Shown piece by piece: positions 1 through 64,000 of a stretch of DNA of 64,000 nt. Under the pieces are notes generated by a model. That model saw only the letters and a program-made list of their open reading frames with translations, was not told the DNA's origin and ran no database searches. Numbering within the stretch: position 1 is the stretch's first letter; the number at the start of each line of letters is the position of its first letter. The position numbers were made by a program, and so were the translations under genes. The stretch is from positions 1 through 64,000 of IMG/VR virus record IMGVR_UViG_3300042465_005589. The stretch is one strand, 5' to 3'.

Positions 1-2466
1 CGCTAGTTCCTGAAGTACCGCTTGTACCTGAAGTACCATCTGTACCGCTAGTTCCTGAAGTACCGCTTGTACCTGAAGTACCATCTGTACCGCTAGTTCC
101 TGAAGTACCGCTTGTTCCCGAAGTTCCCGAAGTTCCCGAAGTACCATCTGTACCGCTAGTTCCTGAAGTACCGCTTGTCCCTGAAGTTCCTGAAGTACCA
201 TCTGTACCGCTAGTTCCCGAAGTACCATCTGTACCGCTAGTTCCTGATGAACCACTTGTACCTGAGGTACCTGTAGTACCACTTGTTCCACTTGCTCCGT
301 TAACACCTGAAGAACCGCTAGTTCCTGATGTTCCACTTGTACCTCCGGTACCATTCGTTCCCGAAGTTCCTGATGTACCGCTAGTTCCTGAAGTTCCTGA
401 AGTTCCTGATGTACCGCTTGTTCCCGAAGTTCCACTTGTACCTCCGGTACCATTCGTTCCTGAAGTACCGCTTGTTCCTGATGTACCTGAAGTACCATCT
501 GTACCGCTAGTTCCCGAAGTACCATCTGTACCGCTAGTTCCTGAAGTACCATCTGTACCGCTAGTTCCCGAAGTACCATCTGTACCGCTAGTTCCTGAAG
601 TACCGCTTGTTCCCGAAGTTCCTGAAGTTCCACTTGTACCTCCGGTACCATTCGTTCCTGAAGTACCGCTAGTTCCTGAAGTACCGCTAGTTCCTGTTGT
701 TCCCGAAGTTCCCGAAGTTCCCGAAGTACCATCTGTACCGCTTGTTCCCGAAGTTCCTGAAGTTCCACTTGTACCTCCGGTACCATTCGTTCCTGAAGTA
801 CCGCTTGTTCCTGATGTACCTGAAGTACCATCTGTACCGCTAGTTCCCGAAGTACCATCTGTACCGCTAGTTCCTGAAGTACCATCTGTACCGCTAGTTC
901 CCGAAGTACCATCTGTACCGCTAGTTCCTGAAGTACCGCTTGTTCCCGAAGTTCCTGAAGTTCCACTTGTACCTCCGGTACCATTCGTTCCTGAAGTACC
1001 GCTAGTTCCTGAAGTACCGCTAGTTCCTGTTGTTCCCGAAGTTCCCGAAGTTCCCGAAGTACCATCTGTACCGCTAGTTCCTGAAGTACCATCTGTACCG
1101 CTAGTTCCTGAAGTACCGCTTGTACCTGAAGTACCATCTGTACCGCTTGTACCTGAAGTACCATCTGTACCGCTAGTTCCTGAAGTACCGCTTGTTCCTG
1201 ATGTACCATCTGTACCGCTAGTTCCCGAAGTACCATCTGTACCGCTAGTTCCTGAAGTACCGCTTGTCCCTGAAGTACCGCTTGTCCCTGAAGTTCCTGA
1301 AGTACCATCTGTACCGCTAGTTCCCGAAGTACCATCTGTACCGCTAGTTCCTGAAGTACCGCTTGTACCTGAAGTACCATCTGTACCGCTTGTTCCTGAT
1401 GTTCCATCTGTTCCACTAGTACCTGAAGTACCATCTGTACCCGAAGTTCCATCTGAACCTGAAGTTCCACTAGTACCTGAAGTTCCGTCTGTCCCGCTCG
1501 TTCCTGAAGTACCTGAAGTACCTGAAGTACCATCCGTACCACTTGTTCCTGAAGTACCATCTGTACCCGAAGTTCCATCTGAACCTGAAGTTCCACTAGT
1601 CCCTGAAGTTCCGTCAGTACCGCTAGTTCCCGAAGTACCATCTGTACCACTTGTACCTGAAGTTCCGTCTGTTCCGCTAGTTCCCGAAGTTCCGTCTGTT
1701 CCGCTAGTACCTGAAGTACCATCTGTTCCGCTAGTACCTGAAGTACCATCTGTTCCGCTAGTACCTGAAGTACCATCTGTTCCGCTAGTACCCGAAGTAC
1801 CATCCGTACCACTTGTTCCACTTGTACCGTCTGAACCTGATGTACCACTAGTACCTGAAGTTCCATTATTACCTGAAGTACCCGAAGTACCTGAAGTACC
1901 ATCTGTACCACTAGTTCCTGAAGTTCCATCTGTTCCGCTAGTTCCTGAAGTTCCATCTGAACCTGAAGTTCCTGAAGACCCGTTATTACCTGATGTACCG
2001 CTAGTACCCGAAGACCCGTTATTACCTGATGTTCCACTAGTACCTGAAGTTCCATTATTACCTGAAGTACCCGAAGTACCTGAAGTACCATCTGTACCAC
2101 TAGTTCCTGAAGTTCCATCTGTTCCGCTAGTTCCTGAAGTTCCATCTGAACCTGAAGTTCCTGAAGACCCGTTATTACCTGATGTACCGCTAGTACCCGA
2201 AGACCCGTTATTACCTGATGTTCCACTCGTTCCCGAAGTTCCATCTGTCCCACTAGTACCGGAAGTTCCATCAGAACCTGAAGTCCCTGAAGACCCATTA
2301 TTACCTGATGTTCCACTTGTTCCCGAAGAACCATTATTACCTGAAGTTCCGCTTGTACCTGAAGTTCCACTTGTACCCGAAGTTCCTGTTGTTCCATTTG
2401 AACCACTAGTTCCATCCACACCACTAGTACCTGATGTTCCGTCAATACCACTTGTACCTGAAGTAC
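1..2466 (-). repeat. 9-bp-unit coding tandem repeat (Gly-Thr-Ser) with higher-order block duplications
   Basis: units such as cctgaagta/ccgctagtt/ccatctgta; near-exact blocks at ~428 and ~761 (period 333) and at ~1851 and ~2040 (period 189). Confidence 0.95.
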
Positions 2467-2800
2467 CGGCTTGAGCAATTAAACCCCAATTAAAATTAGT
2501 ATCCGGAGCACCTCCACCAGCAGGAATTATTGTTGTTGCAAGATATGAACTACCATTATAATAAACAACATCCCCATCATCATAATTAATTGAAGGAGAC
2601 CAAGTACCTTTCCAAATGAAACTTTTTCCACTTGTACCTGATGTACCCGAAGTACCGGAACTAAATTGTGCGGTTAAGGCTGAATAATATATGTAATTTG
2701 TTTGTCCGGTAGGTACCAGGTCATAGTTTACTATAACTAAAAGAGATTCCGGAAATGCCGAAAACGCTTGAGGTAACTGTGAAATAGGTATATTTGCCAT
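1..2800 (-). CDS. collagen-like (Gly-X-Y) fibre protein, partial (runs off the left edge); missing from ORF track
   Basis: ATG at 2800: MANIPISQLPQAFSAFPESLLVIVNYDLVPTGQTNYIYYSALTAQ..., a short module (WKGTWSPSINYDDGDVVYYNGSSY), then continuous GTS/GTD/GNN/GSS triplets; no in-frame stop seen. Confidence 0.85.
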   Translation of the reverse strand, partial: MANIPISQLPQAFSAFPESLLVIVNYDLVPTGQTNYIYYSALTAQFSSGTSGTSGTSGKSFIWKGTWSPSINYDDGDVVYYNGSSYLATTIIPAGGGAPDTNFNWGLIAQAGTSGTSGIDGTSGTSGVDGTSGSNGTTGTSGTSGTSGTSGTSGNNGSSGTSGTSGNNGSSGTSGSDGTSGTSGTDGTSGTSGTSGNNGSSGTSGTSGNNGSSGTSGSDGTSGTSGTDGTSGTSGTDGTSGTSGTSGNNGTSGTSGTSGNNGSSGTSGTSGNNGSSGTSGSDGTSGTSGTDGTSGTSGTDGTSGTSGTSGNNGTSGTSGTSGSDGTSGTSGTDGTSGTSGTDGTSGTSGTDGTSGTSGTDGTSGTSGTDGTSGTSGTDGTSGTSGTDGTSGTSGTDGTSGTSGTSGSDGTSGTDGTSGTSGTDGTSGTSGTSGTSGTDGTSGTSGTSGSDGTSGTDGTSGTSGTDGTSGTSGTDGTSGTSGTSGTSGTDGTSGTSGTDGTSGTSGTSGTSGTSGTSGTSGTDGTSGTSGTDGTSGTSGTSGTSGTDGTSGTSGTDGTSGTSGTSGTSGTDGTSGTSGTDGTSGTSGTSGTTGTSGTSGTSGTSGTNGTGGTSGTSGTSGTSGTSGTSGTDGTSGTSGTDGTSGTSGTDGTSGTSGTDGTSGTSGTSGTSGTNGTGGTSGTSGTSGTSGTDGTSGTSGTSGTTGTSGTSGTSGTSGTNGTGGTSGTSGTSGTSGTSGTSGTDGTSGTSGTDGTSGTSGTDGTSGTSGTDGTSGTSGTSGTSGTNGTGGTSGTSGTSGTSGTSGTSGTSGTSGTSGTNGTGGTSGTSGTSGSSGVNGASGTSGTTGTSGTSGSSGTSGTDGTSGTSGTDGTSGTSGTSGTSGTSGTDGTSGTSGTSGTSGTSGTSGTDGTSGTSGTSGTSGTDGTSGTSGTSGTS

Positions 2801-2862
2801 CTATATGTCTAAAGTTATTTATCCTATAAATACTTGTGAAATCAGTATTTACTCAACAAACT

Positions 2863-2899
2863 AAAAAAATAAATCCCCCCATTTAATTTGGGGGATTTA
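2863..2899 (-). terminator. intrinsic terminator
   Basis: taaatccccc/gggggattta stem with A7 tract on + (U tract on -), just past the stop of 2907..3542. Confidence 0.75.
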
Positions 2900-2906
2900 A
2901 TATTTG

Positions 2907-3542
2907 TTAATTATTATTTTTTTGAAAATAGTTTTCAATTCTACGGCTTAATCTTATTCTTGGGTCATTTTCATTTCTACCTAAAACATTGTATGGTACT
3001 AAAAAACCAAAACTTAAAAAAACTCTTCGAGAGTTAAACTCCTCTGTCCAATGTTTAAATAAAGACGCTTCAAAACAATATAAATCTTTTTGTTCTATAG
3101 TTGGGGATGATTTATCTATGAAAATTTTATAATCTTCAGATAAAACACTTATATTACATTTGTAATTAATGTATCCTTCAACAGATGCGTCGTAATGTGG
3201 TTGTATTCTACCACCTTTATTCATATCAACCGCTTGAAGAAATACATTGTCAAGAGGTATATTATTTTCCTTTGAAATTCTTTCAAAGATGTCCATTATA
3301 ATTTGTGGGACTTCTTGTTTTGAAACTTTAGAAACTGATTGAAAATTTGTAATGTAGTTTGTAAGTTCAGTATTTGAAATGTCTATAATACAAGATTTAC
3401 CCTTTAGTGCTTTTGAAATTTCACTTAAGTGATAATTGGGGTCACCATCTTCCGGATTTAACGAATCAACCCAACTAACGATTTGTAAAACCTCATCGTC
3501 ATTAATAAACCCTTTTACTATTTTATAATCTTCACTCCCCAT
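2907..3542 (-). CDS. 2OG-Fe(II) dioxygenase-like protein
   Basis: HxD (PHYD), distal H (FKHW) and R (SRRVFLS) pattern of the DSBH fold. Confidence 0.7.
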   Translation of the reverse strand: MGSEDYKIVKGFINDDEVLQIVSWVDSLNPEDGDPNYHLSEISKALKGKSCIIDISNTELTNYITNFQSVSKVSKQEVPQIIMDIFERISKENNIPLDNVFLQAVDMNKGGRIQPHYDASVEGYINYKCNISVLSEDYKIFIDKSSPTIEQKDLYCFEASLFKHWTEEFNSRRVFLSFGFLVPYNVLGRNENDPRIRLSRRIENYFQKNNN

Positions 3543-3766
3543 TTATTAAGGAATTCTTTTGGACCGATTCCTAACTCCATTATAGATAAGTTTTTTTTAT
3601 TGTAAATCAGCATCATTTTTTCTTCAGAACCGGCCATTGTACAAAACCAATGAGTTGCAGGTTCTTCTCCTGTTGGGGAACAAGGTATTTTCATAACATT
3701 TTTATTTACCCAAGATTCTCTAACTTGTTCTACCTTATCGTTTTCTGTTAAAATATTTATTCTCAT
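3518..3766 (-). CDS. hypothetical protein
   Basis: 82-aa ORF tightly packed in the minus-strand operon. Confidence 0.6.
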   Translation of the reverse strand: MRINILTENDKVEQVRESWVNKNVMKIPCSPTGEEPATHWFCTMAGSEEKMMLIYNKKNLSIMELGIGPKEFLNKWGVKIIK

Positions 3767-3767
3767 A

Positions 3768-4010
3768 TTATTTATTTTTTAATAAATTAAGGGATTCTTT
3801 CTTTTCTTCTCTTGACTTCGGTTTACTCTTAAACATATTAAAAACTTCCGTAATTTCTTCAGAAGTATATGTATTAAGTAATGTAGTTTTAGTGTCCTCA
3901 CACTCTCTGTGTGTCATTTCATAAGCATCTTTTGAGTTATCAACCCAAACATCATTTTCTAAAGATTGTAGAAACTTATTATCACTTTTTCTTTTAATAT
4001 ATTTTATCAT
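3768..4010 (-). CDS. hypothetical protein
   Basis: 80-aa ORF, 1-nt spacing to next gene, A-rich leader. Confidence 0.6.
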   Translation of the reverse strand: MIKYIKRKSDNKFLQSLENDVWVDNSKDAYEMTHRECEDTKTTLLNTYTSEEITEVFNMFKSKPKSREEKKESLNLLKNK

Positions 4011-4034
4011 TTTTTTTCAGTTTTAATTTTTTTA

Positions 4035-4997
4035 TTAGTCATTGAAAACATAAAATGTTAATGTGCTATTAGCACAGAACTGAGTTTCAAGATTTGTTGA
4101 CATAGTTAAAATTATGTTCCCACCATCGTCAGAAAACGTACCAAGAAAACTTGTATTAGTATCTGTATTCAATACGGTAACAACTTCAGATATGTCATTA
4201 ACAATAGTACCACCACTTGTGTAAAAAGATTGAATAAACATATCTCCACAATAAAACTCAACACTTACATTTGTGAAAGGAAATGATGTTGTAGTTCCAC
4301 TTATTACTGTTGGTGTGGTATCTAAATCTTGTAGAATTTGAATTTCAATCGAGTAGTAGTATAAACTATTGTCAACTGGTTCAGGAACACTTAAATCAAC
4401 AACAAAAAGAATAATACTATCGTCTTTCTCATTAAAATTATTAGGAAATATAAAAGTTTCTATTGGGTTAGGTCCAAAAATGGGTGTTTGATTCCCACCT
4501 AGAAGGAATGTTGAATTTCTATTAAAAGTATTATACAGTGGGCCTGTAGTTGAATTAAACCCTACATAAACTCCTGTAAAATCCTTAATCCACTCAATAT
4601 CGAATCCCAAGTTATTTTCTAATACTGTTACCACTAAAGTAGCACTAGATACTAAAGTAGAACCGTTATTCCAATTTGTTGGGGTTTCCCCTGTTGCAAT
4701 GAATATACATCCCGTTGTGTCTATAACTCCACTTGTTACATTAGCAATATTACTAAAACTATCACCACTAACATAATTGACTATCGTGTAAGTTTCACCT
4801 ATAATAAAACCACCATTAAGACCACCAAAATCATTTAAGGTTGTGCCGGTCTGAGAACCTATATCAGTTAATAACGCTTTGTAAGTCGCCAAATTTCCTG
4901 TTGTTACACCTGTAACACTTAAATTCCCATTTATGGTTACATTACCATTTATCGTTTGCCCCGATAAATTATCTACAATATATTTTGTTCTTGCCAT
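4035..4997 (-). CDS. putative virion fibre/structural protein
   Basis: T/G/N-rich, fibre-like TINGNVTINGNLSVTG repeat. Confidence 0.55.
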   Translation of the reverse strand: MARTKYIVDNLSGQTINGNVTINGNLSVTGVTTGNLATYKALLTDIGSQTGTTLNDFGGLNGGFIIGETYTIVNYVSGDSFSNIANVTSGVIDTTGCIFIATGETPTNWNNGSTLVSSATLVVTVLENNLGFDIEWIKDFTGVYVGFNSTTGPLYNTFNRNSTFLLGGNQTPIFGPNPIETFIFPNNFNEKDDSIILFVVDLSVPEPVDNSLYYYSIEIQILQDLDTTPTVISGTTTSFPFTNVSVEFYCGDMFIQSFYTSGGTIVNDISEVVTVLNTDTNTSFLGTFSDDGGNIILTMSTNLETQFCANSTLTFYVFND

Positions 4998-4999
4998 TA

Positions 5000-7600
5000 T
5001 TATTCGTTTATATTTATTATGTTTAATACATCACTTCCATCGTAGTAAGATAACCTATTTGATAATGCAGAATTTTTGAAGATATTACAAGTATATAACT
5101 CATAAACTGAAGGGTTTTGACTAATACTTGTAACCGTAATGATTACATCATCAGAATAAACGGATTCAACAATTATGGTTATGTCTTCCGTACTACCAAA
5201 CACATCTCCAGATATTGTTAATAGCTCTCCAACTAAATAACCTGTGCCTCCCTGATTTAACACTACACTACTAACTACTCCGCTAGTAACTGTAACATCA
5301 AAAGATGCGTTTTCACCACTACCCGTACCTTGTGCAAATATATTAGGATATGAACCTGTAACCCCTGTTATTCCAATCCCATTCCCTGAAAATGTAGTAA
5401 TAACACCTGTGTCACCACCAATAGATGTACCTAATATTGTTATTGTATCACCAATAACATATAATTCACCCGCGTTGTTTATAGTAACCCCCGTTACAGT
5501 CCCACCTGAAACCACAATAGTAAATGTTGCGTTAACACCTAAACCGTTAGTTGTACCTGCAATGGCCGTGTATGTATTATTAGTTGTCCCTGTTCCTAAA
5601 TCATTATAAGTAATGCCACTTATGTTCCCATAATTTGTTGTAAAATCAACATTATTTACATAGGTATCAACAATATTCCATTGAAAATAATCACCAATAA
5701 TATTGTTATAGAAGTTATCAGGAATTGTATTGTTGTAAAAGTATTCACCAATAGTATTATTATTAAAATAATTTCCAATTCTATTTCCCTGATTATATGA
5801 ACCTCCAAAACCAAATCCATCTTGAATATCATTACTTCTAAAATCTGTTCCCAGTGTATTGTACGAAAATGAACCATAACAAGTATTAAATTCAAAATAA
5901 TCTCCGATATTGTTATGTATTGTGACTCCACTAAAAGTATTAGGCACACACCCAAATCCTATATTATTATATCCAAACTCCTCAAATATATCATTACCCT
6001 TAAAATCTGTTTTAATTTGGTTACTCCAAAAATTACCTTGAATGTCGTTACCCTTAAAATTATTCATAATTTGGTTGTTTTCAAAAGTAAGTAAGTTGTC
6101 AACTCCACCAATTGTGTTTAGATTGAAACCATTTAATATTGAATTTTTTCTAAAGTCAAAATATATGGTATTAGCATTAAAATCATCACCTATACTATTT
6201 GAGTAGAAAGAGTTTGGTATGATATTGTCATAAAAATTATCACCTATAAAATTGTCATTAAAGGACTGATTAATAATTAGGTTTTGAGAAAAGTCACCGA
6301 CAATAGTATTGTTTTGGAATCCACTATCTATGAGGTTATTATTAAAGCTGTCCCCAATATTATTATTTTGAAAATCGCTATTATTAAACGTTAAGAAATT
6401 ATTTGTGAAATATGAACCTATTCGGTTAAAATCAAAATCTTGTCCATCGGCATCTCCTAACATATTATGTTGAAAATAGTTACCAATCTGATTTGAGTCC
6501 ATATCACAATCAATAATGTTGTATTGAAAATATGAACCTATAATATTTCCGTCAAAATTATTTGTTATTATATTATATTGACAATACGGTCCGACTATAT
6601 TTGAGTTCATAACATCATTGAAGGTATTACCTACCACATTTCCACCGAATGTGTTATTTTCATATGGCCCACTTAAAAATACGTTATTTGATAATATGAA
6701 AATATTATAATCAATATTATTCCCCAAGTATGTGTTATAATTATTCCCATCATTAAATGTATAATACTCCGCAAATTCATCATTAGTTGTTCCTGTGATA
6801 TTACATTGGAATGGATTCATATAGTTAGGTAATCTTATCCCCGCAGAATAATAGACATTACTCACATTTGCTAATGTTCTACCTGTGACATACATTTCAA
6901 CATTACTAACTATCGACGAAATTTCATAATATTGGAAACTAGCTGTCCCATTAATACCAGATGAGTAAACTCCAAAAATATCACCAACAGTAAAATCAGT
7001 TGTGAATGATGTTCCTGATTGTGCTGTAGTAACTTGTCCGGTTGTACCATCCAAATTAATTTTACCATTATAGAATTGTTCTGAAAAATAACCAACATAT
7101 CTTATAAATTGAACCGCTCTGAAATCATAGTCGGCTCTGTTATTAAATTGGTCAATTCTTTCAGTAATTCTACCTTTAGCCGGTCCACCTGTTACTTCTG
7201 TTATATTCCAAGTTATATCGTAAGATATTTTGTCTTGTGGGTGTAATGTTGAGTATACCGTAGGGGAGAATCCTGTTGTTGATATCGCTAACAATAATAT
7301 AGGTTCTGTTGACCCTGTCTTATAATTACCGGTAGCTATTGGGGTACCATTAACATCATAGTTTGGTTGGTCGTAACACGTTTGGAAGTCAGTCATTAAA
7401 TAATAACTTCCTGCGGTTAGTGTTTCACCTGTGGCGAATGAATATAACTCATCGTAAGTTCCTTCGTTATAGTTTGAATTAGTGAATGCCGAATATGCTA
7501 TATGGTATGTATCCCCGCTCAATTCTACGGGAAATAATGTATCGTTTGTTAGAAATTGTAAAAGAGATAATTCTCCGATTGTTTTACCTGTTAATGCCAT
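5000..7600 (-). CDS. putative tail fibre/spike with parallel beta-helix repeats
   Basis: many ~11-aa NxIGxxFxxN repeats; C-terminal beta-rich repeats (GELYVIGDTITI, GTGYLVGELLTI). Confidence 0.7.
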   Translation of the reverse strand: MALTGKTIGELSLLQFLTNDTLFPVELSGDTYHIAYSAFTNSNYNEGTYDELYSFATGETLTAGSYYLMTDFQTCYDQPNYDVNGTPIATGNYKTGSTEPILLLAISTTGFSPTVYSTLHPQDKISYDITWNITEVTGGPAKGRITERIDQFNNRADYDFRAVQFIRYVGYFSEQFYNGKINLDGTTGQVTTAQSGTSFTTDFTVGDIFGVYSSGINGTASFQYYEISSIVSNVEMYVTGRTLANVSNVYYSAGIRLPNYMNPFQCNITGTTNDEFAEYYTFNDGNNYNTYLGNNIDYNIFILSNNVFLSGPYENNTFGGNVVGNTFNDVMNSNIVGPYCQYNIITNNFDGNIIGSYFQYNIIDCDMDSNQIGNYFQHNMLGDADGQDFDFNRIGSYFTNNFLTFNNSDFQNNNIGDSFNNNLIDSGFQNNTIVGDFSQNLIINQSFNDNFIGDNFYDNIIPNSFYSNSIGDDFNANTIYFDFRKNSILNGFNLNTIGGVDNLLTFENNQIMNNFKGNDIQGNFWSNQIKTDFKGNDIFEEFGYNNIGFGCVPNTFSGVTIHNNIGDYFEFNTCYGSFSYNTLGTDFRSNDIQDGFGFGGSYNQGNRIGNYFNNNTIGEYFYNNTIPDNFYNNIIGDYFQWNIVDTYVNNVDFTTNYGNISGITYNDLGTGTTNNTYTAIAGTTNGLGVNATFTIVVSGGTVTGVTINNAGELYVIGDTITILGTSIGGDTGVITTFSGNGIGITGVTGSYPNIFAQGTGSGENASFDVTVTSGVVSSVVLNQGGTGYLVGELLTISGDVFGSTEDITIIVESVYSDDVIITVTSISQNPSVYELYTCNIFKNSALSNRLSYYDGSDVLNIININE

Positions 7601-7638
7601 AATTTGTTTTTTATTTTATAAATATTTTTAATTTTATT

Positions 7639-8133
7639 TTAATACATTAAATAAAAATTATCACCAACAATAATATATTCATCATTTTCAGTTATAATTG
7701 GATTAATTAAAATGTCAATTGGTGTTGAAGGTGTAGGAGTTGGTGTAGGAGTGCTTGTCAATGTTGGTGTTGGGGTACTTGTAAATGTAGGTGTCGGTGT
7801 GAGTGTTGGAAATGGAACACATTTTGTTTCAGTTGGTGTTGGAGTAGGCGTAGATGTTGGGGTTGGTGTTGGAGTTCTTGTTTGAGTTGGGGTTGGTGTT
7901 GGAGTAGGTCTAACAACATTTAATATATTTGGACATTCAATACCGTTTACAATAACAACAATTGTGTAAACACCATAAACATCTATAGGTGGAGTTAATA
8001 AATAAGGTCTAAACAAAAATGGTAATGTTTGTTGCCCCAAATTAATTACTACATTATCAACATCAGGGGTAAAGATTATATTAGCAATCTCCCCGTCGTA
8101 ATTTATACTATTAATTGTTATTGATTGTGACAT
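7639..8133 (-). CDS. Thr-Pro repeat (mucin-like) structural protein
   Basis: two (TP)n tracts; C-terminal [12 protein letters not shown] motif. Confidence 0.6.
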
Positions 8134-8150
8134 ATTAAATTACTTATTGA

Positions 8151-10376
8151 TTATATTATTGTTGTTGTAACAGGAATTGTCGTTGTTGTTGTGGTTGAAA
8201 TATTCCCTATTGTGTATGTGAAATCATCCGGAGGACAAATTTCAGTACTACAATCAGGACAATCAGGGTTAAACATTCTAAACGTATTTTTCAATATATT
8301 AAAATTGTGTTTAACTTCCGGAGCCGATAATGGTGTTACATACATTCTAAATTGAGAAATACCCCCTTCAAATGTTCCTGCGAAATTTTGTTCAATAACA
8401 ATATTTGTATTCATTCCATTAAATGTAGTTCCCGTTAAATCATTAACAGGAAAACATTCAGGGTCTTGTTGATATGGTCCATAAGGTAATGTACAAGATG
8501 AAAATGTTAAATTTTCTCTCAATCCTTGAGTCCCTCCACCCCATGATATATTAAATGGAACACCAACTTGTTTTTCTTTATCCGTACTTAAAGCTCTTGG
8601 AATAATTTCTTCAAAATCTTCAATCGTGTAAAATATTTTACCATTGATATAAATTTTTAATCTTCCTCTTCTATATTTTTTTTCATCTAACCATCTTTCG
8701 TTTAAATTAACTAATTCAATTTTTGATGGTTCAATACCGTCAGGTTGTGTATAAGGTACTGTAATTAATGATATTGAATTATGTGCCAATGACTCCAAAT
8801 ATTTCTCTTGAGTTATAATCCCCAAACCACCACGATACCATAAATCGCAATCATCTAACCAAGTGTATCTTTCCCATACAGCATCTAATTGAAACCAGTG
8901 TTCTTCTTCTAACCAAGCCGGGTTATCAACTAAACAAGTTGGGTAAATTCCACCAGGAGAACAATATTCTGTTACCGTATACCCTGTAGTATATGTAATT
9001 CCACTAGTTGAACAACTTCCACTAGTTTCACACCCTCCTGTAAATCTTAAAACTTTAACACCTATCTGAGGATTTTTAGGGTCTCCACATAATTTAAACG
9101 ATAATGCGTTTGACATCGCATCATATAATGGATTTGTCTCACACGTATACTCTATTGACGTAAACCCTGTTGGTTTACAGGTTAAACAATTTCCAAAATC
9201 ATAACATGTTGAACAACTATAACAAGTGTTAGTACACACAGGCGTTACAGAGTCACAATTTGTTGGTGTTGATGTTGGACTCGGAGTAGGTGTAGGTGTA
9301 GGTTCTATAATTGAACCACAAGTATGAGTTTGACATTCCCAACCACAAGTTTCACATGGACCTAAATTACAATCACAACCACAGGTTATTTTTTGTTGAG
9401 GGTTACCGTTACACTCATCACAACCATAATTAACGTGTGGGTCATGAATATTATCTAAAGACCTTGGCGGATATACGTAGATACATCGACTATTAGTTAT
9501 TGTTCTATTACAACACGCACAAGTTTGAATACAATTATATAAATCTGAAGTTACACGAGTATATCCTGTAAAACAATTAGGGTGACCATCGGCATGATGA
9601 TAAAATTTATTTTCAGCTCTTGCCCCTAAATAAAAAAATATGTTTTTATTCTGAGGATAAATCTCGTTTAATGTTGTTTCATCTGATGATGGTGCGTATT
9701 CGTTGTATAATCTTGGTTTTAATAACATTTCAACAGACCATCCTCTGTTCATTCTTTCGGGAAATATTTCATAGTCATACCCAAATAACTTATAGAAACC
9801 TTGATAAAAACCTCCATATAATTCATGGTATCTACCTTCATAAGGACTATACTTACTTACAACTTCATATAAAACAGTTTTATTAAATCCTGAAAATCTA
9901 ACATTAGGTGATTGAGTATTACCTGTAACTTGGAATAATTTTAATCTTCTATCAAAATGTAATCTATCAAATTTTAAATAATCTGAAAATATTCCTTCTG
10001 TAAAAGTTATAGTTTCTCCGGTCATTTTGGTCACTAAACCATTATCAATTCCTGTTAACCCTATATCACAAGATGTGTGAGAATTAAAACAAGTTATATC
10101 CAATTCTTTAGGGTTATAATAATTTTGAGAAACAAAAATATTGTTTTGATTATAACTTTTATAATTTAATGTTAAATCTTGAACACAAGAAGGGTTATCA
10201 ATGTCAAAATAAAATGGTAATCTATTACCATAGGTCTGAGCAATCAAATATGGGGAGAACACAACCTCTTGATTGTAGTCTCTTTCATCGGATGTTATAG
10301 ACATATCATAGGATTCTAAAGCAAAATTTAGACCCCAATTTGGATAGACGTATTGATTTATATTTTGTTGTGCCAT
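8151..10376 (-). CDS. Cys-rich putative virion protein (possible interrupted LamG/concanavalin-like fold)
   Basis: WSVEMLLKP...LKIYING...FEGGISQFRMY...LSAPEV LamG-like strands flanking a Cys-rich, PTPTP-containing insert. Confidence 0.55.
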   Translation of the reverse strand: MAQQNINQYVYPNWGLNFALESYDMSITSDERDYNQEVVFSPYLIAQTYGNRLPFYFDIDNPSCVQDLTLNYKSYNQNNIFVSQNYYNPKELDITCFNSHTSCDIGLTGIDNGLVTKMTGETITFTEGIFSDYLKFDRLHFDRRLKLFQVTGNTQSPNVRFSGFNKTVLYEVVSKYSPYEGRYHELYGGFYQGFYKLFGYDYEIFPERMNRGWSVEMLLKPRLYNEYAPSSDETTLNEIYPQNKNIFFYLGARAENKFYHHADGHPNCFTGYTRVTSDLYNCIQTCACCNRTITNSRCIYVYPPRSLDNIHDPHVNYGCDECNGNPQQKITCGCDCNLGPCETCGWECQTHTCGSIIEPTPTPTPSPTSTPTNCDSVTPVCTNTCYSCSTCYDFGNCLTCKPTGFTSIEYTCETNPLYDAMSNALSFKLCGDPKNPQIGVKVLRFTGGCETSGSCSTSGITYTTGYTVTEYCSPGGIYPTCLVDNPAWLEEEHWFQLDAVWERYTWLDDCDLWYRGGLGIITQEKYLESLAHNSISLITVPYTQPDGIEPSKIELVNLNERWLDEKKYRRGRLKIYINGKIFYTIEDFEEIIPRALSTDKEKQVGVPFNISWGGGTQGLRENLTFSSCTLPYGPYQQDPECFPVNDLTGTTFNGMNTNIVIEQNFAGTFEGGISQFRMYVTPLSAPEVKHNFNILKNTFRMFNPDCPDCSTEICPPDDFTYTIGNISTTTTTTIPVTTTII

Positions 10377-10386
10377 CTTTTTTATG

Positions 10387-10413
10387 ATAAATACATTAAA
10401 ACGAAGTATTTAT
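10387..10413. promoter_or_regulatory. back-to-back putative late promoter motifs (TATTTAT in gene sense)
   Basis: ATAAATA 10387-10393 serves the minus gene starting at 10376; TATTTAT 10407-10413 serves the plus gene starting at 10427. Confidence 0.6.
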
Positions 10414-10426
10414 ATGAAAAAGTTAT

Positions 10427-11284
10427 ATGATAAATTTTAATACAGAGTACTATAGTAATAATTATTACTTCTTTTTAAAAGAAAGAGAGGACAAAATATC
10501 CTTATATTATTCTATTGCGGATACTTTAACTGAATCTAGAAAGAATGATGAGAGAATTGATTTCGATAAAAAAGATTCTAAAAAAATTAAAAATATTGTT
10601 GGGAATGTTTTAAAATCTAAAACAAAAGTTTCTAAAAACGCGTTAACTAAAAAGTTAAAAAGTATTAAACCTAAAAAAGAAATTGATGAATTAGTTGATT
10701 CTGATGGCTCAATGTTAAGTTCAAAAATACCATTTCTTAATCAAACATTAACACCTCATAAAACTACCGACCAAACAGTTGCAATGGCAAGAATTACAAA
10801 TGACCCTGTTACTAGAGGTTATAGAGTTTATTATGGTGAGAGTAAAGAAAAGTCTGATGAAGTTATTAATGAGGTAGATTATTCGGAAGCGTTTGGATAT
10901 GAGGAAACAAAAGATATGGATTTTGATGATACCGTTAAAACTCTTGAAGAGATGGGTGTGGAAAACGCTATTGAACGAGCAAAACAATTTGGAAAGTTAC
11001 CAAAAGAAGAAATTGAAAATGGTGAACTAAGACAGAGATTATCAGAAAAGGATAGTATTGAGGAACAACAAAAACAAAAAATGATTAAAATGGTTGAGGA
11101 TATGTTAACCAAAAAATCTAAATCATCTGATGTTGTTAACAAGTCTTCAGGAAATTCTGACGTTATTAAAAATAAAGGTGTAAGTAAAATATTATTAAAA
11201 AATATTGAGTCAATTAAAAAAATTGCAGATAAAGAAGGAATTAGTATTAATATGTTAATCAAAGCTTTGAAATCTAATGAATAA
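10427..11284 (+). CDS. hypothetical protein, probable internal head protein
   Basis: charged, several LTE/IDE/INE/LSE sites, preceded by late motif. Confidence 0.6.
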   Translation: MINFNTEYYSNNYYFFLKEREDKISLYYSIADTLTESRKNDERIDFDKKDSKKIKNIVGNVLKSKTKVSKNALTKKLKSIKPKKEIDELVDSDGSMLSSKIPFLNQTLTPHKTTDQTVAMARITNDPVTRGYRVYYGESKEKSDEVINEVDYSEAFGYEETKDMDFDDTVKTLEEMGVENAIERAKQFGKLPKEEIENGELRQRLSEKDSIEEQQKQKMIKMVEDMLTKKSKSSDVVNKSSGNSDVIKNKGVSKILLKNIESIKKIADKEGISINMLIKALKSNE

Positions 11285-11747
11285 AGATTTATACGGAAAT
11301 ACCGTTCAACTACCTGAAGATGTTGTAGAATATTTACAACAATGTTTTGATTCCGCAAATACGGATGACACAACCATTGAAGGTCACAAAAGAAATCAAG
11401 AATTAAGAGATAGTCGTGAAGTTACTTACCAACAATTAAAACGAATGAAAAATTGGTTTGATAATTTTAATGGACTTGAGAACGATTTACCATTTATCTT
11501 AAACGGTGGTCATTATGTTAAGAATTGGGTTAACGATACTTTAGGGGGGATGAGAGACAATGTTTATCTTGGTAAGAAAGCAAAAGCAGAAGTATTACCA
11601 AATCAATTCATACAAACACACACGAAAGATAATTTAAATAATATGAATAGGTCAAGTAAAAACCATAATTCAACTGTTGGAGATATTAATAAAAATATCA
11701 CAGAAAATTTAAAAAGAATAAACGAATTAATAAAAAAAATAATTTAA
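11277..11747 (+). CDS. hypothetical protein
   Basis: overlaps upstream gene; C-terminal ITENLKRINELIKK amphipathic motif. Confidence 0.65.
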   Translation: MNKDLYGNTVQLPEDVVEYLQQCFDSANTDDTTIEGHKRNQELRDSREVTYQQLKRMKNWFDNFNGLENDLPFILNGGHYVKNWVNDTLGGMRDNVYLGKKAKAEVLPNQFIQTHTKDNLNNMNRSSKNHNSTVGDINKNITENLKRINELIKKII

Positions 11748-11748
11748 C

Positions 11749-12042
11749 ATGGCAAATTTAGAACCTTTAGATTTCGCACAACCTGAAAACGAATTATCTG
11801 CAATTGCGGATATGCAAAGAAAAATGTTATTTCCTAAAAATGACTTTAAAATTACTAATCAATACTCATCCGTTAATCCTGATGCTTTAGCAGATGGAGA
11901 TACTCAAGGTAAAGGTACAGGAGGGTTTTTAGATGTTTACAATCAAAATGCGGGAGCAATTCAAGACATTATGGAAAGAAAGTCTGAACTAGTTGTTAAC
12001 GAATACAAAGAAGACAAACCATACACGACACCAAGTGCATAA
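11749..12042 (+). CDS. hypothetical protein
   Basis: 97-aa ORF, TAATG coupling to next gene. Confidence 0.65.
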   Translation: MANLEPLDFAQPENELSAIADMQRKMLFPKNDFKITNQYSSVNPDALADGDTQGKGTGGFLDVYNQNAGAIQDIMERKSELVVNEYKEDKPYTTPSA

Positions 12043-12725
12043 TGAAACTTTACAACACATTTAAATCACTTATTTTAGAAATAGCGTCTGTTGACTCTAT
12101 AGTCGACGCTATAAAAAAACGAGATAAGATTATAATTTACTATGATGGTGATGAACCAGGTGGTCGAGGATTACGTTTAATCGAGCCCGTTTGTTTTGGT
12201 TATTCAAAAGCGGATAACCCTGTTGTTAGAGCATGGGACTCACAAGGAGCTTCACACACTGCGTATTTAGGTGAACAACCATTACCAGGATGGAGACTTT
12301 TTAGAGCCGATAAAATATTTTCTTTCAAACCAACAGGAGAAACATTTAACGAGGCAAAACCAAACTATAATCCTAATGGGGATAAAAGTATGAATCGAGT
12401 TATTATTAACGCAGATTTTTCTGAAGTAACCCCACAAACACCGGAAACGCCAGCCCCTGAAACAGAAACTGAAGTTGCGGTCGATGATGTAATTAACGAT
12501 GTAATTATTACTACCGTTAATGATATGATTAATAGTATTATAGAAAAAGATGGTGTTGATTCGTTAGAGGGTGTTGATTTATCAAAAGCCGCTGAATCAT
12601 ATAAAAGAATATATTCAGGCATTGAGGGTAAAATTCGTAGAAACTTATCCAATCAAGAAAAGAATGATTTAAGACCAAAAGTTTCAGAACTAATAAAACA
12701 ATCTCAAAGTTTAATTAAAAAATAA
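12042..12725 (+). CDS. WYL-domain protein without HTH
   Basis: IIIYY...R.IEP...VRAW...WRLFRADKI...TGETF WYL pattern; short leader MKLYNTFKSLILE; acidic C-terminal helical region. Confidence 0.75.
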   Translation: MKLYNTFKSLILEIASVDSIVDAIKKRDKIIIYYDGDEPGGRGLRLIEPVCFGYSKADNPVVRAWDSQGASHTAYLGEQPLPGWRLFRADKIFSFKPTGETFNEAKPNYNPNGDKSMNRVIINADFSEVTPQTPETPAPETETEVAVDDVINDVIITTVNDMINSIIEKDGVDSLEGVDLSKAAESYKRIYSGIEGKIRRNLSNQEKNDLRPKVSELIKQSQSLIKK

Positions 12726-12726
12726 T

Positions 12727-13320
12727 ATGACAAACGAAAATGATTTAATTCAAAAACTTATGATTTCCAAACAGATAATGGAAAAACATAATCAAACACC
12801 AAGAGGTGGTATGCCATCGATGGATTCGTATAACACTCCAGAAGTCGCAACTTATAACGCTCCTCCCGCAACATATAATTTACCTCAAGATATGTTACAA
12901 GAAGCTTCGGTACCTGTACAACAAGTTAATCAACCAATGACTCAAGATAGAGTTATGGCATCAAAATTACCGGATGAAATTAAAAGATTAATGATTGAAC
13001 ATCCAATTTCACAACCTGCTGGTATGGGAGGTCCAACATTATCTAATGATTTAATCGATAAAGCGGCAAGATTAATGAATACTGATGCTCGAGGTAATCA
13101 AGTTAATCAGGTAAAACAAAAAGTTCAAGAACAATCACAACCACAACCTAGTTTTAATAATAAACAATTAAGAGACATGTTAAAAGAAGTTGTTGAGGAA
13201 GTTTTGCAAGAAAATGGTATTTTAGCCGAATCAACACAAAAATCAAATGAAGTGTTTTCTTTTAAAGTTGGAAAACATGTGTTTGAAGGTAAAGTAACCA
13301 AAATAAAAAAAATGTCTTAA
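12727..13320 (+). CDS. hypothetical protein, probable head-associated
   Basis: Q/P-rich; LRDMLKEVVEEVLQE and LAE/S motifs. Confidence 0.65.
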   Translation: MTNENDLIQKLMISKQIMEKHNQTPRGGMPSMDSYNTPEVATYNAPPATYNLPQDMLQEASVPVQQVNQPMTQDRVMASKLPDEIKRLMIEHPISQPAGMGGPTLSNDLIDKAARLMNTDARGNQVNQVKQKVQEQSQPQPSFNNKQLRDMLKEVVEEVLQENGILAESTQKSNEVFSFKVGKHVFEGKVTKIKKMS

Positions 13321-13341
13321 ACTTTATTTACTTTAAAATTT

Positions 13342-13372
13342 AAACCCCCTAAGGAAACTTAAGGGGTTTTTT
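13342..13372 (+). terminator. intrinsic terminator
   Basis: aaacccc...ggggttt stem followed by T tract. Confidence 0.8.
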
Positions 13373-13433
13373 ATTTCTTAATTCTTGATATTATGATACT
13401 ATTTAATTATATTTTCTGTGATAATATTAAACT

Positions 13434-14654
13434 ATGAAAGAAAAAATAAATGTTTTAGTTCTCGCGTCAGATAAAACAGGCGTAGGGAAATTCAGGTCTT
13501 TAGACCCACATATTAAGTTACAAAATCTATATCCTGACGATTTCCACGTTGATATTGATTATGAACCAAGAATAAATGATATAAAGTATTGGGATAAATA
13601 CCAAATAATCCATGTGCATCGAAATATTGGTAGTCACTATGACCAAACACCATCAATTGTTAAATATTTAAAATCAATTGGTAAAGTGGTTGTTATTGAT
13701 ATTGATGATTATTGGTTACCAACTATTGACCATCCAATACATAGTATTATTGTTCAAAATAAAATTCACGAGAAAATTGTCGCAAACTTAAAAGAAGCTG
13801 ATTGGGTTACAACCACAACTGACATATTCGCCAATGAAATTCGTAAAATCAATAAAAATGTTTTGGTATTACCAAACGCTATTGACCCTAATGAACAACA
13901 ATTTAATCAACCAACACCACCGTCAGATAAAATCAGAATTGGTTGGTTAGGAGGGTCTTCACATTTACACGATTTAAATTTATTAGGTGATTTCGTTCAA
14001 AAGAATCAAGACATTAATGATAAATTACAATATGTAATTTGTGGGTTCGACACAAGAGGTTCTGTAACTGAAATTAATCCACAAACAGGTGAACAAAAGA
14101 AAAGAGATATTCTTCCACACGAAACTGTATGGGTTAATTATGAGGGTATCTTTACAAATAATTACAAAACATTAGATGAAAATTACATTAAATTCTTAAA
14201 GGAATTTAAAGAGAATGAATATATTTCAGATAAAGAATTACCATACGTTAGAGTTTGGACAAAACCGGTTAATTCTTACGCTATGAATTATTCAAAATTT
14301 GATATATCTTTGGCACCGATTAAAAATCACATCTTTAATAGAATGAAATCTCAATTAAAAGTAATTGAGGCAGGATTCTATAAGAAAGCATTAATTGCGT
14401 CTGAAATTGGACCATATACTATAGATTTAAAACATTGTTTAAAAAATGGGGTATTCACCGACGAAGGAAATGCGATTTTAATCCCTGAAAGTAGGAACCA
14501 TAGTGATTGGTCTAAATCAATTAAAAAATTAGTTCAGAATCCTGAAATGATAACTGAGTTAGGAGAGAGATTATATAATACCGTAAAAGACAAATATGAC
14601 CTTAATAAAGTAACGGTTACAAGAGCGGAGTTTTACAAAAGTTTAATCAAATAA
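13434..14654 (+). CDS. glycosyltransferase, GT-B fold (GT4-like)
   Basis: DIDDYW, IGWLGGSSH, DISLAP...FN..KS.LKVIEAG motifs. Confidence 0.8.
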   Translation: MKEKINVLVLASDKTGVGKFRSLDPHIKLQNLYPDDFHVDIDYEPRINDIKYWDKYQIIHVHRNIGSHYDQTPSIVKYLKSIGKVVVIDIDDYWLPTIDHPIHSIIVQNKIHEKIVANLKEADWVTTTTDIFANEIRKINKNVLVLPNAIDPNEQQFNQPTPPSDKIRIGWLGGSSHLHDLNLLGDFVQKNQDINDKLQYVICGFDTRGSVTEINPQTGEQKKRDILPHETVWVNYEGIFTNNYKTLDENYIKFLKEFKENEYISDKELPYVRVWTKPVNSYAMNYSKFDISLAPIKNHIFNRMKSQLKVIEAGFYKKALIASEIGPYTIDLKHCLKNGVFTDEGNAILIPESRNHSDWSKSIKKLVQNPEMITELGERLYNTVKDKYDLNKVTVTRAEFYKSLIK

Positions 14655-14664
14655 AAAACAAAAA

Positions 14665-15375
14665 ATGATAAAAATACCTTTAACTAAAATATTATTTTTA
14701 GATATAGAAACTGTTGGAATTGAAAAAGATTATGACACTTGTTTAGAAAAGAGACCTGAACTCGCTAAACAATTTGACAAATATTACGATTGGTTTTTAA
14801 AACGATTTCCTGAAGATAAGGAAATTGAAGTTAACCAAAAAAATACAGTGTTTGCAACAAGAACAGCTTTAGTTCCTGAATTTGCAAAAATTGTTTGTAT
14901 GAGTGTTGCGTTTGTAATGGATAATGGAGATATAAAAAAAACAACCTTTTCCGGAGACAACGAAAAAGAGGTATTAAAAGAATGTCAAAAATTATTAGAC
15001 CGTTGTGGTAAATTAGATTTTTTTCTATGTGGACATAATTTAAAAAACTTTGACATTCCAATGACAGCTAAAAGAATGATTATTAATGGATTATTACCCC
15101 CATCAATTCTACCTTCTTACGATACAAAGCCGTGGGAAATCAAAGCTATTGATACTAGAGAAATTTGGCAATATGGTGCTTATACAGCGATTGGGTCATT
15201 AGACTTGATGTGTACTTCAATGGAAGTTCCATCACCAAAAGAGGGTGAAGTTACCGGAGATAAAGTACACGACGCATATTGGAACAAAGATATGTTAGAA
15301 GAAATATCTGCATATTGTGAACGTGACGTATTAGTCTTAATTGACATAATAAAAAAATTAAAAGAATTAGAATAA
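14665..15375 (+). CDS. DEDD 3'-5' exonuclease (PolB-exonuclease-like)
   Basis: FLDIET, GHNLKNFDIP, YCERDV. Confidence 0.85.
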   Translation: MIKIPLTKILFLDIETVGIEKDYDTCLEKRPELAKQFDKYYDWFLKRFPEDKEIEVNQKNTVFATRTALVPEFAKIVCMSVAFVMDNGDIKKTTFSGDNEKEVLKECQKLLDRCGKLDFFLCGHNLKNFDIPMTAKRMIINGLLPPSILPSYDTKPWEIKAIDTREIWQYGAYTAIGSLDLMCTSMEVPSPKEGEVTGDKVHDAYWNKDMLEEISAYCERDVLVLIDIIKKLKELE

Positions 15376-16055
15376 TGTTTAACGAAGATTTAGATTTTTT
15401 AAAAAACAAAGCGGAAGAATTAAAAAAATTAGCGAATATTGATTTAGATGATTTAAGTTATGATGATATAATGAGTGAATTTGGTTTGGATTTAAAACAA
15501 CTTGAAGAAGATATGTTAAATTCAAAAACAAGATTACCATTAGGATTTGTAAAAATTCATCCCGACGCAATAACCCCGAAATATAATTATGATAGTGATT
15601 CAGGTTTTGACCTACATTCTGTTGAAGATGTTACCATAGAAGCTTTCGGTCGAGCGTTAGTTCCTAGCGGACTATCCTTTGATATTAAAGATGGATATGA
15701 GATTCAAGTTAGGACTAAAAGTGGTTTAGCCATTAATCAGGGTCTTATGGTTTTAAACTCACCTGGAACTGTGGATTGTTTTTCAGAAGATATGAAAATA
15801 CTAACAATTAAGGGTGAAAAAACGATAAATGAATTAAATCTTAATGATGTTATCTTTTCATTTAATGAAAAGACATTAGAAATTGAAAAAGATATTATTA
15901 CCAACATTTTTAACACGGAAGAACAGGAAATAATTGTTTTTGAAACTGACAATGGAATATTAGAGGTTACACCTAATAGTGAAGTTTATACTAAAAGAGG
16001 GTTATTGTTGGCTAAAGATGTGAAAGAAAATGATGAGATTATTGTTTTTTATTAA
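15375..16055 (+). CDS. dut: dUTPase N-terminal part fused to N-half of a split intein
   Basis: dUTPase motifs SGFDL and RTKSG, half of motif 3 (GTVD), then intein block A CFSEDMKILT; ends at TAA. Confidence 0.9.
   Translation: MFNEDLDFLKNKAEELKKLANIDLDDLSYDDIMSEFGLDLKQLEEDMLNSKTRLPLGFVKIHPDAITPKYNYDSDSGFDLHSVEDVTIEAFGRALVPSGLSFDIKDGYEIQVRTKSGLAINQGLMVLNSPGTVDCFSEDMKILTIKGEKTINELNLNDVIFSFNEKTLEIEKDIITNIFNTEEQEIIVFETDNGILEVTPNSEVYTKRGLLLAKDVKENDEIIVFY
15777..16052 (+). mobile_element. split intein N-fragment (92 aa)
   Basis: Cys1 (codon 135); Hint-like blocks; block B reads EVTPNSEVY; ends AKDVKENDEIIVFY. Confidence 0.85.
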
Positions 16056-16064
16056 CCTGTGTAA

Positions 16065-16071
16065 TATTTAT
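16065..16071 (+). promoter_or_regulatory. putative late promoter motif for the endonuclease and the IntC-dUTPase gene
   Basis: TATTTAT 20 nt upstream of ATG 16092. Confidence 0.5.
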
Positions 16072-16091
16072 CAATAAAGATAAAGGGTATA

Positions 16092-16976
16092 ATGGTAAAA
16101 TGTTTAATTTGTGGGGTAGAAAAAAAATGTTCAATTGTTGAACATTTAAAATTTGTACATCAATTAAAATCTGATGAGTATAAAAAAATGTTCTTTGGTT
16201 CAAAAGTTAAATCAGATGACGAACTATTAAAAATGTCGGATAGAGCCAAAAAAAATTGGAGTAGTCCTGAGTATAAAGAATCTCAAATTAAAATTAGAAA
16301 AATTACACATCAAGACCCAATTTTTAAAGAAAAGATGTCTGAAACTTTAAAGAAAAAACATAAAGAAAATCCGGAGTTATTCACAGGATTTACTCAATGG
16401 TCTAAAACTGAGAAATATAAAGAATGGGTTATATCAAAAGAACGAACAGATAAAATATCTAAAACTAGTAAAAAAAGATGGGAGAATGACGAATATCGAG
16501 AAAAAACCATCAATTCTATTAAGAAATCATTAAATGATGGAAGGTGTGATAAATCGTTAGAGTTTAGAGAAAAAATGTCAATAATTATTTCAAAATTATA
16601 TGCAAATGGTACAATATCTAACGAATCAAATAAATATAAAACAGGTAAATATAATTCAAAAACAAATGAGGTATTTTTATATTCCTCATCATATGAATTG
16701 GAATCTATGGTATTATTTGATGATTCCAACAATATAAAAAGTTGGACTAATAAACATGGAATTAGAATTAAATATTTTTATAATAATTTAAATAGAAATT
16801 ATGTTCCCGATTTTTTAGTTGAGTTTATAAATGGAGTTACTTATATTATTGAAATGAAAGGATGGAACACTGAAGAGGTTGATATTAAAGAATATTACAC
16901 AAAAAAAACATACCCTAACTATAAAATATTCTATAGTGTTAACGAATTAAAACAATTTATAAATGAAAACAACTAA
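16092..16976 (+). CDS. free-standing putative homing endonuclease (C2H2 finger, NUMOD-like basic repeats, TnsA-like PD-(D/E)XK domain)
   Basis: CLIC...H...H; repeated KMS/KIS..K..W....Y helices; YSSSYE...YVPDFLV...IIEMKG. Confidence 0.75.
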   Translation: MVKCLICGVEKKCSIVEHLKFVHQLKSDEYKKMFFGSKVKSDDELLKMSDRAKKNWSSPEYKESQIKIRKITHQDPIFKEKMSETLKKKHKENPELFTGFTQWSKTEKYKEWVISKERTDKISKTSKKRWENDEYREKTINSIKKSLNDGRCDKSLEFREKMSIIISKLYANGTISNESNKYKTGKYNSKTNEVFLYSSSYELESMVLFDDSNNIKSWTNKHGIRIKYFYNNLNRNYVPDFLVEFINGVTYIIEMKGWNTEEVDIKEYYTKKTYPNYKIFYSVNELKQFINENN

Positions 16977-17070
16977 AATACTTAAAATTTCAAAAACAAG
17001 AAAACAAACTTATGATATTACCGTTGAAAATAATCATAATTTTTTCTGTAACAATCATTTAATTCATAAT
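16963..17070 (+). mobile_element. split intein C-fragment (36 aa)
   Basis: TYDITVENNHNFF (block F), LIHN (block G), followed by Cys+1. Confidence 0.9.
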
Positions 17071-17268
17071 TGTGGTTATACCGGAGAAGTTAAAGGAATT
17101 ATATTTAACACCAATAATCATCCTGTAACAATAACTAAAGGAATGAAATTTGGTCAAGCGGTGTTGTGTCCCGTTGTAAATGGGGGTTGGGTTCATTTGG
17201 ACCAAAGAGACAAAGTTACAGATAAAGAAAGAGGTGATAATGGGTTTGGCTCAACAGGATTAATATGA
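16963..17268 (+). CDS. dut: C-half of split intein fused to dUTPase C-terminal part
   Basis: after HN: CGYTGE (rest of motif 3), KFGQ (motif 4), RGDNGFGSTG (motif 5). Confidence 0.9.
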   Translation: MKTTKILKISKTRKQTYDITVENNHNFFCNNHLIHNCGYTGEVKGIIFNTNNHPVTITKGMKFGQAVLCPVVNGGWVHLDQRDKVTDKERGDNGFGSTGLI

Positions 17269-18773
17269 TAACAGTAATATACTCAACACATAAAGATGAA
17301 CAATATAATAACAAATTTAAACAACATTTGTTACAAACCGTTGGTTTAAAAGACGTTCAAATTTTAGAATACAAAAACAATAATGAATTTAGTTTGGCTG
17401 AGATTTACAATAAAGGTATTTCTCAATCAATTTTTGATATTGTAATTTGTTGTCATAACGATATCAAATTAGAAAATGGTTGGGGAAAAAAATTATTAAA
17501 AGATTTTTCAAATAACCCTGATTATGGGATTATTGGAAAAGCCGGTTCTTGTTATTTTCCTGAATCAGGGGTGTACTGGGAACGTATGCAACAAACAATG
17601 GTGGGACAAGTTTATCACCATCCCGATGGTCAAAATAAATGGTTAAGTAAATATTCTTTAAAATTACCATATTTAATTCCAGTAGTAACTATTGATGGGT
17701 TATTTATATCATTTGATAAAACAAAAATTAATCATCAATTTGATGAAACAATTGGAAGATTCCATTTTTACGACCATTTATTCTGTATTCCTAATTATAT
17801 AGATGGTATTAAAATTGGTGTAACATCTTCTTTTGAAATTACACATCAGTCCGTTGGGAGACCGAATCAAGAATTTTGGGAAAGTAAAGATAAATTTATT
17901 GAAAAGTGGGGAAGTAATTTGCCATTAGATTTAAAACCTGAAAAAATTTACATTCCTGAAATAAAAGAAAAACCAATTAAGAATATTGGTAGAGTTGCGG
18001 TTATAATCCCAACCAAAGGAAATGTTGAAATGTTAAAAGAATGTGTTGATTCATTTTACAATTATTGTAATTCTGAGTTATTTGATATTTTTATTGCGGA
18101 CACCGGTTCTACGGATGATGAAAAAGAAATATTAAAAAACAATATAAAAAATTATAACAACATAAAACTAATTGAGTACGATTACTATAATTTTTCAAAA
18201 ATTAATAATGATGTTGTAAAAAATCACGTAACAAATAAACACGAATTTTTATTATTCTGTAATAATGATATTAAATTATTAAATAATGTTATTTATGGAA
18301 TGTTAAATATTTTTAAAACAACACCCAAAGTTGGTACCGTTGGGTGTCGACTTCATTTTGAAGATAATACTATTCAACACAACGGTGTTATTTTAGCTAT
18401 AAATTCAAATAATATTTTTAATATTGGTCATGAAAATTTTAGTTGTTACTATAATTATATAATAAATAAAACAGAGGTTATTGGAAATACTGCAGCACTG
18501 ATGATGATTAAAACAAATATATTTAAAGATAATGGTATGTTTAATGAGAATTATCTTGAGTGTTTTGAAGATGTAGAATTAAATTTTAAATGTGTAATAA
18601 GTGGATATAAAAATTATATGTGTGGTGATTTAGTTGGTTATCATTATGAAAGTAAAACTAGAAATAACGATAACAATAAATTAACAAAACAAAACGAAGA
18701 TTACTTAAAAAGATTATTACCATTTTTAAATAAAAATTATCTTAAACTATTAAAACTAATTAAAAAAAATTAA
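17265..18773 (+). CDS. two-domain GT2-family glycosyltransferase
   Basis: CHNDI and CNNDI motifs, VIIPTK, ADTGSTD, FEDVEL. Confidence 0.85.
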   Translation: MITVIYSTHKDEQYNNKFKQHLLQTVGLKDVQILEYKNNNEFSLAEIYNKGISQSIFDIVICCHNDIKLENGWGKKLLKDFSNNPDYGIIGKAGSCYFPESGVYWERMQQTMVGQVYHHPDGQNKWLSKYSLKLPYLIPVVTIDGLFISFDKTKINHQFDETIGRFHFYDHLFCIPNYIDGIKIGVTSSFEITHQSVGRPNQEFWESKDKFIEKWGSNLPLDLKPEKIYIPEIKEKPIKNIGRVAVIIPTKGNVEMLKECVDSFYNYCNSELFDIFIADTGSTDDEKEILKNNIKNYNNIKLIEYDYYNFSKINNDVVKNHVTNKHEFLLFCNNDIKLLNNVIYGMLNIFKTTPKVGTVGCRLHFEDNTIQHNGVILAINSNNIFNIGHENFSCYYNYIINKTEVIGNTAALMMIKTNIFKDNGMFNENYLECFEDVELNFKCVISGYKNYMCGDLVGYHYESKTRNNDNNKLTKQNEDYLKRLLPFLNKNYLKLLKLIKKN

Positions 18774-19333
18774 TGATAACGTTTTTAGCAACAGCATATA
18801 AAGAGACAACAGATTCTTATCAATTTATAAGTTCTTTAATATTACAACAAAACCCAAATTGGGAGTGTATAATTCATTGTGATGAAAAAAATGAATATCT
18901 TGAAAAGTGTGTTAATTTTTTTAATTCGGATAAAATAAAAGTGATATATAATGAAACACCAACGTCTTATTGGGGACATTTTAACCGAAAAAATACATTA
19001 GAATTAGTGAGTACTGAGTTTGTAATTCAAACGTCTATTCAGGACTATTATACACCTAACACCGTAAGTGAATTATTGTCAAATTTGACTGATTGTGATA
19101 TGGTTATGTATAATTGTATCCATAACCATTTTAATTATAATGTGTTAGACTCTACACCTATTAGATGTAGAATTGATTGGGGTTCATTTGTCATAAGAAC
19201 AGACATAGCCAAAAAAGTGGGGATTAATCATCCTGAATCACCATTTTGCGATGGTATTTTTGTTGAAGAATGTTTAAAACATCCAAATATAAGAACGAAA
19301 AAAATAAATAAAATATTAACTGTACATAATTAA
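18773..19333 (+). CDS. GT2-like glycosyltransferase (short)
   Basis: LILQQNPNWECIIHCD N-terminal GT-A pattern. Confidence 0.6.
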   Translation: MITFLATAYKETTDSYQFISSLILQQNPNWECIIHCDEKNEYLEKCVNFFNSDKIKVIYNETPTSYWGHFNRKNTLELVSTEFVIQTSIQDYYTPNTVSELLSNLTDCDMVMYNCIHNHFNYNVLDSTPIRCRIDWGSFVIRTDIAKKVGINHPESPFCDGIFVEECLKHPNIRTKKINKILTVHN

Positions 19334-20323
19334 ATGAAGATATCGATTATTGGAACAGGGTGGGTTGGATGTCATTTGTCTAATGTGTTAAAAAACGAAC
19401 ACGATGTCACGCTATATGAAAAAAATGACAAAATATTTAATGGCACTTCTTACTATAATCAAAATAGATTACATTATGGTTATCATTATGCGAGAAACTA
19501 CGAAACCAGAAATTTGTGTAAAACAACTTTTTATAGGTTTATAAACGACTATGGGTTTTGCGTGACCGATATTGATAAAAACTTTTATTGCGTACCTAAA
19601 AAATTATCTTTAATTGATTTAAACACATATTTAAAAATTTTTGATGAGTATCCGTCTGAATTAACTTCCCATAATTTTAGTAATACTGAAGGATGTATTT
19701 TAACAAATGAAAAACATATTAATTTTAAAAAAGTTAAAAATTATTTTCAAAAAGAATTAGATGGGTTAATAAAATATGAAACAATAGATAATGTAAAATT
19801 AGAACAACTATCTAAAAACTCGGATTTAGTTATTGATGCGACAAATAATTTTATGGGATTAATAAATACTGATTTTTTTTATGAGTTAACCATAACATTA
19901 ATTTATGATAAAATTAAATCAACTAATTTCGATTCTGTGACATTTGTTGATGGTGAACTATTTTCTATCTACCCTTATAAAGATAATAAGTTTACATTAA
20001 CCGATGTTAAATTAACACCATTAAAAAAGTTTTCATCAGTTAATGAAATCGATGAATATAAAAAATTAATAAATGATGAATTTATTTTAAATAAAATTAA
20101 AGAATTTGAAAATCGAGTTATGACATTTATGCCGGAATTCAACGAATACTTTAAATATGACTCTTATTTTTTATCAATAAAAAGTAAAGTAAATGATGAG
20201 TCGGATAGTCGATATCCAGTAATAAAACAAACAAACAATATAATTTCATGTTTTACCGGAAAAATACAAGGAATTTATATTATTGAGGATTATATTTTAA
20301 ACATAATTAATAATGACAAATGA
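19334..20323 (+). CDS. FAD-dependent oxidoreductase
   Basis: IIGTGWVG Rossmann motif, GTSYYNQNRLHYGYHY. Confidence 0.8.
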   Translation: MKISIIGTGWVGCHLSNVLKNEHDVTLYEKNDKIFNGTSYYNQNRLHYGYHYARNYETRNLCKTTFYRFINDYGFCVTDIDKNFYCVPKKLSLIDLNTYLKIFDEYPSELTSHNFSNTEGCILTNEKHINFKKVKNYFQKELDGLIKYETIDNVKLEQLSKNSDLVIDATNNFMGLINTDFFYELTITLIYDKIKSTNFDSVTFVDGELFSIYPYKDNKFTLTDVKLTPLKKFSSVNEIDEYKKLINDEFILNKIKEFENRVMTFMPEFNEYFKYDSYFLSIKSKVNDESDSRYPVIKQTNNIISCFTGKIQGIYIIEDYILNIINNDK

Positions 20324-21359
20324 AGAATTATCGTTTCTATTTAACAAATACTTGAATAGAAATTTTACAAACCATGAACTAATTGTTCATGGTAAAAAAA
20401 CAGTAAGTTTTTTAGAAAATGAAATATTAAATTGTAACGAATATTTAAAATTACCCACAAGAAATACTAACATAAATGATTTGAAAGTTGCCATTTTATT
20501 AAGTGGTCATATCAGAAAAAACTCAATATTAAAAGGGATAAATCAATTTTGTAATAATGAAAATTTTCATGTTTTTATACATACATGGGATAATATAGGA
20601 TTGAAAGGTAGTGAAACCTTATTAAACGATTTATCCGCCGAAACTTCCGTGATTTCTGAAATAAACAAATTCACTAATATGAAAAACCATGAAATAGATA
20701 ATAATAAATATTGGATTGAATCTCAAGAAATTAAAGATAACTATTTTAATTTTTCATCTCCAGAAATTTTTATTAAATCTCAATTATATTCTATTAATAA
20801 ATCATATAAATTAATGGAACAATATTCAAAAGAAAATAATATTGAATATGATGTGGTTTTAAAAATAAGATTTGATTGTGATATGACAGAATTTAATTTA
20901 ACAGATAAAATAATCTCAGACATAAAAACTCATGATATTATTTTTACCCCTAATATTGATAATCAACATACTCACATGGACTATGGTACATCTTGTTGGG
21001 CATGTGACAGTTTATATTATAAACATAATAGAAAAATGGTTCATATTTTTGACCACACAAATGTTATATGTGATTTATTTGCGTATGGGAGTAAAGATTC
21101 AATGAAACAATATTGTGATTTATATAATAATTATGATGAACTAAACAAATCTTTTTTTGATAAAAATCTAAAGCAATTTAAAAGAGTCCCTAAAAATATT
21201 GTTCATGAAGGTGGTAATTATAACTTAAAAGGTCATGAAGGTCACGTAGATTCATTATATTATTACTATTGCTCATATCCGGAAAGATTACTACAATTTC
21301 AATTAAAAGATTATATGTTAGTTCAATCAAAAGAAATTAAATTAAACTTAGTTCGATGA
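20313..21359 (+). CDS. putative glycan-modifying protein
   Basis: VAILLSGHIR...VFIHTW...YDVVLKIRFD...DLFAYG...YPE pattern seen in polysaccharide loci. Confidence 0.5.
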   Translation: MTNEELSFLFNKYLNRNFTNHELIVHGKKTVSFLENEILNCNEYLKLPTRNTNINDLKVAILLSGHIRKNSILKGINQFCNNENFHVFIHTWDNIGLKGSETLLNDLSAETSVISEINKFTNMKNHEIDNNKYWIESQEIKDNYFNFSSPEIFIKSQLYSINKSYKLMEQYSKENNIEYDVVLKIRFDCDMTEFNLTDKIISDIKTHDIIFTPNIDNQHTHMDYGTSCWACDSLYYKHNRKMVHIFDHTNVICDLFAYGSKDSMKQYCDLYNNYDELNKSFFDKNLKQFKRVPKNIVHEGGNYNLKGHEGHVDSLYYYYCSYPERLLQFQLKDYMLVQSKEIKLNLVR

Positions 21360-22117
21360 AAATATTAATAGGAAACACCGGTTTAGTAGGGCAAACTTTA
21401 AAAGAAAGTATAAATTTTGAATTTGAATATAATTCAAAATCAATTCATAATTATTTACCACCTGATGGATGTGACTTGTATTTATCTTGTTTACCTTCAA
21501 CAAAATGGTTAATTAATAAAGATACGAAGTCAGATATTGAAACTGTGGTAGACATTATTAAATTAATAGGCGATGTTAAATATAAAAATGTATATGTAAT
21601 ATCTACGATTGATGTATATGGGAATTCACCTGTAGGTGTTGACGAAGATTTTGAACCAATATTCAAAGATTTTTCTTATGGGTCGAATAGATATCTTTTT
21701 GAAAAAATGGTTGTAAAACACTTAAACTATGAGAATGTAAAGATTTTTAGATTACCAGCTTTATTTAGTAAAAATATTAAAAAAAACATATTATACGATT
21801 TATTGAATAATAATAACATTCATATGATTAATAAAAATTCATCATTCCAATGGTATAATTTAAATGATTTGGTGAGTGATATAAATTTGTATGGTAAAAA
21901 TTACTCTAACGAAATAGTTTTTAATTTATTTACGGAACCATTGGAAAGTGAAGAAATCATTAATTTATTCCCGTCTCATAAAGAAAAAGTTATACATTCC
22001 GAAATTAAAATACAGTACGATTATACGACCAAATATTCGTCAACCGGATACATAAAACCTAAAGAGGTAATATTAAATGAAATTAAAAAATTGGTAAACG
22101 AAATTGCTCTTAAATAA
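21356..22117 (+). CDS. NAD(P)-dependent epimerase/dehydratase-like protein
   Basis: LIGNTGLVG, ISTIDVY, YGSNR, RLPALF. Confidence 0.75.
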   Translation: MKILIGNTGLVGQTLKESINFEFEYNSKSIHNYLPPDGCDLYLSCLPSTKWLINKDTKSDIETVVDIIKLIGDVKYKNVYVISTIDVYGNSPVGVDEDFEPIFKDFSYGSNRYLFEKMVVKHLNYENVKIFRLPALFSKNIKKNILYDLLNNNNIHMINKNSSFQWYNLNDLVSDINLYGKNYSNEIVFNLFTEPLESEEIINLFPSHKEKVIHSEIKIQYDYTTKYSSTGYIKPKEVILNEIKKLVNEIALK

Positions 22118-22119
22118 TA

Positions 22120-23220
22120 TTATAAAGTCATTCTATTTGAATGATTAGATTTTATTTTTTCCATTGAGATTTCAATTGGTAAACACTTGTCACTAAAATA
22201 ATTTATTTGGTTAAACAATGTTTCATGGTTTTTAATCTTGTTAACATAATTATTTGTATCTAATAGTTCTTCAGTTAATATTTCATCAACAATTTTTGAG
22301 TATTCTATATTGGAAATACCTTCCTTATTTGGTAAAACTAAACAACTTTCTTTTAAATCAATATCTTTAGTGAATATTTTTTGGTATAATAACAATTCTT
22401 CTTCGGATAGTATTGGTACTATATTATAAGCAAAACACTGATAAAAAGATATTCTAGTTGGGGTATCCCCTCTTAACACAAACAAATATTTTGTTTTCAT
22501 TAATTCCTCTTCTATATTTAACATACTACCAATATAAACTTCTGTTTTTAATTGTAGTATAAAACTTCTAATTCTATTAAGTAATGGTCTAGACTCTGAA
22601 TGTAAAGAACCAATAAATGTTAGGTCATATTTTTTTTCACAACTTATAATTTTTTTTATAGAAGGAAGTGAAAATAAACTATTACTATTCAACACATATG
22701 GAATCGTAATTATTCTGTCGTATGTACCCATTTTAAAAGTTGTGGTAGTATTAAAAAAAGATACCTCATCCTCATAGCTTAAAATAAAAATATCCTTGTC
22801 GATTGATTCAAAAGAAGTTTCAAATAAAACATAACTATATAAAATAAAATGCGGAATTTTTAAATTTGATTCTACGTTATTTTTAATAAAATTATCCCAA
22901 TAAAATTTAATAAAATTTTCTTTATACCCAACACCAAACGTAGGTGGTTGAACTTTTGGGATTAAATCAGAATACTTGTCATAACTTTTTAAATGAATAA
23001 AAAGTTTGTTATGATTACTAGGGGTTATAGACCCATAAATCAATCTAATAAAGTCTATCGGTATGAAAGCAATATCAGATTCATTGATATCATCAACCAC
23101 TTCATATTTTAATTTTAGTTTATCCAAAAATATATTGTATAAATCCATTTCAGGTGGTAAGGACTCAAAAAATGACATAATTTTTTCTAATTCTTTGATA
23201 TTATAAATAAAAATCTTCAT
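22120..23220 (-). CDS. exostosin (GT47)-like glycosyltransferase
   Basis: start MKIFIYN (23220); ADIAFIP-like, IPY, TFIGS, LFVLRGDTPTRISFYQ...VPI. Confidence 0.7.
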   Translation of the reverse strand: MKIFIYNIKELEKIMSFFESLPPEMDLYNIFLDKLKLKYEVVDDINESDIAFIPIDFIRLIYGSITPSNHNKLFIHLKSYDKYSDLIPKVQPPTFGVGYKENFIKFYWDNFIKNNVESNLKIPHFILYSYVLFETSFESIDKDIFILSYEDEVSFFNTTTTFKMGTYDRIITIPYVLNSNSLFSLPSIKKIISCEKKYDLTFIGSLHSESRPLLNRIRSFILQLKTEVYIGSMLNIEEELMKTKYLFVLRGDTPTRISFYQCFAYNIVPILSEEELLLYQKIFTKDIDLKESCLVLPNKEGISNIEYSKIVDEILTEELLDTNNYVNKIKNHETLFNQINYFSDKCLPIEISMEKIKSNHSNRMTL

Positions 23221-23241
23221 ACTTATTAAATATAAGTCTAT

Positions 23242-24252
23242 ATGTCTAATAATAAATGTTTTCACATATTAAATATTAATCCCGAATTTAATTCAGACTT
23301 ATTACCAATACACATAAATGATAATGAAATAATTAATAATCATTTTATTAAATTTGACGATTATAAATTTTTACGGTCACAATATTCTTTAGAGATAGTG
23401 TTACATAATATGTTTAGAGAACACAAAAATTTAATAAATAATTATGAAAATTCTGACATCGTATTCATCCCTATTTATTTATTTTGCACCGCATGGTCAA
23501 AGAAATATTTTTATGATGTTAATCAAATAATTAATAAAATAAATTTAATCTTACCGTTAATTAATAACTGTGTTAATGATGGTAAAAAAGTTATTATTAC
23601 TTATTCAGATGTTATGTGGGAGGATAATAGATGTTTTTTAAATTACTTTAATTTCCATGAAAACATTTATGTTATTTGTTATGAAGATGTGATAAGTACA
23701 AACAATCAAATCCCGGTACCATATTGTACTCATATTAAAAAAAACCCAAAAGATTATATTATACCTCAAAACATTAACAAAAAACACTTAATAAGTTATG
23801 CAGGTAGATATAGAAAAGAAATTGATTACTTTAATAATATTCAGGTATTAAATACAAATACAGTAATCGATGATAAATGGATTAGCATTAATAATGTGGA
23901 CACATACAATGAAATTGATGAGCTTTATTTAAATAGTCATTTTTCGTTACAACCACATGGGGATAAACAATCGAGAAAAGGGTTCTATCATAGTTTATTA
24001 CTTGGATGTATACCCGTAATATTTGATGACAATTATGGTATATATGAAAAAGTGTTAAATGGCATTGTTAATATTGAAGATATTTCTGTAATATTAAACA
24101 AACATGAAAACAATTTTGAAGACGTATTGAATAAAGAATTAATAAACATTAATTCAAAGATTGAAAATATTAATAAAATAAAACATTTATTATTGTACGA
24201 TGAGAATGATTTATCAATTGTTGATTTTATTTTAAATAAAATTAAATTTTAA
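23242..24252 (+). CDS. exostosin (GT47)-like glycosyltransferase
   Basis: SDIVFIP, VPY, SHFSLQPHGDKQSRKGFYHSLLLGCIPV. Confidence 0.8.
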   Translation: MSNNKCFHILNINPEFNSDLLPIHINDNEIINNHFIKFDDYKFLRSQYSLEIVLHNMFREHKNLINNYENSDIVFIPIYLFCTAWSKKYFYDVNQIINKINLILPLINNCVNDGKKVIITYSDVMWEDNRCFLNYFNFHENIYVICYEDVISTNNQIPVPYCTHIKKNPKDYIIPQNINKKHLISYAGRYRKEIDYFNNIQVLNTNTVIDDKWISINNVDTYNEIDELYLNSHFSLQPHGDKQSRKGFYHSLLLGCIPVIFDDNYGIYEKVLNGIVNIEDISVILNKHENNFEDVLNKELININSKIENINKIKHLLLYDENDLSIVDFILNKIKF

Positions 24253-24274
24253 AATATACAAATATATTAAAAAT

Positions 24275-25033
24275 ATGAAATTATCATTAAGTAACTTAGC
24301 GTGGGATATCTCCGATAACGACCAAATCTTAACTATATTAAAGACTAAAAATATTCATAATATTGAAGGTGTTCTAACTAAAATTAATGAATGGGATAAA
24401 TTATCTAACGATGTTTTAATAGAGTATAAAAAAAAGTTAGACTCTTACAATATTAAAATGGAGTCAATTCAGTCAATATTTTATGATGTTAAATGTGATG
24501 GAATTAAAGATACGAAAATAGTTTATAAACATATTGACAGACTAATTGAAATATGTAAAATATTAGGGGTTAAGGTTATGGTTTTTGGGTCTCCTACCAT
24601 TAGAAATGGAATCGTTGATGATTCGTTATCTAAAATATTTAAAAGGATTGATAATTCACTTAACAATACAGGTATTGCTCTAACTATTGAACCTAACTCT
24701 AAAGTTTATGGGGGGAATTATTTTTATAATATAGAAGAAATTGTTGATTTTATTAAAAATAATAAATTTATTAATATTAAAACAATGATTGATACCCATA
24801 ACTTAAAATTAGAAGGTTACGACCCAATTATTGAATTAAGTAAGTATTATGACTATATTAATCATATACATATTTCGGAAATAAAATTGACACCAATTAT
24901 AAATCCTGATATACATATAAATTTCTCAAATGAACTTAAAAAATTAGGATATAATCAAATAATCACATATGAGGTTTTAAAATGTGATAATATTGAATCT
25001 GAAATAAAAAAATTTGTTGAGATTTACAACTAA
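24275..25033 (+). CDS. sugar phosphate isomerase/epimerase (xylose isomerase-like TIM barrel)
   Basis: MKLSLSNLAW, VFGSP, IEPN, DTHN, HIHISE, YE. Confidence 0.8.
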   Translation: MKLSLSNLAWDISDNDQILTILKTKNIHNIEGVLTKINEWDKLSNDVLIEYKKKLDSYNIKMESIQSIFYDVKCDGIKDTKIVYKHIDRLIEICKILGVKVMVFGSPTIRNGIVDDSLSKIFKRIDNSLNNTGIALTIEPNSKVYGGNYFYNIEEIVDFIKNNKFINIKTMIDTHNLKLEGYDPIIELSKYYDYINHIHISEIKLTPIINPDIHINFSNELKKLGYNQIITYEVLKCDNIESEIKKFVEIYN

Positions 25034-25050
25034 ACAATTAAAAAAATAAA

Positions 25051-25794
25051 ATGGCTGAACAGCGAAAAAAGAAACCAACAACAACTCCGAACTCGGAAGT
25101 GACCGGTAAACCGGTAAGTAAAAAAGATTTAATTGCTCAAATTATTAAAAGAAAAACTAAAGAAAAGTTTTTAACTTTAAATCAAAAAAAATATTACGAT
25201 ACTTTAATTGACAGTGAAATCACAGTTTGTTCGGGACCAGCGGGTGTCGGTAAAAGTTATATAACAATGAAAGCTGCGATTGACTTACTTTCAGACCCAA
25301 AAACCCCTTACGAAAAAATAATAATTGTTAGACCAGCTGTTGAGGCTGAAGAAAAATTGGGTTCACTACCAGGTAATGTTGAAGAAAAGTTAGACCCATA
25401 TATCTTCCCATCTTATTACCTATTAAATAAAATTATTGGTAAAGAATGTCGAGAAAAACTTAAAGAGATTGAAGTTATTGAAGTGTTTGCGTTAGCGTTT
25501 ATGAGAGGTATGAATATTGACAATTCAATATTAATATTTGAAGAGGGTCAAAATGCGTCCCCGAGTCAAATGAAACTTCTTTTAACAAGAATAGGTTATA
25601 ATAGTAAATTTTTTATATCAGGAGATGTTGAACAGTCTGATAAATATAAAAATAAAACATTAAGTGGGTTATGGGACGCAATTGAAAAATTTAGAGATGA
25701 CGACTATGTTTCCACATTTGAGTTTAAAGATAAAAATGATATCGTTAGAAATCCATTAATAAGTAAAATATTAGAAAAATACGAAGATAAATAG
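25051..25794 (+). CDS. phoH: PhoH-family ATPase
   Basis: GPAGVGKS, RPAVE, LG.LPG, FMRG, EEGQN, LLTRIG, GD..QSD, DIVRNPL. Confidence 0.93.
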   Translation: MAEQRKKKPTTTPNSEVTGKPVSKKDLIAQIIKRKTKEKFLTLNQKKYYDTLIDSEITVCSGPAGVGKSYITMKAAIDLLSDPKTPYEKIIIVRPAVEAEEKLGSLPGNVEEKLDPYIFPSYYLLNKIIGKECREKLKEIEVIEVFALAFMRGMNIDNSILIFEEGQNASPSQMKLLLTRIGYNSKFFISGDVEQSDKYKNKTLSGLWDAIEKFRDDDYVSTFEFKDKNDIVRNPLISKILEKYEDK

Positions 25795-25821
25795 AATTAA
25801 AAACATTAATTTAATAGAGAA

Positions 25822-25860
25822 GATAAGTGACTATATTTTAGTTTACTTATCTTTTTTTTT
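25822..25860 (+). terminator. possible intrinsic terminator
   Basis: gataagt...acttatc stem followed by T9. Confidence 0.55.
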
Positions 25861-25877
25861 ATATAACTTTTATTGAT

Positions 25878-26480
25878 ATGAGAATCGGTATAGAAATTAA
25901 TGGAGTATTACGAAATACTTTGGGGAAAATTGAACAAACTTATCAAAAATTTTTAATTGATAAAACAGATGGTATAGAGAATGAAGACTCTTTTGAATAT
26001 AAGATGACTTATCCGATAAACAGTTTAACGTTAAATGAACATTTCTCATTTCCGGATGAAGATGAATTATTTTCATTTTTATATGAAGAATTTGCTATGG
26101 AAATTTTTGGTCACGCACAGTCTTCAGAATATAACACTTTTACTGATTTAAACGAGGTTTACGTCTCTTTAAGAGATAATAATGATTTACTGATAGTTTC
26201 TGATGAAATAGGTAAATCAAAACCTGCATCACTATTCTTTTTATCCAAATTTGGTTGCCAATTAGAAAAAGTAAAATTTTATAGTAATTCAACAATTAAT
26301 TCAATGTGGGATGAAATTGATATTTTACTTACATCAAATCCCATCTTATTATTGGAATATCCCTCAGATAAAATATTAATAAAATACGACACTGAGTATA
26401 ATGAGAATATTAACACAATCCATTCTATAAAATCAATAAAAGAATTGGAGGATAAATTAAAACAAATTTTAGAATGTTAA
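25878..26480 (+). CDS. HAD-like (5'-nucleotidase-like) protein with degenerate motif I
   Basis: MRIGIEINGVLRN in place of IGIDxDGVL. Confidence 0.5.
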   Translation: MRIGIEINGVLRNTLGKIEQTYQKFLIDKTDGIENEDSFEYKMTYPINSLTLNEHFSFPDEDELFSFLYEEFAMEIFGHAQSSEYNTFTDLNEVYVSLRDNNDLLIVSDEIGKSKPASLFFLSKFGCQLEKVKFYSNSTINSMWDEIDILLTSNPILLLEYPSDKILIKYDTEYNENINTIHSIKSIKELEDKLKQILEC

Positions 26481-26752
26481 AAGTATTAGGAGAAAACTAT
26501 TATGTAGATTTGGATAAAATAGATGACTATGTCCAAATAAAACCAAAAAAAAATATCACATCAGGTGATACTGAAGGTACCGCCATTAGTATAATTAAAT
26601 ATGAAACTATCAAGTTAATGTTAGAAATAATTATGGATGAGCCTGAAGAGATTGACGAACAATTAGGGGCTAAAGGAACTAACAATTTATCTATACCCTT
26701 TAAATTAGCGTTTAATACTCTATTATATAAAAAATTACTAAATAAAATATAA
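26474..26752 (+). CDS. hypothetical protein
   Basis: 92-aa coupled ORF. Confidence 0.65.
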   Translation: MLKVLGENYYVDLDKIDDYVQIKPKKNITSGDTEGTAISIIKYETIKLMLEIIMDEPEEIDEQLGAKGTNNLSIPFKLAFNTLLYKKLLNKI

Positions 26753-26757
26753 TTAAT

Positions 26758-27822
26758 ATGACACAAGAACAAATTACAAAGCTAGAACAGTCAATTCAAA
26801 ACATGAAAGATAAAAAATCGAGAATTTATCTTTTAGTACAAGACACTAAAGGTAATGCAAAAGCCTCTGTTGCTTACATATACGATTTAGGTATGACATT
26901 ACTAAAAATTGGATATAATCCAATTATCTTACACGAAACACCGGATTATACTGGTGTTGGAGAATGGTTAGGTGAAGAATACATGACATCATTACCTCAT
27001 AAAACTATTGAGGGTCAAAATTTGGAAATTGCTCCTGAAGATTTAATTGTTATTCCTGAATTATATGGGTTTGTTATGAGTCAAATTGCAAAGTTACCTT
27101 GTGGTAAAATTGTATTATCTCAAGCTCACGACCATATTTTGGAAACTCTACAACCAGGTCAGACATGGTCGCAATTAGGGTTTTATAAATGTATAACAAC
27201 ATCTGAAACTCAAAAAGAATATATTGAAAATCTTATGAGAGGCATTTCAATTGATGTGTTAAAACCATTTATTTCAGATAAATTTAAACCTAATCCATTA
27301 CCAGCAAAACCAATTATAGCGATTCACGCTAGAGAACAAAGAGAAGCTGTTAATATGATTAAAAGTTTTTACATTAAATTTCCACAATACAGATGGATAA
27401 CTTTTAGAGATATGAGAGGATTAACTATTGACGAATTCGCAACAGCGATGAAAGATTGTTTCTTATCTGTTTGGATTGATGAGACAAGCTCTTACGGTAC
27501 ATTCCCATTAGAATCGATGAAATGTAAAATACCGGTAGTTGGTTTAGCACCAAATTTGGTACCTGAATGGATGAATGAAGATAACGGTATTTGGGTAAAC
27601 AATAAAACTCAAATGGTTGATTATGTTGCCGACTTTTTACAAAATTGGTTAGAAGATAGTATTAATGAAAATTTAGAACAAGAAATAATTAAAACATCTG
27701 AAAATTTAAGTACTAAAGAAGATTTTGAAAAAATAGCGACAAATTTATTTGAAGGATATCTAACAAAAAGATTAGAATCATTTGAAGAACAATTAAATAA
27801 ACTACAAACAATAGAAGAATAA
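26758..27822 (+). CDS. GT-B-like glycosyltransferase
   Basis: IVIPE, SSYGTFPLESMKCKIPVVG donor-binding motif. Confidence 0.6.
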   Translation: MTQEQITKLEQSIQNMKDKKSRIYLLVQDTKGNAKASVAYIYDLGMTLLKIGYNPIILHETPDYTGVGEWLGEEYMTSLPHKTIEGQNLEIAPEDLIVIPELYGFVMSQIAKLPCGKIVLSQAHDHILETLQPGQTWSQLGFYKCITTSETQKEYIENLMRGISIDVLKPFISDKFKPNPLPAKPIIAIHAREQREAVNMIKSFYIKFPQYRWITFRDMRGLTIDEFATAMKDCFLSVWIDETSSYGTFPLESMKCKIPVVGLAPNLVPEWMNEDNGIWVNNKTQMVDYVADFLQNWLEDSINENLEQEIIKTSENLSTKEDFEKIATNLFEGYLTKRLESFEEQLNKLQTIEE

Positions 27823-27823
27823 T

Positions 27824-28630
27824 ATGGAAAATTACTTTGACGTATCAGTTATATTACCGATTAAATCGGCAACCGTACCATTTTTTGAGGATTACTTTAA
27901 AAAATGTATCGAATCATTAAATAATCAAAAATTAAGAATTAATGAATTAGTCATTGTTCATACAAATGAAACACCATTAGTAGAACTTATTAAAGATTAT
28001 GATTTTGGTGATTTAAATGTTGTTAAATTAGAATGGGATAAAGACCCTAATTATGCCGCACAAGTTAATCATGGTGTTAGAAATTCTAAATCTGAATGGA
28101 TTTCATTATTTGAATTTGACGATGAGTACTCAAATATATGGTTTAAAAATGTTAACGTTTATGCAAACGCATATCCTAATATCGACGCATTTTTACCAAT
28201 AGTTGTTGATACAGACCAAAAAGGTAAATTTGCTGGATTTACTAATGAAGCTACTTTCGCGGCAAACTTTACACCTGAAATGGGTATTTTAACACATGAT
28301 ACTTTATTAGATTATCAAAATTTCCAATCATCAGGAATGGTAATTAAAAAATCAAAATTTGTTGATTATGGATTATTTAAACCATCGTTTAAATTAACGT
28401 TTGGATATGAATTATTCTTACGATTAACACATAATTCCATTAACATAATGTCTATACCGAGAATTGGTTATAAACATACAAATTTAAGAGATGGTTCAAT
28501 CTTTTGGAATTACAAAAATGGTAGAGATATTTTAACTCCGGAAGAAGTTAAATTTTGGATTGAATCCGCAAAAAAAGAATATTTTTTCATTAATGACAGA
28601 GCAATAAAATTTGAATCTCAAGAATCTTAA
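27824..28630 (+). CDS. GT2-like glycosyltransferase
   Basis: VSVILPI, CIESLNNQ, N.GV, WISLFEFDD. Confidence 0.7.
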   Translation: MENYFDVSVILPIKSATVPFFEDYFKKCIESLNNQKLRINELVIVHTNETPLVELIKDYDFGDLNVVKLEWDKDPNYAAQVNHGVRNSKSEWISLFEFDDEYSNIWFKNVNVYANAYPNIDAFLPIVVDTDQKGKFAGFTNEATFAANFTPEMGILTHDTLLDYQNFQSSGMVIKKSKFVDYGLFKPSFKLTFGYELFLRLTHNSINIMSIPRIGYKHTNLRDGSIFWNYKNGRDILTPEEVKFWIESAKKEYFFINDRAIKFESQES

Positions 28631-29379
28631 TGAATGAAAATATTAATTTAACAGGAGATACAAATGTTGAGTTAAAAAAGAAAGGTAGAAAACCAACACA
28701 AGCAAATTATTTTGATGTTAGAGAAGAATTAGCTGTAGTCAGATTTTTAGAATCATCCTCGTATGAAGAAAAAAATAAGATTTACAACGAATTTTTAAAA
28801 AAACCTTTAGACAAGATGATATCTTCAATTATTAGAAGATACAAATTATATAGAAAAGACATGGATTTCACTGATATACATGTAGACACTCACTCGTTTT
28901 TAATGACTAAAATAGATAAGTTTAAACCTTCTCGTGAAAAGAAGGCTTATTCTTATTTTGGTACAATATGTAAAAACTATTTAATGGGTCAAATCATTAA
29001 AGACCAAAAAGAAACCAATAGAAAAATATCGTATGAAGATATTTCATCAAATTTAGAAAATAATGAAAACTTCGCGTATTATATTGAGAATGATAGTTTA
29101 GATTCTGAAAAAGTTATTAAACACTTTTTAATTGAATTAGAGAGATTTATCAAGGAAGAAAATTTATCGGAAAATGAGATTAAACTAGGTCACGCTCTTT
29201 ATGATATTTTTGAAAATTACGATTCAATATTTATTGGAAATGATAATAACAAATTTAATAAAAATATTATTTTATTGTCTTTAAGAGAGATGACTAATCT
29301 TTCAACAAAAGAAATTAGAGGGTCAATGAGAAAATACAAAAATATGTATTACACATTGATTCAAAATATGGTTAATTAA
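28630..29379 (+). CDS. putative late-transcription sigma factor (T4 gp55-like)
   Basis: NYF...; KFKPSREKKAYSYFGTICKNYL resembles sigma region 2 of gp55 (FDP...AYFTQI). Confidence 0.6.
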   Translation: MNENINLTGDTNVELKKKGRKPTQANYFDVREELAVVRFLESSSYEEKNKIYNEFLKKPLDKMISSIIRRYKLYRKDMDFTDIHVDTHSFLMTKIDKFKPSREKKAYSYFGTICKNYLMGQIIKDQKETNRKISYEDISSNLENNENFAYYIENDSLDSEKVIKHFLIELERFIKEENLSENEIKLGHALYDIFENYDSIFIGNDNNKFNKNIILLSLREMTNLSTKEIRGSMRKYKNMYYTLIQNMVN

Positions 29380-29406
29380 AAAACAATAAATTAAATATTT
29401 ATCATT

Positions 29407-29784
29407 ATGGCAAGACCGACAAAAAAAGAAATTAATCTAAGTAAAGAATCAATGTTATCATTGATGCAAGAAATCTATAATGAACTTGTAGAACAAAGAA
29501 GCACTGCGATTAGAATTCAAAATAAAATGTTAACAATGATGAAAAACCCTGAGGACATGACTTTAATCGGTCCCGTTATTGAAAAACAACAAAAAATAAT
29601 TAACGATTGTGTTGAAAAAAAATTAACCCTTTCAAAACTACAAGCAGGAATGTGGGAAAAATCAAATACAGGTACGAGTGAAAGTTTTTCAATTTCAGAT
29701 TTAGGTGTTGATGATGAGATGTTAAAAACTTTAATTGAAAAAGACGCATCCAAAACTGAAGGTTCCTATAAAATGAAAAAATAA
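29407..29784 (+). CDS. hypothetical protein
   Basis: helical ORF, TATTTAT at 29396-29402. Confidence 0.65.
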   Translation: MARPTKKEINLSKESMLSLMQEIYNELVEQRSTAIRIQNKMLTMMKNPEDMTLIGPVIEKQQKIINDCVEKKLTLSKLQAGMWEKSNTGTSESFSISDLGVDDEMLKTLIEKDASKTEGSYKMKK

Positions 29785-29790
29785 TTTGTT

Positions 29791-31704
29791 ATGGCGTCAT
29801 TAGATTTAGGATTTGATTATAAAAAAATACAAGACAAAATTACCGCAACTAGAAATTATAACGAGTTAAAATCTCAATATGATGATACTAGAAAACAAGC
29901 CGGAGATGCGTTTGAACAAAAAAAATCTGCAGTTACCGGTCAACTTGGAAAAATTAAAGAACAAACTAAACGTTATCAAAAAGAAATTAAAAATCAATTT
30001 GAACAACTTTTAGATATTAATAATACAACCGGTGGTAAAGGAAGTAATTCAACTAAATACATTAAAAAATTATTAATTACCGCAATTAAGAATGTTGAAC
30101 CAAGACTTTCTGAAATTGTTATGGAAGAATCACTAAACGCTGTTGGTTGTGACCAACAACAAGCTTATAATGGGGGTGCAACATATTATATAAAAGTGAA
30201 ATCTATCGACCTTTTAAATATACTAACTTTAGACCCTAAAACTGAAGGTAAACCTCTATACGAAAAATCTCCAATATTAGTTCAGGATTATCCTTTTTCA
30301 ATGAATAAGGAATTATATCAATTAATACAAACGGGTCAACCATACTCAACAGATAATGGACAAAATTACATTGGTCAATCTGGACAAGATTTATTTAATA
30401 TTCAATATGTTGATACAAATCTTCAAGGTGAAACAGGCCCTTGGTTTAAAGTTGATTTATCAAATAGAGTTAATGGTGTTAATAAAGTTGGGACTTTTTT
30501 AGTGGACTACTATAAAACAATTAAAGTTTCGGAACCAACTAACATTATGGCTTCAATAATGGAATCATTAAGTGGTGTTGTTTCTATGAGTGCAAGTGCT
30601 GGTGTTGGACAAGTCGAAGACCAAAGTAAATTCGACCTTTTAGTTCAAAGAATTCTTGGGTTATGTTTTGACAATAGAAGTGAAATTGATGTTAGTGGTA
30701 TTGCTAAAGTACCTGAACTTGATGGTGTTGATGAAACTTTTTTTGAATTTACTGAGATTGATTTAAGAAAAATAGAACAAAGAATAACTAACATTAAAAA
30801 TAAAGTGATTGAGTTAGAAGATTGTGATGGAATATTATTACCCGTAGATTATCCGGCGGTAATTAACCAAATAAATAATTTAAATTTAATCGAGAATAAT
30901 AGTGATTTTATTAATGCTGCCGATAATTTAACTCAAGTCTTAGCAGATAATCCTCAATGGGGTGCCGGTATTCAAACCAACGCACAAGCGGCTTTAAATT
31001 TAAATTTTATAAAATTAATCGCTCAAGGTATTGCAAGTGCTTTTTTAACACCTAAAATATTGTTACCAATATATGTAATGTTAAAAGCCATCGGTCAAGA
31101 AACTACGGACTCAATAAAAGGATTAGTTGATTTTACTAAACAATTCAAAAAATTCGCAATAAATTTTATTTCCAAAATAGGGGCAATATTTGTTCAAGAA
31201 TTATTTGAATTAATAAAAAAAGATATTTTAGCATTGATTCAAAGAGTTATTACAGATATTGTTAAAGAAAAAATTGATAAAAGAATATCAATGATTTTAA
31301 AACTCATTCAATTATTATTAATTGTTGCGTCTTTTATTAGTGATTGGCGAAAATGTAAAAGTGTTGTAGATGAATTATTAGCTTTATTAGATTTGATAAC
31401 TAGTAGTCTCGGTTTTGGTAGTCAAATACCTTTACCATTATTATTCGCTTCACAACTATTAGATGGTTACTCAGAATCAAGAGCCTTTGTTGGAGCTATT
31501 GAAGAACTACAAAAAATTGGTATCCCAACAGGTCCTTTACCGGATGGTAGCCCTAATTTAGATATTTTAGGTAAATTTGGTCAAATGAAAGCAATGGCAA
31601 AAGAAGATTCGGATAATAATAAATTACAAATTGCTATTGGACCATTAACAATGACACCCGCAGGTTTAACAGTACCAGCAAGTGCTTTCGGTAAAAAAAT
31701 ATAA
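29791..31704 (+). CDS. hypothetical protein, probable structural
   Basis: 637-aa ORF in late operon next to baseplate spike gene. Confidence 0.6.
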   Translation: MASLDLGFDYKKIQDKITATRNYNELKSQYDDTRKQAGDAFEQKKSAVTGQLGKIKEQTKRYQKEIKNQFEQLLDINNTTGGKGSNSTKYIKKLLITAIKNVEPRLSEIVMEESLNAVGCDQQQAYNGGATYYIKVKSIDLLNILTLDPKTEGKPLYEKSPILVQDYPFSMNKELYQLIQTGQPYSTDNGQNYIGQSGQDLFNIQYVDTNLQGETGPWFKVDLSNRVNGVNKVGTFLVDYYKTIKVSEPTNIMASIMESLSGVVSMSASAGVGQVEDQSKFDLLVQRILGLCFDNRSEIDVSGIAKVPELDGVDETFFEFTEIDLRKIEQRITNIKNKVIELEDCDGILLPVDYPAVINQINNLNLIENNSDFINAADNLTQVLADNPQWGAGIQTNAQAALNLNFIKLIAQGIASAFLTPKILLPIYVMLKAIGQETTDSIKGLVDFTKQFKKFAINFISKIGAIFVQELFELIKKDILALIQRVITDIVKEKIDKRISMILKLIQLLLIVASFISDWRKCKSVVDELLALLDLITSSLGFGSQIPLPLLFASQLLDGYSESRAFVGAIEELQKIGIPTGPLPDGSPNLDILGKFGQMKAMAKEDSDNNKLQIAIGPLTMTPAGLTVPASAFGKKI

Positions 31705-31706
31705 TA

Positions 31707-31928
31707 ATGAATATCCAAGAAAAATCTGAAAAAGCTAAAAATATTATTAAAGAATATAAAAATTCATCAAATAAAGATTTATCATTTGTTATGGATTTTA
31801 TTCAGGAAGATTTTGTTTTAACTAAAGAATCGTTAATTAAATTAACGCACCATTTAGATAAATTAGAATTAACTTATAATACAATATTAAAAGAATATAA
31901 CTCAAGAACAAAGAAAAATGGTAACTAA
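31707..31928 (+). CDS. hypothetical coiled-coil protein
   Basis: 73 aa, overlaps next gene. Confidence 0.6.
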
Positions 31929-33489
31929 TCAAATAATTTTTCCAGGAATAGTACTTAACAATGAAGACCCTATGATGTTAGGAAGACTTCGTGTTATACC
32001 TGAAACAAAAAATTATCAAGATATTATAGCAGCAATTCCAAATTGGAATGAGGAAACGGACCCCTGGACTTCAAAAGACCCTTTAATTTGTTTATCGTTA
32101 TTACCGTTTTATGTAAGTCAAGTACCTCTTAAAGATGAGTATGTTCATATAATATACTCAAATAAAGATTTCCCATTCACAAATCAATTTTATATTCAAG
32201 GACCATTTTCATCACCAATGATTAGTCCTTTTGAAAATTTTCAAGGAGCAAAAAAATTCTTAGCATCAGGTGACAGAATTGCTCAGGGAATTTCAATTAA
32301 AAATCAAGTAGGTGCCTATAGAAATCAAGAGAGTAAAGGAGTGTTTCCTGAACCCGGTGATAATGCGTTATTAGGAAGAGGAACTGCCGATGTGATTGTT
32401 AAGGAAAATGAAGTATTAATTAGAGCGGGTAAAACTAAAAGATTGGTGAAAGACCAATTACCATTAGGAAATGTTAATAGAGCCTTCATTCAATTATCTA
32501 ATTTTTCCCAACAAAAGACAACTAAAGACCCTGAGGGGATTACTCGATTAATTGAACAAGTTAAAGTTGTGAAAAAAATGATTATTTGGAATATTGATAA
32601 TTTAGAGAACTTATCAATACCGGGAGCATTTAACGGTTCTGTAGGGTTATATAATGTAGTTCCAAGTGTAGCAGTAAACTCAAAAAACTTTAAATCTGAT
32701 ACAATAACAACTTTATCTGTTGGGACAAATTATGGCTCTCCATTAGAAGAAATTAAATTTACTGCGAAATCATTTGATGATGCGTCCGCTATTATAAATA
32801 ATTTCATACAGGGAGTGTTTAGCGGATTTATAAACATATCAGGTTATACTGTAAACAATCCTCAAAATTTTGCACCTAACGTAACATTCCCATTAGTTAT
32901 CACACCATCAAAATTAACTTATACCACCGGAAATAAATTTTCACCAAATGACCTTATAACTGAAGTCGCGGAATATGTTAATTATGTAAGATTTTATGAT
33001 AAAATAACATTAAACCCTGCTAGTAAAAAATTTAAAGGATGGTTTTTAGTTTGGGAAAACAAATCGGGTAAACCAATTCTTGGTCCTCAAGCCGATTTAA
33101 AAGAAGAAGTAGTGATACCTACCGAATTTATTCCGGCAGATATTAGTTATAGTATTATGGGTTCTCAAAGAATGTATTTCTTATCTCAAGATTCTGCAGG
33201 TCCAAAAGGAAAAATTAGTTTAAGTCAAACTTTATATGGGATTCCTCAGGATAAATTTATTGGAGATGAGAATAGTATTCTTAATAAAACATACCCTGTT
33301 GTGAGGGGTGATGAATTAATGGGATTACTTAGAAAAATTTTCTCATTTGTTACAGGACACGTTCATCCGGTTGCAACAATGGCTCCTGTTCCGGTTGCCG
33401 CGGGTAATGGGCAAACAACCTCAGAAATCAACGCAATCCTCGCAGATGCAGAAAATACAATATTAAATCAAAATATTAGAATTAATTGA
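31918..33489 (+). CDS. baseplate central spike / gp5-gpV-like protein
   Basis: N-terminal OB-fold [17 protein letters not shown]; C-terminal HVHP (HxH spike tip). Confidence 0.65.
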
Positions 33490-33511
33490 TATTTATATAT
33501 AAAACATTTAT

Positions 33512-34990
33512 ATGTCAATTATTAATTCATATTTCAGTAAGAACAATACACTTATTTCAAATAGTTTTACCAACACAGGTAGAAATCCTGTTATGGAACT
33601 ATTCTATGGTAATGTGGCAACAACTCAATACCCAAACAATTATAGCCGTTTCATTTTTGATATAGACTTAACATTATTAAAAGAGAAAATTTTTGATGGT
33701 ACTATAACCACTGGATGTACAGATACTATTACACATACATTAAGAATGACAAACACTTCAACATTTGATGTGGAATTGTTAAATACTCTAACATCTCAAA
33801 TGAGGATGAGAGCAACGTCATTTGATTTAATTTTATTTAGAATCCCTTATTTAAATAATGACCCATCAACACCCCAACTTTGGGATGAAGGTGTTGGTTA
33901 TGATTTTGCGGATTTAGTTTACAAATATAGTGAATCAGATAGAAGCTTTTCTGATAGACCATCAAATTGGTTTCAAACAACAACCATTGGTGTTTGGCAA
34001 CAACCCGGAATTTATAATAACAAAAATTTAGGACCGGTTCCTTTTAGCGGAATCACTATAGTTGACACTCAACATTTTGAATTTGGTAATGAAAACATTG
34101 CTTTTGATATGACAAATGAAATTAATGGTATGTTAAATGGGACAATACCAAATGTGTCAGGATGGGGAATAGCGTATAAACCTCAAGTTGAAAATCTTAC
34201 AGGTCTTACAAATAACTATGAAGTGCAATTTTTCACTCAACACACTCAAACATTCTATGAACCATATCTTGAAACAAATTATAATGACTTAATTGAAGAT
34301 GATAGAAATCAATTTACGTTAGGTAGAGTTAATAAATTGTATTTATACTTATTTGATAATGGTAACCCAATCAATTTAGATTACCCACCTAAAGTGGATA
34401 TATTAGATATGATGGGGGATGTTATTCCGGGACTATCAGGGTTAACAACATGTCAAAGAACTCGAGGAGTTTATGAAGTTGTTATACCACCTCTTATGGG
34501 ATATAAAACACCGTGTATGTTTTCTGATAGATGGTACAATATTAGTTACAATAACTTCCCATTACCTCAAGTGTTAAATGATTTCACATTACAACCATTA
34601 AAAAATGCTATTCAAATGGGTGTGGTGTCTGCAAATCCTTTATTATATGGATTTGATTTTTACGGTTTAAAACAAAATGAAGAAATTGTGAATACCGATA
34701 CACGTAAAGTTGGTGTCATAATTAAACAAGCATATACCACCCAAAATTTATTATTAAATGTTGATGCTTCATATAGAATATATGTTAAAGAAGGGACGAC
34801 AGAAGTACAAGTTCAAGGATGGACAAAAATTAATAGAACCCCTAACGAATACTATTTTATATTTGACACTAGAGACAAAATACCTAACGAATATTTTATT
34901 GACATACAAGTAATTAGTAGTGGTGAAATAAACACATATAAACGACAAATTAAATTTCAAGTAGTAAATACAAAGTATTTGAAATTGTAA
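33512..34990 (+). CDS. putative virion structural protein
   Basis: beta-rich 492-aa ORF with late motif at 33490-33496. Confidence 0.55.
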   Translation: MSIINSYFSKNNTLISNSFTNTGRNPVMELFYGNVATTQYPNNYSRFIFDIDLTLLKEKIFDGTITTGCTDTITHTLRMTNTSTFDVELLNTLTSQMRMRATSFDLILFRIPYLNNDPSTPQLWDEGVGYDFADLVYKYSESDRSFSDRPSNWFQTTTIGVWQQPGIYNNKNLGPVPFSGITIVDTQHFEFGNENIAFDMTNEINGMLNGTIPNVSGWGIAYKPQVENLTGLTNNYEVQFFTQHTQTFYEPYLETNYNDLIEDDRNQFTLGRVNKLYLYLFDNGNPINLDYPPKVDILDMMGDVIPGLSGLTTCQRTRGVYEVVIPPLMGYKTPCMFSDRWYNISYNNFPLPQVLNDFTLQPLKNAIQMGVVSANPLLYGFDFYGLKQNEEIVNTDTRKVGVIIKQAYTTQNLLLNVDASYRIYVKEGTTEVQVQGWTKINRTPNEYYFIFDTRDKIPNEYFIDIQVISSGEINTYKRQIKFQVVNTKYLKL

Positions 34991-35010
34991 TATATTTATA
35001 AATAAAAAAT

Positions 35011-35391
35011 ATGGAAGAATTAAATATTATAGTAACGGCAACAACTTGTGGTGAAGAATCAATACAAGTTATTATTTTACCAATAAATGGAACTGACTTT
35101 AGTAAAGTTTATCAGTTACCAACAGGATATTGTGTAACATTAACTTCGGGTGAAACAACAACACAATTCGCTAATTCAATGTTAAGTTATGGACCATTTG
35201 ATACTTGTGACGAATGTATTGTACCATTTAGTGCAAACACAGGTGGTAATAATGGTTTAATTTGTGAAGATGACTGTAATGGTGGTAATTTATTAATTAA
35301 CCCACCACGTCCTGTTTATACAAATGGACAAAATAAAGCAATTGTACAATTAAATGCGGTCACAATTGGCGGAAATGGATTAAACTCATAA
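35011..35391 (+). CDS. Cys-containing hypothetical protein
   Basis: late motif 34993-34999; CDEC, CEDDC. Confidence 0.6.
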   Translation: MEELNIIVTATTCGEESIQVIILPINGTDFSKVYQLPTGYCVTLTSGETTTQFANSMLSYGPFDTCDECIVPFSANTGGNNGLICEDDCNGGNLLINPPRPVYTNGQNKAIVQLNAVTIGGNGLNS

Positions 35392-35395
35392 TCAT

Positions 35396-35893
35396 ATGAA
35401 AAAAGTAATTAAACTATCTGAATCAAAACTTACTGAATTAGTTAAACGAATCATGTCTGAACAAGATAATGAAAGATATATGTTTTTCAGTAATTTAGAA
35501 CAAATTCATAGACAAACAGGTTTGTTATTGGAATTAAATAAAAATACCGTTGAAGGTGTTTTAGATGGGGGTCATGATTGGGCTCAAGACCATTTATCAA
35601 CCGCAAAAGAAAATATTGACCAAGTTTTTGATTTCATGATGAATGAAACTAAAAATGAAGACAATATGAATGTTTTAGAACAGGACTACTCGACTGACGT
35701 TGAAAGACCCACAAGTGATAGAGAACGTCAAGCAAAATCTTTATTTGGTGACAAATATGGTGCATATATACCTAATGATGTTATTAGGTACATAAGAAAA
35801 AATCCTGCACAATTCTTTAAACGACTCTACCAAATGTATGGGGACAAAGCTTATGAATATTTAGATAAATCAAAAAATAAAGGGGAAAATTAA
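35396..35893 (+). CDS. hypothetical protein with putative capsid-targeting leader
   Basis: N-terminus MKKVIKLSESKLTELVKRIMSEQ, near-copy of the leader of 54400..55419. Confidence 0.7.
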   Translation: MKKVIKLSESKLTELVKRIMSEQDNERYMFFSNLEQIHRQTGLLLELNKNTVEGVLDGGHDWAQDHLSTAKENIDQVFDFMMNETKNEDNMNVLEQDYSTDVERPTSDRERQAKSLFGDKYGAYIPNDVIRYIRKNPAQFFKRLYQMYGDKAYEYLDKSKNKGEN

Positions 35894-35910
35894 ATTTCTC
35901 CTTTTTTTTT
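35880..35910 (+). terminator. intrinsic terminator
   Basis: aaggggaaa...tttctcctt stem plus T tract. Confidence 0.65.
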
Positions 35911-35943
35911 ATAAAAATATTTTTTATTCTCAAAAAATATAAT

Positions 35944-35951
35944 TACATTTG
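35944..35951 (+). promoter_or_regulatory. Bacteroidota sigma-A -7 element
   Basis: TACATTTG (TAnnTTTG) upstream of 35976. Confidence 0.6.
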
Positions 35952-35975
35952 TACTATAAATAAATCAAGTACATA

Positions 35976-36419
35976 ATGAAAAAAATATTTAAATTTTTTA
36001 AAAGATTGGTGATAAGACGTATTGTTAAATCAAGAAGTCAATTTGATTATCAAGACTCGGGACTATTAGGCGATGTACATATCTGCAAATCAATATGTCG
36101 TAAGTTAATAACTAGTGAGGGGTCTAAATTTTTAATTGCCCCCCTTTCATCACAAAGATATATTAAACATTCCGAATTAGGAATATTTATTATTCTTGAT
36201 GATAAAAAAATTAGTGTAATCAATCACGAGTACTACTACAGTAATATTTTAATGTCTAACAGAGATTGGGAAAAATTAACTAAAATGTACGATACTAAAG
36301 TAGAACGTATTAGACAAGAACTTAAAAATGAAATGAAGTCTCAAATCAAATATTCTTTAAAAAGTATTTTAGATAGAGTGGATAGTTCCAAAAAAATAAA
36401 AACCCCTACTGTAGAGTAA
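35976..36419 (+). CDS. hypothetical protein (host-type promoter)
   Basis: 147-aa basic ORF. Confidence 0.65.
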   Translation: MKKIFKFFKRLVIRRIVKSRSQFDYQDSGLLGDVHICKSICRKLITSEGSKFLIAPLSSQRYIKHSELGIFIILDDKKISVINHEYYYSNILMSNRDWEKLTKMYDTKVERIRQELKNEMKSQIKYSLKSILDRVDSSKKIKTPTVE

Positions 36420-36431
36420 GGGTTTCTTTAT

Positions 36432-37421
36432 TTAAAACATATCTTCTAATTTATCTAAATGTTTTCTAACAATATCCAAATCACTTATATCAGTATAGGT
36501 CATTCCTTGTTTTTTTAACATTTTAACATGGTTATGTAATTGTGTCATCATTTGTCTAATCATTCCGGACATTGTTGGGTAATTTTCAATCATCTTATCT
36601 AAAAAATAAACTTGTTCAGGTAAGTTTAGAACATTACCAATTTTTTTAACCCATTCTTTTCCATATTTATCAGCATCCATTTCCATATCCCAATAAATTT
36701 TGTAAAACTCCTCAAAGTCTTCAATATCTCCCATGTAAGAATCTTTCAAATTAAATTCCGACATTTGTTGTTCATGTTTCAATTCGTGAAATAAAACATA
36801 TACAAATGATGCAAAATTTGAGAATGACTCAGGTGAACATATAATAATCGCCTTACTTGTTCGAACTCCTTGAAATCCTGTGTTACAGGCATTCAATACT
36901 TTTATTGTATACCCCCTATCTTGAACATAATCTTTTATTTTACTAACGATTAAATCAAACGCTTTATATTTGTCTTCAGGAATGTCTTTTCTAAATTTAT
37001 CAATAACCCTTTCATAATTTGAGGTAGTTTTTAGACCGTTTGGGATGATATCTTCTAAAATCGTATCTTTGGTTATCTCAAACCATTCCGTTACAATAGG
37101 GACTATCTTTTTCTTCCCACCGGGTGTTTGATTTAACACACCGCCTTCTTCATCATTGTCTTCAGGATGTTTTTTCACATATTTAGAAATTTTTCTAGAC
37201 TCTTTTTCTATTTTTGCAATTTTATTCTTTGGTGTACTCATTTTACCATCATAACTATCAAACGCTAATTCTGCACTATCATACTTTGATGTTGGAACAA
37301 TAAAGGGTTGTAATTGCTCTTTATTGAAAAGCCTAACACCAGGACTCATCGGAACTCTAAATGAACCCGAACCACCAGTACCTGTAGCTTCTTTAATTTG
37401 TTTTTTGTTATTTTTATCCAT
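36432..37421 (-). CDS. putative zinc metallopeptidase-like (HExxH) protein
   Basis: YVLFHELKHEQQ...EMDAD; start moved to MDKNN (37421) because the late motif occupies 37428-37434. Confidence 0.6.
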   Translation of the reverse strand: MDKNNKKQIKEATGTGGSGSFRVPMSPGVRLFNKEQLQPFIVPTSKYDSAELAFDSYDGKMSTPKNKIAKIEKESRKISKYVKKHPEDNDEEGGVLNQTPGGKKKIVPIVTEWFEITKDTILEDIIPNGLKTTSNYERVIDKFRKDIPEDKYKAFDLIVSKIKDYVQDRGYTIKVLNACNTGFQGVRTSKAIIICSPESFSNFASFVYVLFHELKHEQQMSEFNLKDSYMGDIEDFEEFYKIYWDMEMDADKYGKEWVKKIGNVLNLPEQVYFLDKMIENYPTMSGMIRQMMTQLHNHVKMLKKQGMTYTDISDLDIVRKHLDKLEDMF

Positions 37422-37449
37422 ATACTTATAAATATACAAAATTTTAATT

Positions 37450-37683
37450 ATGGAACAACAACAACAAGAACTATTCGGAAAATTATTTAATACTATCCCA
37501 TTATATAATGAAGACCATTTAGACGTACTACTATCAACAATGGATAAAGAACAATCAATCTATATTCTAACTCAAGCCGTTAGTTTTGCATTTCACTCAG
37601 GCGTGTTTTCATTGGGGGAATCAGAAATTATTTCAAAATCAATAAGAACATTAAATAAAATTGAAAAAAATGTTGTGGGATAA
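37450..37683 (+). CDS. hypothetical protein
   Basis: 77-aa ORF. Confidence 0.6.
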   Translation: MEQQQQELFGKLFNTIPLYNEDHLDVLLSTMDKEQSIYILTQAVSFAFHSGVFSLGESEIISKSIRTLNKIEKNVVG

Positions 37684-37695
37684 ATAATTTATATT

Positions 37696-37703
37696 TACAT
37701 TTG
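37696..37703 (+). promoter_or_regulatory. Bacteroidota sigma-A -7 element
   Basis: TACATTTG upstream of 37724. Confidence 0.6.
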
Positions 37704-37723
37704 TAAAATAAAATACAAACACT

Positions 37724-37996
37724 ATGAAAAAAATATTCTTATCACTTTTACTTATTGTAAGTCTATCCTCATTCTCTCAAGATAACCCAAAACCAAAAAA
37801 CATTGATAAAGGTATCAATGTTTTGTTAGATTCGTTATCCAATGTTTATCGTGTTAAAGTAGGTGCGGTCATTGTTAATGATTACCCAAACTTAAGAACA
37901 ACAACAATCGTTTATGTTAAAAATGGTGAATTAGTTAAAAAAATTATTAAAACTGAAAAAAATCCACCAAAACGAGATATATTAAGTAAAAATTAA
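37724..37996 (+). CDS. small secreted protein (Sec/SPase I)
   Basis: MKKIFLSLLLIVSLSSFS|Q signal peptide with Gln+1. Confidence 0.75.
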   Translation: MKKIFLSLLLIVSLSSFSQDNPKPKNIDKGINVLLDSLSNVYRVKVGAVIVNDYPNLRTTTIVYVKNGELVKKIIKTEKNPPKRDILSKN

Positions 37997-39150
37997 ATTG
38001 TTTTATTACACAGTGCGGTAACACTATATCCGGTTTTAATTGTATCAGTACCAATTGGTGAATAAACTCTAACAATTGATTCTCCTGATGAACTATTGAA
38101 ATTTATTTTAATAGGTGCCTCTCCTATTGTATAAATAACAAATTCTTTAACACCTTTATTACAAAGTTTTTGAAGGTCTTTTAAAGCATATTCTACTTCA
38201 ATTCCACCTCTTTTAAATGTTTTTGATTTGGATGGGTCAACTAAAAGTTGTTCCAATAACTCTTGATAATTATTTGCTGTTATTTTTACAAGTTTATCAC
38301 CACTAACTGACACATTATTTCTTGAATTTATAAGAGTTAATTGATAAACATATAATGGGACCCATTTAAAATCAACATATTTATGTGGTCTAGTCGTCAC
38401 ATAACCAGTGTCTTGAATCACCTCTTCCCCCTTATTAAGAACAACTAATCTATCGGGAATGGTTCCGGTATCAAAAGTTACAACACCATTACCATATAAT
38501 TTTTCATTAGTTAATACATAATTAAGACTTGCATCTCCTTGACCCGCCTCAATTTTTACACCAACCCAATTACAAATATCTTTGGAATCTTTATCTTTAA
38601 CTTCCCCCGTTCCTTTAATATCGAAATTAACAAACTGTTCTTGTTTGTATAATTTAATTTTTTCAGGGTTTTTATTATCACCTTTAGTCTTATCATACGG
38701 AGTTTTACCTAATGTAACTTGATTAACATCTGTTGGAACTTGGATAGTTAAAACACCATTCTTGATTAAATCAGGAAATATCTCCTGAAAATATTTTTTA
38801 ACCGAATTTGCTCTTGCCAATGCCAAACTTCCCTTTGTCTCATATCCTTTAGGATTCGTCACATTTGATTCTCCAGATGTTATATTAACTATAAATGTCT
38901 TACCACCATTGTCTTTAATAAATTTTTCAATCTGAGGTTTTAATGCGATAATATCGTTTTTAACGGTTGGGGAATCAATCTGACCAAACCCAAATTTATC
39001 TCCAATACTTTGTATTGGGAATTCTGTGTTAATCAACGATTGTTTTGTAGAAACTTGTTCCAGGTTTAAATATTGTCGTTTTGTCGCGCCTTCGTGAAGA
39101 TTCATTATTCTATTTCTTTCCTCACTAGATATCTCAAATAAATTATTCAT
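37993..39150 (-). CDS. late protein with degenerate OmpA-C-like domain
   Basis: start MNNLFEISSEERNRIMNLHE; FGFGQ...IVNITSGESNVTN...SLALARANSVKKYF; late motif 39165-39171. Confidence 0.6.
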   Translation of the reverse strand: MNNLFEISSEERNRIMNLHEGATKRQYLNLEQVSTKQSLINTEFPIQSIGDKFGFGQIDSPTVKNDIIALKPQIEKFIKDNGGKTFIVNITSGESNVTNPKGYETKGSLALARANSVKKYFQEIFPDLIKNGVLTIQVPTDVNQVTLGKTPYDKTKGDNKNPEKIKLYKQEQFVNFDIKGTGEVKDKDSKDICNWVGVKIEAGQGDASLNYVLTNEKLYGNGVVTFDTGTIPDRLVVLNKGEEVIQDTGYVTTRPHKYVDFKWVPLYVYQLTLINSRNNVSVSGDKLVKITANNYQELLEQLLVDPSKSKTFKRGGIEVEYALKDLQKLCNKGVKEFVIYTIGEAPIKINFNSSSGESIVRVYSPIGTDTIKTGYSVTALCNKTI

Positions 39151-39205
39151 ATTTTTCTTTTTATATAAATACATTATTATTTATTTAAACTTAATATTTG
39201 TGCAT

Positions 39206-39233
39206 AAAAAAAAGGGACATATAGTCCCTTTTT
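39206..39233 (-). terminator. intrinsic terminator after major capsid gene
   Basis: aaaaaaaagggac-atata-gtccctttttt. Confidence 0.85.
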
Positions 39234-39255
39234 ATTAAATATTTTAAGATTTTGA

Positions 39256-41112
39256 TTATCTCAATTCTCTTAAATCGAATGTTCTAACACCATCTACAGT
39301 AATTCTTCCGTAAAATCTGTTGTTCACCATTTTTTTCGCGTAACGAGTCATTATACCTTTAATCGGTGTAAAGTTGAATGGGTTGTACATTGTTGGTGTT
39401 AATTGTAATGGTACATACGGTGCGTAGATGTATCCTGTGTCTAACAATGATGTTCCTTTGTGTCCAATTAACACTTGGTTAGCTGGGAAGTAAGGGTCAC
39501 GGTAAACTTGGTAACGTCCTGCTAATGTTCCAACTCTTTCAATACCCATGTTATATTGGTCTTGTTCAGGAGAAGCATTAGATACGTGGAAGTACTCTAA
39601 ATCATCAAAGATAGCAGAAACCTCAGAAGATACAACAATCCAGTTTGCTCCACCTCTTAAAGTAGATTTGTGGATTTGTGCAGACAATTGGTTAATTGCT
39701 GTAATTAATGTTTGGTTCCAATCTTTTTGAGTGTAAGAAGTTACTTGAGAAATTCTTCTCCAACCATTGTAATCCCATCTCAAGTTCCATGCAGCACCTT
39801 TACGTAAATCTCTTAAGATTTCACGGTCAATTTCTGCCGCAACTTGCTCAGATAATAAAGCTGTTAATTCAGCTTCAGCATCGATGTTGTGGAAAGCTGC
39901 AACGTCTTGAGCTAACTCAGGAGACCATTGTGCTCTTAATTTTCTTTCTGTAACTGATACAGTAACTGAATCTAAATCGAAAGAAACCTCACCGATTTTA
40001 TCTTCAAATTCTAATTCTTCATAACGTCTGAAAACAGCTTTAAATGAAGTTGTTGCTAATGCTTCAGAAATAGTTGTACCTGTGTAACCATCTAACGATG
40101 AAGAATCACAATCAGCACATACTGGACAAGATAAATCAACTTCTAACCAAATACAACCATCAACGTCACATACATTTTTGAATGAACCACCGTTACCAGT
40201 AGATGCAAATGTTGTTTGAGTTGTGTTACCATATTTCACAATACCTCTACCATAGATTTGAGTTACAACTCTAAATAATAAAGCTCCTGTAGATACAGCA
40301 CATGGTGAACTAGCGTCAACTGTTAAACCAGCTCCTGTATAGATAATTAAATCAGATAAGAATGATTCAGTATCCATTTCGTTACCATCAGGTCCGATTA
40401 ATTTTCCTGCACCTGTGTCAGCAAAACCACACATTTTAATGATAACTTTTCTTGTGTTACCTGAAGCAATTACTGCTGCTCCATCAGTTGTTCCTGAAAT
40501 AACTGCATCAACTAAAACTCCACCTGTCCATTTTTGGATAGTTGTTGTTGCTGTGATAGCTGACCAACGACCTTTAGAATAATCAAATAATCCTGGTGGG
40601 TCTAAACTTGGTTCGTTACCTTCATAGAATAAATCATAAAGATTTTTTTCATATACTGGGTTGTTTGAGCCTGAACCTGCTGTGTAACCTTCACTTGGAG
40701 AACCTGGATAATTTCCTGGAGACCCGATTGGTGCGTAGTGCTCACCTGAATACTGACCGTCAATACCGTCTTTGTATCCTTGAATTTTTGGTACAAAATA
40801 GAATAATTTACCGATTGGTAAGTTCATTGCTTGTACAGAAACGATATCATTCGCTAATAATTTAGAGAATACTCTTCTTACGATAGGAAATACAACAGTT
40901 TCAAATGAACCTGAAGACCCGTCAGAAGTTGCTTCGTTTATTAAGAAAGACGCTTGGTTCTCATATAATTGAGCTACGTTTTCTCTTAAGTGACCTTTAA
41001 GACCTTCAAGAAATCCTAATTTGTCCCATTTGTTGATTGTGTCTTCTTTAATAACTTTAAGGTGTTTTAACCCGATGTTACCAACTAGACCTGATTCTAA
41101 TAATGCTCCCAT
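39256..41112 (-). CDS. major capsid protein (T4 gp23-like)
   Basis: VSVQAMNLPIGKLFY, RKLRAQWSPELAQD..AFHNIDAEAEL, EIDREI, YAPYVPL, FTPIKGIMTRY. Confidence 0.96.
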   Translation of the reverse strand: MGALLESGLVGNIGLKHLKVIKEDTINKWDKLGFLEGLKGHLRENVAQLYENQASFLINEATSDGSSGSFETVVFPIVRRVFSKLLANDIVSVQAMNLPIGKLFYFVPKIQGYKDGIDGQYSGEHYAPIGSPGNYPGSPSEGYTAGSGSNNPVYEKNLYDLFYEGNEPSLDPPGLFDYSKGRWSAITATTTIQKWTGGVLVDAVISGTTDGAAVIASGNTRKVIIKMCGFADTGAGKLIGPDGNEMDTESFLSDLIIYTGAGLTVDASSPCAVSTGALLFRVVTQIYGRGIVKYGNTTQTTFASTGNGGSFKNVCDVDGCIWLEVDLSCPVCADCDSSSLDGYTGTTISEALATTSFKAVFRRYEELEFEDKIGEVSFDLDSVTVSVTERKLRAQWSPELAQDVAAFHNIDAEAELTALLSEQVAAEIDREILRDLRKGAAWNLRWDYNGWRRISQVTSYTQKDWNQTLITAINQLSAQIHKSTLRGGANWIVVSSEVSAIFDDLEYFHVSNASPEQDQYNMGIERVGTLAGRYQVYRDPYFPANQVLIGHKGTSLLDTGYIYAPYVPLQLTPTMYNPFNFTPIKGIMTRYAKKMVNNRFYGRITVDGVRTFDLRELR

Positions 41113-41144
41113 TTTTTTTGGTTTTTATTAATTTTTATTTATTT

Positions 41145-42695
41145 TTATTTTAATTTTGACATTAAGTCTTTCATTCTTAAGAACTGTGGATTCTCATATG
41201 TTTTAGATTCAATTAGATTAATTGCTGAACCTGTTGAAGGTGCTTTAGCAATTGTTCTTTCTAATGACTCATTCATAGGTTGAGAAGAAGTCCCTGTAAG
41301 TTCATCCTTAATGACTTTGTATAAGTTTTTAGATTCTTTAATGTTTTCAACACCGTCAAATCTTCTTAAGATATTTATTTTTTCTTGTTTTGATGTTGAA
41401 TGTTCTGTAAACAAACGAGTAGCGTAAGCTAAGTTTGAATTAAACACTGCAACCTCATTCAATTTATTTCTAAATACGTTAAGAGCTTTTCTGTATTCTT
41501 CATTTTTTTCTCTAAGAACTGTTAACTCAGTTGTATTAGTATTCTCTTTAATTGCGGTATTAAAAGATGAGTGTGCTCTTGGTTTTGGCAAACCACCTTT
41601 TCTGAAATTACTTCCATTACCTAATGTGCGAGAAGCCTCTTTTGTTTCAGCTTTTTTAGTTGTGTTAGCAACTTGCTCTTTTGTTTCTGTTTTTTTAACA
41701 GTTTTCATTTTACCTTCAAGATTTTCACCATCTTTGTAATCAAATTTTGCTTTTCCTGTACCCATAGTTACATTAGCAGATTTTTTTACAGTTTTGAAAC
41801 CACCATTTTGATTAGGTTTAGTATCATATTTAAATTTACTAGGATTCCCTAATCCGGTTCCTTTAGGTTTTACAGTCATTTTAGATTCTACTACTGTATC
41901 ATCATCCATGTCCATATCATCTTGTTCATCTAACTCTGTGTCGTCTTCGTCATCAAAAGAAATTTCATAAACGATTTCTTCATCGTCCATATCTTCTTCT
42001 TCGTCAAATTCTGATTCAAAATCTTTGAAGTGTCCATCAACATCTCCAATTTTATGACCATTACGTCTTTTAAAATCGTGTTTGTTTCCTCCAAACGCTT
42101 CACCCATTTCTGAATCTTCGTCGTCATTATCAAATACTCTAGATATGATATCTTCGATACCTTCAGAATCATCGTCTTCATCTTCGTCTTCAAATTCGAA
42201 TTCGTCTTCGTCTTCGTCTTCGTCGTTAAATTGTTCAAACATTTCTTCATCTTCGCTCTCACCAACAATCATGTATTCTTTATTGTTCTCGTTGTCTTTT
42301 AAACTGATGTTACCAGAATCATCTTTAGTAACTACAATATTATCCTCAGGTCCCATTAATTGAAATACACGTAAGATTTCTTCATCGTCATCTACGTCAG
42401 TAAGGTCTATGGTTTCTTCGTCATCATCCATATCTACATTATCAGTATCCATGTCGTCTTCCATATCTACATCAACATCCATGTCATCCATGTCTGTATC
42501 CATATCCATGTCATCCATGTCAACTTCAGTGTCAATCTCTTCTTCTTCTTGTTCTGTAAGAGATTCTTTTACTAGTTCTTTGATTTCTTGCGACATTGTC
42601 GAAGCAAGTATTCCTTTTGCATTTTCAGCTACCGCTTCTTCCAAATTTTTCATTTGGATGATAGCTTCTTCAACTAAAGATTTTTCTTTTGCCAT
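41145..42695 (-). CDS. prohead core/scaffolding protein
   Basis: extremely acidic, many LxE sites, directly upstream of the capsid gene; C-terminal FLRMKDLM. Confidence 0.8.
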   Translation of the reverse strand: MAKEKSLVEEAIIQMKNLEEAVAENAKGILASTMSQEIKELVKESLTEQEEEEIDTEVDMDDMDMDTDMDDMDVDVDMEDDMDTDNVDMDDDEETIDLTDVDDDEEILRVFQLMGPEDNIVVTKDDSGNISLKDNENNKEYMIVGESEDEEMFEQFNDEDEDEDEFEFEDEDEDDDSEGIEDIISRVFDNDDEDSEMGEAFGGNKHDFKRRNGHKIGDVDGHFKDFESEFDEEEDMDDEEIVYEISFDDEDDTELDEQDDMDMDDDTVVESKMTVKPKGTGLGNPSKFKYDTKPNQNGGFKTVKKSANVTMGTGKAKFDYKDGENLEGKMKTVKKTETKEQVANTTKKAETKEASRTLGNGSNFRKGGLPKPRAHSSFNTAIKENTNTTELTVLREKNEEYRKALNVFRNKLNEVAVFNSNLAYATRLFTEHSTSKQEKINILRRFDGVENIKESKNLYKVIKDELTGTSSQPMNESLERTIAKAPSTGSAINLIESKTYENPQFLRMKDLMSKLK

Positions 42696-42812
42696 TTGTG
42701 TTTAAGTTATTTTAATATATAAATATCTCCCATTATTAAAAAATCATTATTTTTAATAATTTGGTGTTGAGTTTTTTTATAACTATAAATATTACCAAAA
42801 AAATAAAAGCAT

Positions 42813-42841
42813 AAAAAAAGGAGACATTTCTGTCTCCTTTA
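42813..42841 (-). terminator. intrinsic terminator
   Basis: aaaaaaaggagaca-tttc-tgtctccttt. Confidence 0.8.
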
Positions 42842-42862
42842 TTAATTATTGAATATAAATTC

Positions 42863-43072
42863 TTATTCTATCACTTCATCAATTTTGCTTTCAACAATTG
42901 CTGTGATTCTCCATTCCATTGTATAATGCTCAAAAACTTTCGTAACTTTCGCTTCTACATCAGTTGGGTTATAACCACTAACTAATTTTTCTTCTCTTAA
43001 TTTTTTAATCTTTCCTGATGCCTCATCAACTGAGTCTAAGGTAATTTTTGCAATGAAATACTTCTCGTCCAT
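42863..43072 (-). CDS. small protein resembling Bacteroidota DUF4494
   Basis: YFIAKI...GKIKK..E..LV....TDVEAKV...I..I.ESKI pattern (recalled, not searched). Confidence 0.45.
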   Translation of the reverse strand: MDEKYFIAKITLDSVDEASGKIKKLREEKLVSGYNPTDVEAKVTKVFEHYTMEWRITAIVESKIDEVIE

Positions 43073-43089
43073 AATTTTTTTTATTTAGT

Positions 43090-43815
43090 TTAATGACCTA
43101 AATAATCGTTTAATTTTTTCATTAAGTCAAGTGATTTATTACCTGAATTACCAACATGTCTTTCAACACTCATTCTTTTCTCTTCATCTAAGTTTTCATC
43201 ATACAAACTTTTATCCTCTTTATTTAAAAATAGGTATGCTCCCGGTGTTGAAGGTGAAGACACTAAGTCAAAACAAATTAATTCAAAATCATCTTGTACT
43301 TCGTTTTGGTCACCAATTTTTTTAAGTGACCCAACACCCCTTGATGATATACCTAAAGTAACTCCTTGTCTTAAGTAATTTGCAGCTAAATCTCCTTTAG
43401 TTGAACAGATACCTCTTTCATGGTAACCCGGTGATGTCAATAATTTAATCTTTCCCATTAAGACGTTACCTTCCCACCATACTTCAGTGATTGCATGAGA
43501 AACTCTATCTAAATCAATTAGTGATGATTCCGGGTGATTTAACTCTGATAGAGCAGTACCCTTTTTAATCATTTTTTTATAATTCTCAGATTCTCTTTTT
43601 AATATACGTTCAGGGTATAATCTACCATTTCTATTTGGGGTGTCATATTTTTGTAATACGGCATAAAATTCAAATGGTTTTGAGTGGTCCAACATCTCGC
43701 TAGATTCTCTAATTAAAGTTTCGTTACGATTATCCTTTGGGTTAATATAACCCGCATCGTATTCAACTAATATACCTTTTCCTGATTCATTCGGTTGTAA
43801 TATTTTTAAACTCAT
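43090..43815 (-). CDS. prohead protease (T4 gp21-like)
   Basis: NRNGRLYP, ELNHP, VSH, GISSRGVGS, FDLVSSPSTPGA. Confidence 0.93.
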   Translation of the reverse strand: MSLKILQPNESGKGILVEYDAGYINPKDNRNETLIRESSEMLDHSKPFEFYAVLQKYDTPNRNGRLYPERILKRESENYKKMIKKGTALSELNHPESSLIDLDRVSHAITEVWWEGNVLMGKIKLLTSPGYHERGICSTKGDLAANYLRQGVTLGISSRGVGSLKKIGDQNEVQDDFELICFDLVSSPSTPGAYLFLNKEDKSLYDENLDEEKRMSVERHVGNSGNKSLDLMKKLNDYLGH

Positions 43816-43838
43816 TTTAAATGTTTTAATAATAAATA

Positions 43839-44309
43839 TTAAACATTTTCGGTTTGTGACGGATATTCAACGGATTTGATTTTTTTAGTTAGATAAAAGT
43901 TAAAATAATTATTTTTATAAAAGTTATCATTAAAGATTTGATTTGTTATTTTAATTAATGAATCTTTAATTTGTTTTGATTTAAAATCGAAGTTTTCCTC
44001 AATAATAAAAAAGTTAATTTCAATATTCATAAATGATTTTTTCCCCAAATTTAAACCGCTTGACCTTAAATCTAAATCAACGATAAATTTTGTATCAAAA
44101 ATTTTATTATTTAAAGAGTCATAAACTGAGTGTTTTACTCCCCTACTTAGGTTTAAAACTGTTCGATTCCAATTATCACAATCATAGAATGGTTCGACCC
44201 ATGTTTGTATATTTAAGTAAAGTGATTTTAAGTTGACAGAATCAACTGTTCCATAAACAACTTTTGCAGTTTTAAAACCGTTTAGTTGAGAGGTTTTCCC
44301 CTTTTTCAT
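43839..44309 (-). CDS. hypothetical protein
   Basis: 156-aa ORF. Confidence 0.65.
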   Translation of the reverse strand: MKKGKTSQLNGFKTAKVVYGTVDSVNLKSLYLNIQTWVEPFYDCDNWNRTVLNLSRGVKHSVYDSLNNKIFDTKFIVDLDLRSSGLNLGKKSFMNIEINFFIIEENFDFKSKQIKDSLIKITNQIFNDNFYKNNYFNFYLTKKIKSVEYPSQTENV

Positions 44310-44401
44310 TAATTTTCATATTTTTCCTTTTATTTTTAAAAAAGATAGGTAAAAATAGGTGTTAGGTCAAATTTTTTGTTAATTTGGAATATATGTATAA
44401 T

Positions 44402-44596
44402 ATGTTAATAATTAAATTAGATAAAAATACATCAATAGAGAAAGCGTTAAAACTCTATAAAAGTAAAGTTATTAAGACACGTCAAAGCTCTGAACTTAAT
44501 AAAAGAAAAGAATTTATTAAACCTTCCGTAAAAAAAAGAAACGTGTTAGCAAAAGCTAAACACGTTCAATTAAAATATTATTCGGATAATAATTAA
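44402..44596 (+). CDS. rpsU: 30S ribosomal protein bS21 (phage-encoded)
   Basis: MLIIK...IEKALKLYKSKV.KT....EL..RKEF.KPSVKKR; 64 aa from ATG 44402. Confidence 0.9.
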   Translation: MLIIKLDKNTSIEKALKLYKSKVIKTRQSSELNKRKEFIKPSVKKRNVLAKAKHVQLKYYSDNN

Positions 44597-45312
44597 AGAT
44601 TTTCTTTTAAACTTTTAAGTTTAAAATAAGTCAACTTGTCGTATTTCTCAGATATCACTTTTGTAAGTGTTTCATCAATCCTACCTTTCACTGAATTATC
44701 TTCAGATGACTCTTTCATTGCATTTAATTTATCAACCACACTTTCTTTAAGAGTGTTAAATTTAATTGATAATTCTTTATCATCTTCAGACAACAATTTA
44801 ACAATTTCTTTTTTATCAGACTCACTTAAACCATCAATATAATTTTTAATGGTTTTGTTTGCAACACTAACCATAGTTGATAATGGAAGTTCAATACCTT
44901 TAGTTTGTATAACCGGTATTTTTTTTAAATTTTCTAAAATTAAATTTTTACTTTTAAGTCTTGATTCAATAGTTAAAACATCTGTTGAAAATAGGTTGTC
45001 AATGTTTTCATATGAATTATTTGATTTCGTATTTTTAACCCATGTATTTAATTTTTTTAAATCTGCCGGTAAAATTTTATTAACAGCATTTTCATATAGA
45101 GTAATACATTCATGGATGTATTCTCTTGAATATGAATCATTCAAACCTTTTCTAGTGTTTAATTCATCATACATGTAGAAAATTTTACTAACATTTTTAT
45201 TTTCTAATACAAGTTTTTTAAATGTTTTTAATTCGTCTTTAAATGTATCGTTTTTATACGATTCAAGTAATACGTTTTCTATCTTCGATTTTAATATTCC
45301 AAACTTTGTCAT
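44593..45312 (-). CDS. hypothetical head-module protein
   Basis: start MTKFG (45312), late motif 45326-45332, many LxE sites. Confidence 0.7.
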   Translation of the reverse strand: MTKFGILKSKIENVLLESYKNDTFKDELKTFKKLVLENKNVSKIFYMYDELNTRKGLNDSYSREYIHECITLYENAVNKILPADLKKLNTWVKNTKSNNSYENIDNLFSTDVLTIESRLKSKNLILENLKKIPVIQTKGIELPLSTMVSVANKTIKNYIDGLSESDKKEIVKLLSEDDKELSIKFNTLKESVVDKLNAMKESSEDNSVKGRIDETLTKVISEKYDKLTYFKLKSLKENL

Positions 45313-45332
45313 TTTCTTTTTAATTATAAATA

Positions 45333-47189
45333 TCAATCATTTAAGATTTTATCCAATTCTTTCTCGATATCACCTAAAGAATTTCTTGCTCGAGATAAAT
45401 CAATATACGAATCATCTTCAGTTAAACTACGGCTTTCCAATAAAATGTTCATATTCTCCCGTGTTTTTGATTCAGGTGTTAATTCTGCTTCACCACCAGC
45501 TTCAGGCGCTCCACCCGGTTCAGGTGCTCCACCCGGTTCAGGTGCTCCACCTAATTCAGACTCAAGACCACCTAAGGCACCTCCTCCACCAGCAGGTGGT
45601 GGTGCAGGAACAGCTCCACCAACAGCGGTTGTTCCGGATTTACTTGCGTATAATTTATCAATAGTATCAAATACTCCTGTATGAGTGATAATTGTTGCGG
45701 TATTAGTTAACTCAGCACCAACGGCTTTTTCAATACGTTGTTGTTGTAAATCTAATTTAATTTCTTCATCAGAGAATCCTAACACATGTTTTTTAGCCCA
45801 TGTTACCGATACCGGAGCAATACCTTCGATAGCAGCCACTGCGTCTTTATACAATAAAATTTTCTCTTTCCAAATATCGATTTTTAATAAATCGGCTTGT
45901 GAAGATGGGTTAGTTAATGCCAATGTAAAGTTTGATAATTCATCCTCAAACCCTAATAAAAATAAATGAATAATTGCGATTTTGTTTAATTCTGCAATCA
46001 TCGATTTTTGTATTCTATTAATTGTTCTTGCGAAACGAATATCCATTAATGATAGATTTTTACCATCACCAGTAACTTCTTCAAAACCTAAGAATGCTTT
46101 AGGTACACGAAGAGCGGTTAACAATTTCTTTTGGATGTATTCAATATCCGCAATCTCAGCTAAGTTTTGTGCTCCCGGTAATGTATCAATTGGGTTTGGT
46201 GCCGCAGGGTCACGAACAGGAATAAAGTAATCTTGGTCAACAGCCATTTGATTGAATCTCATATCAACATTACCTGTTTGAGAATCCACAACTTGACTTC
46301 TTTTAAATTTATTAGCAACACGTTGTACATACGGTTCAACATCTTTATCATCCATGTTACCAACATAAACTTTAAAAACACGTCTTTCAGGTGCTCTTGA
46401 TGTTCTATAAATTAACATCGCATCTTCAGACAATAATAATTGTTTCCATATACGTCTTGCTTTCTCTAACATAGAAGTACCATAAGGAAGTTTTCTATCA
46501 TCACCTAGTAATCTAAAGTGAGCTATCTCCCATGAATTAAACTCCATGTCTTTAACTTTCCATTTGAAACGTAAACCCCTATTTTCAAGTGGTTCATCAA
46601 CATTTGCCGCCTTCGCAGCCATACCACGTTCCAAACGTTCAATTTCAATGTTTGGTAATTGCATACATCCAACAATACCTTTTTCAGCATCCAATTTTAG
46701 ATACACAAAATTATCCCCATATTTACAAGTGTTTCTTGTCCACATAGGTAAGTTAGTATTTAAATCTAAAACATTGTTAAATAAATCCGTTAAGATACTT
46801 TTTATTCTTTTTGATTCAGAATAAATTTGTAACATATAACCATTTTGGTCAACAGTTGTTGATTCCTCACCATAGATATCTAATGCCGCAGAAATTTCAG
46901 GAGTGTACTCCATAGATTCATAATCATAAAATGACGCTAAACGAGTTGGTTCATAATATACCGCTTGGGTATATAAGTTACTCTCAATTTTAGTCCATTG
47001 GTTGGCTAAGTAATAAGTTTGTTGTGCCTGTAATTTTTCTCTCTCGTATTCGGCTTTAGATGTGGTTTTTAATAATTCCTTCTTATCTAACTTATATACG
47101 GGATAATCTTGGTTCAATAACGAGTTCGGTCCAAATGCTTTGGATAATCTTTGCCAAACTGTTAAATCATTATTTTGATTGTTTTCCAT
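45333..47189 (-). CDS. portal protein (T4 gp20-like)
   Basis: YESM...PEISAALDI, EDAMLIYRTSRAPERRVF, DYFIP.R, IDTLPG, ALRVPK. Confidence 0.94.
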   Translation of the reverse strand: MENNQNNDLTVWQRLSKAFGPNSLLNQDYPVYKLDKKELLKTTSKAEYEREKLQAQQTYYLANQWTKIESNLYTQAVYYEPTRLASFYDYESMEYTPEISAALDIYGEESTTVDQNGYMLQIYSESKRIKSILTDLFNNVLDLNTNLPMWTRNTCKYGDNFVYLKLDAEKGIVGCMQLPNIEIERLERGMAAKAANVDEPLENRGLRFKWKVKDMEFNSWEIAHFRLLGDDRKLPYGTSMLEKARRIWKQLLLSEDAMLIYRTSRAPERRVFKVYVGNMDDKDVEPYVQRVANKFKRSQVVDSQTGNVDMRFNQMAVDQDYFIPVRDPAAPNPIDTLPGAQNLAEIADIEYIQKKLLTALRVPKAFLGFEEVTGDGKNLSLMDIRFARTINRIQKSMIAELNKIAIIHLFLLGFEDELSNFTLALTNPSSQADLLKIDIWKEKILLYKDAVAAIEGIAPVSVTWAKKHVLGFSDEEIKLDLQQQRIEKAVGAELTNTATIITHTGVFDTIDKLYASKSGTTAVGGAVPAPPPAGGGGALGGLESELGGAPEPGGAPEPGGAPEAGGEAELTPESKTRENMNILLESRSLTEDDSYIDLSRARNSLGDIEKELDKILND

Positions 47190-47246
47190 ATGAAAAATTT
47201 AAATATTTTTTTATTTTAATAAATAGTTGAGATTAATCAATTATTA

Positions 47247-47930
47247 TCATGGGATGGTTGGTGTGGGGGTTGGCATAGGATAATTTGCTGGTGGTGTTGG
47301 TATAGGGAATGGGTGACATTCAACAATTAAATTGTCATCATTTTCCGCAGTAATTCTAATATAATCCTCAGTTGCCAAGTAACAAATTTCAACAATTGGT
47401 GACGGAGTCATAGTAGGTGTTGGTGTAGGCGTTGGAGTACTTGTTGGTGGTGGTGTCGGTGTTGGTGTCGGTGTTGGTTCAGGAGTAGGTGTTGGAGGAA
47501 GAGCTCCACTAAACACATCAATTGTTTTAGGTTTTTTGAATTCCGGTGCAAATACTTTAACACTTAAAATGTCTTGACCCGGTACAACCATTCTAGAACC
47601 TGCAAAAATATTTCCAGATTTTTTTCTATTTTCAAAACTACCACCTTTTGTGGTACTTTTGTTCAATGCGGTATAGATAATAGATTCTGACGCAAAATTA
47701 AGTCCGCCACCACTAGGTTTAAAAATTGACTCAACTCTATAACTTAAAATGTTTTGTCCCGGAACAACCATTGTCGAACCAGCGATAGCATTACCTGATT
47801 TTTTCCTATTCTCAAATCCACCTGATTTACCAACACCAGTATTAAGTAAACCATTCGAGTACAAATCTGCATTTGCGTCAAAGGTTATACTATTATTTAA
47901 TGATGAGGTCTTTCTATCGGTGGTACCCAT
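47247..47930 (-). CDS. Thr-Pro-rich putative head decoration protein with internal duplication
   Basis: two GGxFENRKKSGNxxAGSxMVVPGQxILS repeats; (TP)n; YLATEDYIRITAENDDNLIVE. Confidence 0.6.
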   Translation of the reverse strand: MGTTDRKTSSLNNSITFDANADLYSNGLLNTGVGKSGGFENRKKSGNAIAGSTMVVPGQNILSYRVESIFKPSGGGLNFASESIIYTALNKSTTKGGSFENRKKSGNIFAGSRMVVPGQDILSVKVFAPEFKKPKTIDVFSGALPPTPTPEPTPTPTPTPPPTSTPTPTPTPTMTPSPIVEICYLATEDYIRITAENDDNLIVECHPFPIPTPPANYPMPTPTPTIP

Positions 47931-47950
47931 TTATGTTTATTTGATAAATA

Positions 47951-49720
47951 TTATCTATTCCCAAATAACCAGCCGTATTTTAGATAATCGTCTTTACTTA
48001 TATTACCATTACTGAATTGACCAACTCTTTCATTGGTGTTAGGAATTACAGGGTTAAACGATATGGCTTCTCTAACATTATCATTATTACTAATCGACCA
48101 AGAATCAATCATCGCTTTGGTATGTTCAGTCACTTTTGTTAATTTACTGAATGAAGATTCTGCAACATATGTCGCCATAGCAATCGACATAATTAAATCG
48201 TCGTGATGACCCTTTTGATGGTCAGGTCGACCATTCATATAGATAAATGTATTCATTTCGTTATATAGTCTTGAACTATATATCCTGAACCCGTGTCTCA
48301 TAACTTCTTCATAAGACGCTATAATTTGTACCCTCTTATTGTTAAAGTTAATACCAGGTATTTTTTCAGCAGCTTTTGGGTCGTACTTCCATTTGTTCGC
48401 GGAATCAACACCATCAATGTATAAATCTTTGAAATTCATTTCCTGTAACTTTCTCGCTGTCGATACTCCCATTCCACCTGTAATATCAATAACGACAAAA
48501 CAAGAATATAATGTTGCCCATTTGTGACAAATTTCCGCCATCGTATCGGGGGGTAATTTTCCAACATATTCAGCAACTTGTTCCATAGTGTCAAAATCAA
48601 CAATTTGAAAAGAACTAAAATCTTCTGAATCTCCACGAGAAACGTCAACACCCATGATATATTTATGTCCAACAATAGGGTCTTTCCAAATCCAAAGAGC
48701 GTTACCCATTCTTTTACTTATTGGTTCTAAAATCATGTTTTCACGAATCTTATTCATCATAATAGAATCAAATACGTTATCACCCGAACCTAAAAAGTTA
48801 CATTCTAACTCCTGAGATACTTTACGTTTATCGTATTTTAATTTTTTAACCATCGCCTCAAACCAAGAAGAACAAGGTTTAAAACCGGCATCCATAATAA
48901 TTCTTAATTCTTTGTAATTTCTATCCTCATATGGTATTTTAGCCCAATCAATAATGTCGTCCGGTTTGTAATCTTCTTTATTTAATAAATAATGAATAAC
49001 ATCCTCAGTTTTAACTAAATATAAATCTTTAGTATAACGTGGGTCACGATACCAAAACATTTCTGTAATTTTGAAATCATTCATATTACGTAATGCTTGG
49101 TCATATATCTCATAATAAATCGCGTCATAACCATTAGGTGTGGAGACAACAATTACTTTACCACCCGTAGATAGAGAAGCCATACAGGCAGCCCAAAAGT
49201 CACTATCAGCCTCAATAAAGGCTGCCTCATCAAATATAAGTATGGTTGGTGTAAATCCACGTAAGGCATCCTTAGATGTCGCAACGGCTTTAACCTCACA
49301 CCCATTTGTTAATTTATAATGTTTTTGAGAATTTTTTGTTTTGTCAAAGTCAACACCTGTCCAAGAAGGCCATTGACCAACAAACGCTTTTATTTTATTA
49401 GCCATCTCTAATGAGGTGTCTAATTTATTGGCGATAATTAGAATTTTTTCAGGGGTTTCTTTTCTTGCGAATACAAGTTTTCGTGACATCCAAGCCGCAG
49501 TAACTGTTGATACTCCGGCTTGTCTATACTTCAATGCAATGTTTTCATTGTATTCTTCGTAATCTTGGAGTAAGGATAATTGGTCAGGAAAAAGTTCCAA
49601 TGGAACATATTTTTTAACTGTATTATCGTATGTTTCTAAATACGTTTTGAGTGCGTACTCAACATCTCTACTACATTTTACGTATTCTATTAATACTTGT
49701 TCTTTAGTTAAATTTGACAT
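47951..49720 (-). CDS. terminase large subunit
   Basis: KYRQAGVST, LIFDEAAF, STPNG, GVDVSRG, HDDL. Confidence 0.93.
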   Translation of the reverse strand: MSNLTKEQVLIEYVKCSRDVEYALKTYLETYDNTVKKYVPLELFPDQLSLLQDYEEYNENIALKYRQAGVSTVTAAWMSRKLVFARKETPEKILIIANKLDTSLEMANKIKAFVGQWPSWTGVDFDKTKNSQKHYKLTNGCEVKAVATSKDALRGFTPTILIFDEAAFIEADSDFWAACMASLSTGGKVIVVSTPNGYDAIYYEIYDQALRNMNDFKITEMFWYRDPRYTKDLYLVKTEDVIHYLLNKEDYKPDDIIDWAKIPYEDRNYKELRIIMDAGFKPCSSWFEAMVKKLKYDKRKVSQELECNFLGSGDNVFDSIMMNKIRENMILEPISKRMGNALWIWKDPIVGHKYIMGVDVSRGDSEDFSSFQIVDFDTMEQVAEYVGKLPPDTMAEICHKWATLYSCFVVIDITGGMGVSTARKLQEMNFKDLYIDGVDSANKWKYDPKAAEKIPGINFNNKRVQIIASYEEVMRHGFRIYSSRLYNEMNTFIYMNGRPDHQKGHHDDLIMSIAMATYVAESSFSKLTKVTEHTKAMIDSWSISNNDNVREAISFNPVIPNTNERVGQFSNGNISKDDYLKYGWLFGNR

Positions 49721-49735
49721 AAGTCAACTTGGTTA

Positions 49736-51103
49736 TTAGAATCCAAGAGATGATAAGTCAATATCGTCTAAATCATCAAAATCATCATTATAGTCATCAT
49801 CATCACTATCTTCATCAGACATTTTTGATTCGTACTCATGTTTTTTAAGGATTTCTACAATCTCATTAACCATTCTATCAATCATCTTTTTAGCTTCCGG
49901 TTTATCTGCCATAATAGCTTTCGCTAATGTTATAAAATCTTTTGCTTCTAATTGAGACAATTTCATAAATAAATATTGTTGAAGATGTCTTTGGTCCTCT
50001 TCATATAATTTGTCAGGCCAAACATTTCTAAATTTTTCCCAAAATATTGGTCCTAACCTTGAATCCCATATTTCAGCTGGTAATGTATCTTCAGCACCAA
50101 CAACCATACTTCTTTGAACAGGGTCGTTCGGTAAGCCTTGGTCACCATATAATGAGTAAATACCTTTTACAATTTCGTGAACTAATAATGGAAAGGTAAA
50201 AGCTTTTGCTTTAATTGTTGGTGGGTCAGTTTCAGGGTCTGCTTCAGATTGTCCCATTTGACCACTACCACCACCTGCCATTCCTTCCATATCAGGATAT
50301 AACCAATATAAGTGTTCCATTAATGATTGTGTTACACCATATAAATTTAGTAGCTCAGGATTCAATCTATTTATTTCATCACTAACTAATGTATACATAT
50401 GACCACCTTTAAATGCCGCTCCTTGAACTAATGAATTAATCATTCTTCTTTTCGCTTTTTCTAAATTAAATTTTTCCATAGAATCCATAAAGTCTTCTAT
50501 TTCTTCTTGGTGTTCTTCACTTTCTTTAAATGCTTCTTCTACGTCTTCTTCATCCGGTTCTTCAGCTTTATTTTGCATTCCCTCAGAGGCTCCCATAGAA
50601 CCACTAACTAATTCAACATCAAATTGTAATTGTCCTTCAGGAATACCTAATTCTTTTTTAACTAAATTAACCGCTAAATTTTCAAGATATTCTTTATGTT
50701 GACCTTCAACTTGTTTAATTTGTTGTAAACTACGCATAACAGAACTCATTAAACCCATCATAGGGTTATTTCCTTGAATTGGTGTAGTATCACCTAAAAA
50801 CCTTCTTACTTTATCAACGGAGTCTTTAAATCGTTGAGAAGAAATTAATTCAACAAAGTCGTTATCACCATCTTGTGGTAATGCAGGGTGTTCGGCGTAT
50901 GGGGTTTTTCTTTGAGTAATTTGTCTTTCAATACCCGGTTCCATTCTTTCAGGTCCTTCATAACCAACAGGAGCCTCATTTAAAAGACGATTAATTTTTG
51001 TTAATCTAGTTTGTTGACTATTAGTCAATCCTTCATTAATCAATTTCCTATCTAAATCACTTTTGATTTTTAATATTTTTTCCATTTCTAAATTTACGCT
51101 CAT
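49736..51103 (-). CDS. hypothetical protein, probable internal head protein
   Basis: leader with LINE/LLNE sites; acidic tail. Confidence 0.65.
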   Translation of the reverse strand: MSVNLEMEKILKIKSDLDRKLINEGLTNSQQTRLTKINRLLNEAPVGYEGPERMEPGIERQITQRKTPYAEHPALPQDGDNDFVELISSQRFKDSVDKVRRFLGDTTPIQGNNPMMGLMSSVMRSLQQIKQVEGQHKEYLENLAVNLVKKELGIPEGQLQFDVELVSGSMGASEGMQNKAEEPDEEDVEEAFKESEEHQEEIEDFMDSMEKFNLEKAKRRMINSLVQGAAFKGGHMYTLVSDEINRLNPELLNLYGVTQSLMEHLYWLYPDMEGMAGGGSGQMGQSEADPETDPPTIKAKAFTFPLLVHEIVKGIYSLYGDQGLPNDPVQRSMVVGAEDTLPAEIWDSRLGPIFWEKFRNVWPDKLYEEDQRHLQQYLFMKLSQLEAKDFITLAKAIMADKPEAKKMIDRMVNEIVEILKKHEYESKMSDEDSDDDDYNDDFDDLDDIDLSSLGF

Positions 51104-51105
51104 AA

Positions 51106-52098
51106 TTATTTTGTTTTTAACCCTAATTGATTAAATTTTAAAAAACTTGGTAATTCTTTTTTTATTGCCTTAGGAGCACCTTGTTTACTAGGGTCCGGAG
51201 CAAAAGGATGTTTTGGTTTAACACCAGGGCTAACTTTTGGTTTTGCTGGTGCTGTTTTAGTGTCCTCATCCATTTCATGTTTTTTTGCTTTAGGAGCTCC
51301 TTTTTTATTAGGGTCCGGTTGAAATGGGTGTTTTGGTTTAACACCAGGACTAACTTTTGGTTTTGCGGGAGCAGTTTTAGTATCTCCTTCAATTAATTTT
51401 AAAAAATCTTGTTTAGACATTTTAGGTGTTATATGTTTTTCAACTAATCTCATGATGTGTTTTTCTATTTTGTTTTCACCAATAGTAACACTTGGAGATA
51501 TTTTTGTCAAATTTTTTTTAAATCCTCCGGAGACAGCTGCCTCTAATTTCTTATCATAATCTTTAAAGTTAAAATCTTCTTTTGTTTCTTTTTTCTTTTC
51601 AGGTAATTTGTTAAATTTAGTGTTTTGGGCAAATTCATCAGCCATTCTACACCATTTATCTCTAACTTTTTTAGATTGAGATTTATCGTTACATCTTGCA
51701 AAAAAATATTTTTGTTGACTTTTAGATTCAAATTTTTCTTGAAGTTGACTGTCAGAATCATCATCCATACCATCAGGTCCTTGAACCTGTACAGGAGATT
51801 GACTTACCTCACCTTTATCAATATCATTATTATCTACATTACTATCTTCAGTAAATTCTACTTTACCATCAGGTAACATTTTAGCCATCGTCTTTCCTTG
51901 AGTAGATACACCTTTTTTAATTTCATCCGGTGTCGCAATAACTTTAGTTGATGTAACTGTTTGAACTTCTTTAGGTTCTTTCTTACTTTCCAATAAACGA
52001 GTAAACAATGAATTAACTTGTTTTTCTGATAAATATTGTAGTGTTGAGGCTTTAAATCCTTCTTTAATAAGTTTTAATTTTTTTTGATTAGTGTTCAT
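51106..52098 (-). CDS. hypothetical K/P-rich protein with 40-aa internal repeat
   Basis: start MNTNQKK; DTKTAPAKPKVSPGVKPKHPF.PDP...GAPKA twice (120-bp period). Confidence 0.65.
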   Translation of the reverse strand: MNTNQKKLKLIKEGFKASTLQYLSEKQVNSLFTRLLESKKEPKEVQTVTSTKVIATPDEIKKGVSTQGKTMAKMLPDGKVEFTEDSNVDNNDIDKGEVSQSPVQVQGPDGMDDDSDSQLQEKFESKSQQKYFFARCNDKSQSKKVRDKWCRMADEFAQNTKFNKLPEKKKETKEDFNFKDYDKKLEAAVSGGFKKNLTKISPSVTIGENKIEKHIMRLVEKHITPKMSKQDFLKLIEGDTKTAPAKPKVSPGVKPKHPFQPDPNKKGAPKAKKHEMDEDTKTAPAKPKVSPGVKPKHPFAPDPSKQGAPKAIKKELPSFLKFNQLGLKTK

Positions 52099-52498
52099 AT
52101 ACAACTTTTTTTTCAAATTCTAAAACGATATCTCGTTCATATAATTTATTTTTTACTGATTCTTCTGTTTCTCCAAACGAGAAAACTAGTCTAGTTTGTC
52201 TATCAAAATCAACATCATCACTTTCATTTTCATACCCTAAGGCTATTATACCATCCATAGAATCAATCATTGAAAAATAATCAGAGTTTTGAATTACTGA
52301 CATGGTTACCATATCATTCTTCAAAACTCCTACTTTTTTTATGTGTTCTAAATCAGGTGGGAGAGGATATCTATTGGACGGTTTTGAGTCCCAGTTTTCC
52401 CCCCAAATGTTTTCCGAACTATCTGAGAAAATAAATTCATATATGTTATCTCCTTTATAGTTTGGACCTAATTCATTAACATATATTAAATAACTCAT
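52088..52498 (-). CDS. hypothetical protein
   Basis: 136-aa coupled ORF. Confidence 0.65.
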   Translation of the reverse strand: MSYLIYVNELGPNYKGDNIYEFIFSDSSENIWGENWDSKPSNRYPLPPDLEHIKKVGVLKNDMVTMSVIQNSDYFSMIDSMDGIIALGYENESDDVDFDRQTRLVFSFGETEESVKNKLYERDIVLEFEKKVVYEH

Positions 52499-53808
52499 AG
52501 TACTTCACCTTTAGTGTTTACTCTAAGTTGTTTATTATTCATTTCAAATACCAAATTATTTTTATTTGTTTTACCAACTAATTTTGCGTTTGGATATTTT
52601 ATTACTAATTTAGTAGAAGCGACTTCTTGAGAAATACTTTCAGAAATTTGTTTGATTTTAGAAATTTTATTTTTTCTTTCTTCTTTAATCAAATTAGTTT
52701 TTTGTGTTTTATTTTCTAATAATTGTTTTTCTTTTTGGTCAATTTTAAAATAACCTCTTAATACTTCATCAACTTTTGATTCTGTAAACATACCTTCAAA
52801 CATATCTTCTAAATGATTTGCGTGGTCGTCTTTCATTGTGTGAGGATTTAATCTTCTATGTCTTGGGTGAGAAGGTAATTCATCTTCTTCAAAATCAAGT
52901 TCAAAGTCATTATCCATAAACCCTTCAGCCATTTCAGGTTCTACATCCATATCTGCTTGGATATCTTCAACTTCAGTATCATCGGTAAAATCTTCACCAT
53001 CCATATCATCTTCTTGACCAAATTCATTAGCTTCATCTTCTTCAAATTTATTCATGATTTCCTCTTTATCTTCTTCATCTAAAGATTCTAAATCTAACGC
53101 TGATAAGATTGAGTTTATAACGTATTTAACATCTTTAGATGTCATTGGTTCGTCTTCTTGAGCATCTTCAAAGGCTCTTAATTTTTGAGCCAATTTACCT
53201 GTTAGTTTTTGGATTACTTTTAAAGTAACAATTTCATCATCTTCAGGTTCCATTTCATCGTCACCTAAATCAATTTCTTCTTCGTCATCAATATCAAATT
53301 CATCTTCAGGTGCCGGAGCTGGAGCAGGTGCCGGAGCAGGTGCCGGAGCTGGAGCAGGTGCCGGAGCAGGAGCAGGTGCCGGAGCCGGTGCAGATTGTTC
53401 ATCAGTTTCCCCACCTTTCATTTTTAAGATATATTTTGTTGCGTCGTTTTCGTAAAATAAATTAACATTGGTTTCTTGACCTTCGTTAACATTAACTTCT
53501 TTTGCGATTAAATTAAGTCTTTTAAAAGCTTGAGAATAAGAAGAATAATATTTTCTATTTTTCATTGGCTCTAAATAATCTACTTCACCAGCAGATTCTG
53601 TTAAACTTCTTTTAATAACATAACCATTTTTTTCTTTGATAATTTGATAATTTCTACCATCAGCTAATGTTTTAGTATAATCAACTGAAGTACTCTCATT
53701 TATCGGTGTAGGTTTGTTTTCATTATATTTTGCGATTTCCATGATACGTTGAATCTTCTCCATACCTTGTAATTTTTCGCTACCAATCGGTCTTAAATTA
53801 TTTCCCAT
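52495..53808 (-). CDS. acidic protein with (Ala-Pro)n linker, probable core/internal head protein
   Basis: IQRIMEIAKYNE leader, (AP)n tract of about 14 units, D/E tracts, late motif 53839-53845. Confidence 0.65.
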   Translation of the reverse strand: MGNNLRPIGSEKLQGMEKIQRIMEIAKYNENKPTPINESTSVDYTKTLADGRNYQIIKEKNGYVIKRSLTESAGEVDYLEPMKNRKYYSSYSQAFKRLNLIAKEVNVNEGQETNVNLFYENDATKYILKMKGGETDEQSAPAPAPAPAPAPAPAPAPAPAPAPAPAPEDEFDIDDEEEIDLGDDEMEPEDDEIVTLKVIQKLTGKLAQKLRAFEDAQEDEPMTSKDVKYVINSILSALDLESLDEEDKEEIMNKFEEDEANEFGQEDDMDGEDFTDDTEVEDIQADMDVEPEMAEGFMDNDFELDFEEDELPSHPRHRRLNPHTMKDDHANHLEDMFEGMFTESKVDEVLRGYFKIDQKEKQLLENKTQKTNLIKEERKNKISKIKQISESISQEVASTKLVIKYPNAKLVGKTNKNNLVFEMNNKQLRVNTKGEVL

Positions 53809-53949
53809 TTGTTAATTTTTTATAAAATTATTTTATTTATAAATATATTCAGAATTAAGAATGTTAAGATTCTGGTATATTTTTATGGTTTAGTAAAAAC
53901 TTTTTTAAATTATTTATCTATAAATAGTTGGGAATTAAAAAAAAAATGT

Positions 53950-53957
53950 TATTTTTG
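53950..53957 (+). promoter_or_regulatory. Bacteroidota sigma-A -7 element
   Basis: TATTTTTG upstream of 53984. Confidence 0.5.
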
Positions 53958-53983
53958 TATCAAACATTAAAACATTTACTGAT

Positions 53984-54367
53984 ATGAAAAAACTAATCAC
54001 CATCATCCTTTTTATTTTTATCTCAAATTTATCCTTCTCCCAAATAAAAAGGGCGGGTAGTTTTTATGAATTAACTGATTTATGGAAAAAAGATTCTGTA
54101 TCGGTTAAACAATTAATTACCAAGTTTGATTTAAATATTACCAAATTAGATACGGTACAATTCTTTAAACAATTTAACTTAAATAAAGATTTACACACTA
54201 ATTACTCATACGAATGTTATGTGTATAAATTAGATAAGAAGACTAACACTATTTCAATGAAAGAATATTTTCGTCAAAGTCTAAAACCAAAATTAAACAA
54301 ATATGTTATGATTTTCTGTTTTGATAATGATAATGGTGAAAAAATAATTAACATCAAAATATTTTAA
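53984..54367 (+). CDS. small secreted protein (Sec/SPase I)
   Basis: MKKLITIILFIFISNLSFS|Q signal peptide with Gln+1. Confidence 0.75.
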   Translation: MKKLITIILFIFISNLSFSQIKRAGSFYELTDLWKKDSVSVKQLITKFDLNITKLDTVQFFKQFNLNKDLHTNYSYECYVYKLDKKTNTISMKEYFRQSLKPKLNKYVMIFCFDNDNGEKIINIKIF

Positions 54368-54401
54368 AAAAAAAGGGGTCTCGTTAAAGACCCTTTTTTT
54401 T
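54366..54401. terminator. bidirectional intrinsic terminator
   Basis: A tract-ggggtct...agaccc-T tract between convergent genes. Confidence 0.8.
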
Positions 54402-55419
54402 ATTTCATTATTGTTGGAAGTTTAATTATTAATCTTCGATTAGGTGCGGTTTCATTTTGATTTGTTACCTCCGGGAATTTTTTACCGGGTGCGAATTGGT
54501 CTGTTTCACCAATACCTTTAGGAATAAAATTTAACTTAATTCCTGGTAAACTAGATTTAAGAGTTGTTGCAATTTTCTGAGCTCTTTTTTTAGATAAATC
54601 CATATCATAATCTTTTCTTTTTTGACCTGATGCAACTTTACCTTCAGGGTTTCCATCTATAGATGATGAACAAATTACCTCAACATCTCCTTGAACATTA
54701 GAATAATTTGATTTAATAGATTGTACAAAATCATTAAATTCTTTTTGAGCCTCATTTGTTAGTTCAACACTATCAAAATTAAAAGGGCTTGTTATGTTTA
54801 ATTCAAATGGTTTGTCTACCGGTACTTCTTCCGGTTTATTTGAATTAAATGATGTATTGTATTGACCAGGATAGAAATTTATAAGATATGCTTTTCCTCG
54901 ACTTCTATAATATGTTTTAGCTGAGATTATACCATCTTTTGATTCTTGATATCTAGAGTTATTTTTAAAATAATCCCCCGGAAATTCTTGAATACTCGCA
55001 CCATAAACTATTGGAACACCAATAGGTGATTTTTTAGAAGGGGCATCTTGAGGTACTACAGCTATAAACGCAAAATCAAGATTTTTAGTTTGAATAGGTG
55101 CCGCATTAGAATTTACAATTCCTTGCCAATTTTCTGTGGTAAGTTCAATATTAGTTCTAAAATTTTCATCTACAACTTCTTGAGTTTTAACATTATATTT
55201 AAAATCGTATAAATTACCATTTAATGGTTGAGTCGGTTTAACTTCCCCATCTTCATCTACAGATACTTCATATAATTCCCCATCGATTATTTTAATATTA
55301 ATTCCAGTCGCTCCAATACTATAATAAGAGTTATCATCAGAACTATTTTGTTCACTCATAACTCTTTTAACAATTTTATAAAATTCAGACTCAGTTAGTC
55401 TAATAATTTTTTTTCCCAT
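54400..55419 (-). CDS. OmpA-C-like domain protein with putative capsid-targeting leader
   Basis: leader MGKKIIRLTESEFYKIVKRVMSEQ; FNFDSVEL...DLSKKRAQ...KGIGET...NRRLII. Confidence 0.8.
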   Translation of the reverse strand: MGKKIIRLTESEFYKIVKRVMSEQNSSDDNSYYSIGATGINIKIIDGELYEVSVDEDGEVKPTQPLNGNLYDFKYNVKTQEVVDENFRTNIELTTENWQGIVNSNAAPIQTKNLDFAFIAVVPQDAPSKKSPIGVPIVYGASIQEFPGDYFKNNSRYQESKDGIISAKTYYRSRGKAYLINFYPGQYNTSFNSNKPEEVPVDKPFELNITSPFNFDSVELTNEAQKEFNDFVQSIKSNYSNVQGDVEVICSSSIDGNPEGKVASGQKRKDYDMDLSKKRAQKIATTLKSSLPGIKLNFIPKGIGETDQFAPGKKFPEVTNQNETAPNRRLIIKLPTIMK

Positions 55420-55424
55420 AATTT

Positions 55425-56174
55425 TTATTTTTTAAATAAACACCTTTCTTTTAAAGAAAGGGTTTTGTCGGTGTAGTTTGTTTGAAAGTCAAACAATTTT
55501 TGTATATAACCATTTCTTCTTAATGTTTTAAATACCAAATTTTCGTTTGAATACTCACCCCCATCTTCAAGACCTCTAGTTCTATATTTTTTAAGTTTAT
55601 CTTTAAATTTATTAATAATATTATTTGAACTTTCTAATGAAGATTCATCTTCCGCATCGGTAATAACATCGTCAATCATTTTCATCCATTCTTGGGACTT
55701 ATTTTTGATTAATGTTGTATCAATTTCAACATCTTCTTTTTTTGGTTTGGTTATCCATTCATTCAATAACACTGAGTACTCACCACTACTAGTGTGAGGT
55801 TCAGTTGTGTTTTGAACATATAATTCAACATCATAACCAAAAATTGTAATATTATGTTTATCGTTAAATAATGTTTTTTTTAATCGAAACAATTCCTCAT
55901 ATAAAGGTAATTCTTTTTCAGAAAATTGTTTAAAGTCTACAAGAATATGTAAATCAACATCGGAATACTGTGACCAATTATAATTAGATAAAGACCCGGT
56001 CATAACAACATCGTCAACAATCATATCAACACCAATGAAATCAATAAATTCGTAAGCTATTTGCAACAAACGTTCCCTAACCTTTGGGGACATCTCATCG
56101 GATGATTTCCAAATTTTAGGGTTTAACTCATCTTGTAGATGAAAGCTAGACAATATACTTTTTAAGTTACTCAT
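55425..56174 (-). CDS. Pol-beta superfamily nucleotidyltransferase
   Basis: TGSLSNYNW...SDVDLH, DVELY; late motif 56180-56186. Confidence 0.8.
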   Translation of the reverse strand: MSNLKSILSSFHLQDELNPKIWKSSDEMSPKVRERLLQIAYEFIDFIGVDMIVDDVVMTGSLSNYNWSQYSDVDLHILVDFKQFSEKELPLYEELFRLKKTLFNDKHNITIFGYDVELYVQNTTEPHTSSGEYSVLLNEWITKPKKEDVEIDTTLIKNKSQEWMKMIDDVITDAEDESSLESSNNIINKFKDKLKKYRTRGLEDGGEYSNENLVFKTLRRNGYIQKLFDFQTNYTDKTLSLKERCLFKK

Positions 56175-56204
56175 TATCAATAAATACTTAAAAATGTATA
56201 ATTG

Positions 56205-56447
56205 TTAAACTTTTTTGTATTTGAATTTTTTAGATATATCTGTAGTAAAGTATTTCCCTTGAGAATCAGCTAATCTAAATTTGGTATAAACATTATGAGG
56301 TACATCTTCATATTCATATTTCGTCCCATTTTTAAATTCCGCAATCATTTTTTTAGTTGATGTATCGTACTCAGTTCTTACGATGTTTGTTGACTCAATC
56401 TCATTAATGATTTTAGTCCCGTTTATTATTTCTCTTTTTACTGCCAT
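56205..56447 (-). CDS. KTSC-domain protein
   Basis: ESTNI....YD......EFKNG..YEY..VP..VY..F..A.SQGKYF. Confidence 0.85.
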   Translation of the reverse strand: MAVKREIINGTKIINEIESTNIVRTEYDTSTKKMIAEFKNGTKYEYEDVPHNVYTKFRLADSQGKYFTTDISKKFKYKKV

Positions 56448-56745
56448 TTCCTAAAGGTGTTTTTAAGTCGATTATTTTTAGTTTATCCATAAGATAATCA
56501 TTAAACTCATTAAGGTCAACATCACCGAAAAAACTTCTTATTTCAGAAAATATTCTATCTTTCGACCTTGAAAATTTTTGGAAATTACCCATAATATCGG
56601 TTGGGTAATATGGGGGACTTTTTAAATCATCATCGCTCCACCCCTCTCGTTGGAATGCCTTACGTAAATTGTAGTAAGTATCAATTAGTTCATTATCAAC
56701 ACCTAATGTATCAATATACTTCATCCAATGTTTTTTATGTGTCAT
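56413..56745 (-). CDS. hypothetical protein
   Basis: 110 aa; late motif 56750-56756. Confidence 0.6.
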   Translation of the reverse strand: MTHKKHWMKYIDTLGVDNELIDTYYNLRKAFQREGWSDDDLKSPPYYPTDIMGNFQKFSRSKDRIFSEIRSFFGDVDLNEFNDYLMDKLKIIDLKTPLGNGSKKRNNKRD

Positions 56746-56770
56746 GTTTATAAATATAATTCAAATTTGT

Positions 56771-56801
56771 TTTGTACACTCAATATTTTACATTACTTTT
56801 G
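56771..56801 (+). promoter_or_regulatory. Bacteroidota sigma-A promoter (-33/-7) for the Clp gene
   Basis: TTTG 56771-56774, 19-nt spacer, TACTTTTG 56794-56801. Confidence 0.7.
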
Positions 56802-56856
56802 TGGAATCATTTGAGAAAATGAATTTAATACTTATACTTAATTAAAACAATAAATT

Positions 56857-58905
56857 ATGACAGAACCTATGGATGGTGGAAGTAACGGTGGAAATAATAA
56901 ATCAGTTAAGACTGATTCATCAACACCTGTATTAGACAATTTTAGTAGAGACCTTATTAAATTAGCCGAACAAGGAAAACTTGACCCGGTAATTGGTAGA
57001 GAAAGGGAAATCACTAGAATTGCTCAGATTCTTTCACGTAGAAAGAAAAATAACCCAATCATTATTGGTGAACCTGGTTGTGGTAAAACAGCAATCGTTG
57101 AAGGTCTTGCCATTATGATTTATAATGGGGAATGTCCAAGAAACTTAATGGACAAACGTATCGTATCATTAGATATGACATCAATTGTTGCCGGAACCAA
57201 ATATCGTGGACAATTTGAGGAAAGAATGAAAGTTATCATTGAAGAACTTCAAAACGAACCTAACATTATCGTATTCATTGACGAAATCCACACAATAGTT
57301 GGTGCAGGAAATTCATCAGGTTCAATGGATGCGTCTAACATCTTTAAACCAGCACTTGCTCGTGGTGAGATTCAATGTGTTGGAGCAACAACCTTAGACG
57401 AATATCGAAAAAACTTTGAGAAAGACGGAGCGTTAGAAAGACGTTTTCAAAAAGTTGTTGTGGATTCAGCAACCAAAGAAGAAACTTTGGAAATCCTTAA
57501 AAACGTAAAAGACAAATACGAGAACTTCCATAAGGTAACTTATACGGATGAAGTATTGTCTGTATGTGTTGATTTGGCTGACCGTTATATCACTGACAGA
57601 GAATTCCCGGATAAAGGTTTTGATATCATTGATGAAGTGGGAGCAAGAAGTCAAGTTGATATTAAGATGCCGGATTCAATTGAGAAATTGAAACAACAAG
57701 CGTCTGATATCAAACAAGAAAAGATTGATGTTGTAAAACAACAACGATATGAAGAAGCTGCGAACTTACGTGATAAAGAAAAACGTATCTTAACCAAACT
57801 TGAGACTGAAAAGAAAAAGTTTGAAGAAGAACTTCTTACTCACAAAAAAGAAATCACATTAGATTTAGTTTATGAGGTTGTGTCTAACATGACCAAAATT
57901 CCGGTAACCAAATTAAATGCTGATGAGACCAAACTATTATCTGAGATGGAGGCAAACCTATCTGATAAAGTTATTGGACAATCTGAAGCCGTTTCAAAGA
58001 TTGCTAAGTCAATCCGTAGAAACAGAATTGGTATTAAGGACCCGAACAAACCAATCGGTTCATTTATCTTCTTAGGTTCAACAGGTGTTGGTAAAACATA
58101 CTTGGCGAAACAACTAGCAAAACAAATGTTTGGTAGTGAAGATAATATGATTCGTGTGGATATGTCTGAATACCAAGAAAAACACACCATCTCAAGATTA
58201 ATTGGAGCACCTCCGGGATACGTTGGATACGATGAAGGGGGACAATTAACCGAACAAGTGAAAAACAAACCTTATTCTGTAATTCTATTTGATGAGATTG
58301 AGAAAGCTAACAAAGATATCTTCTCAACACTTCTTCAAGTATTAGACGACGGTCACCTTACCGATGGTATGGGGAGAAAGATTAACTTCAAAAATTGTGT
58401 CATCATTATGACCTCTAATGTTGGAGCTAAAAAATTACAAGATTTTGGTTCAGGAGTTGGTTTTAAAACCGGAACAAGCACTTATGCTGATGAAGAATAC
58501 AAACGTGATGTTCTTAAAAAAGAACTTAAGAAATTCTTCACACCGGAATTCTTAAACAGAATTGATGAGGTTGTTATCTTTAACACCCTAATTAAAGATG
58601 ATGTTAAGAAAATTGTGAAATTGGAATTAGACAAACTATCTAAAAGATTAGTTGGTTTGAAATACGATATTACATTTGATGATACCATTTTAGACCTAAT
58701 CTCTGAAGTTGGATTTGATGAGACCTACGGGGCTAGACCAATCAAAAGAGCAATCCAAGATAAAATTGAGGATTTTGTGTCCGAAGAAATTATCAAAGGA
58801 AATATGGTGGAGGGTGTTCCATACACCCTTATATCCGTAGAGAAAGAAGTGGTAGTTAAACCGGAAGTTGTTAAAAAGACAAGAAAGAAAAAAGAGGACA
58901 TATAG
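56857..58905 (+). CDS. clpC: ClpC-like AAA+ unfoldase lacking the N-terminal domain
   Basis: two AAA modules ([13 protein letters not shown]; [15 protein letters not shown]), UVR-like middle domain ([11 protein letters not shown]), ClpP-docking loop GVGF. Confidence 0.88.
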
Positions 58906-58918
58906 TCCTCTTTTTTTT
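58888..58918. terminator. bidirectional intrinsic terminator
   Basis: aaaaaagaggac-atata-gtcctctttttttt. Confidence 0.85.
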
Positions 58919-58919
58919 A

Positions 58920-59741
58920 TTAAAATGATTTAAAATACTTACTGTCAACTTTAAACGGGTACTTTTTATATCCCAACCCCTCAATCATCTTTTTACCTGT
59001 CTCTATTCCACTATAAACATCTTCAACAACAACATACTCATTTGGGGTGTGATAGTTGTAATAACCTATCGCAAAATTGATACAGGAGAAATCAAAGATA
59101 TTCTTTAATGCGTAAACATCAGTATATGGATGTGATTGATAATCATGTCTCCCATTAAATCCTTCATTCAATGCAACATCACAAATATTAAAGAATTCAC
59201 CACCTCTTTCAAACAGTTGTGTCCCCATACAATATTCGCTTACCATAACATTTCCCGGAGCGTCAAACTGAATACCGTATCCAACATTTAAAAAGAAATT
59301 TGGGTCGGCTTTTTTGGACCCATGACATCCGGTTTCTTCTGATACAAAGAAAGCGGCTTTTAAATTTGGTAATTCTTTCAATAGTTCCAAACAAGCAAAA
59401 ACTCCACATTTATCGTCTCCCCCAATACCAGTTGGGTGTCCGAAATGATTATAAGCCTTTAACGATGGTTTAGGTATTTTTTGTTCATTTGGTAATATTT
59501 CCTCACGAATAATAATATTGTCTAAAGAGTGAACAGTATCTGTATGTGCAATAACACAAGGAAAGTAATCAATAAATTCGTCCGTTTGTTTAACAGCGTA
59601 AATATTTTTATGTTCGTCCACATTGAAGGGAATCCCATTTTGTTCTAACCAATTGATTAGAAATTCTACCATAAGGTCTTCTTGATAAGTTTTTGTCGGG
59701 ACCGACAAGACTTGTTTTAATAATTCATAATCTTTTTCCAT
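58920..59741 (-). CDS. M20/M28-clan zinc peptidase-like protein
   Basis: AHTDTV, GGDDKCG, EETGCHGS, YTD, YHTPNE. Confidence 0.8.
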   Translation of the reverse strand: MEKDYELLKQVLSVPTKTYQEDLMVEFLINWLEQNGIPFNVDEHKNIYAVKQTDEFIDYFPCVIAHTDTVHSLDNIIIREEILPNEQKIPKPSLKAYNHFGHPTGIGGDDKCGVFACLELLKELPNLKAAFFVSEETGCHGSKKADPNFFLNVGYGIQFDAPGNVMVSEYCMGTQLFERGGEFFNICDVALNEGFNGRHDYQSHPYTDVYALKNIFDFSCINFAIGYYNYHTPNEYVVVEDVYSGIETGKKMIEGLGYKKYPFKVDSKYFKSF

Positions 59742-59745
59742 AACG

Positions 59746-59753
59746 CAAATATA
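59746..59753 (-). promoter_or_regulatory. Bacteroidota sigma-A -7 element
   Basis: TATATTTG on minus strand, 4 nt before ATG 59741. Confidence 0.6.
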
Positions 59754-59783
59754 GGGAAAATAATTAAAAATTTAAAGATAACA

Positions 59784-61148
59784 TTAATTTATTCTAATAA
59801 ATCCTTCAAATAATTCAGGAGAAACTAAAAAATTATTAAATTCTTCTTCAGTGTAACTTCTATCTTCCATACCACCATCTTTTTTAAAAACTTGAACAAT
59901 TATTTTATTTGTTGCCGGGTCAATTTTTCTAATAAAAAACTCTCTACCTGATTTAGTTTTATATCTATTATTCATTTTATAATTTTGAGCAATTCGGTTA
60001 TATAATTCTGAATATCCATGAATATCGGCAAACTCATCAGAATCCTCTATTTTTTCAAATATTTTATCTAATTGTTTTTCAACGACATTATTATAATATA
60101 CCTCATCAAAGTCTTCACAATATATCTCCCATCTATTTTCGTCCCATCCACCAATATTACTATCTCTGTGTCCAATATCTTTAAGTAAATCATATAAACT
60201 TAATGTTTTATCCCCAACACTATTATATATTGATAATAATATACCTACTGTGGTATAATATTCTCTAAAACAATTTTGTCTAATTAATCCATAATTTGAA
60301 AAATAATCACAAACATCTCCTTCTATCCATTTTTCAGCCCCTTTATTTTTACAAGCATTTTCTTCATTAACCCAATCACTAAGTATATAATCGATTTCGT
60401 TCGGAAACATACTTTCAACCGTTTTTGATGCCGCCGATTTTACTTCATCATTTTCCAAATTAGCCACACCTGGACTAATAAGTTTTAGTATTTGTTTAAA
60501 TTTAATAAGATTTTCGTCGGAAAAAGAATGTATTAAATAACCTTCATCCCATTCATTCGATGCGTGGTCGTAATCAACAAAATCAAACATCCCATAATCA
60601 GAATAGACTGATTCCGCAAACGAAATATCGTATTCATCAAGTTCAAATAATTTTAAGTAATCTTCCATTTCATCAAAAGAAAGTTTAACCATACTTTTAT
60701 TTGGATTTTTTTCGTTATATATAAATTTCCAAATAAGACTATCAGCCCTTTCCATTTGATTAGTAGTCACTTTTTCACCGTTTTTAACCGCTAACAATAA
60801 TTTGTACACATCTGATTGTCCAACAATATTATCAATAACTGATTTAACCTCATCCGGTAAATCTGACTCAAATTCATGACGATTCATTTCTCTATGTCTA
60901 CGAACTTCACTACCATAATATTCTATTTTATTATCTTGTGTTTTATGAATAACTGATGTTTGGATTGGCTCCTTATCTTTATCTATAATAAAGTAAGTGT
61001 CCCCCTCTCTATACTTATTCCACTCAGATTTATAGTTTTCCGGAGCGTAATATACAAAGGAATCGTAATCCAATGGGTCTACGACCATCCAATCTTCATT
61101 ATCTAATAGTATGTTTTTTGTTCCGTTAAAGTCCTTCGTATCAGGCAT
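59784..61148 (-). CDS. hypothetical acidic protein
   Basis: 454 aa; late motif 61166-61172. Confidence 0.65.
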   Translation of the reverse strand: MPDTKDFNGTKNILLDNEDWMVVDPLDYDSFVYYAPENYKSEWNKYREGDTYFIIDKDKEPIQTSVIHKTQDNKIEYYGSEVRRHREMNRHEFESDLPDEVKSVIDNIVGQSDVYKLLLAVKNGEKVTTNQMERADSLIWKFIYNEKNPNKSMVKLSFDEMEDYLKLFELDEYDISFAESVYSDYGMFDFVDYDHASNEWDEGYLIHSFSDENLIKFKQILKLISPGVANLENDEVKSAASKTVESMFPNEIDYILSDWVNEENACKNKGAEKWIEGDVCDYFSNYGLIRQNCFREYYTTVGILLSIYNSVGDKTLSLYDLLKDIGHRDSNIGGWDENRWEIYCEDFDEVYYNNVVEKQLDKIFEKIEDSDEFADIHGYSELYNRIAQNYKMNNRYKTKSGREFFIRKIDPATNKIIVQVFKKDGGMEDRSYTEEEFNNFLVSPELFEGFIRIN

Positions 61149-61180
61149 TGATATTTATTTTAATAATAAATATAATTTTA

Positions 61181-61211
61181 TTTGGATTTATCCAAAAATG
61201 TATTATCTTTG
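61181..61211 (+). promoter_or_regulatory. Bacteroidota sigma-A promoter for tmRNA
   Basis: TTTG 61181-61184, 19-nt spacer, TATCTTTG 61204-61211. Confidence 0.7.
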
Positions 61212-61225
61212 TGGTATCAAAATAT

Positions 61226-61619
61226 GGGAGTGACACGGAATTGACTATTCGTAATAGTTATTCGGGGCACGTAGTGAGATGTTCTCTATCACTTAAATCT
61301 ATGGGTACAACAATTTAGACGGAAACGTTTTAAACAAAATGGCTCTAGTAGGTCTTGTACGTCAAGATGAGCTTGTGAACGTAGCGTAAGCAAACACACA
61401 TTGGGGTCGGTGGACATATAACCCAGCAACAGGAGTCCTTAAAAAGGTGTGGTACCTATCCGAAAAGGTACAAGTGGAGGATTAGTTCTCAGTAAACCGA
61501 ACCACTCTAAAAATAAGGGAATTGTGAAATTTTGGATTGTTAGCTTAAACAATATCCTAAACGTGTAGTCCTTAATAGGTAATACAAGTAACACCGGAGT
61601 TCGAGTCTCCGCACTTCCA
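61226..61619 (+). ncRNA. ssrA: tmRNA
   Basis: 5' GGGAGTG pairs with 3' CACTTCC (G3-U alanine determinant), discriminator A; GGAATTGAC D-loop analogue; T-arm CGGAG-TTCGAGT-CTCCG; tag ORF 61321-61389; smpB nearby; CCA not encoded. Confidence 0.93.
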
Positions 61620-61626
61620 CAAAAAG

Positions 61627-61654
61627 AAAAACCCATCATACGATGGGTTTTTTT
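61627..61654. terminator. bidirectional intrinsic terminator
   Basis: aaaacccatc-atac-gatgggttttttt. Confidence 0.85.
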
Positions 61655-61678
61655 GTTATCAGTTCAAATGTTTATTTT

Positions 61679-62038
61679 TTAATCTTGTAATAAATCCTTT
61701 GTTACCGGATTTAATTTAGTTACTAATTTATCTAATCTTGAATCAATAGTTCTATATACCTCATCAAGACCTTTGTTTGTATCCTCAGCTCTAGCATTTA
61801 TATATCTATTGGTCTCAGCATACAATTCGTCGGTTCGTTTAATCTCACCATCTATACGACGATGTAGGTCATCACCTGTTCTATTTATTTCTGTGAAGAT
61901 GTGTCCTTGTACTTGTTCCAATTGGGAACATTTATTTTTTAATCTTTTAATCTGAATGTACATCATAACCACAACTCCAACTCCCAGTACCCCGAGAACC
62001 AAAACTATACCCATAATGAACGATGTTAAATCTACCAT
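61679..62038 (-). CDS. single-TM coiled-coil membrane protein
   Basis: N-terminal hydrophobic helix FIMGIVLVLGVLGVGVVVMMYI followed by heptads. Confidence 0.7.
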   Translation of the reverse strand: MVDLTSFIMGIVLVLGVLGVGVVVMMYIQIKRLKNKCSQLEQVQGHIFTEINRTGDDLHRRIDGEIKRTDELYAETNRYINARAEDTNKGLDEVYRTIDSRLDKLVTKLNPVTKDLLQD

Positions 62039-62078
62039 AATTTCTTTTTTTTTATTTGTTTATTATTGAACTGATAAT

Positions 62079-62459
62079 TTATTGTTTAACTCCTCCCCAC
62101 AAATAACCATCACCATATGAAGTACATATTTCTTCACCGGGTTGGATTGTTTGTAAAGAGTAAAATTGAAATGCTCGTTTAGTTGGGTGATTTCTCCACA
62201 TTGCGTTATTAGTATCTGAATGATTATATATACATCCATACCCTAATGGTATCACATATTCAGTCCAATTTGGTCCTTGAGGATAACAAAATCTATAATC
62301 ATCAAGTAATCTTGATTGTTCCCATTTTTTTGTTGGTAAAGTCACTAAATGACATTCTTCAATCAACTCATCTTTTTCAATGACATCAATTGCAAATACC
62401 CCCATTCCTTTTCCTGGAGAGGGTTTAATCTCTATTTTGGTCGGTATTAATAAATTCAT
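62079..62459 (-). CDS. SET-domain protein (putative lysine methyltransferase)
   Basis: GKGMGVFA, YNHS, I.PGEEICTSYG. Confidence 0.88.
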   Translation of the reverse strand: MNLLIPTKIEIKPSPGKGMGVFAIDVIEKDELIEECHLVTLPTKKWEQSRLLDDYRFCYPQGPNWTEYVIPLGYGCIYNHSDTNNAMWRNHPTKRAFQFYSLQTIQPGEEICTSYGDGYLWGGVKQ

Positions 62460-62473
62460 AAGTAAATTATAAT

Positions 62474-62502
62474 AAAAAAAGAGACTATTTCAAGTCTCTT
62501 TT
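62474..62502 (-). terminator. intrinsic terminator after smpB
   Basis: aaaaaaagagact...agtctctttt. Confidence 0.7.
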
Positions 62503-62922
62503 CATATCTCTTTCAATGTCCCGAGATTTAATACTGTCTCGTTTATCGTATGTCTTCTTTCCTTTGGCAAGAGCAATCTCCATCTTAACTAACCCGGTAT
62601 CATTTATGAATACACGATAAGGAACGATGGTGGTTCCGTTGATTAGTTCGTTCTCCAATTTATTAAGTTCTTTTCGTTTAAGTAATAGTTTTCTATCCTT
62701 TACGGTCTCGTGAAAGGACCCGAACCCATAATCAGAGATATTCATTCCCTTTATAAACAACTCACCATTGTTGAAGTAACAAAACCCCTCAGATATGGAG
62801 ACCTTTCCCTGACGGATGGACTTTACCTCTGAACCAACTAGTTTGATTCCCACGATTAGTGTCTGTAGGAATGAATACTCAAACTTGGCTTTCTTATTGA
62901 CTATGTTAATTGATTTTTTCAT
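62485..62922 (-). CDS. smpB: SsrA-binding protein SmpB
   Basis: NKKAKFEY, GIKLVGSEVKSIR, RKLLL, ALAKGKKTYDKR. Confidence 0.96.
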   Translation of the reverse strand: MKKSINIVNKKAKFEYSFLQTLIVGIKLVGSEVKSIRQGKVSISEGFCYFNNGELFIKGMNISDYGFGSFHETVKDRKLLLKRKELNKLENELINGTTIVPYRVFINDTGLVKMEIALAKGKKTYDKRDSIKSRDIERDMKRDLK

Positions 62923-62926
62923 ACGA

Positions 62927-62934
62927 CAAAGATA
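62927..62934 (-). promoter_or_regulatory. Bacteroidota sigma-A -7 element
   Basis: TATCTTTG on minus strand, 4 nt before smpB ATG. Confidence 0.6.
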
Positions 62935-62999
62935 ATGATTTTTTTTCTAATAATTATGACTTTTTATACTTTTTGAGATATTTATAATAAAGAGATATT

Positions 63000-63152
63000 A
63001 TGAACCCAAGAAAAAAAGAAGAAGATAAAAAAGTAAAATTTGGAATCTGTGTTGACCCGGTAATATACCAAAAAATGGAAGATGAGATGATTAACAAATC
63101 TCGCCTGATTGAAACACTATTGAAAGAACATTATGGAAAAAAAAGTTTGTAG
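63000..63152 (+). CDS. small ribbon-helix-helix-like protein (50 aa, missing from ORF track)
   Basis: MNPRKKEEDKKVKFGICVDPVIYQKMEDEMINKSRLIETLLKEHYGKKSL; late motif 62979-62985; overlaps HNH start. Confidence 0.6.
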   Translation: MNPRKKEEDKKVKFGICVDPVIYQKMEDEMINKSRLIETLLKEHYGKKSL

Positions 63153-63753
63153 TAAGTGTAAAGAAGAAAAAGAGGTTTGCGAGTTTGGGAAACGAAAAGA
63201 TTCCAAAGATGGTCTGCGAAGTGAATGTAAAAGTTGTGCTAAAGAATGGAGATTAAAGAATCGAGAACATTTATTAAAATATAATAAAAATTGGAAAAAT
63301 TCTAATTCAGAACACGTTTATCATTATCATAAAAAATATAAAGAAGAAAATGATGAAGAATTAAAGAAATATCAAAAAGAATGGTATCTACAAAATAAAA
63401 ATATTCTTAATGAAAAAATAAAACTAAAAAAATTAACAAACCCAATATTTTTAGTTTCGTGTTCAGTTAGAAAAAGAATGTCCGAGTATATTAAAAAAAA
63501 TAATATATTGAAAAAAAATAAAACTTTTAAAGTTGTTGGATTGAACCCTATTGAATTATCTCATTACTTGGAAACTCAATTTACAGAAGGAATGTCTTGG
63601 AATAACTATGGAAAGTATGGGTGGCATATTGACCATATAATTCCGTTATCTTCAGCAAAAAATGAAAATGAACTTTATAAGTTATGTCATTATACTAATC
63701 TCCAACCACTATGGGCAGAAGACAATCTAAAAAAATCAAATAAACTATTATAA
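63133..63753 (+). CDS. HNH endonuclease (putative homing endonuclease)
   Basis: CSKC...CKSC zinc finger, K/E-rich spacer, WHIDHIIP...HYTNLQPLWAEDNLKK. Confidence 0.88.
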   Translation: MEKKVCSKCKEEKEVCEFGKRKDSKDGLRSECKSCAKEWRLKNREHLLKYNKNWKNSNSEHVYHYHKKYKEENDEELKKYQKEWYLQNKNILNEKIKLKKLTNPIFLVSCSVRKRMSEYIKKNNILKKNKTFKVVGLNPIELSHYLETQFTEGMSWNNYGKYGWHIDHIIPLSSAKNENELYKLCHYTNLQPLWAEDNLKKSNKLL

Positions 63754-63756
63754 ACA

Positions 63757-63791
63757 AAAAAAGGTGTCACAAATTAATGTAACACCTTTTT
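63757..63791. terminator. bidirectional intrinsic terminator
   Basis: aaaaaaggtgt...acaccttttt. Confidence 0.8.
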
Positions 63792-63794
63792 GGC

Positions 63795-64000
63795 TTAATA
63801 CGATGAGAATACTCGTCTTATTGAGAATCTTCGGAAGGATTATTGTTTCCCTTCTTTTCCACCATCTTTTGAATGGTAATCCTCATTGCCGATTGGTTAG
63901 ACCAATCACTCCTTAAGATATCATTTACTCTCTCATTATTCAACTCTCTTTAACCTTGCGAGCTAACTCCGGATTCGACTCCGTAGAGGTTTTTGGCGAG
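63795..64000 (-). ncRNA. 3' part of a large structured RNA, possibly GOLLD-like (continues beyond window)
   Basis: GC-richer non-coding stretch with serial hairpins (63834-63854, 63861-63877, 63891-63907), CUCGCAAGG GNRA loop, two UUCUCA motifs, ends at a terminator; family assignment from memory only. Confidence 0.5.

Follow-up and report, generated by a model that had tools for sequence, protein, structure and literature searches.

The head module and the leader genes of the window

The window, that is the whole 64,000-nucleotide stretch analysed (positions 1 to 64,000 of IMG/VR record IMGVR_UViG_3300042465_005589), belongs to a 318-kb phage genome and carries head genes in the T4 order of portal, core proteins, S77 protease, scaffold and gp23-type capsid. 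The gp20-type portal protein (45333–47189, − strand; Pfam Portal_T4, E = 7.5e-77) is followed, in the position of gp67/gp68 between portal and protease, by a prohead-core-like protein of 247 aa (44593–45336, −). In the orthologues of the latter (33–63% identical) L-x-E↓S-D/E and several other ΦxE↓S sites are kept (the arrow marking a putative cut), and its L-S-E↓S-D at residues about 170–174 resembles the L-T-E↓S-D of the leader described below. The next gene (43090–43815, −) encodes a T4 gp21-type prohead serine protease matching Peptidase_S77 (Pfam PF03420, E = 1.2e-23; 84.1 bits against a cut-off of 27) and phrog_207 (E = 1e-42), with H94, H107, S157 and S158 invariant in an alignment with 22 homologues and, by sequence, candidates for the triad. 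This protease is the presumed processing enzyme for the leader. An acidic scaffold-like protein occupies the gp22 position (41145–42695, −) and precedes a gp23-type major capsid protein (39256–41112, −; Pfam Gp23, E = 2.6e-74, with PDB matches to T4 gp23). The predicted capsid propeptide comprises residues 1–60 (40933–41112, −) and ends in SFLINE↓A. The 14 relatives compared all keep LINE↓A unchanged, and it lines up with the SFLTE↓A cleavage site of T4 gp23, whose mature chain is 65 residues shorter than its precursor.

It had been suggested earlier that capsid, scaffold and portal share (L/I/M/V)xE sites with the leader. The sites named there are present, yet as a bare tripeptide the motif is common, with a proteome-wide frequency of about 1.9 per 100 residues. 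When 425 genes were ranked for ΦxE followed by Ala, Ser or Gly, enrichment was confined to prohead-core-like proteins. With 9 such sites against 1.5 expected (p = 2e-5) the scaffold ranked first, and the products of 52495–53808, 44593–45336 and 42863–43072 were also in the top nine. Capsid and portal were not enriched in this comparison, although the LINE↓A of the capsid is invariant.

Two of the three leader genes of the genome flank the head module within the window. The first, an ORF of 165 aa (35396–35893, +), starts with MKKVIKLSESKLTELVKRIMSEQ (leader copy 1, 35396–35464, +; 23 aa), with L-S-E↓S at residues 7–10 and M-S-E↓Q at residues 20–23, and carries as cargo a helical domain, 'YMFFSNLEQ...HDWAQDH', that is conserved. 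Further conserved ΦxE motifs lie at each domain border in this 165-aa family, and an AF2 model of low confidence (pLDDT 46) has a helix at residues 9–23. The second, an ORF of 339 aa (54400–55419, −), starts with MGKKIIRLTESEFYKIVKRVMSEQ (leader copy 2, 55348–55419, −; 24 aa, with L-T-E↓S and M-S-E↓Q) and has a putative OmpA-like, peptidoglycan-binding C-terminal part, the match to Pfam OmpA (PF00691, E = 2.3e-5) reaching 25.1 bits, slightly below the cut-off of 27.2. Its neighbours in the atlas, taken as a lead only, are OmpA clusters, and a homologue on a 311-kb contig (P0161) carries two leaders.

That these two leaders are near-copies on otherwise unrelated proteins, as the preliminary description had it, was borne out by BLASTP, in which the alignment was confined to the 23–24 residue N-terminal leader (E = 2e-6). 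The check across the genome that it had called for, run with a leader HMM against all 1235 ORFs, recovered both leaders together with a third copy outside the window (genome 143933–144391, −), all three at E < 1e-11, with the next-best match at E about 1e-3 and internal in position. Since the three copies vary at synonymous codon positions, the conservation of the leader is at the level of the protein. The segments at 12042 (FKSLILE), 37421, 51103 and the C-terminus of 11277, which had been thought related, did not score with the leader profile, while those at 39150 and 53808 appear by eye to be another recurrent N-terminal motif. Of the proposed cargo of WYL, OmpA-like and HExxH proteins only the OmpA-like protein carries a leader, 'WYL' being a mere tripeptide in 63133–63753 and 'HExxH' being HELKH in 36432–37439, both proteins without the leader.

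The leader genes share a promoter-like motif, ATATTTAT, with the head and tail genes. Its orientation is strongly biased, in that 54 of 137 copies are followed within 45 nt by the start of a gene on the same strand, compared with 13 of 137 for the reverse complement, and the motif precedes the protease (43832–43839 for 43090–43815), scaffold (42719–42726 for 41145–42695), tail-tube and adaptor-like genes as well as leader genes or their transcription units, both here and in IMG/VR loci. A copy at 34992–34999 (+) heads a unit that contains 35011–35391 with the first leader gene as second gene and ends at a terminator-like hairpin (35879–35904). Likewise a copy at 56750–56757 (−) heads the same-strand run of 56413, 56205, 55425 and the second leader gene, with a hairpin at 55443–55461 just before that gene and a terminator-like hairpin (54368–54401) at its ORF.

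Sequence and distribution of the leader

The leader has the consensus MKK[VI]I[RK]LTESDLxRIVKRVIxE↓x, with a variant of 26 residues in a second group of phages (MKKxIRLTESDLHRIVKESVxRxLxE↓x), giving a length of 22–26 residues across both groups. Similarity between carriers ends at an invariant Glu that has I, L, V or M two residues earlier. Among 98 distinct leaders position 20 was I, L, V or M in all 98 and position 22 was Glu in 95 of 95 aligned, with E9 invariant and L7 present in 97 of 98; a second invariant site, L-T-E↓S, lies inside the leader. The same boundary was seen in 112 second-group leaders, with L, I or M at P3 (108/108), Glu at P1 (102/102) and a variable P1′. In first-group leaders Gln mostly follows the boundary Glu, unlike the Ala or Ser found there at the capsid and scaffold sites, and the conserved Glu residues might have their role in contacts within the helix or with a partner. 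Both points count against reading the leader as a propeptide.

By sequence, residues 9–22 make up an amphipathic and basic stretch, one face of which bears L12, I15, V16, V19 and I20 and the opposite face K/R; the hydrophobic face is short, and the leader has three conserved acidic residues. Read from its sequence, the leader is charged throughout and has no counterpart of the hydrophobic core, some 10 residues or more behind a basic start, that marks Sec and Tat signals, and since it takes up the N-terminus its carriers have no classical export signal. The strand-helix look of MKKxIxLxE also brings to mind a ribbon-helix-helix domain; this was rejected because conservation ends after 22 residues while the domain needs about 45, and because no such family was among the Pfam matches of 64 carriers.

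In this phage ΦxEQ is 3.2-fold enriched at residues 9–45 of the proteins (p = 1.4e-8), and the control motifs ΦxDQ, ΦxQE and ΦxEK are not enriched over the same residues. Two further leader-like types occur in the genome, a short MKxIITE[ST]QY..L.EQ and E..RI..L.GY...ISEQ, and counting these N-terminal types with the canonical leader about 20 proteins have an N-terminal segment ending in ΦxE↓Q.

Judged by sequence, the leader is a large and hitherto undescribed family, a conserved module on hundreds to thousands of unrelated cargos. A profile search of public data at a threshold of E ≤ 1e-3 gave 9,469 protein clusters, and 125 leader proteins from 80 IMG/VR loci fell into 62 cargo families. 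No Pfam family matched the leader and the string 'LTESDL' was not found in any paper. The carriers are two groups of uncultured jumbo phages, all the near-complete contigs examined being phages of 280–410 kb with a T4-type (S77) prohead protease and 3–17 canonical leader carriers per genome. S77 was present in each of the 14 leader-bearing genomes with a completeness of 90% or more (first group 5, second group 9), a co-occurrence that is confounded by common ancestry as the carriers all belong to two related groups. The leader is nearly missing from 185,579 prokaryote species genomes, in which 5 MAG contigs alone matched. No cultured relative was found with it, and it is not present in Flavobacterium phage immuto and Microcystis phage Mel-JY01, relatives with S77.

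The recognisable cargo domains (PG_binding_1, LysM, OmpA, Tae4 amidase and YkuD/Tlde1) are directed at the cell wall, and no metabolic or replication enzymes were found among the Pfam matches of the 64 carriers. Internal copies of the leader, 56 in 52 of the best 150 database matches and some of them near the C-terminus, keep the helix core ESDLxRIVKRVIxE even where the MKK part has decayed; given these copies, the leader cannot be called a signal of the N-terminus in the strict sense. Many leader genes of the first group lie far from the head module. In the second group 3–5 leader genes directly adjoin the protease, scaffold and capsid genes, as read directly in three genomes and from match coordinates in the other two.

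Proposed function of the leader and its alternatives

We give an even chance to the leader being a portable capsid-targeting propeptide with a function analogous to that of the T4 capsid-targeting sequence (CTS). Because a motif of the phage's own protease ends the leader on thousands of unrelated small proteins, the leader probably loads its cargo into the head. The short strand-like N-terminal part and the basic amphipathic helix (residues about 9–22) would bind the acidic prohead core, made up of the scaffold and gp67/68-like proteins, during head assembly. The T4-type S77 protease would then cut after the invariant Glu at the border of leader and cargo (Φ-x-E↓), with L-T-E↓S, the invariant site within the leader, as a probable second place of cleavage, and the cargo would be freed inside the head to leave with the DNA at infection. 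Delivery by the virion would explain how wall-directed proteins without an export signal arrive at the cell wall. The proposal of a portable CTS-like tag ending in a site for the 43090–43815 protease keeps its core, in that the boundary Glu, the co-occurrence with S77, motif ATATTTAT, gene adjacency and the diverse cargo are consistent with it, but loses most of its 'related segments' to chance or to other motif families. The internal copies, the S77-bearing relatives that are without the leader and the first-group leader genes remote from the head module speak against it.

Alternatively, the leader could be an uncleaved helix that docks the cargo elsewhere in the virion than at the prohead core (in the lumen or at the tip of the tail, or at the baseplate, neck or capsid surface, for example), the Glu residues being contacts with the partner. 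Wall-directed cargo suits delivery by a contractile-tail tip at least as well as delivery by the head, the late-type promoter motif suits any virion protein and the retention of the helix core in internal copies is as a binding module would have it. We nevertheless regard docking as unlikely, as it gives no account of a similarity that ends at Φ-x-E in two diverged variants with the next residue variable, the second-group leader genes adjoin head rather than tail genes and the 165-aa family has its further ΦxE at the domain borders.

The presence of a ClpB/ClpC-like AAA+ protein of Hsp100 type (56857–58905), 1.4 kb from the second leader gene, and of a DnaK of Hsp70 type (genome 112682–114550) raises another explanation, in which the leader is an interaction or oligomerisation helix for unpackaged proteins that act inside the infected cell with the phage's own chaperones or a host factor, for instance. 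The many leader genes that are remote from the head module, surrounded by small genes without a known function, would be in keeping with this. The peptidoglycan-binding and amidase cargo would, however, be without a cytoplasmic target, the leader genes use the promoter-like motif of the structural genes and no metabolic or replication enzyme was found among the cargo with Pfam matches, and as such we consider the explanation improbable. Very improbable is a basic amphipathic helix that delivers wall-active proteins to the producing cell's own membrane or envelope for a lysis- or exclusion-related role independent of the virion, since for all the pattern of residues 9–22 and a cargo that binds or cuts peptidoglycan the hydrophobic face is short, the leader has three conserved acidic residues, holin-dependent endolysins require no tag, most cargos across the 62 families have no recognisable wall-related domain and the Φ-x-E boundary and the adjacency to the protease gene are left unexplained.

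Were the capsid-targeting propeptide to be correct, the injected protein set of a whole uncultured branch of jumbo phages would be readable from sequence, where at present such sets need virion proteomics of cultured phages. It would also bring to light candidate effectors in the thousands, so far unstudied and in many cases active on peptidoglycan, together with a defined conserved tag to load foreign proteins into large phage heads in the way the T4 CTS has been used and many natural substrates to define the specificity of S77 proteases. More tentatively, the leader may act as an address label, legible in the sequence, that marks proteins for packaging in the head and injection in two large uncultured jumbo-phage groups, a reading that includes its use as a cleavable linker by which one polyprotein gives several cargos and the two further leader types as parallel labels with the same protease site. 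The leader-carrying clusters, at least 9,469, would then list the effectors that these phages inject, many of them directed against the cell wall and with relatives of the type VI secretion effectors Tae4 and Tlde1 among them. Even if uncleaved, the leader would still rank, in phage sequences, with the larger short protein modules not yet described.

Comparison with known systems

In T4 a CTS is carried by the internal proteins IPI, IPII, IPIII and Alt and is removed by the gp21 protease. The cut is made after L/I-x-E, with CTS propeptides of 10–20 residues (PMC9026906, PMC5694885), and the T-even phages' internal proteins form a diverse set with only the CTS in common (PMC3012670). The leader is similar in being a short N-terminal propeptide-like segment that is the sole feature common to unrelated, fast-evolving small proteins, in ending in hydrophobic-x-Glu and in occurring in a phage with the T4-type head gene set. 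It differs in its length of 22–26 residues and in a far higher conservation that spans two groups of 280–410 kb phages, both of which set it apart from the minimal T4 CTS and would count against a propeptide. It also has two invariant ΦxE motifs, occurs as an internal module, is found in its canonical form on 3–17 proteins per genome and has recognisable cargo that is wall-directed rather than anti-restriction or ADP-ribosylating. As no likeness to the T4 CTS was seen by eye, the leader is best described as an analogue and not a homologue.

In phiKZ-like giant phages and SPN3US a gp21-related protease (gp175/gp245) cuts after Glu at a three-residue motif, and the propeptides of head ejection proteins, which can hold several sites, are believed to direct cargo to the prohead (PMC9026906, PMC5694885). 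These propeptides are mostly longer than 100 residues, family-specific and cut at S/A-x-E, whereas here one short leader with I/L/V/M-x-E spans unrelated cargo and the head genes are T4-like in sequence. T4 gp67 and gp68 are small substrates of the prohead protease whose genes lie between those of the portal and the protease, and the 247-aa protein (44593–45336) corresponds to them in its position and has conserved ΦxE↓S sites. The second-group leader genes, adjoining protease, scaffold and capsid, are placed similarly, the portal ORF there being unconfirmed, and the leader helix resembles the gp67 N-terminus by eye only, which does not amount to established homology.

Head module and candidate protease sites

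The window covers the opening 64 kb of a 318,164-bp record (31% GC) and carries a head module that is T4-like in both gene content and gene order. It comprises the portal (45333-47189; Pfam Portal_T4, E=7.5e-77), two proteins of 247 and 156 residues at the gp67/gp68 positions, the prohead protease (43090-43815, -; Peptidase_S77, E=1.2e-23), a 69-residue protein between the protease and scaffold-like genes, a very acidic scaffold-like protein of 516 residues (41145-42695) and a gp23-type capsid protein (39256-41112; E=2.6e-74), with the large terminase at 47951-49720. The closest deposited phages, an uncultured 484-kb phage, Microcystis phage Mel-JY01 and Flavobacterium phage immuto, are distant, with a capsid identity of 40-44%. 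Two small ORFs inserted in the module on the opposite strand, 37724-37996 (+) and 53984-54367 (+), look moron-like, with signal-peptide-like N-termini (e.g., MKKLITIILFIFISNLSFSQ), and together with MAG labels (Bacteroidetes, Chryseobacterium) they hint at a Bacteroidota host. Elsewhere, 56857-58905 (+) encodes a two-ring ClpB/ClpC-type AAA+ protein (AAA_2, E=3e-70; ClpB_D2-small), and genome 112682-114550 (-) looks DnaK/Hsp70-like by sequence. At 1-2800 (-), where the GC content is ~50%, the encoded protein has very long collagen-like Gly-Thr-Ser/Gly-Ser-Ser triplet repeats and runs off the record start; since similar repeats occur at genome 315-318 kb, the contig break probably lies inside this gene.

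The capsid site ...SFLINE|A at residue 60 (the bar marking the proposed cleavage point) is invariant in 14 relatives with variable residues after it, and was aligned by MAFFT with ...SFLTE|A of T4 gp23, whose precursor exceeds the mature PDB chain by 65 residues. Among 425 genes the scaffold showed the highest enrichment of hydrophobic-x-Glu sites (PhixE; Phi is I, L, V or M) followed by A, S or G, with 9 sites against 1.5 expected (p=2e-5), and three further head-module proteins were within the top nine. Several PhixE|S sites are retained among orthologues of the 247-residue core-position protein despite identities of 33-63%; one of them, L-x-E|S-D/E, is of the same type as the internal site of the leader described below. 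The protease and its orthologues contain conserved G-I-L-[VI]-E near the N-terminus and N-L-E-E-E near the C-terminus, possible sites of self-processing such as has been proposed for T4 gp21; homologues from a large protein search were all at least 89% identical, too close for a useful alignment. In ORF 36432-37439 (-) the N-terminal ...KKQIKE|ATGTGGSGSF resembles INE|ATSDGSSGSF, where the capsid protein has its cleavage site and N-arm. This local match, 27 residues long around the site (E=0.009), is too little to make the ORF a capsid paralogue; its product contains HELKH, and no family match was found.

The leader and its spread

The leader is a genuine, portable module with a very wide distribution. 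The preliminary description had placed near-copies of one N-terminus on otherwise unrelated proteins, and both are present, opening ORFs 35396-35893 (+, 165 residues) and 54400-55419 (-), with BLASTP of the pair confirming that the proteins are otherwise unrelated. A third copy, MKKIIKLTESDLKKIVLKLLDEQ, opens a 152-residue ORF at genome 143933-144391 (-), and a profile search of all ORFs with a six-frame search returned these three copies only (E<1e-11). The WYL and HExxH cargo proposed at the same time, and most of the segments regarded as related, do not hold.

The pattern scan of IMG/VR gave at least 203 confirmed stretches with the leader, and 125 leader proteins from 80 loci, most of them 80-240 residues long and often tandemly arrayed, fell into 62 cargo families by BLASTP grouping. 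A profile built from 57 leaders and scored against 1.84 billion representative proteins matched 9,469 clusters at E<=1e-3, 1,002 of them at E<=1e-10. By CheckV completeness the leader-bearing IMG/VR contigs are pieces of ~300 kb phages. Pfam holds no model of the leader, a literature search for the string 'LTESDL' found no paper in the library used, and 185,579 prokaryote species genomes matched in five MAG contigs only. Among 50,697 records of cultured or deposited phages tblastn with the leader proteins gave no usable match, and immuto and Mel-JY01 lack the leader.

Two groups of uncultured jumbo phages can be distinguished, the first, with this phage, having a leader of the 22-residue type and the second (280-412 kb, 7-17 carriers per genome) the 26-residue variant MKKxIRLTESDLHRIVKESVxRxLxE. 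Among 98 distinct first-group leaders L7 was found in 97 and E9 in all, position 20 was I, L, V or M in all 98, E22 was present in all aligned cases and residue 23 was Gln in 57%. In the second group the boundary Glu and the residue two earlier are equally fixed, with the next residue varying freely. Given these fixed positions each leader holds two hydrophobic-x-Glu motifs, an internal L-T-E|S and a terminal Phi-x-E|, and similarity between carriers ends at the boundary Glu. The AF2 model of the 165-residue protein (pLDDT 46) shows nothing beyond a helix spanning residues 9-23 and then a break, and in this protein's family PhixE is kept at every domain border. Most orthologues (the individual leader-family proteins P0005, P0049, P0120 and others) have an additional Cys-rich part at the C-terminus, KLCARG...PSAYANG..., with a conserved [MIV]xE|G[RK]KK ahead of it; 35396-35893 itself lacks this part.

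Genome-wide, PhixEQ within residues 9-45 was 3.2-fold enriched (p=1.4e-8), three control motifs not being enriched, and by eye the N-terminal matches, from about 20 proteins, sort into three leader-like types. A shorter family of ~16 residues, MK[IVL]IITE[STN]QY..L.EQ, also ending Phi-x-E-Q, occurs on at least 12 ORFs at genome 105-181 kb and 287 kb (e.g., 115146-116306, 140618-141457, 147671-148075 and 161220-161831), its N-terminal pattern occurring 21 times where 1.6 would be expected. DUF5872 is present in one carrier, and the Cys-rich part noted above appears by eye to resemble the DUF5872 domain of 140618-141457. A third motif, ~E(E)xxRIxxL/MxGY...[IV]ISEQ, was recognised by eye at window 37993-39174 and 52495-53808, genome 103028, 117326, 137965, 189584 and 207182, and others; the segments at 39150 and 53808, previously listed as related to the leader, look like members of it.

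Cargo and gene context

Recognisable domains among 64 representative carriers were PG_binding_1, LysM, OmpA, Tae4 amidase, YkuD/Tlde1 and alpha/beta hydrolase; PG_binding_1 also occurs on ORF 137965-139038, which carries the third motif, another leader type. Judged from these domains the recognisable cargo would act on the cell wall, yet its N-terminus is a charged leader with no export signal, and virion delivery would solve how such proteins reach the wall.

An S77 protease is encoded on 19 of the 32 contigs of the first group, on 14 of the 15 of the second, and in all 14 leader-bearing genomes at least 90% complete; common descent confounds this association. Leader genes of the second group directly adjoin protease, scaffold and capsid genes (three genomes read directly, two inferred from match coordinates); in the first group many lie far from the head module.

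A promoter-like 8-mer, ATATTTAT, is strongly oriented to gene starts (54/137 copies versus 13/137 for its reverse complement). As ATATTTAT(A) it precedes 54 genes, head and tail genes included, at a distance of 5-45 nt, often leaving almost no 5′ untranslated region. It occurs genome-wide, in the window at 33489, 34992, 42719, 43832, 47944, 53839 and 56750, and stands ahead of protease, scaffold, tail-tube and adaptor-like genes. Immediately ahead of the leader gene at genome 143933-144391, it also heads the two-gene unit of 35396-35893 and the same-strand run ending in 54400-55419, and in other contigs it lies upstream of leader genes after terminator hairpins. We read it as a probable late-type promoter, differing from the T4 late box TATAAATA, whose own count (130 copies against ~123 expected) showed no enrichment and is uninformative.

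Interpretation of the leader

The best reading, to which we give an even chance, is that the leader, like the capsid-targeting sequence of T4, is a targeting propeptide that the S77 protease removes. The main rival is an uncleaved docking helix of the virion. Against cleavage of a targeting propeptide stand the distance of many first-group leader genes from the head module, the Gln after the boundary Glu of first-group leaders in place of the Ala/Ser at capsid and scaffold sites, and an internal second leader, usually without the MKK part, in 52 of the 150 best database matches. Some chains (P0121-P0161, individual leader-family proteins, and other profile matches) hold two leader-cargo units, the internal leaders lacking the initial Met. 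A further PhixE lies 0-3 residues before the internal leader in 14 of 56 cases, where the proteome-wide rate (~1.9 per 100 residues) predicts roughly 4; as the cases are not independent, this is suggestive only.

A ribbon-helix-helix fold was rejected, with no RHH family among the Pfam matches of the 64 carriers and conservation ending after 22 residues, as was a signal peptide, the leader reading as charged throughout. Conservation at the DNA or RNA level, by a shared operator or recent duplication, is ruled out by differences at synonymous sites among the copies in this genome, whose differing codon usage indicates selection on the peptide.

The propeptide reading follows the T4 system, in which gp21 cleaves after L/I-x-E and propeptides of 10-20 residues ending in this motif are capsid-targeting sequences (PMC9026906, PMC5694885, PMC3012670).

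What the first reader, a model, noticed from the sequence alone, without database searches (positions are those of the whole stretch)
37696..39171. Convergent pair 1: host-promoter secreted mini-protein facing a late OmpA-like protein
Seen: a plus-strand 90-aa protein with SPase I signal (SFS|Q) under a TACATTTG promoter overlaps tail-to-tail with a minus-strand gene that has the late motif, a short amphipathic leader ending in LHE/LEQ, an OmpA-C-like domain and no signal peptide. The same layout recurs at 53950-55419. Known: OmpA-C domains bind peptidoglycan in the periplasm. Inference: with no signal peptide, the OmpA protein could reach the periplasm by being packaged in the head and ejected at infection, while the early periplasmic partner could neutralise the incoming cognate protein. 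That would be an effector-immunity-like superinfection-exclusion system.
Basis: inference. Interest (0 to 1): 0.8.

Follow-up and report, generated by a model that had tools for sequence, protein, structure and literature searches.

The report
Phage wall-binding protein plus secreted partner
A giant T4-like phage of Bacteroidota carries swappable two-gene cassettes, a late cell-wall-binding protein with a shared N-terminal tag facing an early small secreted protein, which probably let infected cells block rival or sibling phages, though this is untested.

Summary
At 37724-39150 a 90-aa signal-peptide gene behind a Bacteroidota-type promoter overlaps tail-to-tail by 4 nt with a late-motif gene. 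That gene encodes a 385-aa protein: a conserved 32-aa leader, a divergent OmpA-like fold (seen by Foldseek, not by Pfam) and a confidently modelled C-terminal domain with no PDB match. A second pair lies at 53950-55419.

The window belongs to an uncultured T4-like jumbo phage of about 318 kb. These are the only two of 67 genes with a signal-peptide call.

In relatives the pairing is kept across 30 cassettes. They form 8 large-protein clusters and 11 small-protein clusters, and each small cluster goes with one large cluster. The pairing also holds in 6 of 7 distant genomic contexts. The leader is modular: unrelated cargoes share it, and the window's second protein carries a different one. Both leaders end in [L/I/M]-x-E, like the capsid protein's T4-type protease site.

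Best reading (about 0.4): a polymorphic, Spackle-like exclusion module. The large protein is delivered by the virion and acts in the periplasm. The small protein is made early and neutralises it or blocks its target. Packaging, binding and exclusion are all inferred. Rivals are a lysis-associated module, shared-target blocking as in T5 Llp, and mere synteny. I class it as a new variant of a known kind, interest about 0.7.

The parts
37696..37703 (+). Bacteroidota-type -7 promoter box TACATTTG (TAnnTTTG) of the small gene; a near -33 element GTTG lies at about 37672-37675
   Evidence: Sequence and pattern search. The same -33 TTTG / -7 TAnnTTTG arrangement precedes 25-27 of 29 distinct small partner genes in relatives.
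37724..37996 (+). Small partner 1: 90-aa secreted protein. Signal peptide is about residues 1-19, predicted cleavage SFS|Q. No Cys, so not a lipoprotein.
   Evidence: ORF list. No Pfam or PHROG hit. Only close metagenomic homologues. One of only two signal-peptide calls among 67 genes.
37993..39150 (-). Large partner 1: 385-aa late protein (the ORF extends to 39174; the likely start is the ATG at 39150)
   Evidence: ORF list. Start supported by relatives. 312 close homologues, all metagenomic and unnamed. 635 representative clusters found by profile search.
39055..39150 (-). Leader A (residues 1-32), pattern ..I..EE.NRI.NLHE.ATK..YL..EQ, then a variable Q/T/S-rich linker
   Evidence: Invariant residues E11 R14 I15 N17 H19 E20 A22 T23 Y27 L28. 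It is the only region shared with the pair-2 family in a profile-profile comparison. It is found on at least 8 different cargo clusters.
38605..39033 (-). Divergent OmpA-like (peptidoglycan-binding type) domain, residues about 40-182
   Evidence: AF2 model. Foldseek PDB top 50 are all OmpA-C/OprF/RmpM/MotB/TagL-type domains, best E 3.7e-5. Distant family members reach 26-27 bits on Pfam OmpA.
37996..38595 (-). C-terminal 'type 1' cargo domain, residues 186-385, with a conserved Cys pair and invariant IPDR and D(T/S)GY motifs
   Evidence: Alignment A3. AF2 pLDDT 90, pTM 0.88. No significant PDB fold match, best E 0.04.
39164..39171 (-). Late-gene motif TATTTATA, 13 nt upstream of the ATG at 39150
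   Evidence: Pattern search. The same motif sits 10-25 nt upstream of many structural genes in the window and of 28 of 29 leader-tagged genes in relatives.
39206..39233 (.). GC-stem hairpin with flanking A and T runs between the capsid gene and large gene 1 (terminator-like)
   Evidence: Read from the sequence. Hairpins with different sequences occupy the same place in relatives. It was not called by the rule-based scan.
39256..41112 (-). T4-type major capsid protein (context). Its N-terminal ...SFLINE|ATS lines up with T4 gp23 ...SFLTE|AE.
   Evidence: Pfam Gp23 2.6e-74. BLASTP to T4 gp23.
43090..43815 (-). gp21-type prohead protease (context; candidate processing enzyme for the leaders)
   Evidence: PHROG head maturation protease 1e-42. 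36% identity to T4 gp21, E 5e-23.
53950..53957 (+). -7 promoter box TATTTTTG of small gene 2
   Evidence: Conserved in the L051 relative.
53984..54367 (+). Small partner 2: 127-aa secreted protein (signal peptide ending SFS|Q, two Cys in the mature part)
   Evidence: Homologues of 129 aa accompany the large partner in both genomic positions.
54368..54401 (.). Bidirectional intrinsic terminator between the convergent genes of pair 2
   Evidence: Terminator scan finds it on both strands.
54400..55419 (-). Large partner 2: 339 aa. Leader B is residues 1-24 (55348-55419), followed by a variable N-domain and a C-terminal OmpA-like domain (about 54403-54783).
   Evidence: Pfam OmpA 2.3e-5, 25.1 bits, below the 27.2 cut-off. 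10 of 13 family members hit OmpA, best 5e-7. Orthologues carry leader A instead.

Best explanation
The two pairs are copies of a polymorphic two-gene envelope module of T4-like jumbo phages that infect Bacteroidota.

The large gene is transcribed late. Its protein has three parts: a short conserved N-terminal leader, a divergent OmpA-like peptidoglycan-binding domain, and an exchangeable cargo domain.

I infer that the leader works like the T4 capsid targeting sequence. It would take the protein into the prohead core and then be cut off by the gp21-type protease at its [L/I/M]-x-E site. The mature protein would leave with the DNA and act in the periplasm of the next host, docked on peptidoglycan.

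The small gene has a host-type promoter and is therefore made early. It is exported by Sec into the periplasm of the already infected cell. There it would neutralise incoming copies of the cognate large protein, as T4 Spackle neutralises the gp5 lysozyme. This would give superinfection exclusion and resistance to lysis from without.

Shown: gene anatomy, promoter classes, folds, leader modularity, and conserved, co-varying pairing.
Inferred: packaging, cleavage, ejection, binding and exclusion.
For: - Pairing: only 2 of 67 window genes have a signal-peptide call, and they are the two partners.
- The pairing is kept in relatives at 96-47% identity.
- Nearly every leader-tagged gene downstream of the capsid gene is followed by a convergent small signal-peptide or lipoprotein gene.
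- 30 pairs fall into 8 large and 11 small clusters, and each small cluster goes with one large cluster.
- In type 1, the C-terminal domain and the small protein diverge together (r = 0.83) and are inherited as a block distinct from leader plus OmpA.
- 6 of 7 distant contexts keep an adjacent secreted small gene.
- Pair 2 moved as a unit and swapped its leader.
- Timing: host-type -33/-7 promoters precede the small genes; late motifs, preceded by a terminator, precede the large genes.
- Periplasmic action: OmpA-like fold; Cys pair kept or lost together; signal-like segment in distant homologues.
- Packaging: the leader is the only region shared by unrelated cargoes. It has an invariant [L/M/I]-H-E. 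The capsid protein has a T4-like I-x-E|A site. A gp21 homologue is encoded.
- Literature: T4 internal proteins are diverse apart from a conserved capsid targeting sequence (PMC3012670). Spackle is an early periplasmic inhibitor of virion gp5 (PMC7677548).
Against: - There is no evidence that the large proteins are in virions.
- Adjacency to the capsid gene may only reflect a plastic region.
- Residues after the proposed cleavage site (ATK..YL) are as conserved as those before it, unlike a simple propeptide.
- [L/I/M]-x-E tripeptides are common by chance.
- Leader A is not amphipathic.
- In T4, internal proteins are thought to enter the cytoplasm, not the periplasm.
- Distant homologues with a signal-like segment have the small gene co-directional, so both proteins would meet in the same cell. 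One of these lies beside an endolysin.
- Small partners of distant type-1 proteins are not detectably related to the window's.
- Co-divergence of the C-terminal domain and the small gene is also expected from physical adjacency alone.
- The cargo domain has no recognisable enzymatic fold.
Confidence: 0.4

Rival explanations
1. Lysis-associated envelope module. The large peptidoglycan-binding protein acts in the producing cell at or before lysis. It would reach the wall through holin lesions like a canonical endolysin, or by its own membrane or signal segment in relatives. The small periplasmic protein would be its partner or regulator, as an antiholin, spanin partner or inhibitor would be.
For: - Distant homologues have an N-terminal extension followed by a basic, hydrophobic, AxA-like segment.
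- In L108 the gene directly follows a PG_binding_1 + Muramidase endolysin and faces a small signal-peptide gene.
- In L056, L106 and L109 the two genes are co-directional.
- Expression is late and there is no signal peptide, as for cytoplasmic endolysins.
- Some small partners are lipoproteins, as o-spanins are.
Against: - The window's large proteins have no transmembrane segment.
- Most small partners lack a lipobox.
- Lysis genes are not usually hypervariable cassettes present in two copies per genome.
- A leader shared with unrelated cargo has no role in this model.
- No hydrolase or other lysis fold was detected.
- Early expression of the partner from a host promoter on the opposite strand is unusual for spanins.
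Confidence: 0.2
2. Shared-target exclusion, as with T5 pb5 and Llp. The large protein, delivered by the virion, uses a variable host envelope component during entry. The small early protein blocks that same host component rather than the phage protein. Co-variation would arise because both track the same host target.
For: - The layout matches T5, where the small exclusion lipoprotein gene lies adjacent and downstream of the receptor-binding protein gene (PMC9586334).
- Some small partners are lipoproteins (L060, L074, L079).
- Small partners differ completely between distant homologues whose large C-terminal domain is conserved. This is easier to explain if they bind host proteins.
Against: - The large proteins do not look like receptor-binding tail proteins: OmpA-like fold, capsid-side gene position, leader.
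- No host target is identifiable.
- The window's small proteins are not lipoproteins.
Confidence: 0.15
3. No functional coupling. The region downstream of the capsid gene is a plastic region that collects late accessory genes and early secreted 'moron' genes. The pairing would be inherited synteny.
For: - T4-like genomes have hyperplastic regions between core modules (general knowledge).
- Most surveyed loci come from one phage clade with the same neighbourhood.
- Co-divergence can follow from adjacency alone.
Against: - Pairing persists where the neighbours are entirely different: thymidylate synthase, endolysin, Band_7.
- Pair 2 is found as a unit at two positions.
- At least 11 unrelated small-protein clusters all encode exported proteins.
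- No other gene in the 64-kb window has a signal-peptide call.
Confidence: 0.1
4. The large proteins are injected anti-defence internal proteins, as T4 IPI* is, and act in the cytoplasm. The small secreted proteins have an unrelated role.
For: - Leader modularity and hypervariable cargo resemble the T-even internal-protein loci (PMC3012670).
Against: - An OmpA-like peptidoglycan-binding fold and a conserved probable disulfide point to the periplasm rather than the cytoplasm.
- This does not explain the tightly linked secreted partner.
Confidence: 0.07

Closest known systems
T4 Spackle (Sp) and the gp5 tail lysozyme
   Same: - A small protein with a signal peptide, made early, sits in the periplasm of the infected cell.
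- Its proposed target is a wall-directed protein brought in by a superinfecting virion (PMC7677548).
   Different: - No sequence or family match to Spackle or gp5.
- The proposed target has a peptidoglycan-binding fold but no recognisable hydrolase.
- Here the genes are adjacent, convergent and polymorphic, whereas sp and gene 5 are unlinked in T4 (general knowledge).
- Binding is untested.
T4 internal proteins (IPI-III, Alt) with the capsid targeting sequence
   Same: - A short conserved N-terminal leader on otherwise unrelated, rapidly varying proteins.
- The leader ends in a [L/I/M]-x-E motif of the kind cut by the gp21 protease.
- A gp21 homologue and a T4-like capsid cleavage site are present (PMC3012670).
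   Different: - The leader is about 30 residues, not about 10, and is unrelated in sequence to the T4 Alt N-terminus that I read.
- Conservation continues past the putative cut site.
- The cargo looks periplasmic, not cytoplasmic.
- Each gene has a cognate secreted partner, which T4 internal-protein genes lack.
- Packaging is untested.
T5 Llp / Cor exclusion lipoproteins next to receptor-binding protein genes
   Same: - A small exported exclusion-type gene lies directly beside a late virion-type gene and changes with it (PMC9586334).
- Some relatives' partners are lipoproteins.
   Different: - The window's partners are not lipoproteins.
- The large protein is not a tail receptor-binding protein by any test here.
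Polymorphic toxin-immunity cassettes and T6SS wall-targeting effectors with periplasmic immunity proteins
   Same: - A conserved N-terminal trafficking region, an exchangeable domain, and a small cognate gene immediately beyond the 3' end.
- The partner is exported to the periplasm.
- Many sequence types map one-to-one.
   Different: - Encoded by a lytic phage.
- The partner is convergent and under a separate early promoter.
- No known toxin domain was detected.
- No orphan immunity genes were seen in this window.
OmpA_C-like / MotB-like peptidoglycan-binding domains (PF00691)
   Same: - Fold match for protein 1.
- Near-threshold Pfam match and canonical-looking D...LSxxRA...NRR motifs for protein 2.
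   Different: - No signal peptide or membrane anchor.
- Protein 1 is below Pfam detection and lacks the terminal NRR motif.
- Peptidoglycan binding is untested.

Membership tests
OmpA_C-like peptidoglycan-binding domain (PF00691) | Beta-alpha-beta-alpha-beta-beta fold of the OmpA C-terminal domain | tested here: met
   Protein 1: AF2 model plus Foldseek. The top 50 PDB hits are all OmpA-C/OprF/RmpM/MotB/TagL-type domains, best E 3.7e-5, TM to target 0.5-0.6. Protein 2 was not modelled.
OmpA_C-like peptidoglycan-binding domain (PF00691) | Score at or above the Pfam gathering threshold (27.2 bits) | tested here: not met
   Protein 1: no hit. Protein 2: 25.1 bits. 10 of 13 pair-2 relatives hit at E <= 0.01, best 5e-7. 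Distant pair-1 relatives score 20-27 bits.
OmpA_C-like peptidoglycan-binding domain (PF00691) | Conserved Asp and Arg that contact the peptidoglycan stem peptide | tested here: inconclusive
   By inspection of the alignments, protein 2 keeps ..SIDG.. and ..LSKKRA.. (R invariant). Protein 1 keeps an invariant Arg in ..ARANSV.., but the acidic position is GES(N/Q)V and cannot be assigned without a residue-level structural alignment.
OmpA_C-like peptidoglycan-binding domain (PF00691) | Binds peptidoglycan | not testable with these tools
   Needs a pull-down with purified sacculi.
T4-type internal head proteins with a capsid targeting sequence | The same short N-terminal leader on otherwise unrelated proteins of one phage lineage | tested here: met
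   Leader A is the only region aligned between the two families (hhalign probability 98.9). It occurs on 8 cargo clusters. Leader B replaces it on the window's protein 2.
T4-type internal head proteins with a capsid targeting sequence | Leader ends at a gp21-protease site (L/I-x-E), and the phage encodes that protease | tested here: inconclusive
   The motif is present and invariant ([L/M/I]-H-E). A gp21 homologue is present, and the capsid protein has an aligned I-x-E|A site. Cleavage itself is not testable, and the motif is short.
T4-type internal head proteins with a capsid targeting sequence | Sequence similarity to the T4 leader | tested here: not met
   No resemblance to the T4 Alt N-terminus read from the T4 record. 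The IPI-III leaders were not fetched.
T4-type internal head proteins with a capsid targeting sequence | Protein present inside mature heads and ejected at infection | not testable with these tools
   No cultured relative. The closest cultured capsid protein is 40% identical (Flavobacterium phage immuto).
Spackle-type periplasmic superinfection-exclusion inhibitor | Small protein with a Sec signal peptide, expressed early | tested here: met
   The signal sequence was read from the translation and passes a crude hydrophobicity rule. A host-type promoter is conserved in relatives. Expression timing is inferred from promoter class only.
Spackle-type periplasmic superinfection-exclusion inhibitor | Homology to Spackle, or binding to a virion wall-directed protein | tested here: not met
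   No Pfam or PHROG family matches either small protein. Binding is not testable here.
Llp/Cor-type exclusion lipoproteins | Lipobox Cys at the signal-peptide cleavage site | tested here: not met
   The window's small proteins end SFS|Q with no Cys there. Three relatives' partners do have ..SSC/..CSC/..TSC.
Polymorphic toxin-immunity cassettes | Conserved N-terminal region, variable C-terminal domain, and a cognate small gene next to the variable end | tested here: met
   Pair-1 family: leader plus OmpA shared, at least 4 different C-terminal regions, each with its own small partner. In the pair-2 family the variable part is N-terminal instead.
Polymorphic toxin-immunity cassettes | Recognisable toxin domain or toxicity | tested here: not met
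   No Pfam or PHROG domain. The C-terminal domain has no PDB fold match. Toxicity is not testable here.
Two-component spanins / holin-antiholin pairs | Membrane-spanning segment in the large partner, and an outer-membrane lipoprotein or SAR-type small partner | tested here: not met
   Neither window large protein has a hydrophobic segment, and the small partners are not lipoproteins. Distant homologues do carry a signal-like segment, and one lies next to an endolysin.

The most novel reading that the evidence does not exclude
T4-like jumbo phages of Bacteroidota carry a hypervariable arsenal for phage-against-phage conflict. A universal leader loads interchangeable, peptidoglycan-docking effector proteins into the capsid. 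These are fired into the periplasm of the next cell. Each effector comes with its own early-expressed periplasmic immunity protein, so an infected cell is protected from kin and exposed to non-kin. This would be a virion-delivered counterpart of bacterial polymorphic effector-immunity systems.
Probability: 0.25. Interest if true: 0.85.

Novelty: new variant of a known kind. Interest (0 to 1): 0.7.

Why it matters
Superinfection exclusion in T4-like phages is known from a few unlinked genes in coliphages. Here a large uncultured freshwater phage lineage shows a modular, rapidly diversifying cassette with three parts: a shared leader, a wall-binding domain with a swappable cargo domain, and a private secreted partner.

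If the module works as proposed, it would:
- show that phages run effector-immunity style polymorphism among themselves;
- give a natural capsid-loading tag for Bacteroidota phages;
- assign a role to hundreds of 'hypothetical' phage protein clusters (635 representatives);
- add a confidently predicted protein domain with no counterpart among solved structures.

Even if the mechanism turns out to be lysis-related, the conserved pairing is a solid and testable genetic unit.

Tried and rejected
- Nucleotide and protein searches of both large proteins against cultured phage genomes found nothing.
- Sequence searches of the PDB gave only a spurious dienelactone hydrolase hit.
- BLASTP between the two large proteins, and between the two small proteins, showed no similarity. 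So 'the same layout' means shared architecture, not duplication.
- hhalign of the two families aligned only the leader.
- I looked for further leader-tagged genes in the window and found none.
- I looked for orphan copies of any small-partner cluster in the window and found none.
- Raw counts of the promoter motifs are not above shuffles, so I rely on position and conservation instead.
- The weak Pfam hits RexA (protein 1) and Tis1 immunity protein (small protein 2) are far below threshold, and I discard them.
- The two DTG-like motifs in the C-terminal domain suggested an aspartic protease. The first Asp is not conserved and the spacing is wrong, so I rejected this.
- HMMs of each small-protein cluster found no convincing link to the partners in distant contexts.
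- Searches with P0153 and P0146 in viral contigs returned nothing or one locus.
- The genome collection held a single 2.5-kb contig, in a MAG labelled 'uncultured Bacteroides sp.'.
- Literature searches found no description of this module.
- Co-folding of the pair was not possible with the tools.
Full report
**What the window is.**
- The region lies in the late structural block of an uncultured T4-like jumbo phage.
- The neighbours are a Gp23-type major capsid protein at 39256-41112 (Pfam 2.6e-74), a gp21-type prohead protease, the portal and the large terminase.
- Identical DNA occurs in IMG/VR contigs up to 318 kb.
- No cultured phage matches at nucleotide level. The nearest cultured capsid proteins are about 40% identical, from Flavobacterium phage immuto and a Microcystis phage.
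- Several things point to a Bacteroidota host, which is inferred: GC near 30%, Bacteroidota-type promoters, a phage-encoded protein with a T9SS-like C-terminal tail in a related locus, and a MAG label.

**Checking the observation.**
- The small gene is a 90-aa ORF at 37724-37996 with an MKK / hydrophobic / SFS|Q signal sequence and no cysteine.
- TACATTTG lies at 37696-37703.
- The convergent stop codons overlap by 4 nt.
- The minus-strand gene has TATTTATA at 39164-39171. Its N-terminus contains NLHE and NLEQ and has no hydrophobic stretch.
- The real start is probably the ATG at 39150, giving 385 aa, because 96%-identical relatives start there.
- 'OmpA-like' cannot be confirmed by sequence profiles for this protein. 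An AlphaFold2 model built on 18 homologues (pLDDT 79) matches only OmpA-C, OprF, RmpM, MotB and TagL peptidoglycan-binding domains in the PDB (best E 3.7e-5). The best BFVD hit is an uncharacterised 'OmpA-like domain-containing protein' of an uncultured phage.

Pair 2 (53950-55419) has the same logic with differences.
- A bidirectional terminator separates the genes.
- The OmpA-like domain is C-terminal. It scores just under the Pfam cut-off, 25.1 against 27.2 bits, while 10 of 13 relatives hit at up to 5e-7.
- The leader is a different one.
- The gene seems to be co-transcribed with upstream late genes.

Two qualifications apply.
- The promoter motifs are not over-represented in this AT-rich window.
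- Leader A is not amphipathic by hydrophobic moment.

**Is it more than chance?**
- With one crude signal-peptide rule, only 2 of 67 genes in the window are called, and they are the two partners of the two OmpA-like genes.
- The promoter assignments gain weight from relatives. Of 29 distinct cassettes, 25 have a TAnnTTTG box 8-45 nt before the small gene's ATG, usually with a TTTG about 20 nt upstream; two more have it at 5 nt.
- In 28 of 29 cassettes the large gene has a TATTTAT-type motif within 40 nt of its ATG (mostly 4-18 nt), usually just after a GC hairpin that ends the capsid transcript.
- The same late motif precedes many structural genes in the window.

**Linkage and co-variation.**
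- Relatives at 96, 66, 60 and 47% identity keep the convergent secreted partner.
- In several relatives both pairs lie in tandem directly after the capsid gene. In the window, pair 2 sits 15 kb away, still with its partner, and has exchanged leader A for leader B.
- A search seeded with a distant member recovered many loci that match only the leader. In almost all of these, a leader-tagged gene follows the capsid gene and faces a small signal-peptide or lipoprotein gene, often with overlapping stops.
- Clustering 30 pairs gives 8 large-protein clusters and 11 small-protein clusters. Every small cluster goes with a single large cluster.
- Large clusters share the leader and often the OmpA-like region, but differ in the rest.
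- Within type 1, the C-terminal domain and the mature small protein diverge at the same rate (means about 45% identity). They correlate at r = 0.83 and behave as a block separate from leader plus OmpA. Physical adjacency alone could also produce this.
- A profile search of 1.84 billion representatives finds 635 clusters with mixed architectures.
- Seven distant members were inspected in their contigs. Six have an adjacent small secreted gene. It is convergent in three (L054, L108, L110) and co-directional in three (L056, L106, L109). The neighbours are as different as thymidylate synthase, a Band_7 protein and an endolysin.
- The family is essentially absent from 185,579 species genomes.

**Anatomy of the large protein.**
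- Leader A, residues 1-32, has ten invariant positions, including [L/M/I]-H-E and ATK..YL.
- A variable Q/T/S-rich linker follows.
- Next comes the OmpA-like domain, with an invariant Arg in ARANSV.
- The C-terminal domain of about 200 residues models very confidently on its own (pLDDT 90, pTM 0.88) but has no significant PDB match (best E 0.04).
- That domain has invariant G..G....IPDR, D(T/S)GY, P.YV..LT and VYSP.G motifs. It also has a cysteine at each end. The two are kept together, or both lost in P0210, which suggests a disulfide.
- Other family members replace this domain with cysteine-rich or other domains.
- Some distant members replace the leader with a 50-60-residue extension, followed by a basic, hydrophobic, AxA-like segment that looks like an internal signal sequence.

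**Mechanism.** The data establish a two-gene module. One product is exported early. The other is a late, leader-tagged, wall-binding-type protein that most likely acts outside the cytoplasm.

How a protein without a signal peptide gets there is the open step. I favour virion delivery for these reasons.
- The leader behaves like the T4 capsid targeting sequence, which is the only conserved part of the otherwise diverse T-even internal proteins (PMC3012670).
- Both leaders end in [L/I/M]-x-E.
- The phage's capsid protein keeps a site that lines up with T4 gp23's SFLTE|A.
- The neighbouring 335-aa protein carries the same I-x-E|AT..GSGSF motif at its N-terminus.
- A gp21 homologue is encoded.

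An early periplasmic protein aimed at an incoming virion protein is what T4 Spackle does to gp5 (PMC7677548).

The polymorphism resembles toxin-immunity cassettes. The layout resembles T5 pb5-Llp (PMC9586334).

None of packaging, cleavage, ejection into the periplasm, binding or exclusion is shown, so I put this reading at about 0.4.

**Rivals.**
- A lysis-related role (0.2) is kept alive by the endolysin-adjacent, signal-segment-bearing relatives.
- Shared-target blocking (0.15) would explain why small partners of distant homologues are unrelated.
- Pure synteny (0.1) is hard to reconcile with the distant contexts.
- A cytoplasmic anti-defence role (0.07) does not fit the fold or the partner.

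**Novelty.** No paper in the searchable library describes this module. Database names are 'hypothetical' or 'OmpA-like domain-containing'. I class it as a new variant of known kinds: Spackle-type exclusion, leader-tagged head cargo, and polymorphic effector-immunity pairs.

Noticed in passing
window 63800-64000 (-): The 3' half of a GOLLD RNA (Rfam RF02032, 163.6 bits, above the gathering score), cut off by the end of the window.
   Followed up: no
window 61226-61622 (+): A full-length tmRNA gene (Rfam RF00023, 65.7 bits) encoded by the phage. ARAGORN did not call it.
   Followed up: no
window 1 to about 2800 (-): A stretch at about 50% GC in a genome at about 30% GC. It is the start of an ORF of more than 933 aa that runs off the window. 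The ORF is made almost entirely of Gly-Thr-Ser-type triplets (collagen-like Gly-X-Y repeats) after a short N-terminal domain. It is probably a fibre protein.
   Followed up: partly
window 36432-37421 (-): A 329/335-aa late protein whose N-terminus (..KQIKE|ATGTGGSGSF) copies the capsid protein's putative maturation site (..FLINE|ATSDGSSGSF). It also contains an HExxH motif (HELKH), with a weak DUF6782 metallopeptidase hit. It may be a processed head protein.
   Followed up: partly
L056:5308-7032 (+): A related phage contig encodes a 574-aa protein with a signal peptide and a C-terminal tail resembling a T9SS sorting domain, directly after the OmpA-like gene. I judged this by eye only.
   Followed up: no
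L054:4125-4598 (-): A 157-aa protein in a related contig starts with a leader-B-like sequence (..IVKLNENDLSRIINKVLAEQ) but has no secreted neighbour. Leader B is therefore used beyond the OmpA-like cassettes.
   Followed up: no
window 52495-53808 (-): A very acidic 437-aa late protein with a perfect (Pro-Ala)n run. Its N-terminus (..EKIQRIMEIAKYNE) faintly recalls leader A. No family match.
   Followed up: no
L108:1046-1828 (+): An endolysin (PG_binding_1 + Muramidase) lies immediately upstream of a distant homologue of the large protein that carries a signal-like segment.
   Followed up: partly

What the first reader, a model, noticed from the sequence alone, without database searches (positions are those of the whole stretch)
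53950..55419. Convergent pair 2: second secreted mini-protein facing an OmpA-domain protein
Seen: a 127-aa SFS|Q signal-peptide protein with a TATTTTTG promoter element converges through a bidirectional terminator on a 339-aa protein made of the KKIIRLTESE leader, a ~170-aa unknown domain and a clear OmpA-C domain. These two genes are the only clear SPase I proteins I found in 64 kb, and each faces one of the only two OmpA-like genes. The mature sequences of the two pairs look unrelated, and the OmpA domain is N-terminal in one and C-terminal in the other, as expected for polymorphic cognate pairs.
Basis: partly seen in the sequence, partly recalled or inferred. Interest (0 to 1): 0.75.

Follow-up and report, generated by a model that had tools for sequence, protein, structure and literature searches.

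The report
Phage wall-binding protein with secreted partner
In a 318-kb lake-water jumbo phage of Bacteroidota, a late protein that binds the cell wall but has no export signal is always encoded tail-to-tail with a small secreted protein, and the two genes move and diversify together, which fits a virion protein paired with a blocker of second infections, a function that is untested.

Summary
53984-54367(+) encodes a 127-aa protein with a signal peptide (SFS|Q). It converges through a two-way hairpin terminator (54368-54401) on 54400-55419(-). That 339-aa protein has a 23-aa N-terminal leader, a confidently folded middle domain of unknown fold, and a divergent OmpA-like domain (structural Z 13).

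The pairing is not chance:
- In 48 of 50 related loci with a complete OmpA-like gene, and 4 distant contigs, the homologue is followed by a convergent exported ORF of 102-213 aa; the other two run out of DNA or are cut there.
- The pair relocated as a unit.
- It is far more divergent than its flanks.
- Its two variable parts fall into the same clusters.

The mini gene carries a consensus Bacteroidota host promoter. The leader ends in an invariant [LIMV]-x-E-Q, the type of site cut by T4-like prohead proteases, and the phage encodes an S77 protease.

My best reading is a head-packaged, processed, wall-binding protein plus a cognate periplasmic partner that excludes superinfection, as with T4 Spackle or T5 Llp. 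That function is inferred. The complex prediction gave no answer. "Polymorphic cognate pair" is partly supported. A toxin-immunity reading is not.

The parts
53919..53957 (+). Promoter region of the mini gene. It holds TTG (53928-53930), a 19-nt spacer and TATTTTTG (53950-53957), which is the Bacteroidota sigma-A type -33/-7 pattern. A T4-late-like TATAAATA lies at 53919-53926.
   Evidence: Sequence read. TAnnTTTG is enriched upstream of genes (67 observed, 35.6 expected), with a peak 20-40 nt before the start codon; TATAAATA occurs 31 times against 8.4 expected. The pattern is kept in 20 of 31 distinct related loci. The consensus is described in PMC9723704 and PMC2483708.
53984..54040 (+). 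Signal peptide of the mini protein (residues 1-19), with predicted SPase I cleavage SFS|Q.
   Evidence: It has a KK n-region, a 10-residue uncharged hydrophobic core, and small residues at -3 and -1. Q20 is invariant in 33 homologues, as expected under the Bacteroidetes Q-rule (PMC5837995). dN/dS is 0.05 with dS near 1.
54041..54367 (+). Mature mini protein (108 aa) plus stop codon. It has an orphan alpha+beta fold: two helices packed on a four-stranded sheet.
   Evidence: The AF2 model has pLDDT 90 and pTM 0.81. No significant match was found in PDB, AFDB clusters or the Atlas. The family has 155 members, all 116-154 aa and all from this phage clade.
54368..54401 (.). Shared two-way intrinsic terminator hairpin: GGGTCT...AGACCC flanked by an A-run and a T-run.
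   Evidence: One search reports it on both strands.
54403..54816 (-). C-terminal OmpA/MotB/Pal-like domain of the 339-aa protein (residues 202-339).
   Evidence: VIA Z is 13.0 to 8z5n_A and 11-12 to Pal, OmpA, TagL and PorE. Foldseek E is 3e-6. Pfam PF00691 scores 25-27.5 bits. L275, S276 and A280 are invariant and R279 nearly invariant (the LSxxRA motif); N327, R328 and R329 are invariant in 44 homologues.
54820..55338 (-). Variable middle domain (residues about 28-200), rich in beta strands, fold unknown.
   Evidence: pLDDT is above 90. No fold match beyond OmpA-family two-domain proteins at TM 0.45. It is 4-39% identical across loci whose capsid proteins are 72-75% identical.
55351..55419 (-). 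N-terminal leader (residues 1-23), MGKKIIRLTESEFYKIVKRVMSE|Q, a putative propeptide or capsid-targeting sequence.
   Evidence: E23 and Q24 are invariant, with L, I, M or V at P3, in 44 homologues that carry two leader forms. The two forms are homologous (hhalign probability 98%). [LIVM]xEQ is 37 times denser at residues 12-50 than elsewhere in 112 family representatives. The leader is a low-confidence helix in the model.
37724..37996 (+). Pair 1 mini protein (90 aa, signal peptide ...SSFS|Q).
   Evidence: TAnnTTTG lies at -28. Homologues are convergent on the 393-aa family in L004, L017, L027, L029, L032 and L033.
37993..39174 (-). Pair 1 large protein (393 aa; the true start is probably M9). 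It has a form-B leader ending LNLEQ and a degenerate OmpA-like stretch at about residues 80-146. It lies directly downstream of the major capsid gene.
43090..43815 (-). T4-type prohead protease (Peptidase_S77), the enzyme proposed to remove the leader.
   Evidence: Pfam E 1.2e-23.
39256..41112 (-). T4-like major capsid protein. In most relatives the OmpA/mini pair sits immediately after this gene.
   Evidence: Pfam Gp23 E 2.6e-74. Synteny. Five of its nine [LI]xE motifs lie in the first 60 residues.

Best explanation
This is a conserved two-gene cassette of a clade of uncultured T4-like jumbo phages from lake water. The signal peptides and promoters point to Bacteroidota hosts.

Gene 1 (339 aa) lies on the late structural strand. 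It has no export signal. It starts with a roughly 23-residue helical leader that ends in an invariant [LIMV]-x-E|Q. A variable beta-rich domain follows, then a divergent OmpA-like peptidoglycan-binding domain. I infer three steps:
- The leader is a T4-style capsid-targeting propeptide.
- The phage's S77 prohead protease removes it.
- The mature protein travels in the virion and reaches the wall of the next host during infection, where the OmpA-like domain holds on to peptidoglycan and the variable domain engages a host envelope component.

Gene 2 (127 aa) is read from the opposite strand from a consensus host promoter. Sec exports its product and signal peptidase I cuts it before Q20. I infer that it is made early, sits in the periplasm of an infected cell, and neutralises either the incoming gene-1 protein or that protein's target. 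That would shut out superinfecting relatives, or protect progeny at lysis. The logic is that of T4 Spackle against gp5, or T5 Llp beside pb5.

Shown: the gene anatomy, the folds, the conserved pairing, joint relocation, joint diversification, purifying selection, and the promoter and terminator motifs. Inferred: cleavage, packaging, timing, peptidoglycan binding, and any functional link between the two proteins.
For: - Anatomy.
- OmpA fold.
- No signal peptide in 110 of 112 family representatives.
- Leader: E23 and Q24 are invariant with an aliphatic P3. [LIVM]xEQ is 37 times enriched at residues 12-50. Forms A and B are homologous. Leader DNA is only 60-69% identical between paralogues, so selection acts on the peptide.
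- Protease context: an S77 protease, portal, scaffold and Gp23 capsid gene are present. The capsid protein has [LI]xE clustered in its N-terminal 60 residues.
- T4 precedent: internal proteins are diverse bodies behind a conserved targeting sequence, and prohead proteases cut after Glu (PMC3012670, PMC5694885).
- Position: in most relatives the gene follows the capsid gene on the same strand.
- Pairing: in 48 of 50 loci with a complete gene, plus 4 distant contexts; the other two loci run out of DNA or are cut there.
- Joint relocation.
- Cassette about 50% identical where flanks are 84-86%.
- Concordant clusters of middle domain and mini protein.
- Host-type promoter kept across lineages.
- Q-rule signal peptide under purifying selection.
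- Some partners are lipoproteins, as Llp is.
- Precedents for the logic: PMC7677548 (Spackle is an early periplasmic protein that binds virion gp5) and PMC9586334 (Llp is adjacent to and downstream of pb5).
Against: - No experiment, virion proteome or transcriptome exists for this phage, and no RNA run was listed.
- The complex prediction gave ipSAE 0.05, 'no answer'.
- In T4 itself, head internal proteins go to the cytoplasm rather than the periplasm, so a head-packaged peptidoglycan binder would be unusual.
- 27 ORFs in the genome carry the leader. That is many for head cargo, and only 3 of them have a secreted partner.
- A TATAAATA lies upstream of the mini gene as well, so late expression is not excluded.
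- Concordant clusters and joint movement are also what simple linkage of neighbouring genes would give.
- Sequence similarity of the OmpA-like domain to solved ones is marginal (E 0.0076). Peptidoglycan binding is therefore not assured.
Confidence: 0.4

Rival explanations
1. The two genes are neighbours but have no functional link. The mini genes are early, host-promoter accessory genes (for example receptor masking or envelope remodelling) that sit antisense at the ends of late operons because a shared two-way terminator insulates them there. The pairing persists through linkage alone.
For: The genome has 44 convergent junctions, and several other exported ORFs also lie antisense to minus-strand genes. 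The complex prediction gave no support. Linkage alone explains concordant clusters. Two of the five SPase-I proteins are not paired.
Against: The pair moved together to a new site, while the old site kept its other pair. The arrangement recurs with non-homologous partners in distant lineages and in a third locus of the same genome. The permutation test gives P = 3e-5. In some lineages the stop codons overlap and there is no terminator between the genes.
Confidence: 0.25
2. The pair is a lysis or egress module. The large protein is released into the periplasm through holin lesions at the end of infection and grips peptidoglycan. The pre-positioned periplasmic mini protein times or limits this, as an antiholin-like or spanin-like accessory would.
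For: The large protein lacks an export signal but has a wall-binding fold. In one distant relative an endolysin gene (PG_binding_1 plus Glyco_hydro_19) lies immediately upstream on the opposite strand. How Bacteroidota phages breach the outer membrane is poorly known (my own knowledge).
Against: Neither protein has a transmembrane segment, and mini127 has no lipobox, so the defining spanin features are absent. The usual position is inside the head module after the capsid gene. The conserved leader with a protease-type site is unexplained by this model. Lysis genes are not usually duplicated in tandem with variable domains.
Confidence: 0.15
3. The pair is a polymorphic toxin-immunity (effector-immunity) pair in the strict sense. 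The large protein would be a periplasm-acting toxin and the mini protein its immunity protein.
For: A variable domain is fused to a conserved module and sits next to a small periplasmic protein. There is a weak Pfam hit to the Tis1 immunity protein family (E 0.088).
Against: No toxin, hydrolase or pore domain was found by Pfam, PHROGs, Foldseek or VIA. The large protein has no secretion or delivery domain. The genes are convergent rather than co-operonic. The Tis1 hit is far below its cut-off (13.4 against 27 bits). Both genes are under strong purifying selection within a lineage.
Confidence: 0.05
4. The OmpA-like domain works in the cytoplasm. It would bind soluble or lipid-linked peptidoglycan precursors to shut down wall synthesis. 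The secreted neighbour would be unrelated.
For: The protein has no signal peptide. An OmpA-like protein (Pal) has been solved bound to a peptidoglycan precursor (entry 2aiz, listed).
Against: This does not explain the conserved pairing, the variable middle domain, the leader, or the position in the head module. There is no precedent that I know of.
Confidence: 0.05

Closest known systems
T5 receptor-binding protein pb5 (oad) with the adjacent lipoprotein Llp
   Same: A virion protein gene has a small Sec-exported protein gene immediately downstream of it (PMC9586334). Llp is made soon after infection and blocks superinfection (bioRxiv 10.64898/2026.03.26.714494). Some partners in this clade are lipoproteins. 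The pair behaves as a variable cassette.
   Different: There is no sequence or fold similarity. Mini127 is a soluble SPase-I substrate, not a lipoprotein. The large protein is not shown to be a receptor-binding protein, carries an OmpA-like domain, and sits in the head module rather than the tail module. The function is untested.
T4 Spackle (gp61.3) against the gp5 tail lysozyme
   Same: An early, small periplasmic protein neutralises a wall-acting virion protein of superinfecting phage (PMC7677548). Both phages have T4-like morphogenesis genes.
   Different: The Spackle and gp5 genes are not neighbours (my own knowledge). There is no homology. The target here would be a wall-binding protein, not a lysozyme. 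No binding was predicted.
T4 internal proteins (IPI-III, Alt) with a capsid-targeting sequence
   Same: A short conserved N-terminal leader stands in front of highly diverse bodies, the prohead protease cuts after a Glu, and the genome encodes an S77 protease (PMC3012670, PMC5694885).
   Different: The leader sequence differs from T4's and is longer (15-33 residues). Cleavage and packaging are not shown. T4 internal proteins act in the cytoplasm, and none has an OmpA-like domain as far as I know.
OmpA / Pal / MotB / MotY / PorE peptidoglycan-anchoring proteins (PF00691)
   Same: The C-terminal domain has this fold (Z 11-13) and keeps the LSxxRA and NRR motifs. The layout of an N-terminal accessory domain followed by an OmpA-like domain resembles MotY and Bacteroidota OmpA-family proteins.
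   Different: There is no signal peptide, lipobox or membrane anchor. The sequence is very divergent: the family profile finds only 171 proteins among 1.84 billion and one PDB sequence at E 0.0076. The protein is phage-encoded and carries a propeptide-like leader.

Membership tests
OmpA-like peptidoglycan-binding domain (PF00691) | Sequence match to the family model at or above the curated cut-off | tested here: inconclusive
   The score is 25.1 bits against a cut-off of 27.2 in hmmscan, and 27.5 bits in the six-frame genome scan. Many homologues carry a precomputed PF00691 hit.
OmpA-like peptidoglycan-binding domain (PF00691) | The beta-alpha-beta-alpha-beta-beta OmpA-C fold | tested here: met
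   VIA Z is 13.0-10 to more than 25 solved OmpA-like domains over residues 202-339. Foldseek probability is 1.00 with TM by target 0.6-0.7.
OmpA-like peptidoglycan-binding domain (PF00691) | Conserved ligand-contacting residues (the Arg of LSxxRA, the NRR motif and the Asp of the TD motif) | tested here: inconclusive
   R279 is nearly invariant, and N327, R328, R329 and D255 are invariant. LSkkRA aligns with LSEKRA of FopA1. The equivalence of D255 to the ligand-binding Asp was judged by pattern only, not by superposition.
OmpA-like peptidoglycan-binding domain (PF00691) | A route to the periplasm (signal peptide, lipobox or membrane anchor) | tested here: not met
   There is no N-terminal hydrophobic segment. 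Only 2 of 112 family representatives have one.
T4-type capsid-targeted, protease-processed head protein | The genome encodes an S77 prohead protease and T4-like head genes | tested here: met
   Peptidase_S77 E 1.2e-23, Portal_T4 E 7.5e-77 and Gp23 E 2.6e-74.
T4-type capsid-targeted, protease-processed head protein | A short N-terminal propeptide ending in aliphatic-x-Glu | tested here: met
   E23 is invariant with L, I, M or V at P3. The motif is enriched 37-fold in 112 representatives. The T4 consensus L/I-x-E is from my own knowledge; cleavage after Glu is stated in PMC5694885.
T4-type capsid-targeted, protease-processed head protein | Demonstrated cleavage and presence in the head | not testable with these tools
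   No cultured relative carries the gene and no proteome exists.
Superinfection-exclusion proteins of the Spackle or Llp type | A small protein exported to the envelope | tested here: met
   A signal peptide with Q at +1 is conserved and under purifying selection. The prediction used a heuristic, not SignalP.
Superinfection-exclusion proteins of the Spackle or Llp type | Early expression from a host-type promoter | tested here: inconclusive
   A consensus TTG-N19-TAnnTTTG is kept in 20 of 31 loci. This is a motif only, and a TATAAATA is also present. No RNA data were listed.
Superinfection-exclusion proteins of the Spackle or Llp type | Homology or shared fold with Spackle, Llp, Cor or Imm | tested here: not met
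   There is no Pfam or PHROG hit and no fold match.
Superinfection-exclusion proteins of the Spackle or Llp type | Blocks infection by the cognate phage | not testable with these tools
   This needs a cultured host-phage pair.
Polymorphic toxin-immunity pair | A recognisable toxin domain and a delivery or secretion domain | tested here: not met
   None was found by Pfam, PHROGs, Foldseek, VIA or the Atlas.
Two-component spanin | An inner-membrane-anchored subunit plus an outer-membrane lipoprotein subunit | tested here: not met
   The 339-aa protein has no transmembrane segment, and mini127 has an SFS|Q site rather than a lipobox.

The most novel reading that the evidence does not exclude
Jumbo T4-like phages of Bacteroidota may carry a general, modular system. 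Head-packaged, protease-processed ejection proteins share a conserved leader. Their bodies are variable envelope-targeting domains, some with a peptidoglycan anchor. Each is encoded tail-to-tail with its own early periplasmic or lipoprotein antidote. The cassettes would duplicate, move and diversify like effector-immunity pairs and would set superinfection-exclusion groups among co-occurring lake phages.
Probability: 0.2. Interest if true: 0.8.

Novelty: new variant of a known kind. Interest (0 to 1): 0.6.

Why it matters
Superinfection exclusion and the fate of virion-borne proteins are known from a few coliphages. Almost nothing is known for Bacteroidota phages, which are abundant in lakes, oceans and guts.

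This cassette gives a sequence-recognisable signature that could be used to find such systems in metagenomes. The signature is a leader ending in [LIVM]xEQ, no signal peptide, and a convergent exported partner that obeys the Q-rule.

It also offers matched variable pairs for testing specificity, and an unexpected use of an OmpA-like wall anchor by a virus.

If the leader is a capsid-targeting signal, 27 ORFs of this genome become candidate head cargo.

Tried and rejected
- Complex prediction of the 339-aa protein (residues 25-339) with the mature mini protein: ipSAE 0.05, the controls were not run, and the verdict was 'no answer'. I do not use it as evidence either way.
- Fold searches for the mini protein in PDB, AFDB clusters and the Atlas: nothing significant.
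- Fold searches for the middle domain: VIA wide and the Atlas found only the OmpA part, or loose two-domain matches at TM 0.45. Atlas feature leads to MotY_N and DUF4892 scored 0.42-0.47, too weak to use.
- Homology between the two mini proteins, and between the two large proteins, of the window: none outside the leader.
- Homology between the 127-129-aa and the 136-138-aa mini families: hhalign P = 0.004 over 73 columns, not established.
- A profile search for distant or cellular relatives of the mini protein: only the same clade came back.
- Cultured relatives: no DNA or protein match for the pair in 50,697 phage records. The nearest capsid protein, from Flavobacterium phage immuto at 40% identity, has no such module after its capsid gene.
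- Pfam and PHROGs on ten leader proteins and ten partner proteins: nothing informative.
- RNA evidence: no RNA run holding the stretch was listed.
- The E. coli-type promoter scan was uninformative: 15 sites found against 14.7 expected.
- dN/dS at larger distances is unreliable because dS is saturated, so I make no claim of positive selection.
- The idea that the leader is conserved as a DNA repeat for recombination is rejected. Paralogue leaders are only 60-69% identical in DNA.
Full report
**What the window is**

The window is the first 64 kb of a single 318,164-bp virus record, rated 100% complete by CheckV and 31% G+C. It carries a T4-type head module on the minus strand:
- large terminase, 47951-49720
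- portal, 45333-47189
- S77 prohead protease, 43090-43815
- an acidic scaffold-like protein, 41145-42695
- Gp23-type major capsid protein, 39256-41112

The nearest cultured capsid proteins are only 40-44% identical. They come from Flavobacterium phage immuto and Microcystis phage Mel-JY01. At least 20 lake-water metagenome runs hold the stretch under study word for word. The host is probably a member of Bacteroidota, on two grounds. Exported proteins end their signal peptides just before a Gln, as the Bacteroidetes Q-rule describes (PMC5837995). TAnnTTTG boxes are enriched 20-40 nt upstream of genes (consensus in PMC9723704 and PMC2483708).

53984-54367(+) encodes 127 aa starting MKKLITIILFIFISNLSFS|Q. 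54400-55419(-) encodes 339 aa starting MGKKIIRLTESE. Between them, at 54368-54401, is a G+C-rich hairpin flanked by an A-run and a T-run. It scores as a terminator on both strands. TATTTTTG lies at 53950-53957, 19 nt downstream of a TTG.

An alignment-based AlphaFold model of the 339-aa protein has mean pLDDT 84. It shows three parts:
- a low-confidence N-terminal helix (residues 10-24)
- a beta-rich domain (about 30-195) with pLDDT above 90
- a C-terminal domain (202-339) that matches solved OmpA, Pal, MotB, TagL and PorE domains at Z 10-13 and Foldseek E 3e-6

By sequence the OmpA-like domain is divergent. Pfam scores are 25.1-27.5 bits around a cut-off of 27.2. Only one PDB sequence is found, at E 0.0076. 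The LSxxRA and NRR motifs are nonetheless conserved across 44 homologues. The middle domain has no convincing fold match.

The mature mini protein models confidently (pLDDT 90, pTM 0.81) as two helices on a four-stranded sheet. It has no significant structural neighbour.

**The pairing is conserved, mobile and variable**

The 339-aa protein has more than 200 full-length homologues in metagenomes. The mini protein has 155, all from the same clade.

I examined 48 IMG/VR loci and five further contigs. Fifty of these loci hold a complete OmpA-like gene. In 48 of them the OmpA-like gene is followed by a convergent ORF of 127-138 aa with a signal peptide ending S[FY][SG]|Q or NA|Q. The other two run out of DNA or are cut there. 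Four much more distant family members were found with a profile search of 1.84 billion proteins. Each again has a convergent exported ORF of 102-213 aa, two of them within tandem double pairs and one a lipoprotein.

In most lineages the gene order is: protease, scaffold, capsid, then [OmpA-like protein facing a mini protein], then [393-like protein facing a 90-aa mini protein]. In the window's own clade, pair 2 sits instead between a nucleotidyltransferase-like gene and a 437-aa gene. Other lineages have a different gene at that site. Both genes therefore moved together.

The cassette is much more divergent than its surroundings:
- Capsid proteins are 72-75% identical across all loci.
- The OmpA-like domain is 50-79% identical.
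- The mature mini protein is 6-60% identical.
- The middle domain is 4-39% identical.

 In L024 the flanking genes are 84-86% identical to the window's but the pair is about 50%. The middle domain and the mini protein fall into exactly the same clusters, down to the relative distances between clusters.

Within a lineage both genes are under strong purifying selection (dN/dS 0.04-0.08). The signal peptide has dN/dS 0.05 with dS near 1, so both are real, constrained genes.

In the whole genome I count 410 genes, five SPase-I-type proteins and five lipoproteins using a crude rule. Three of the five SPase-I genes converge on a leader-bearing gene. The third pair is at 135508-135798(+) and 135816-136934(-). 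A permutation test gives P = 3e-5. The categories were defined after looking, so this is supportive only. The cross-lineage synteny is the stronger argument.

**The leader**

Across 44 homologues it comes in two forms:
- form A: MGKKIIKLTESELYNIVKRVLQEQ
- form B: MIKQTWNISEDEKNRILNLHESATKRLYLSEQ

Form B is the leader of the 393-aa family. Profile comparison shows the two forms are homologous (probability 98%). E23 and Q24 are invariant and P3 is always L, I, M or V. Among 112 cluster representatives of at least 300 aa, 78 have [LIVM]xEQ ending at residues 12-50. That is 37 times the density elsewhere in those proteins. It is followed by a polar linker. Only two representatives have a signal peptide.

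In this genome 27 ORFs start with the same kind of leader, many as MK[ILV]IITE[SN]Q. Their DNA is only 60-69% identical over the leader, so the peptide is what is conserved.

T4-type and giant-phage prohead proteases cut after Glu. T4 internal head proteins are described as highly diverse bodies behind a conserved capsid-targeting sequence that is cleaved off (PMC3012670, PMC5694885). The T4 consensus L/I-x-E is from my own knowledge. The phage has an S77 protease. Its capsid protein has five of its nine [LI]xE motifs in the first 60 residues, just before the segment that aligns with the N-terminal arm of mature T4 gp23. I therefore read the leader as a propeptide that targets the protein to the prohead core and is removed at E23|Q24. 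This is an inference from motif, context and analogy. Nothing here shows cleavage or packaging.

**The mini gene's expression signals**

TTG-N19-20-TAnnTTTG lies 22-34 nt before the ATG in 20 of 31 distinct loci, across both mini-protein families. In lineages that lack it, the mini gene directly follows another antisense gene. This is the consensus for the host's housekeeping sigma factor, which suggests transcription by unmodified host polymerase, that is, early. A T4-late-like TATAAATA at -65 in the window's clade means late transcription cannot be excluded.

**How it most likely works**

A wall-binding protein without an export signal can meet peptidoglycan in only two ways. It can be carried in by a virion, or it can be released when the cell lyses. 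A periplasmic protein made by an infected cell can meet it only during superinfection or at lysis.

Several features fit a virion-delivered envelope-acting protein with a cognate periplasmic partner that excludes superinfecting relatives or protects progeny from debris:
- the leader
- the position in the head module
- the host-type promoter
- the cassette behaviour
- partners that are sometimes lipoproteins

Two precedents exist. T4 Spackle is an early periplasmic protein that binds virion gp5 (PMC7677548). T5 Llp is a lipoprotein encoded adjacent to and downstream of the receptor-binding protein pb5 (PMC9586334). I put this reading at about 0.4.

The rivals and my estimates are:
- neighbours with no functional link: 0.25
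- a lysis or egress role: 0.15
- a strict toxin-immunity pair: 0.05
- a cytoplasmic precursor-binding role: 0.05

The one direct test available, a complex prediction, returned 'no answer' (ipSAE 0.05). It counts neither for nor against.

**Comparison with the known, and novelty**

The C-terminal domain has the OmpA-like fold. The protein fails one defining feature of cellular family members, namely a route to the periplasm. The leader behaves like a T4 capsid-targeting sequence but is not similar to it in sequence. The mini protein is an orphan in both sequence and fold.

The individual concepts are known: a propeptide-targeted head protein, and an exclusion protein encoded beside a virion protein gene. 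Their combination appears undescribed. It joins a wall anchor to a strict convergent pairing that recurs with non-homologous partners across an uncultured phage clade. I found no paper on it.

I rate it a new variant of a known kind, with interest 0.6. The anatomy and the conservation are solid. The function is inferred.

Noticed in passing
window 2-2800 (-), running off the start of the record: An ORF of more than 933 aa consists of about 800 residues of G-T-S / G-x-y collagen-like repeats after a short N-terminal domain, probably a fibre. It accounts for the 50% G+C of the first 2 kb, against 31% overall.
   Followed up: partly
Whole genome G000: for example window 35396-35893(+); C1:106810, 114683-116542, 137097-162139, 180115 and 286391-287542: 27 ORFs (79-393 aa) begin with homologous leaders such as MK[ILV]IITE[SN]Q..., MKKIIKLTESDL...EQ or ...EEKNRILNLHE...EQ, and their bodies are unrelated. 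They may be a large set of protease-processed head cargo. None has a Pfam or PHROG annotation.
   Followed up: partly
G000:C1:135508-135798(+) and 135816-136934(-): A third convergent pair in the same genome: a 96-aa secreted protein (...IYS|Q) faces a 372-aa leader-bearing protein with no detectable OmpA-like domain.
   Followed up: partly
L036:7553-9320; L073:3485-5417: In some relatives the second cassette's partner is a lipoprotein (lipobox LMTSC) rather than an SPase-I substrate, and the large protein is 507-531 aa.
   Followed up: no
window 52495-53808(-) and 51106-52116(-): The 437-aa protein has an (AP)16 tract and long acidic runs. The 336-aa protein has an internal duplication of DTKTAPAKPKVSPGVKPKHPF. 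Both are unannotated late-strand genes next to the cassette.
   Followed up: no
window 56857-58905(+): A full-length ClpB/ClpA-like double AAA+ ATPase (AAA_2 E 2.7e-70) is encoded by the phage on the strand opposite to its late genes, with a TAnnTTTG box at -63.
   Followed up: no
G000:C1:272190-277205(-): A 1671-aa ORF in the tail module, near a sheath-like 1108-aa gene, holds a sub-threshold OmpA-like stretch (20.8 bits in the genome scan). hmmscan of the whole protein did not recover it.
   Followed up: partly
window 37450-37683(+): A 77-aa ORF (MEQQQQELFG...) precedes the 90-aa mini gene on the antisense strand and is conserved next to mini genes in many relatives (MEQ[KR]QPIGLLF...). The antisense unit is therefore sometimes a two-gene operon. 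A TATAAATA lies at -23.
   Followed up: no
L006/L040 (IMGVR_UViG_3300043434_000734): In a distant relative the OmpA-like/mini pair lies next to an endolysin gene (PG_binding_1 plus Glyco_hydro_19) instead of the capsid gene.
   Followed up: no
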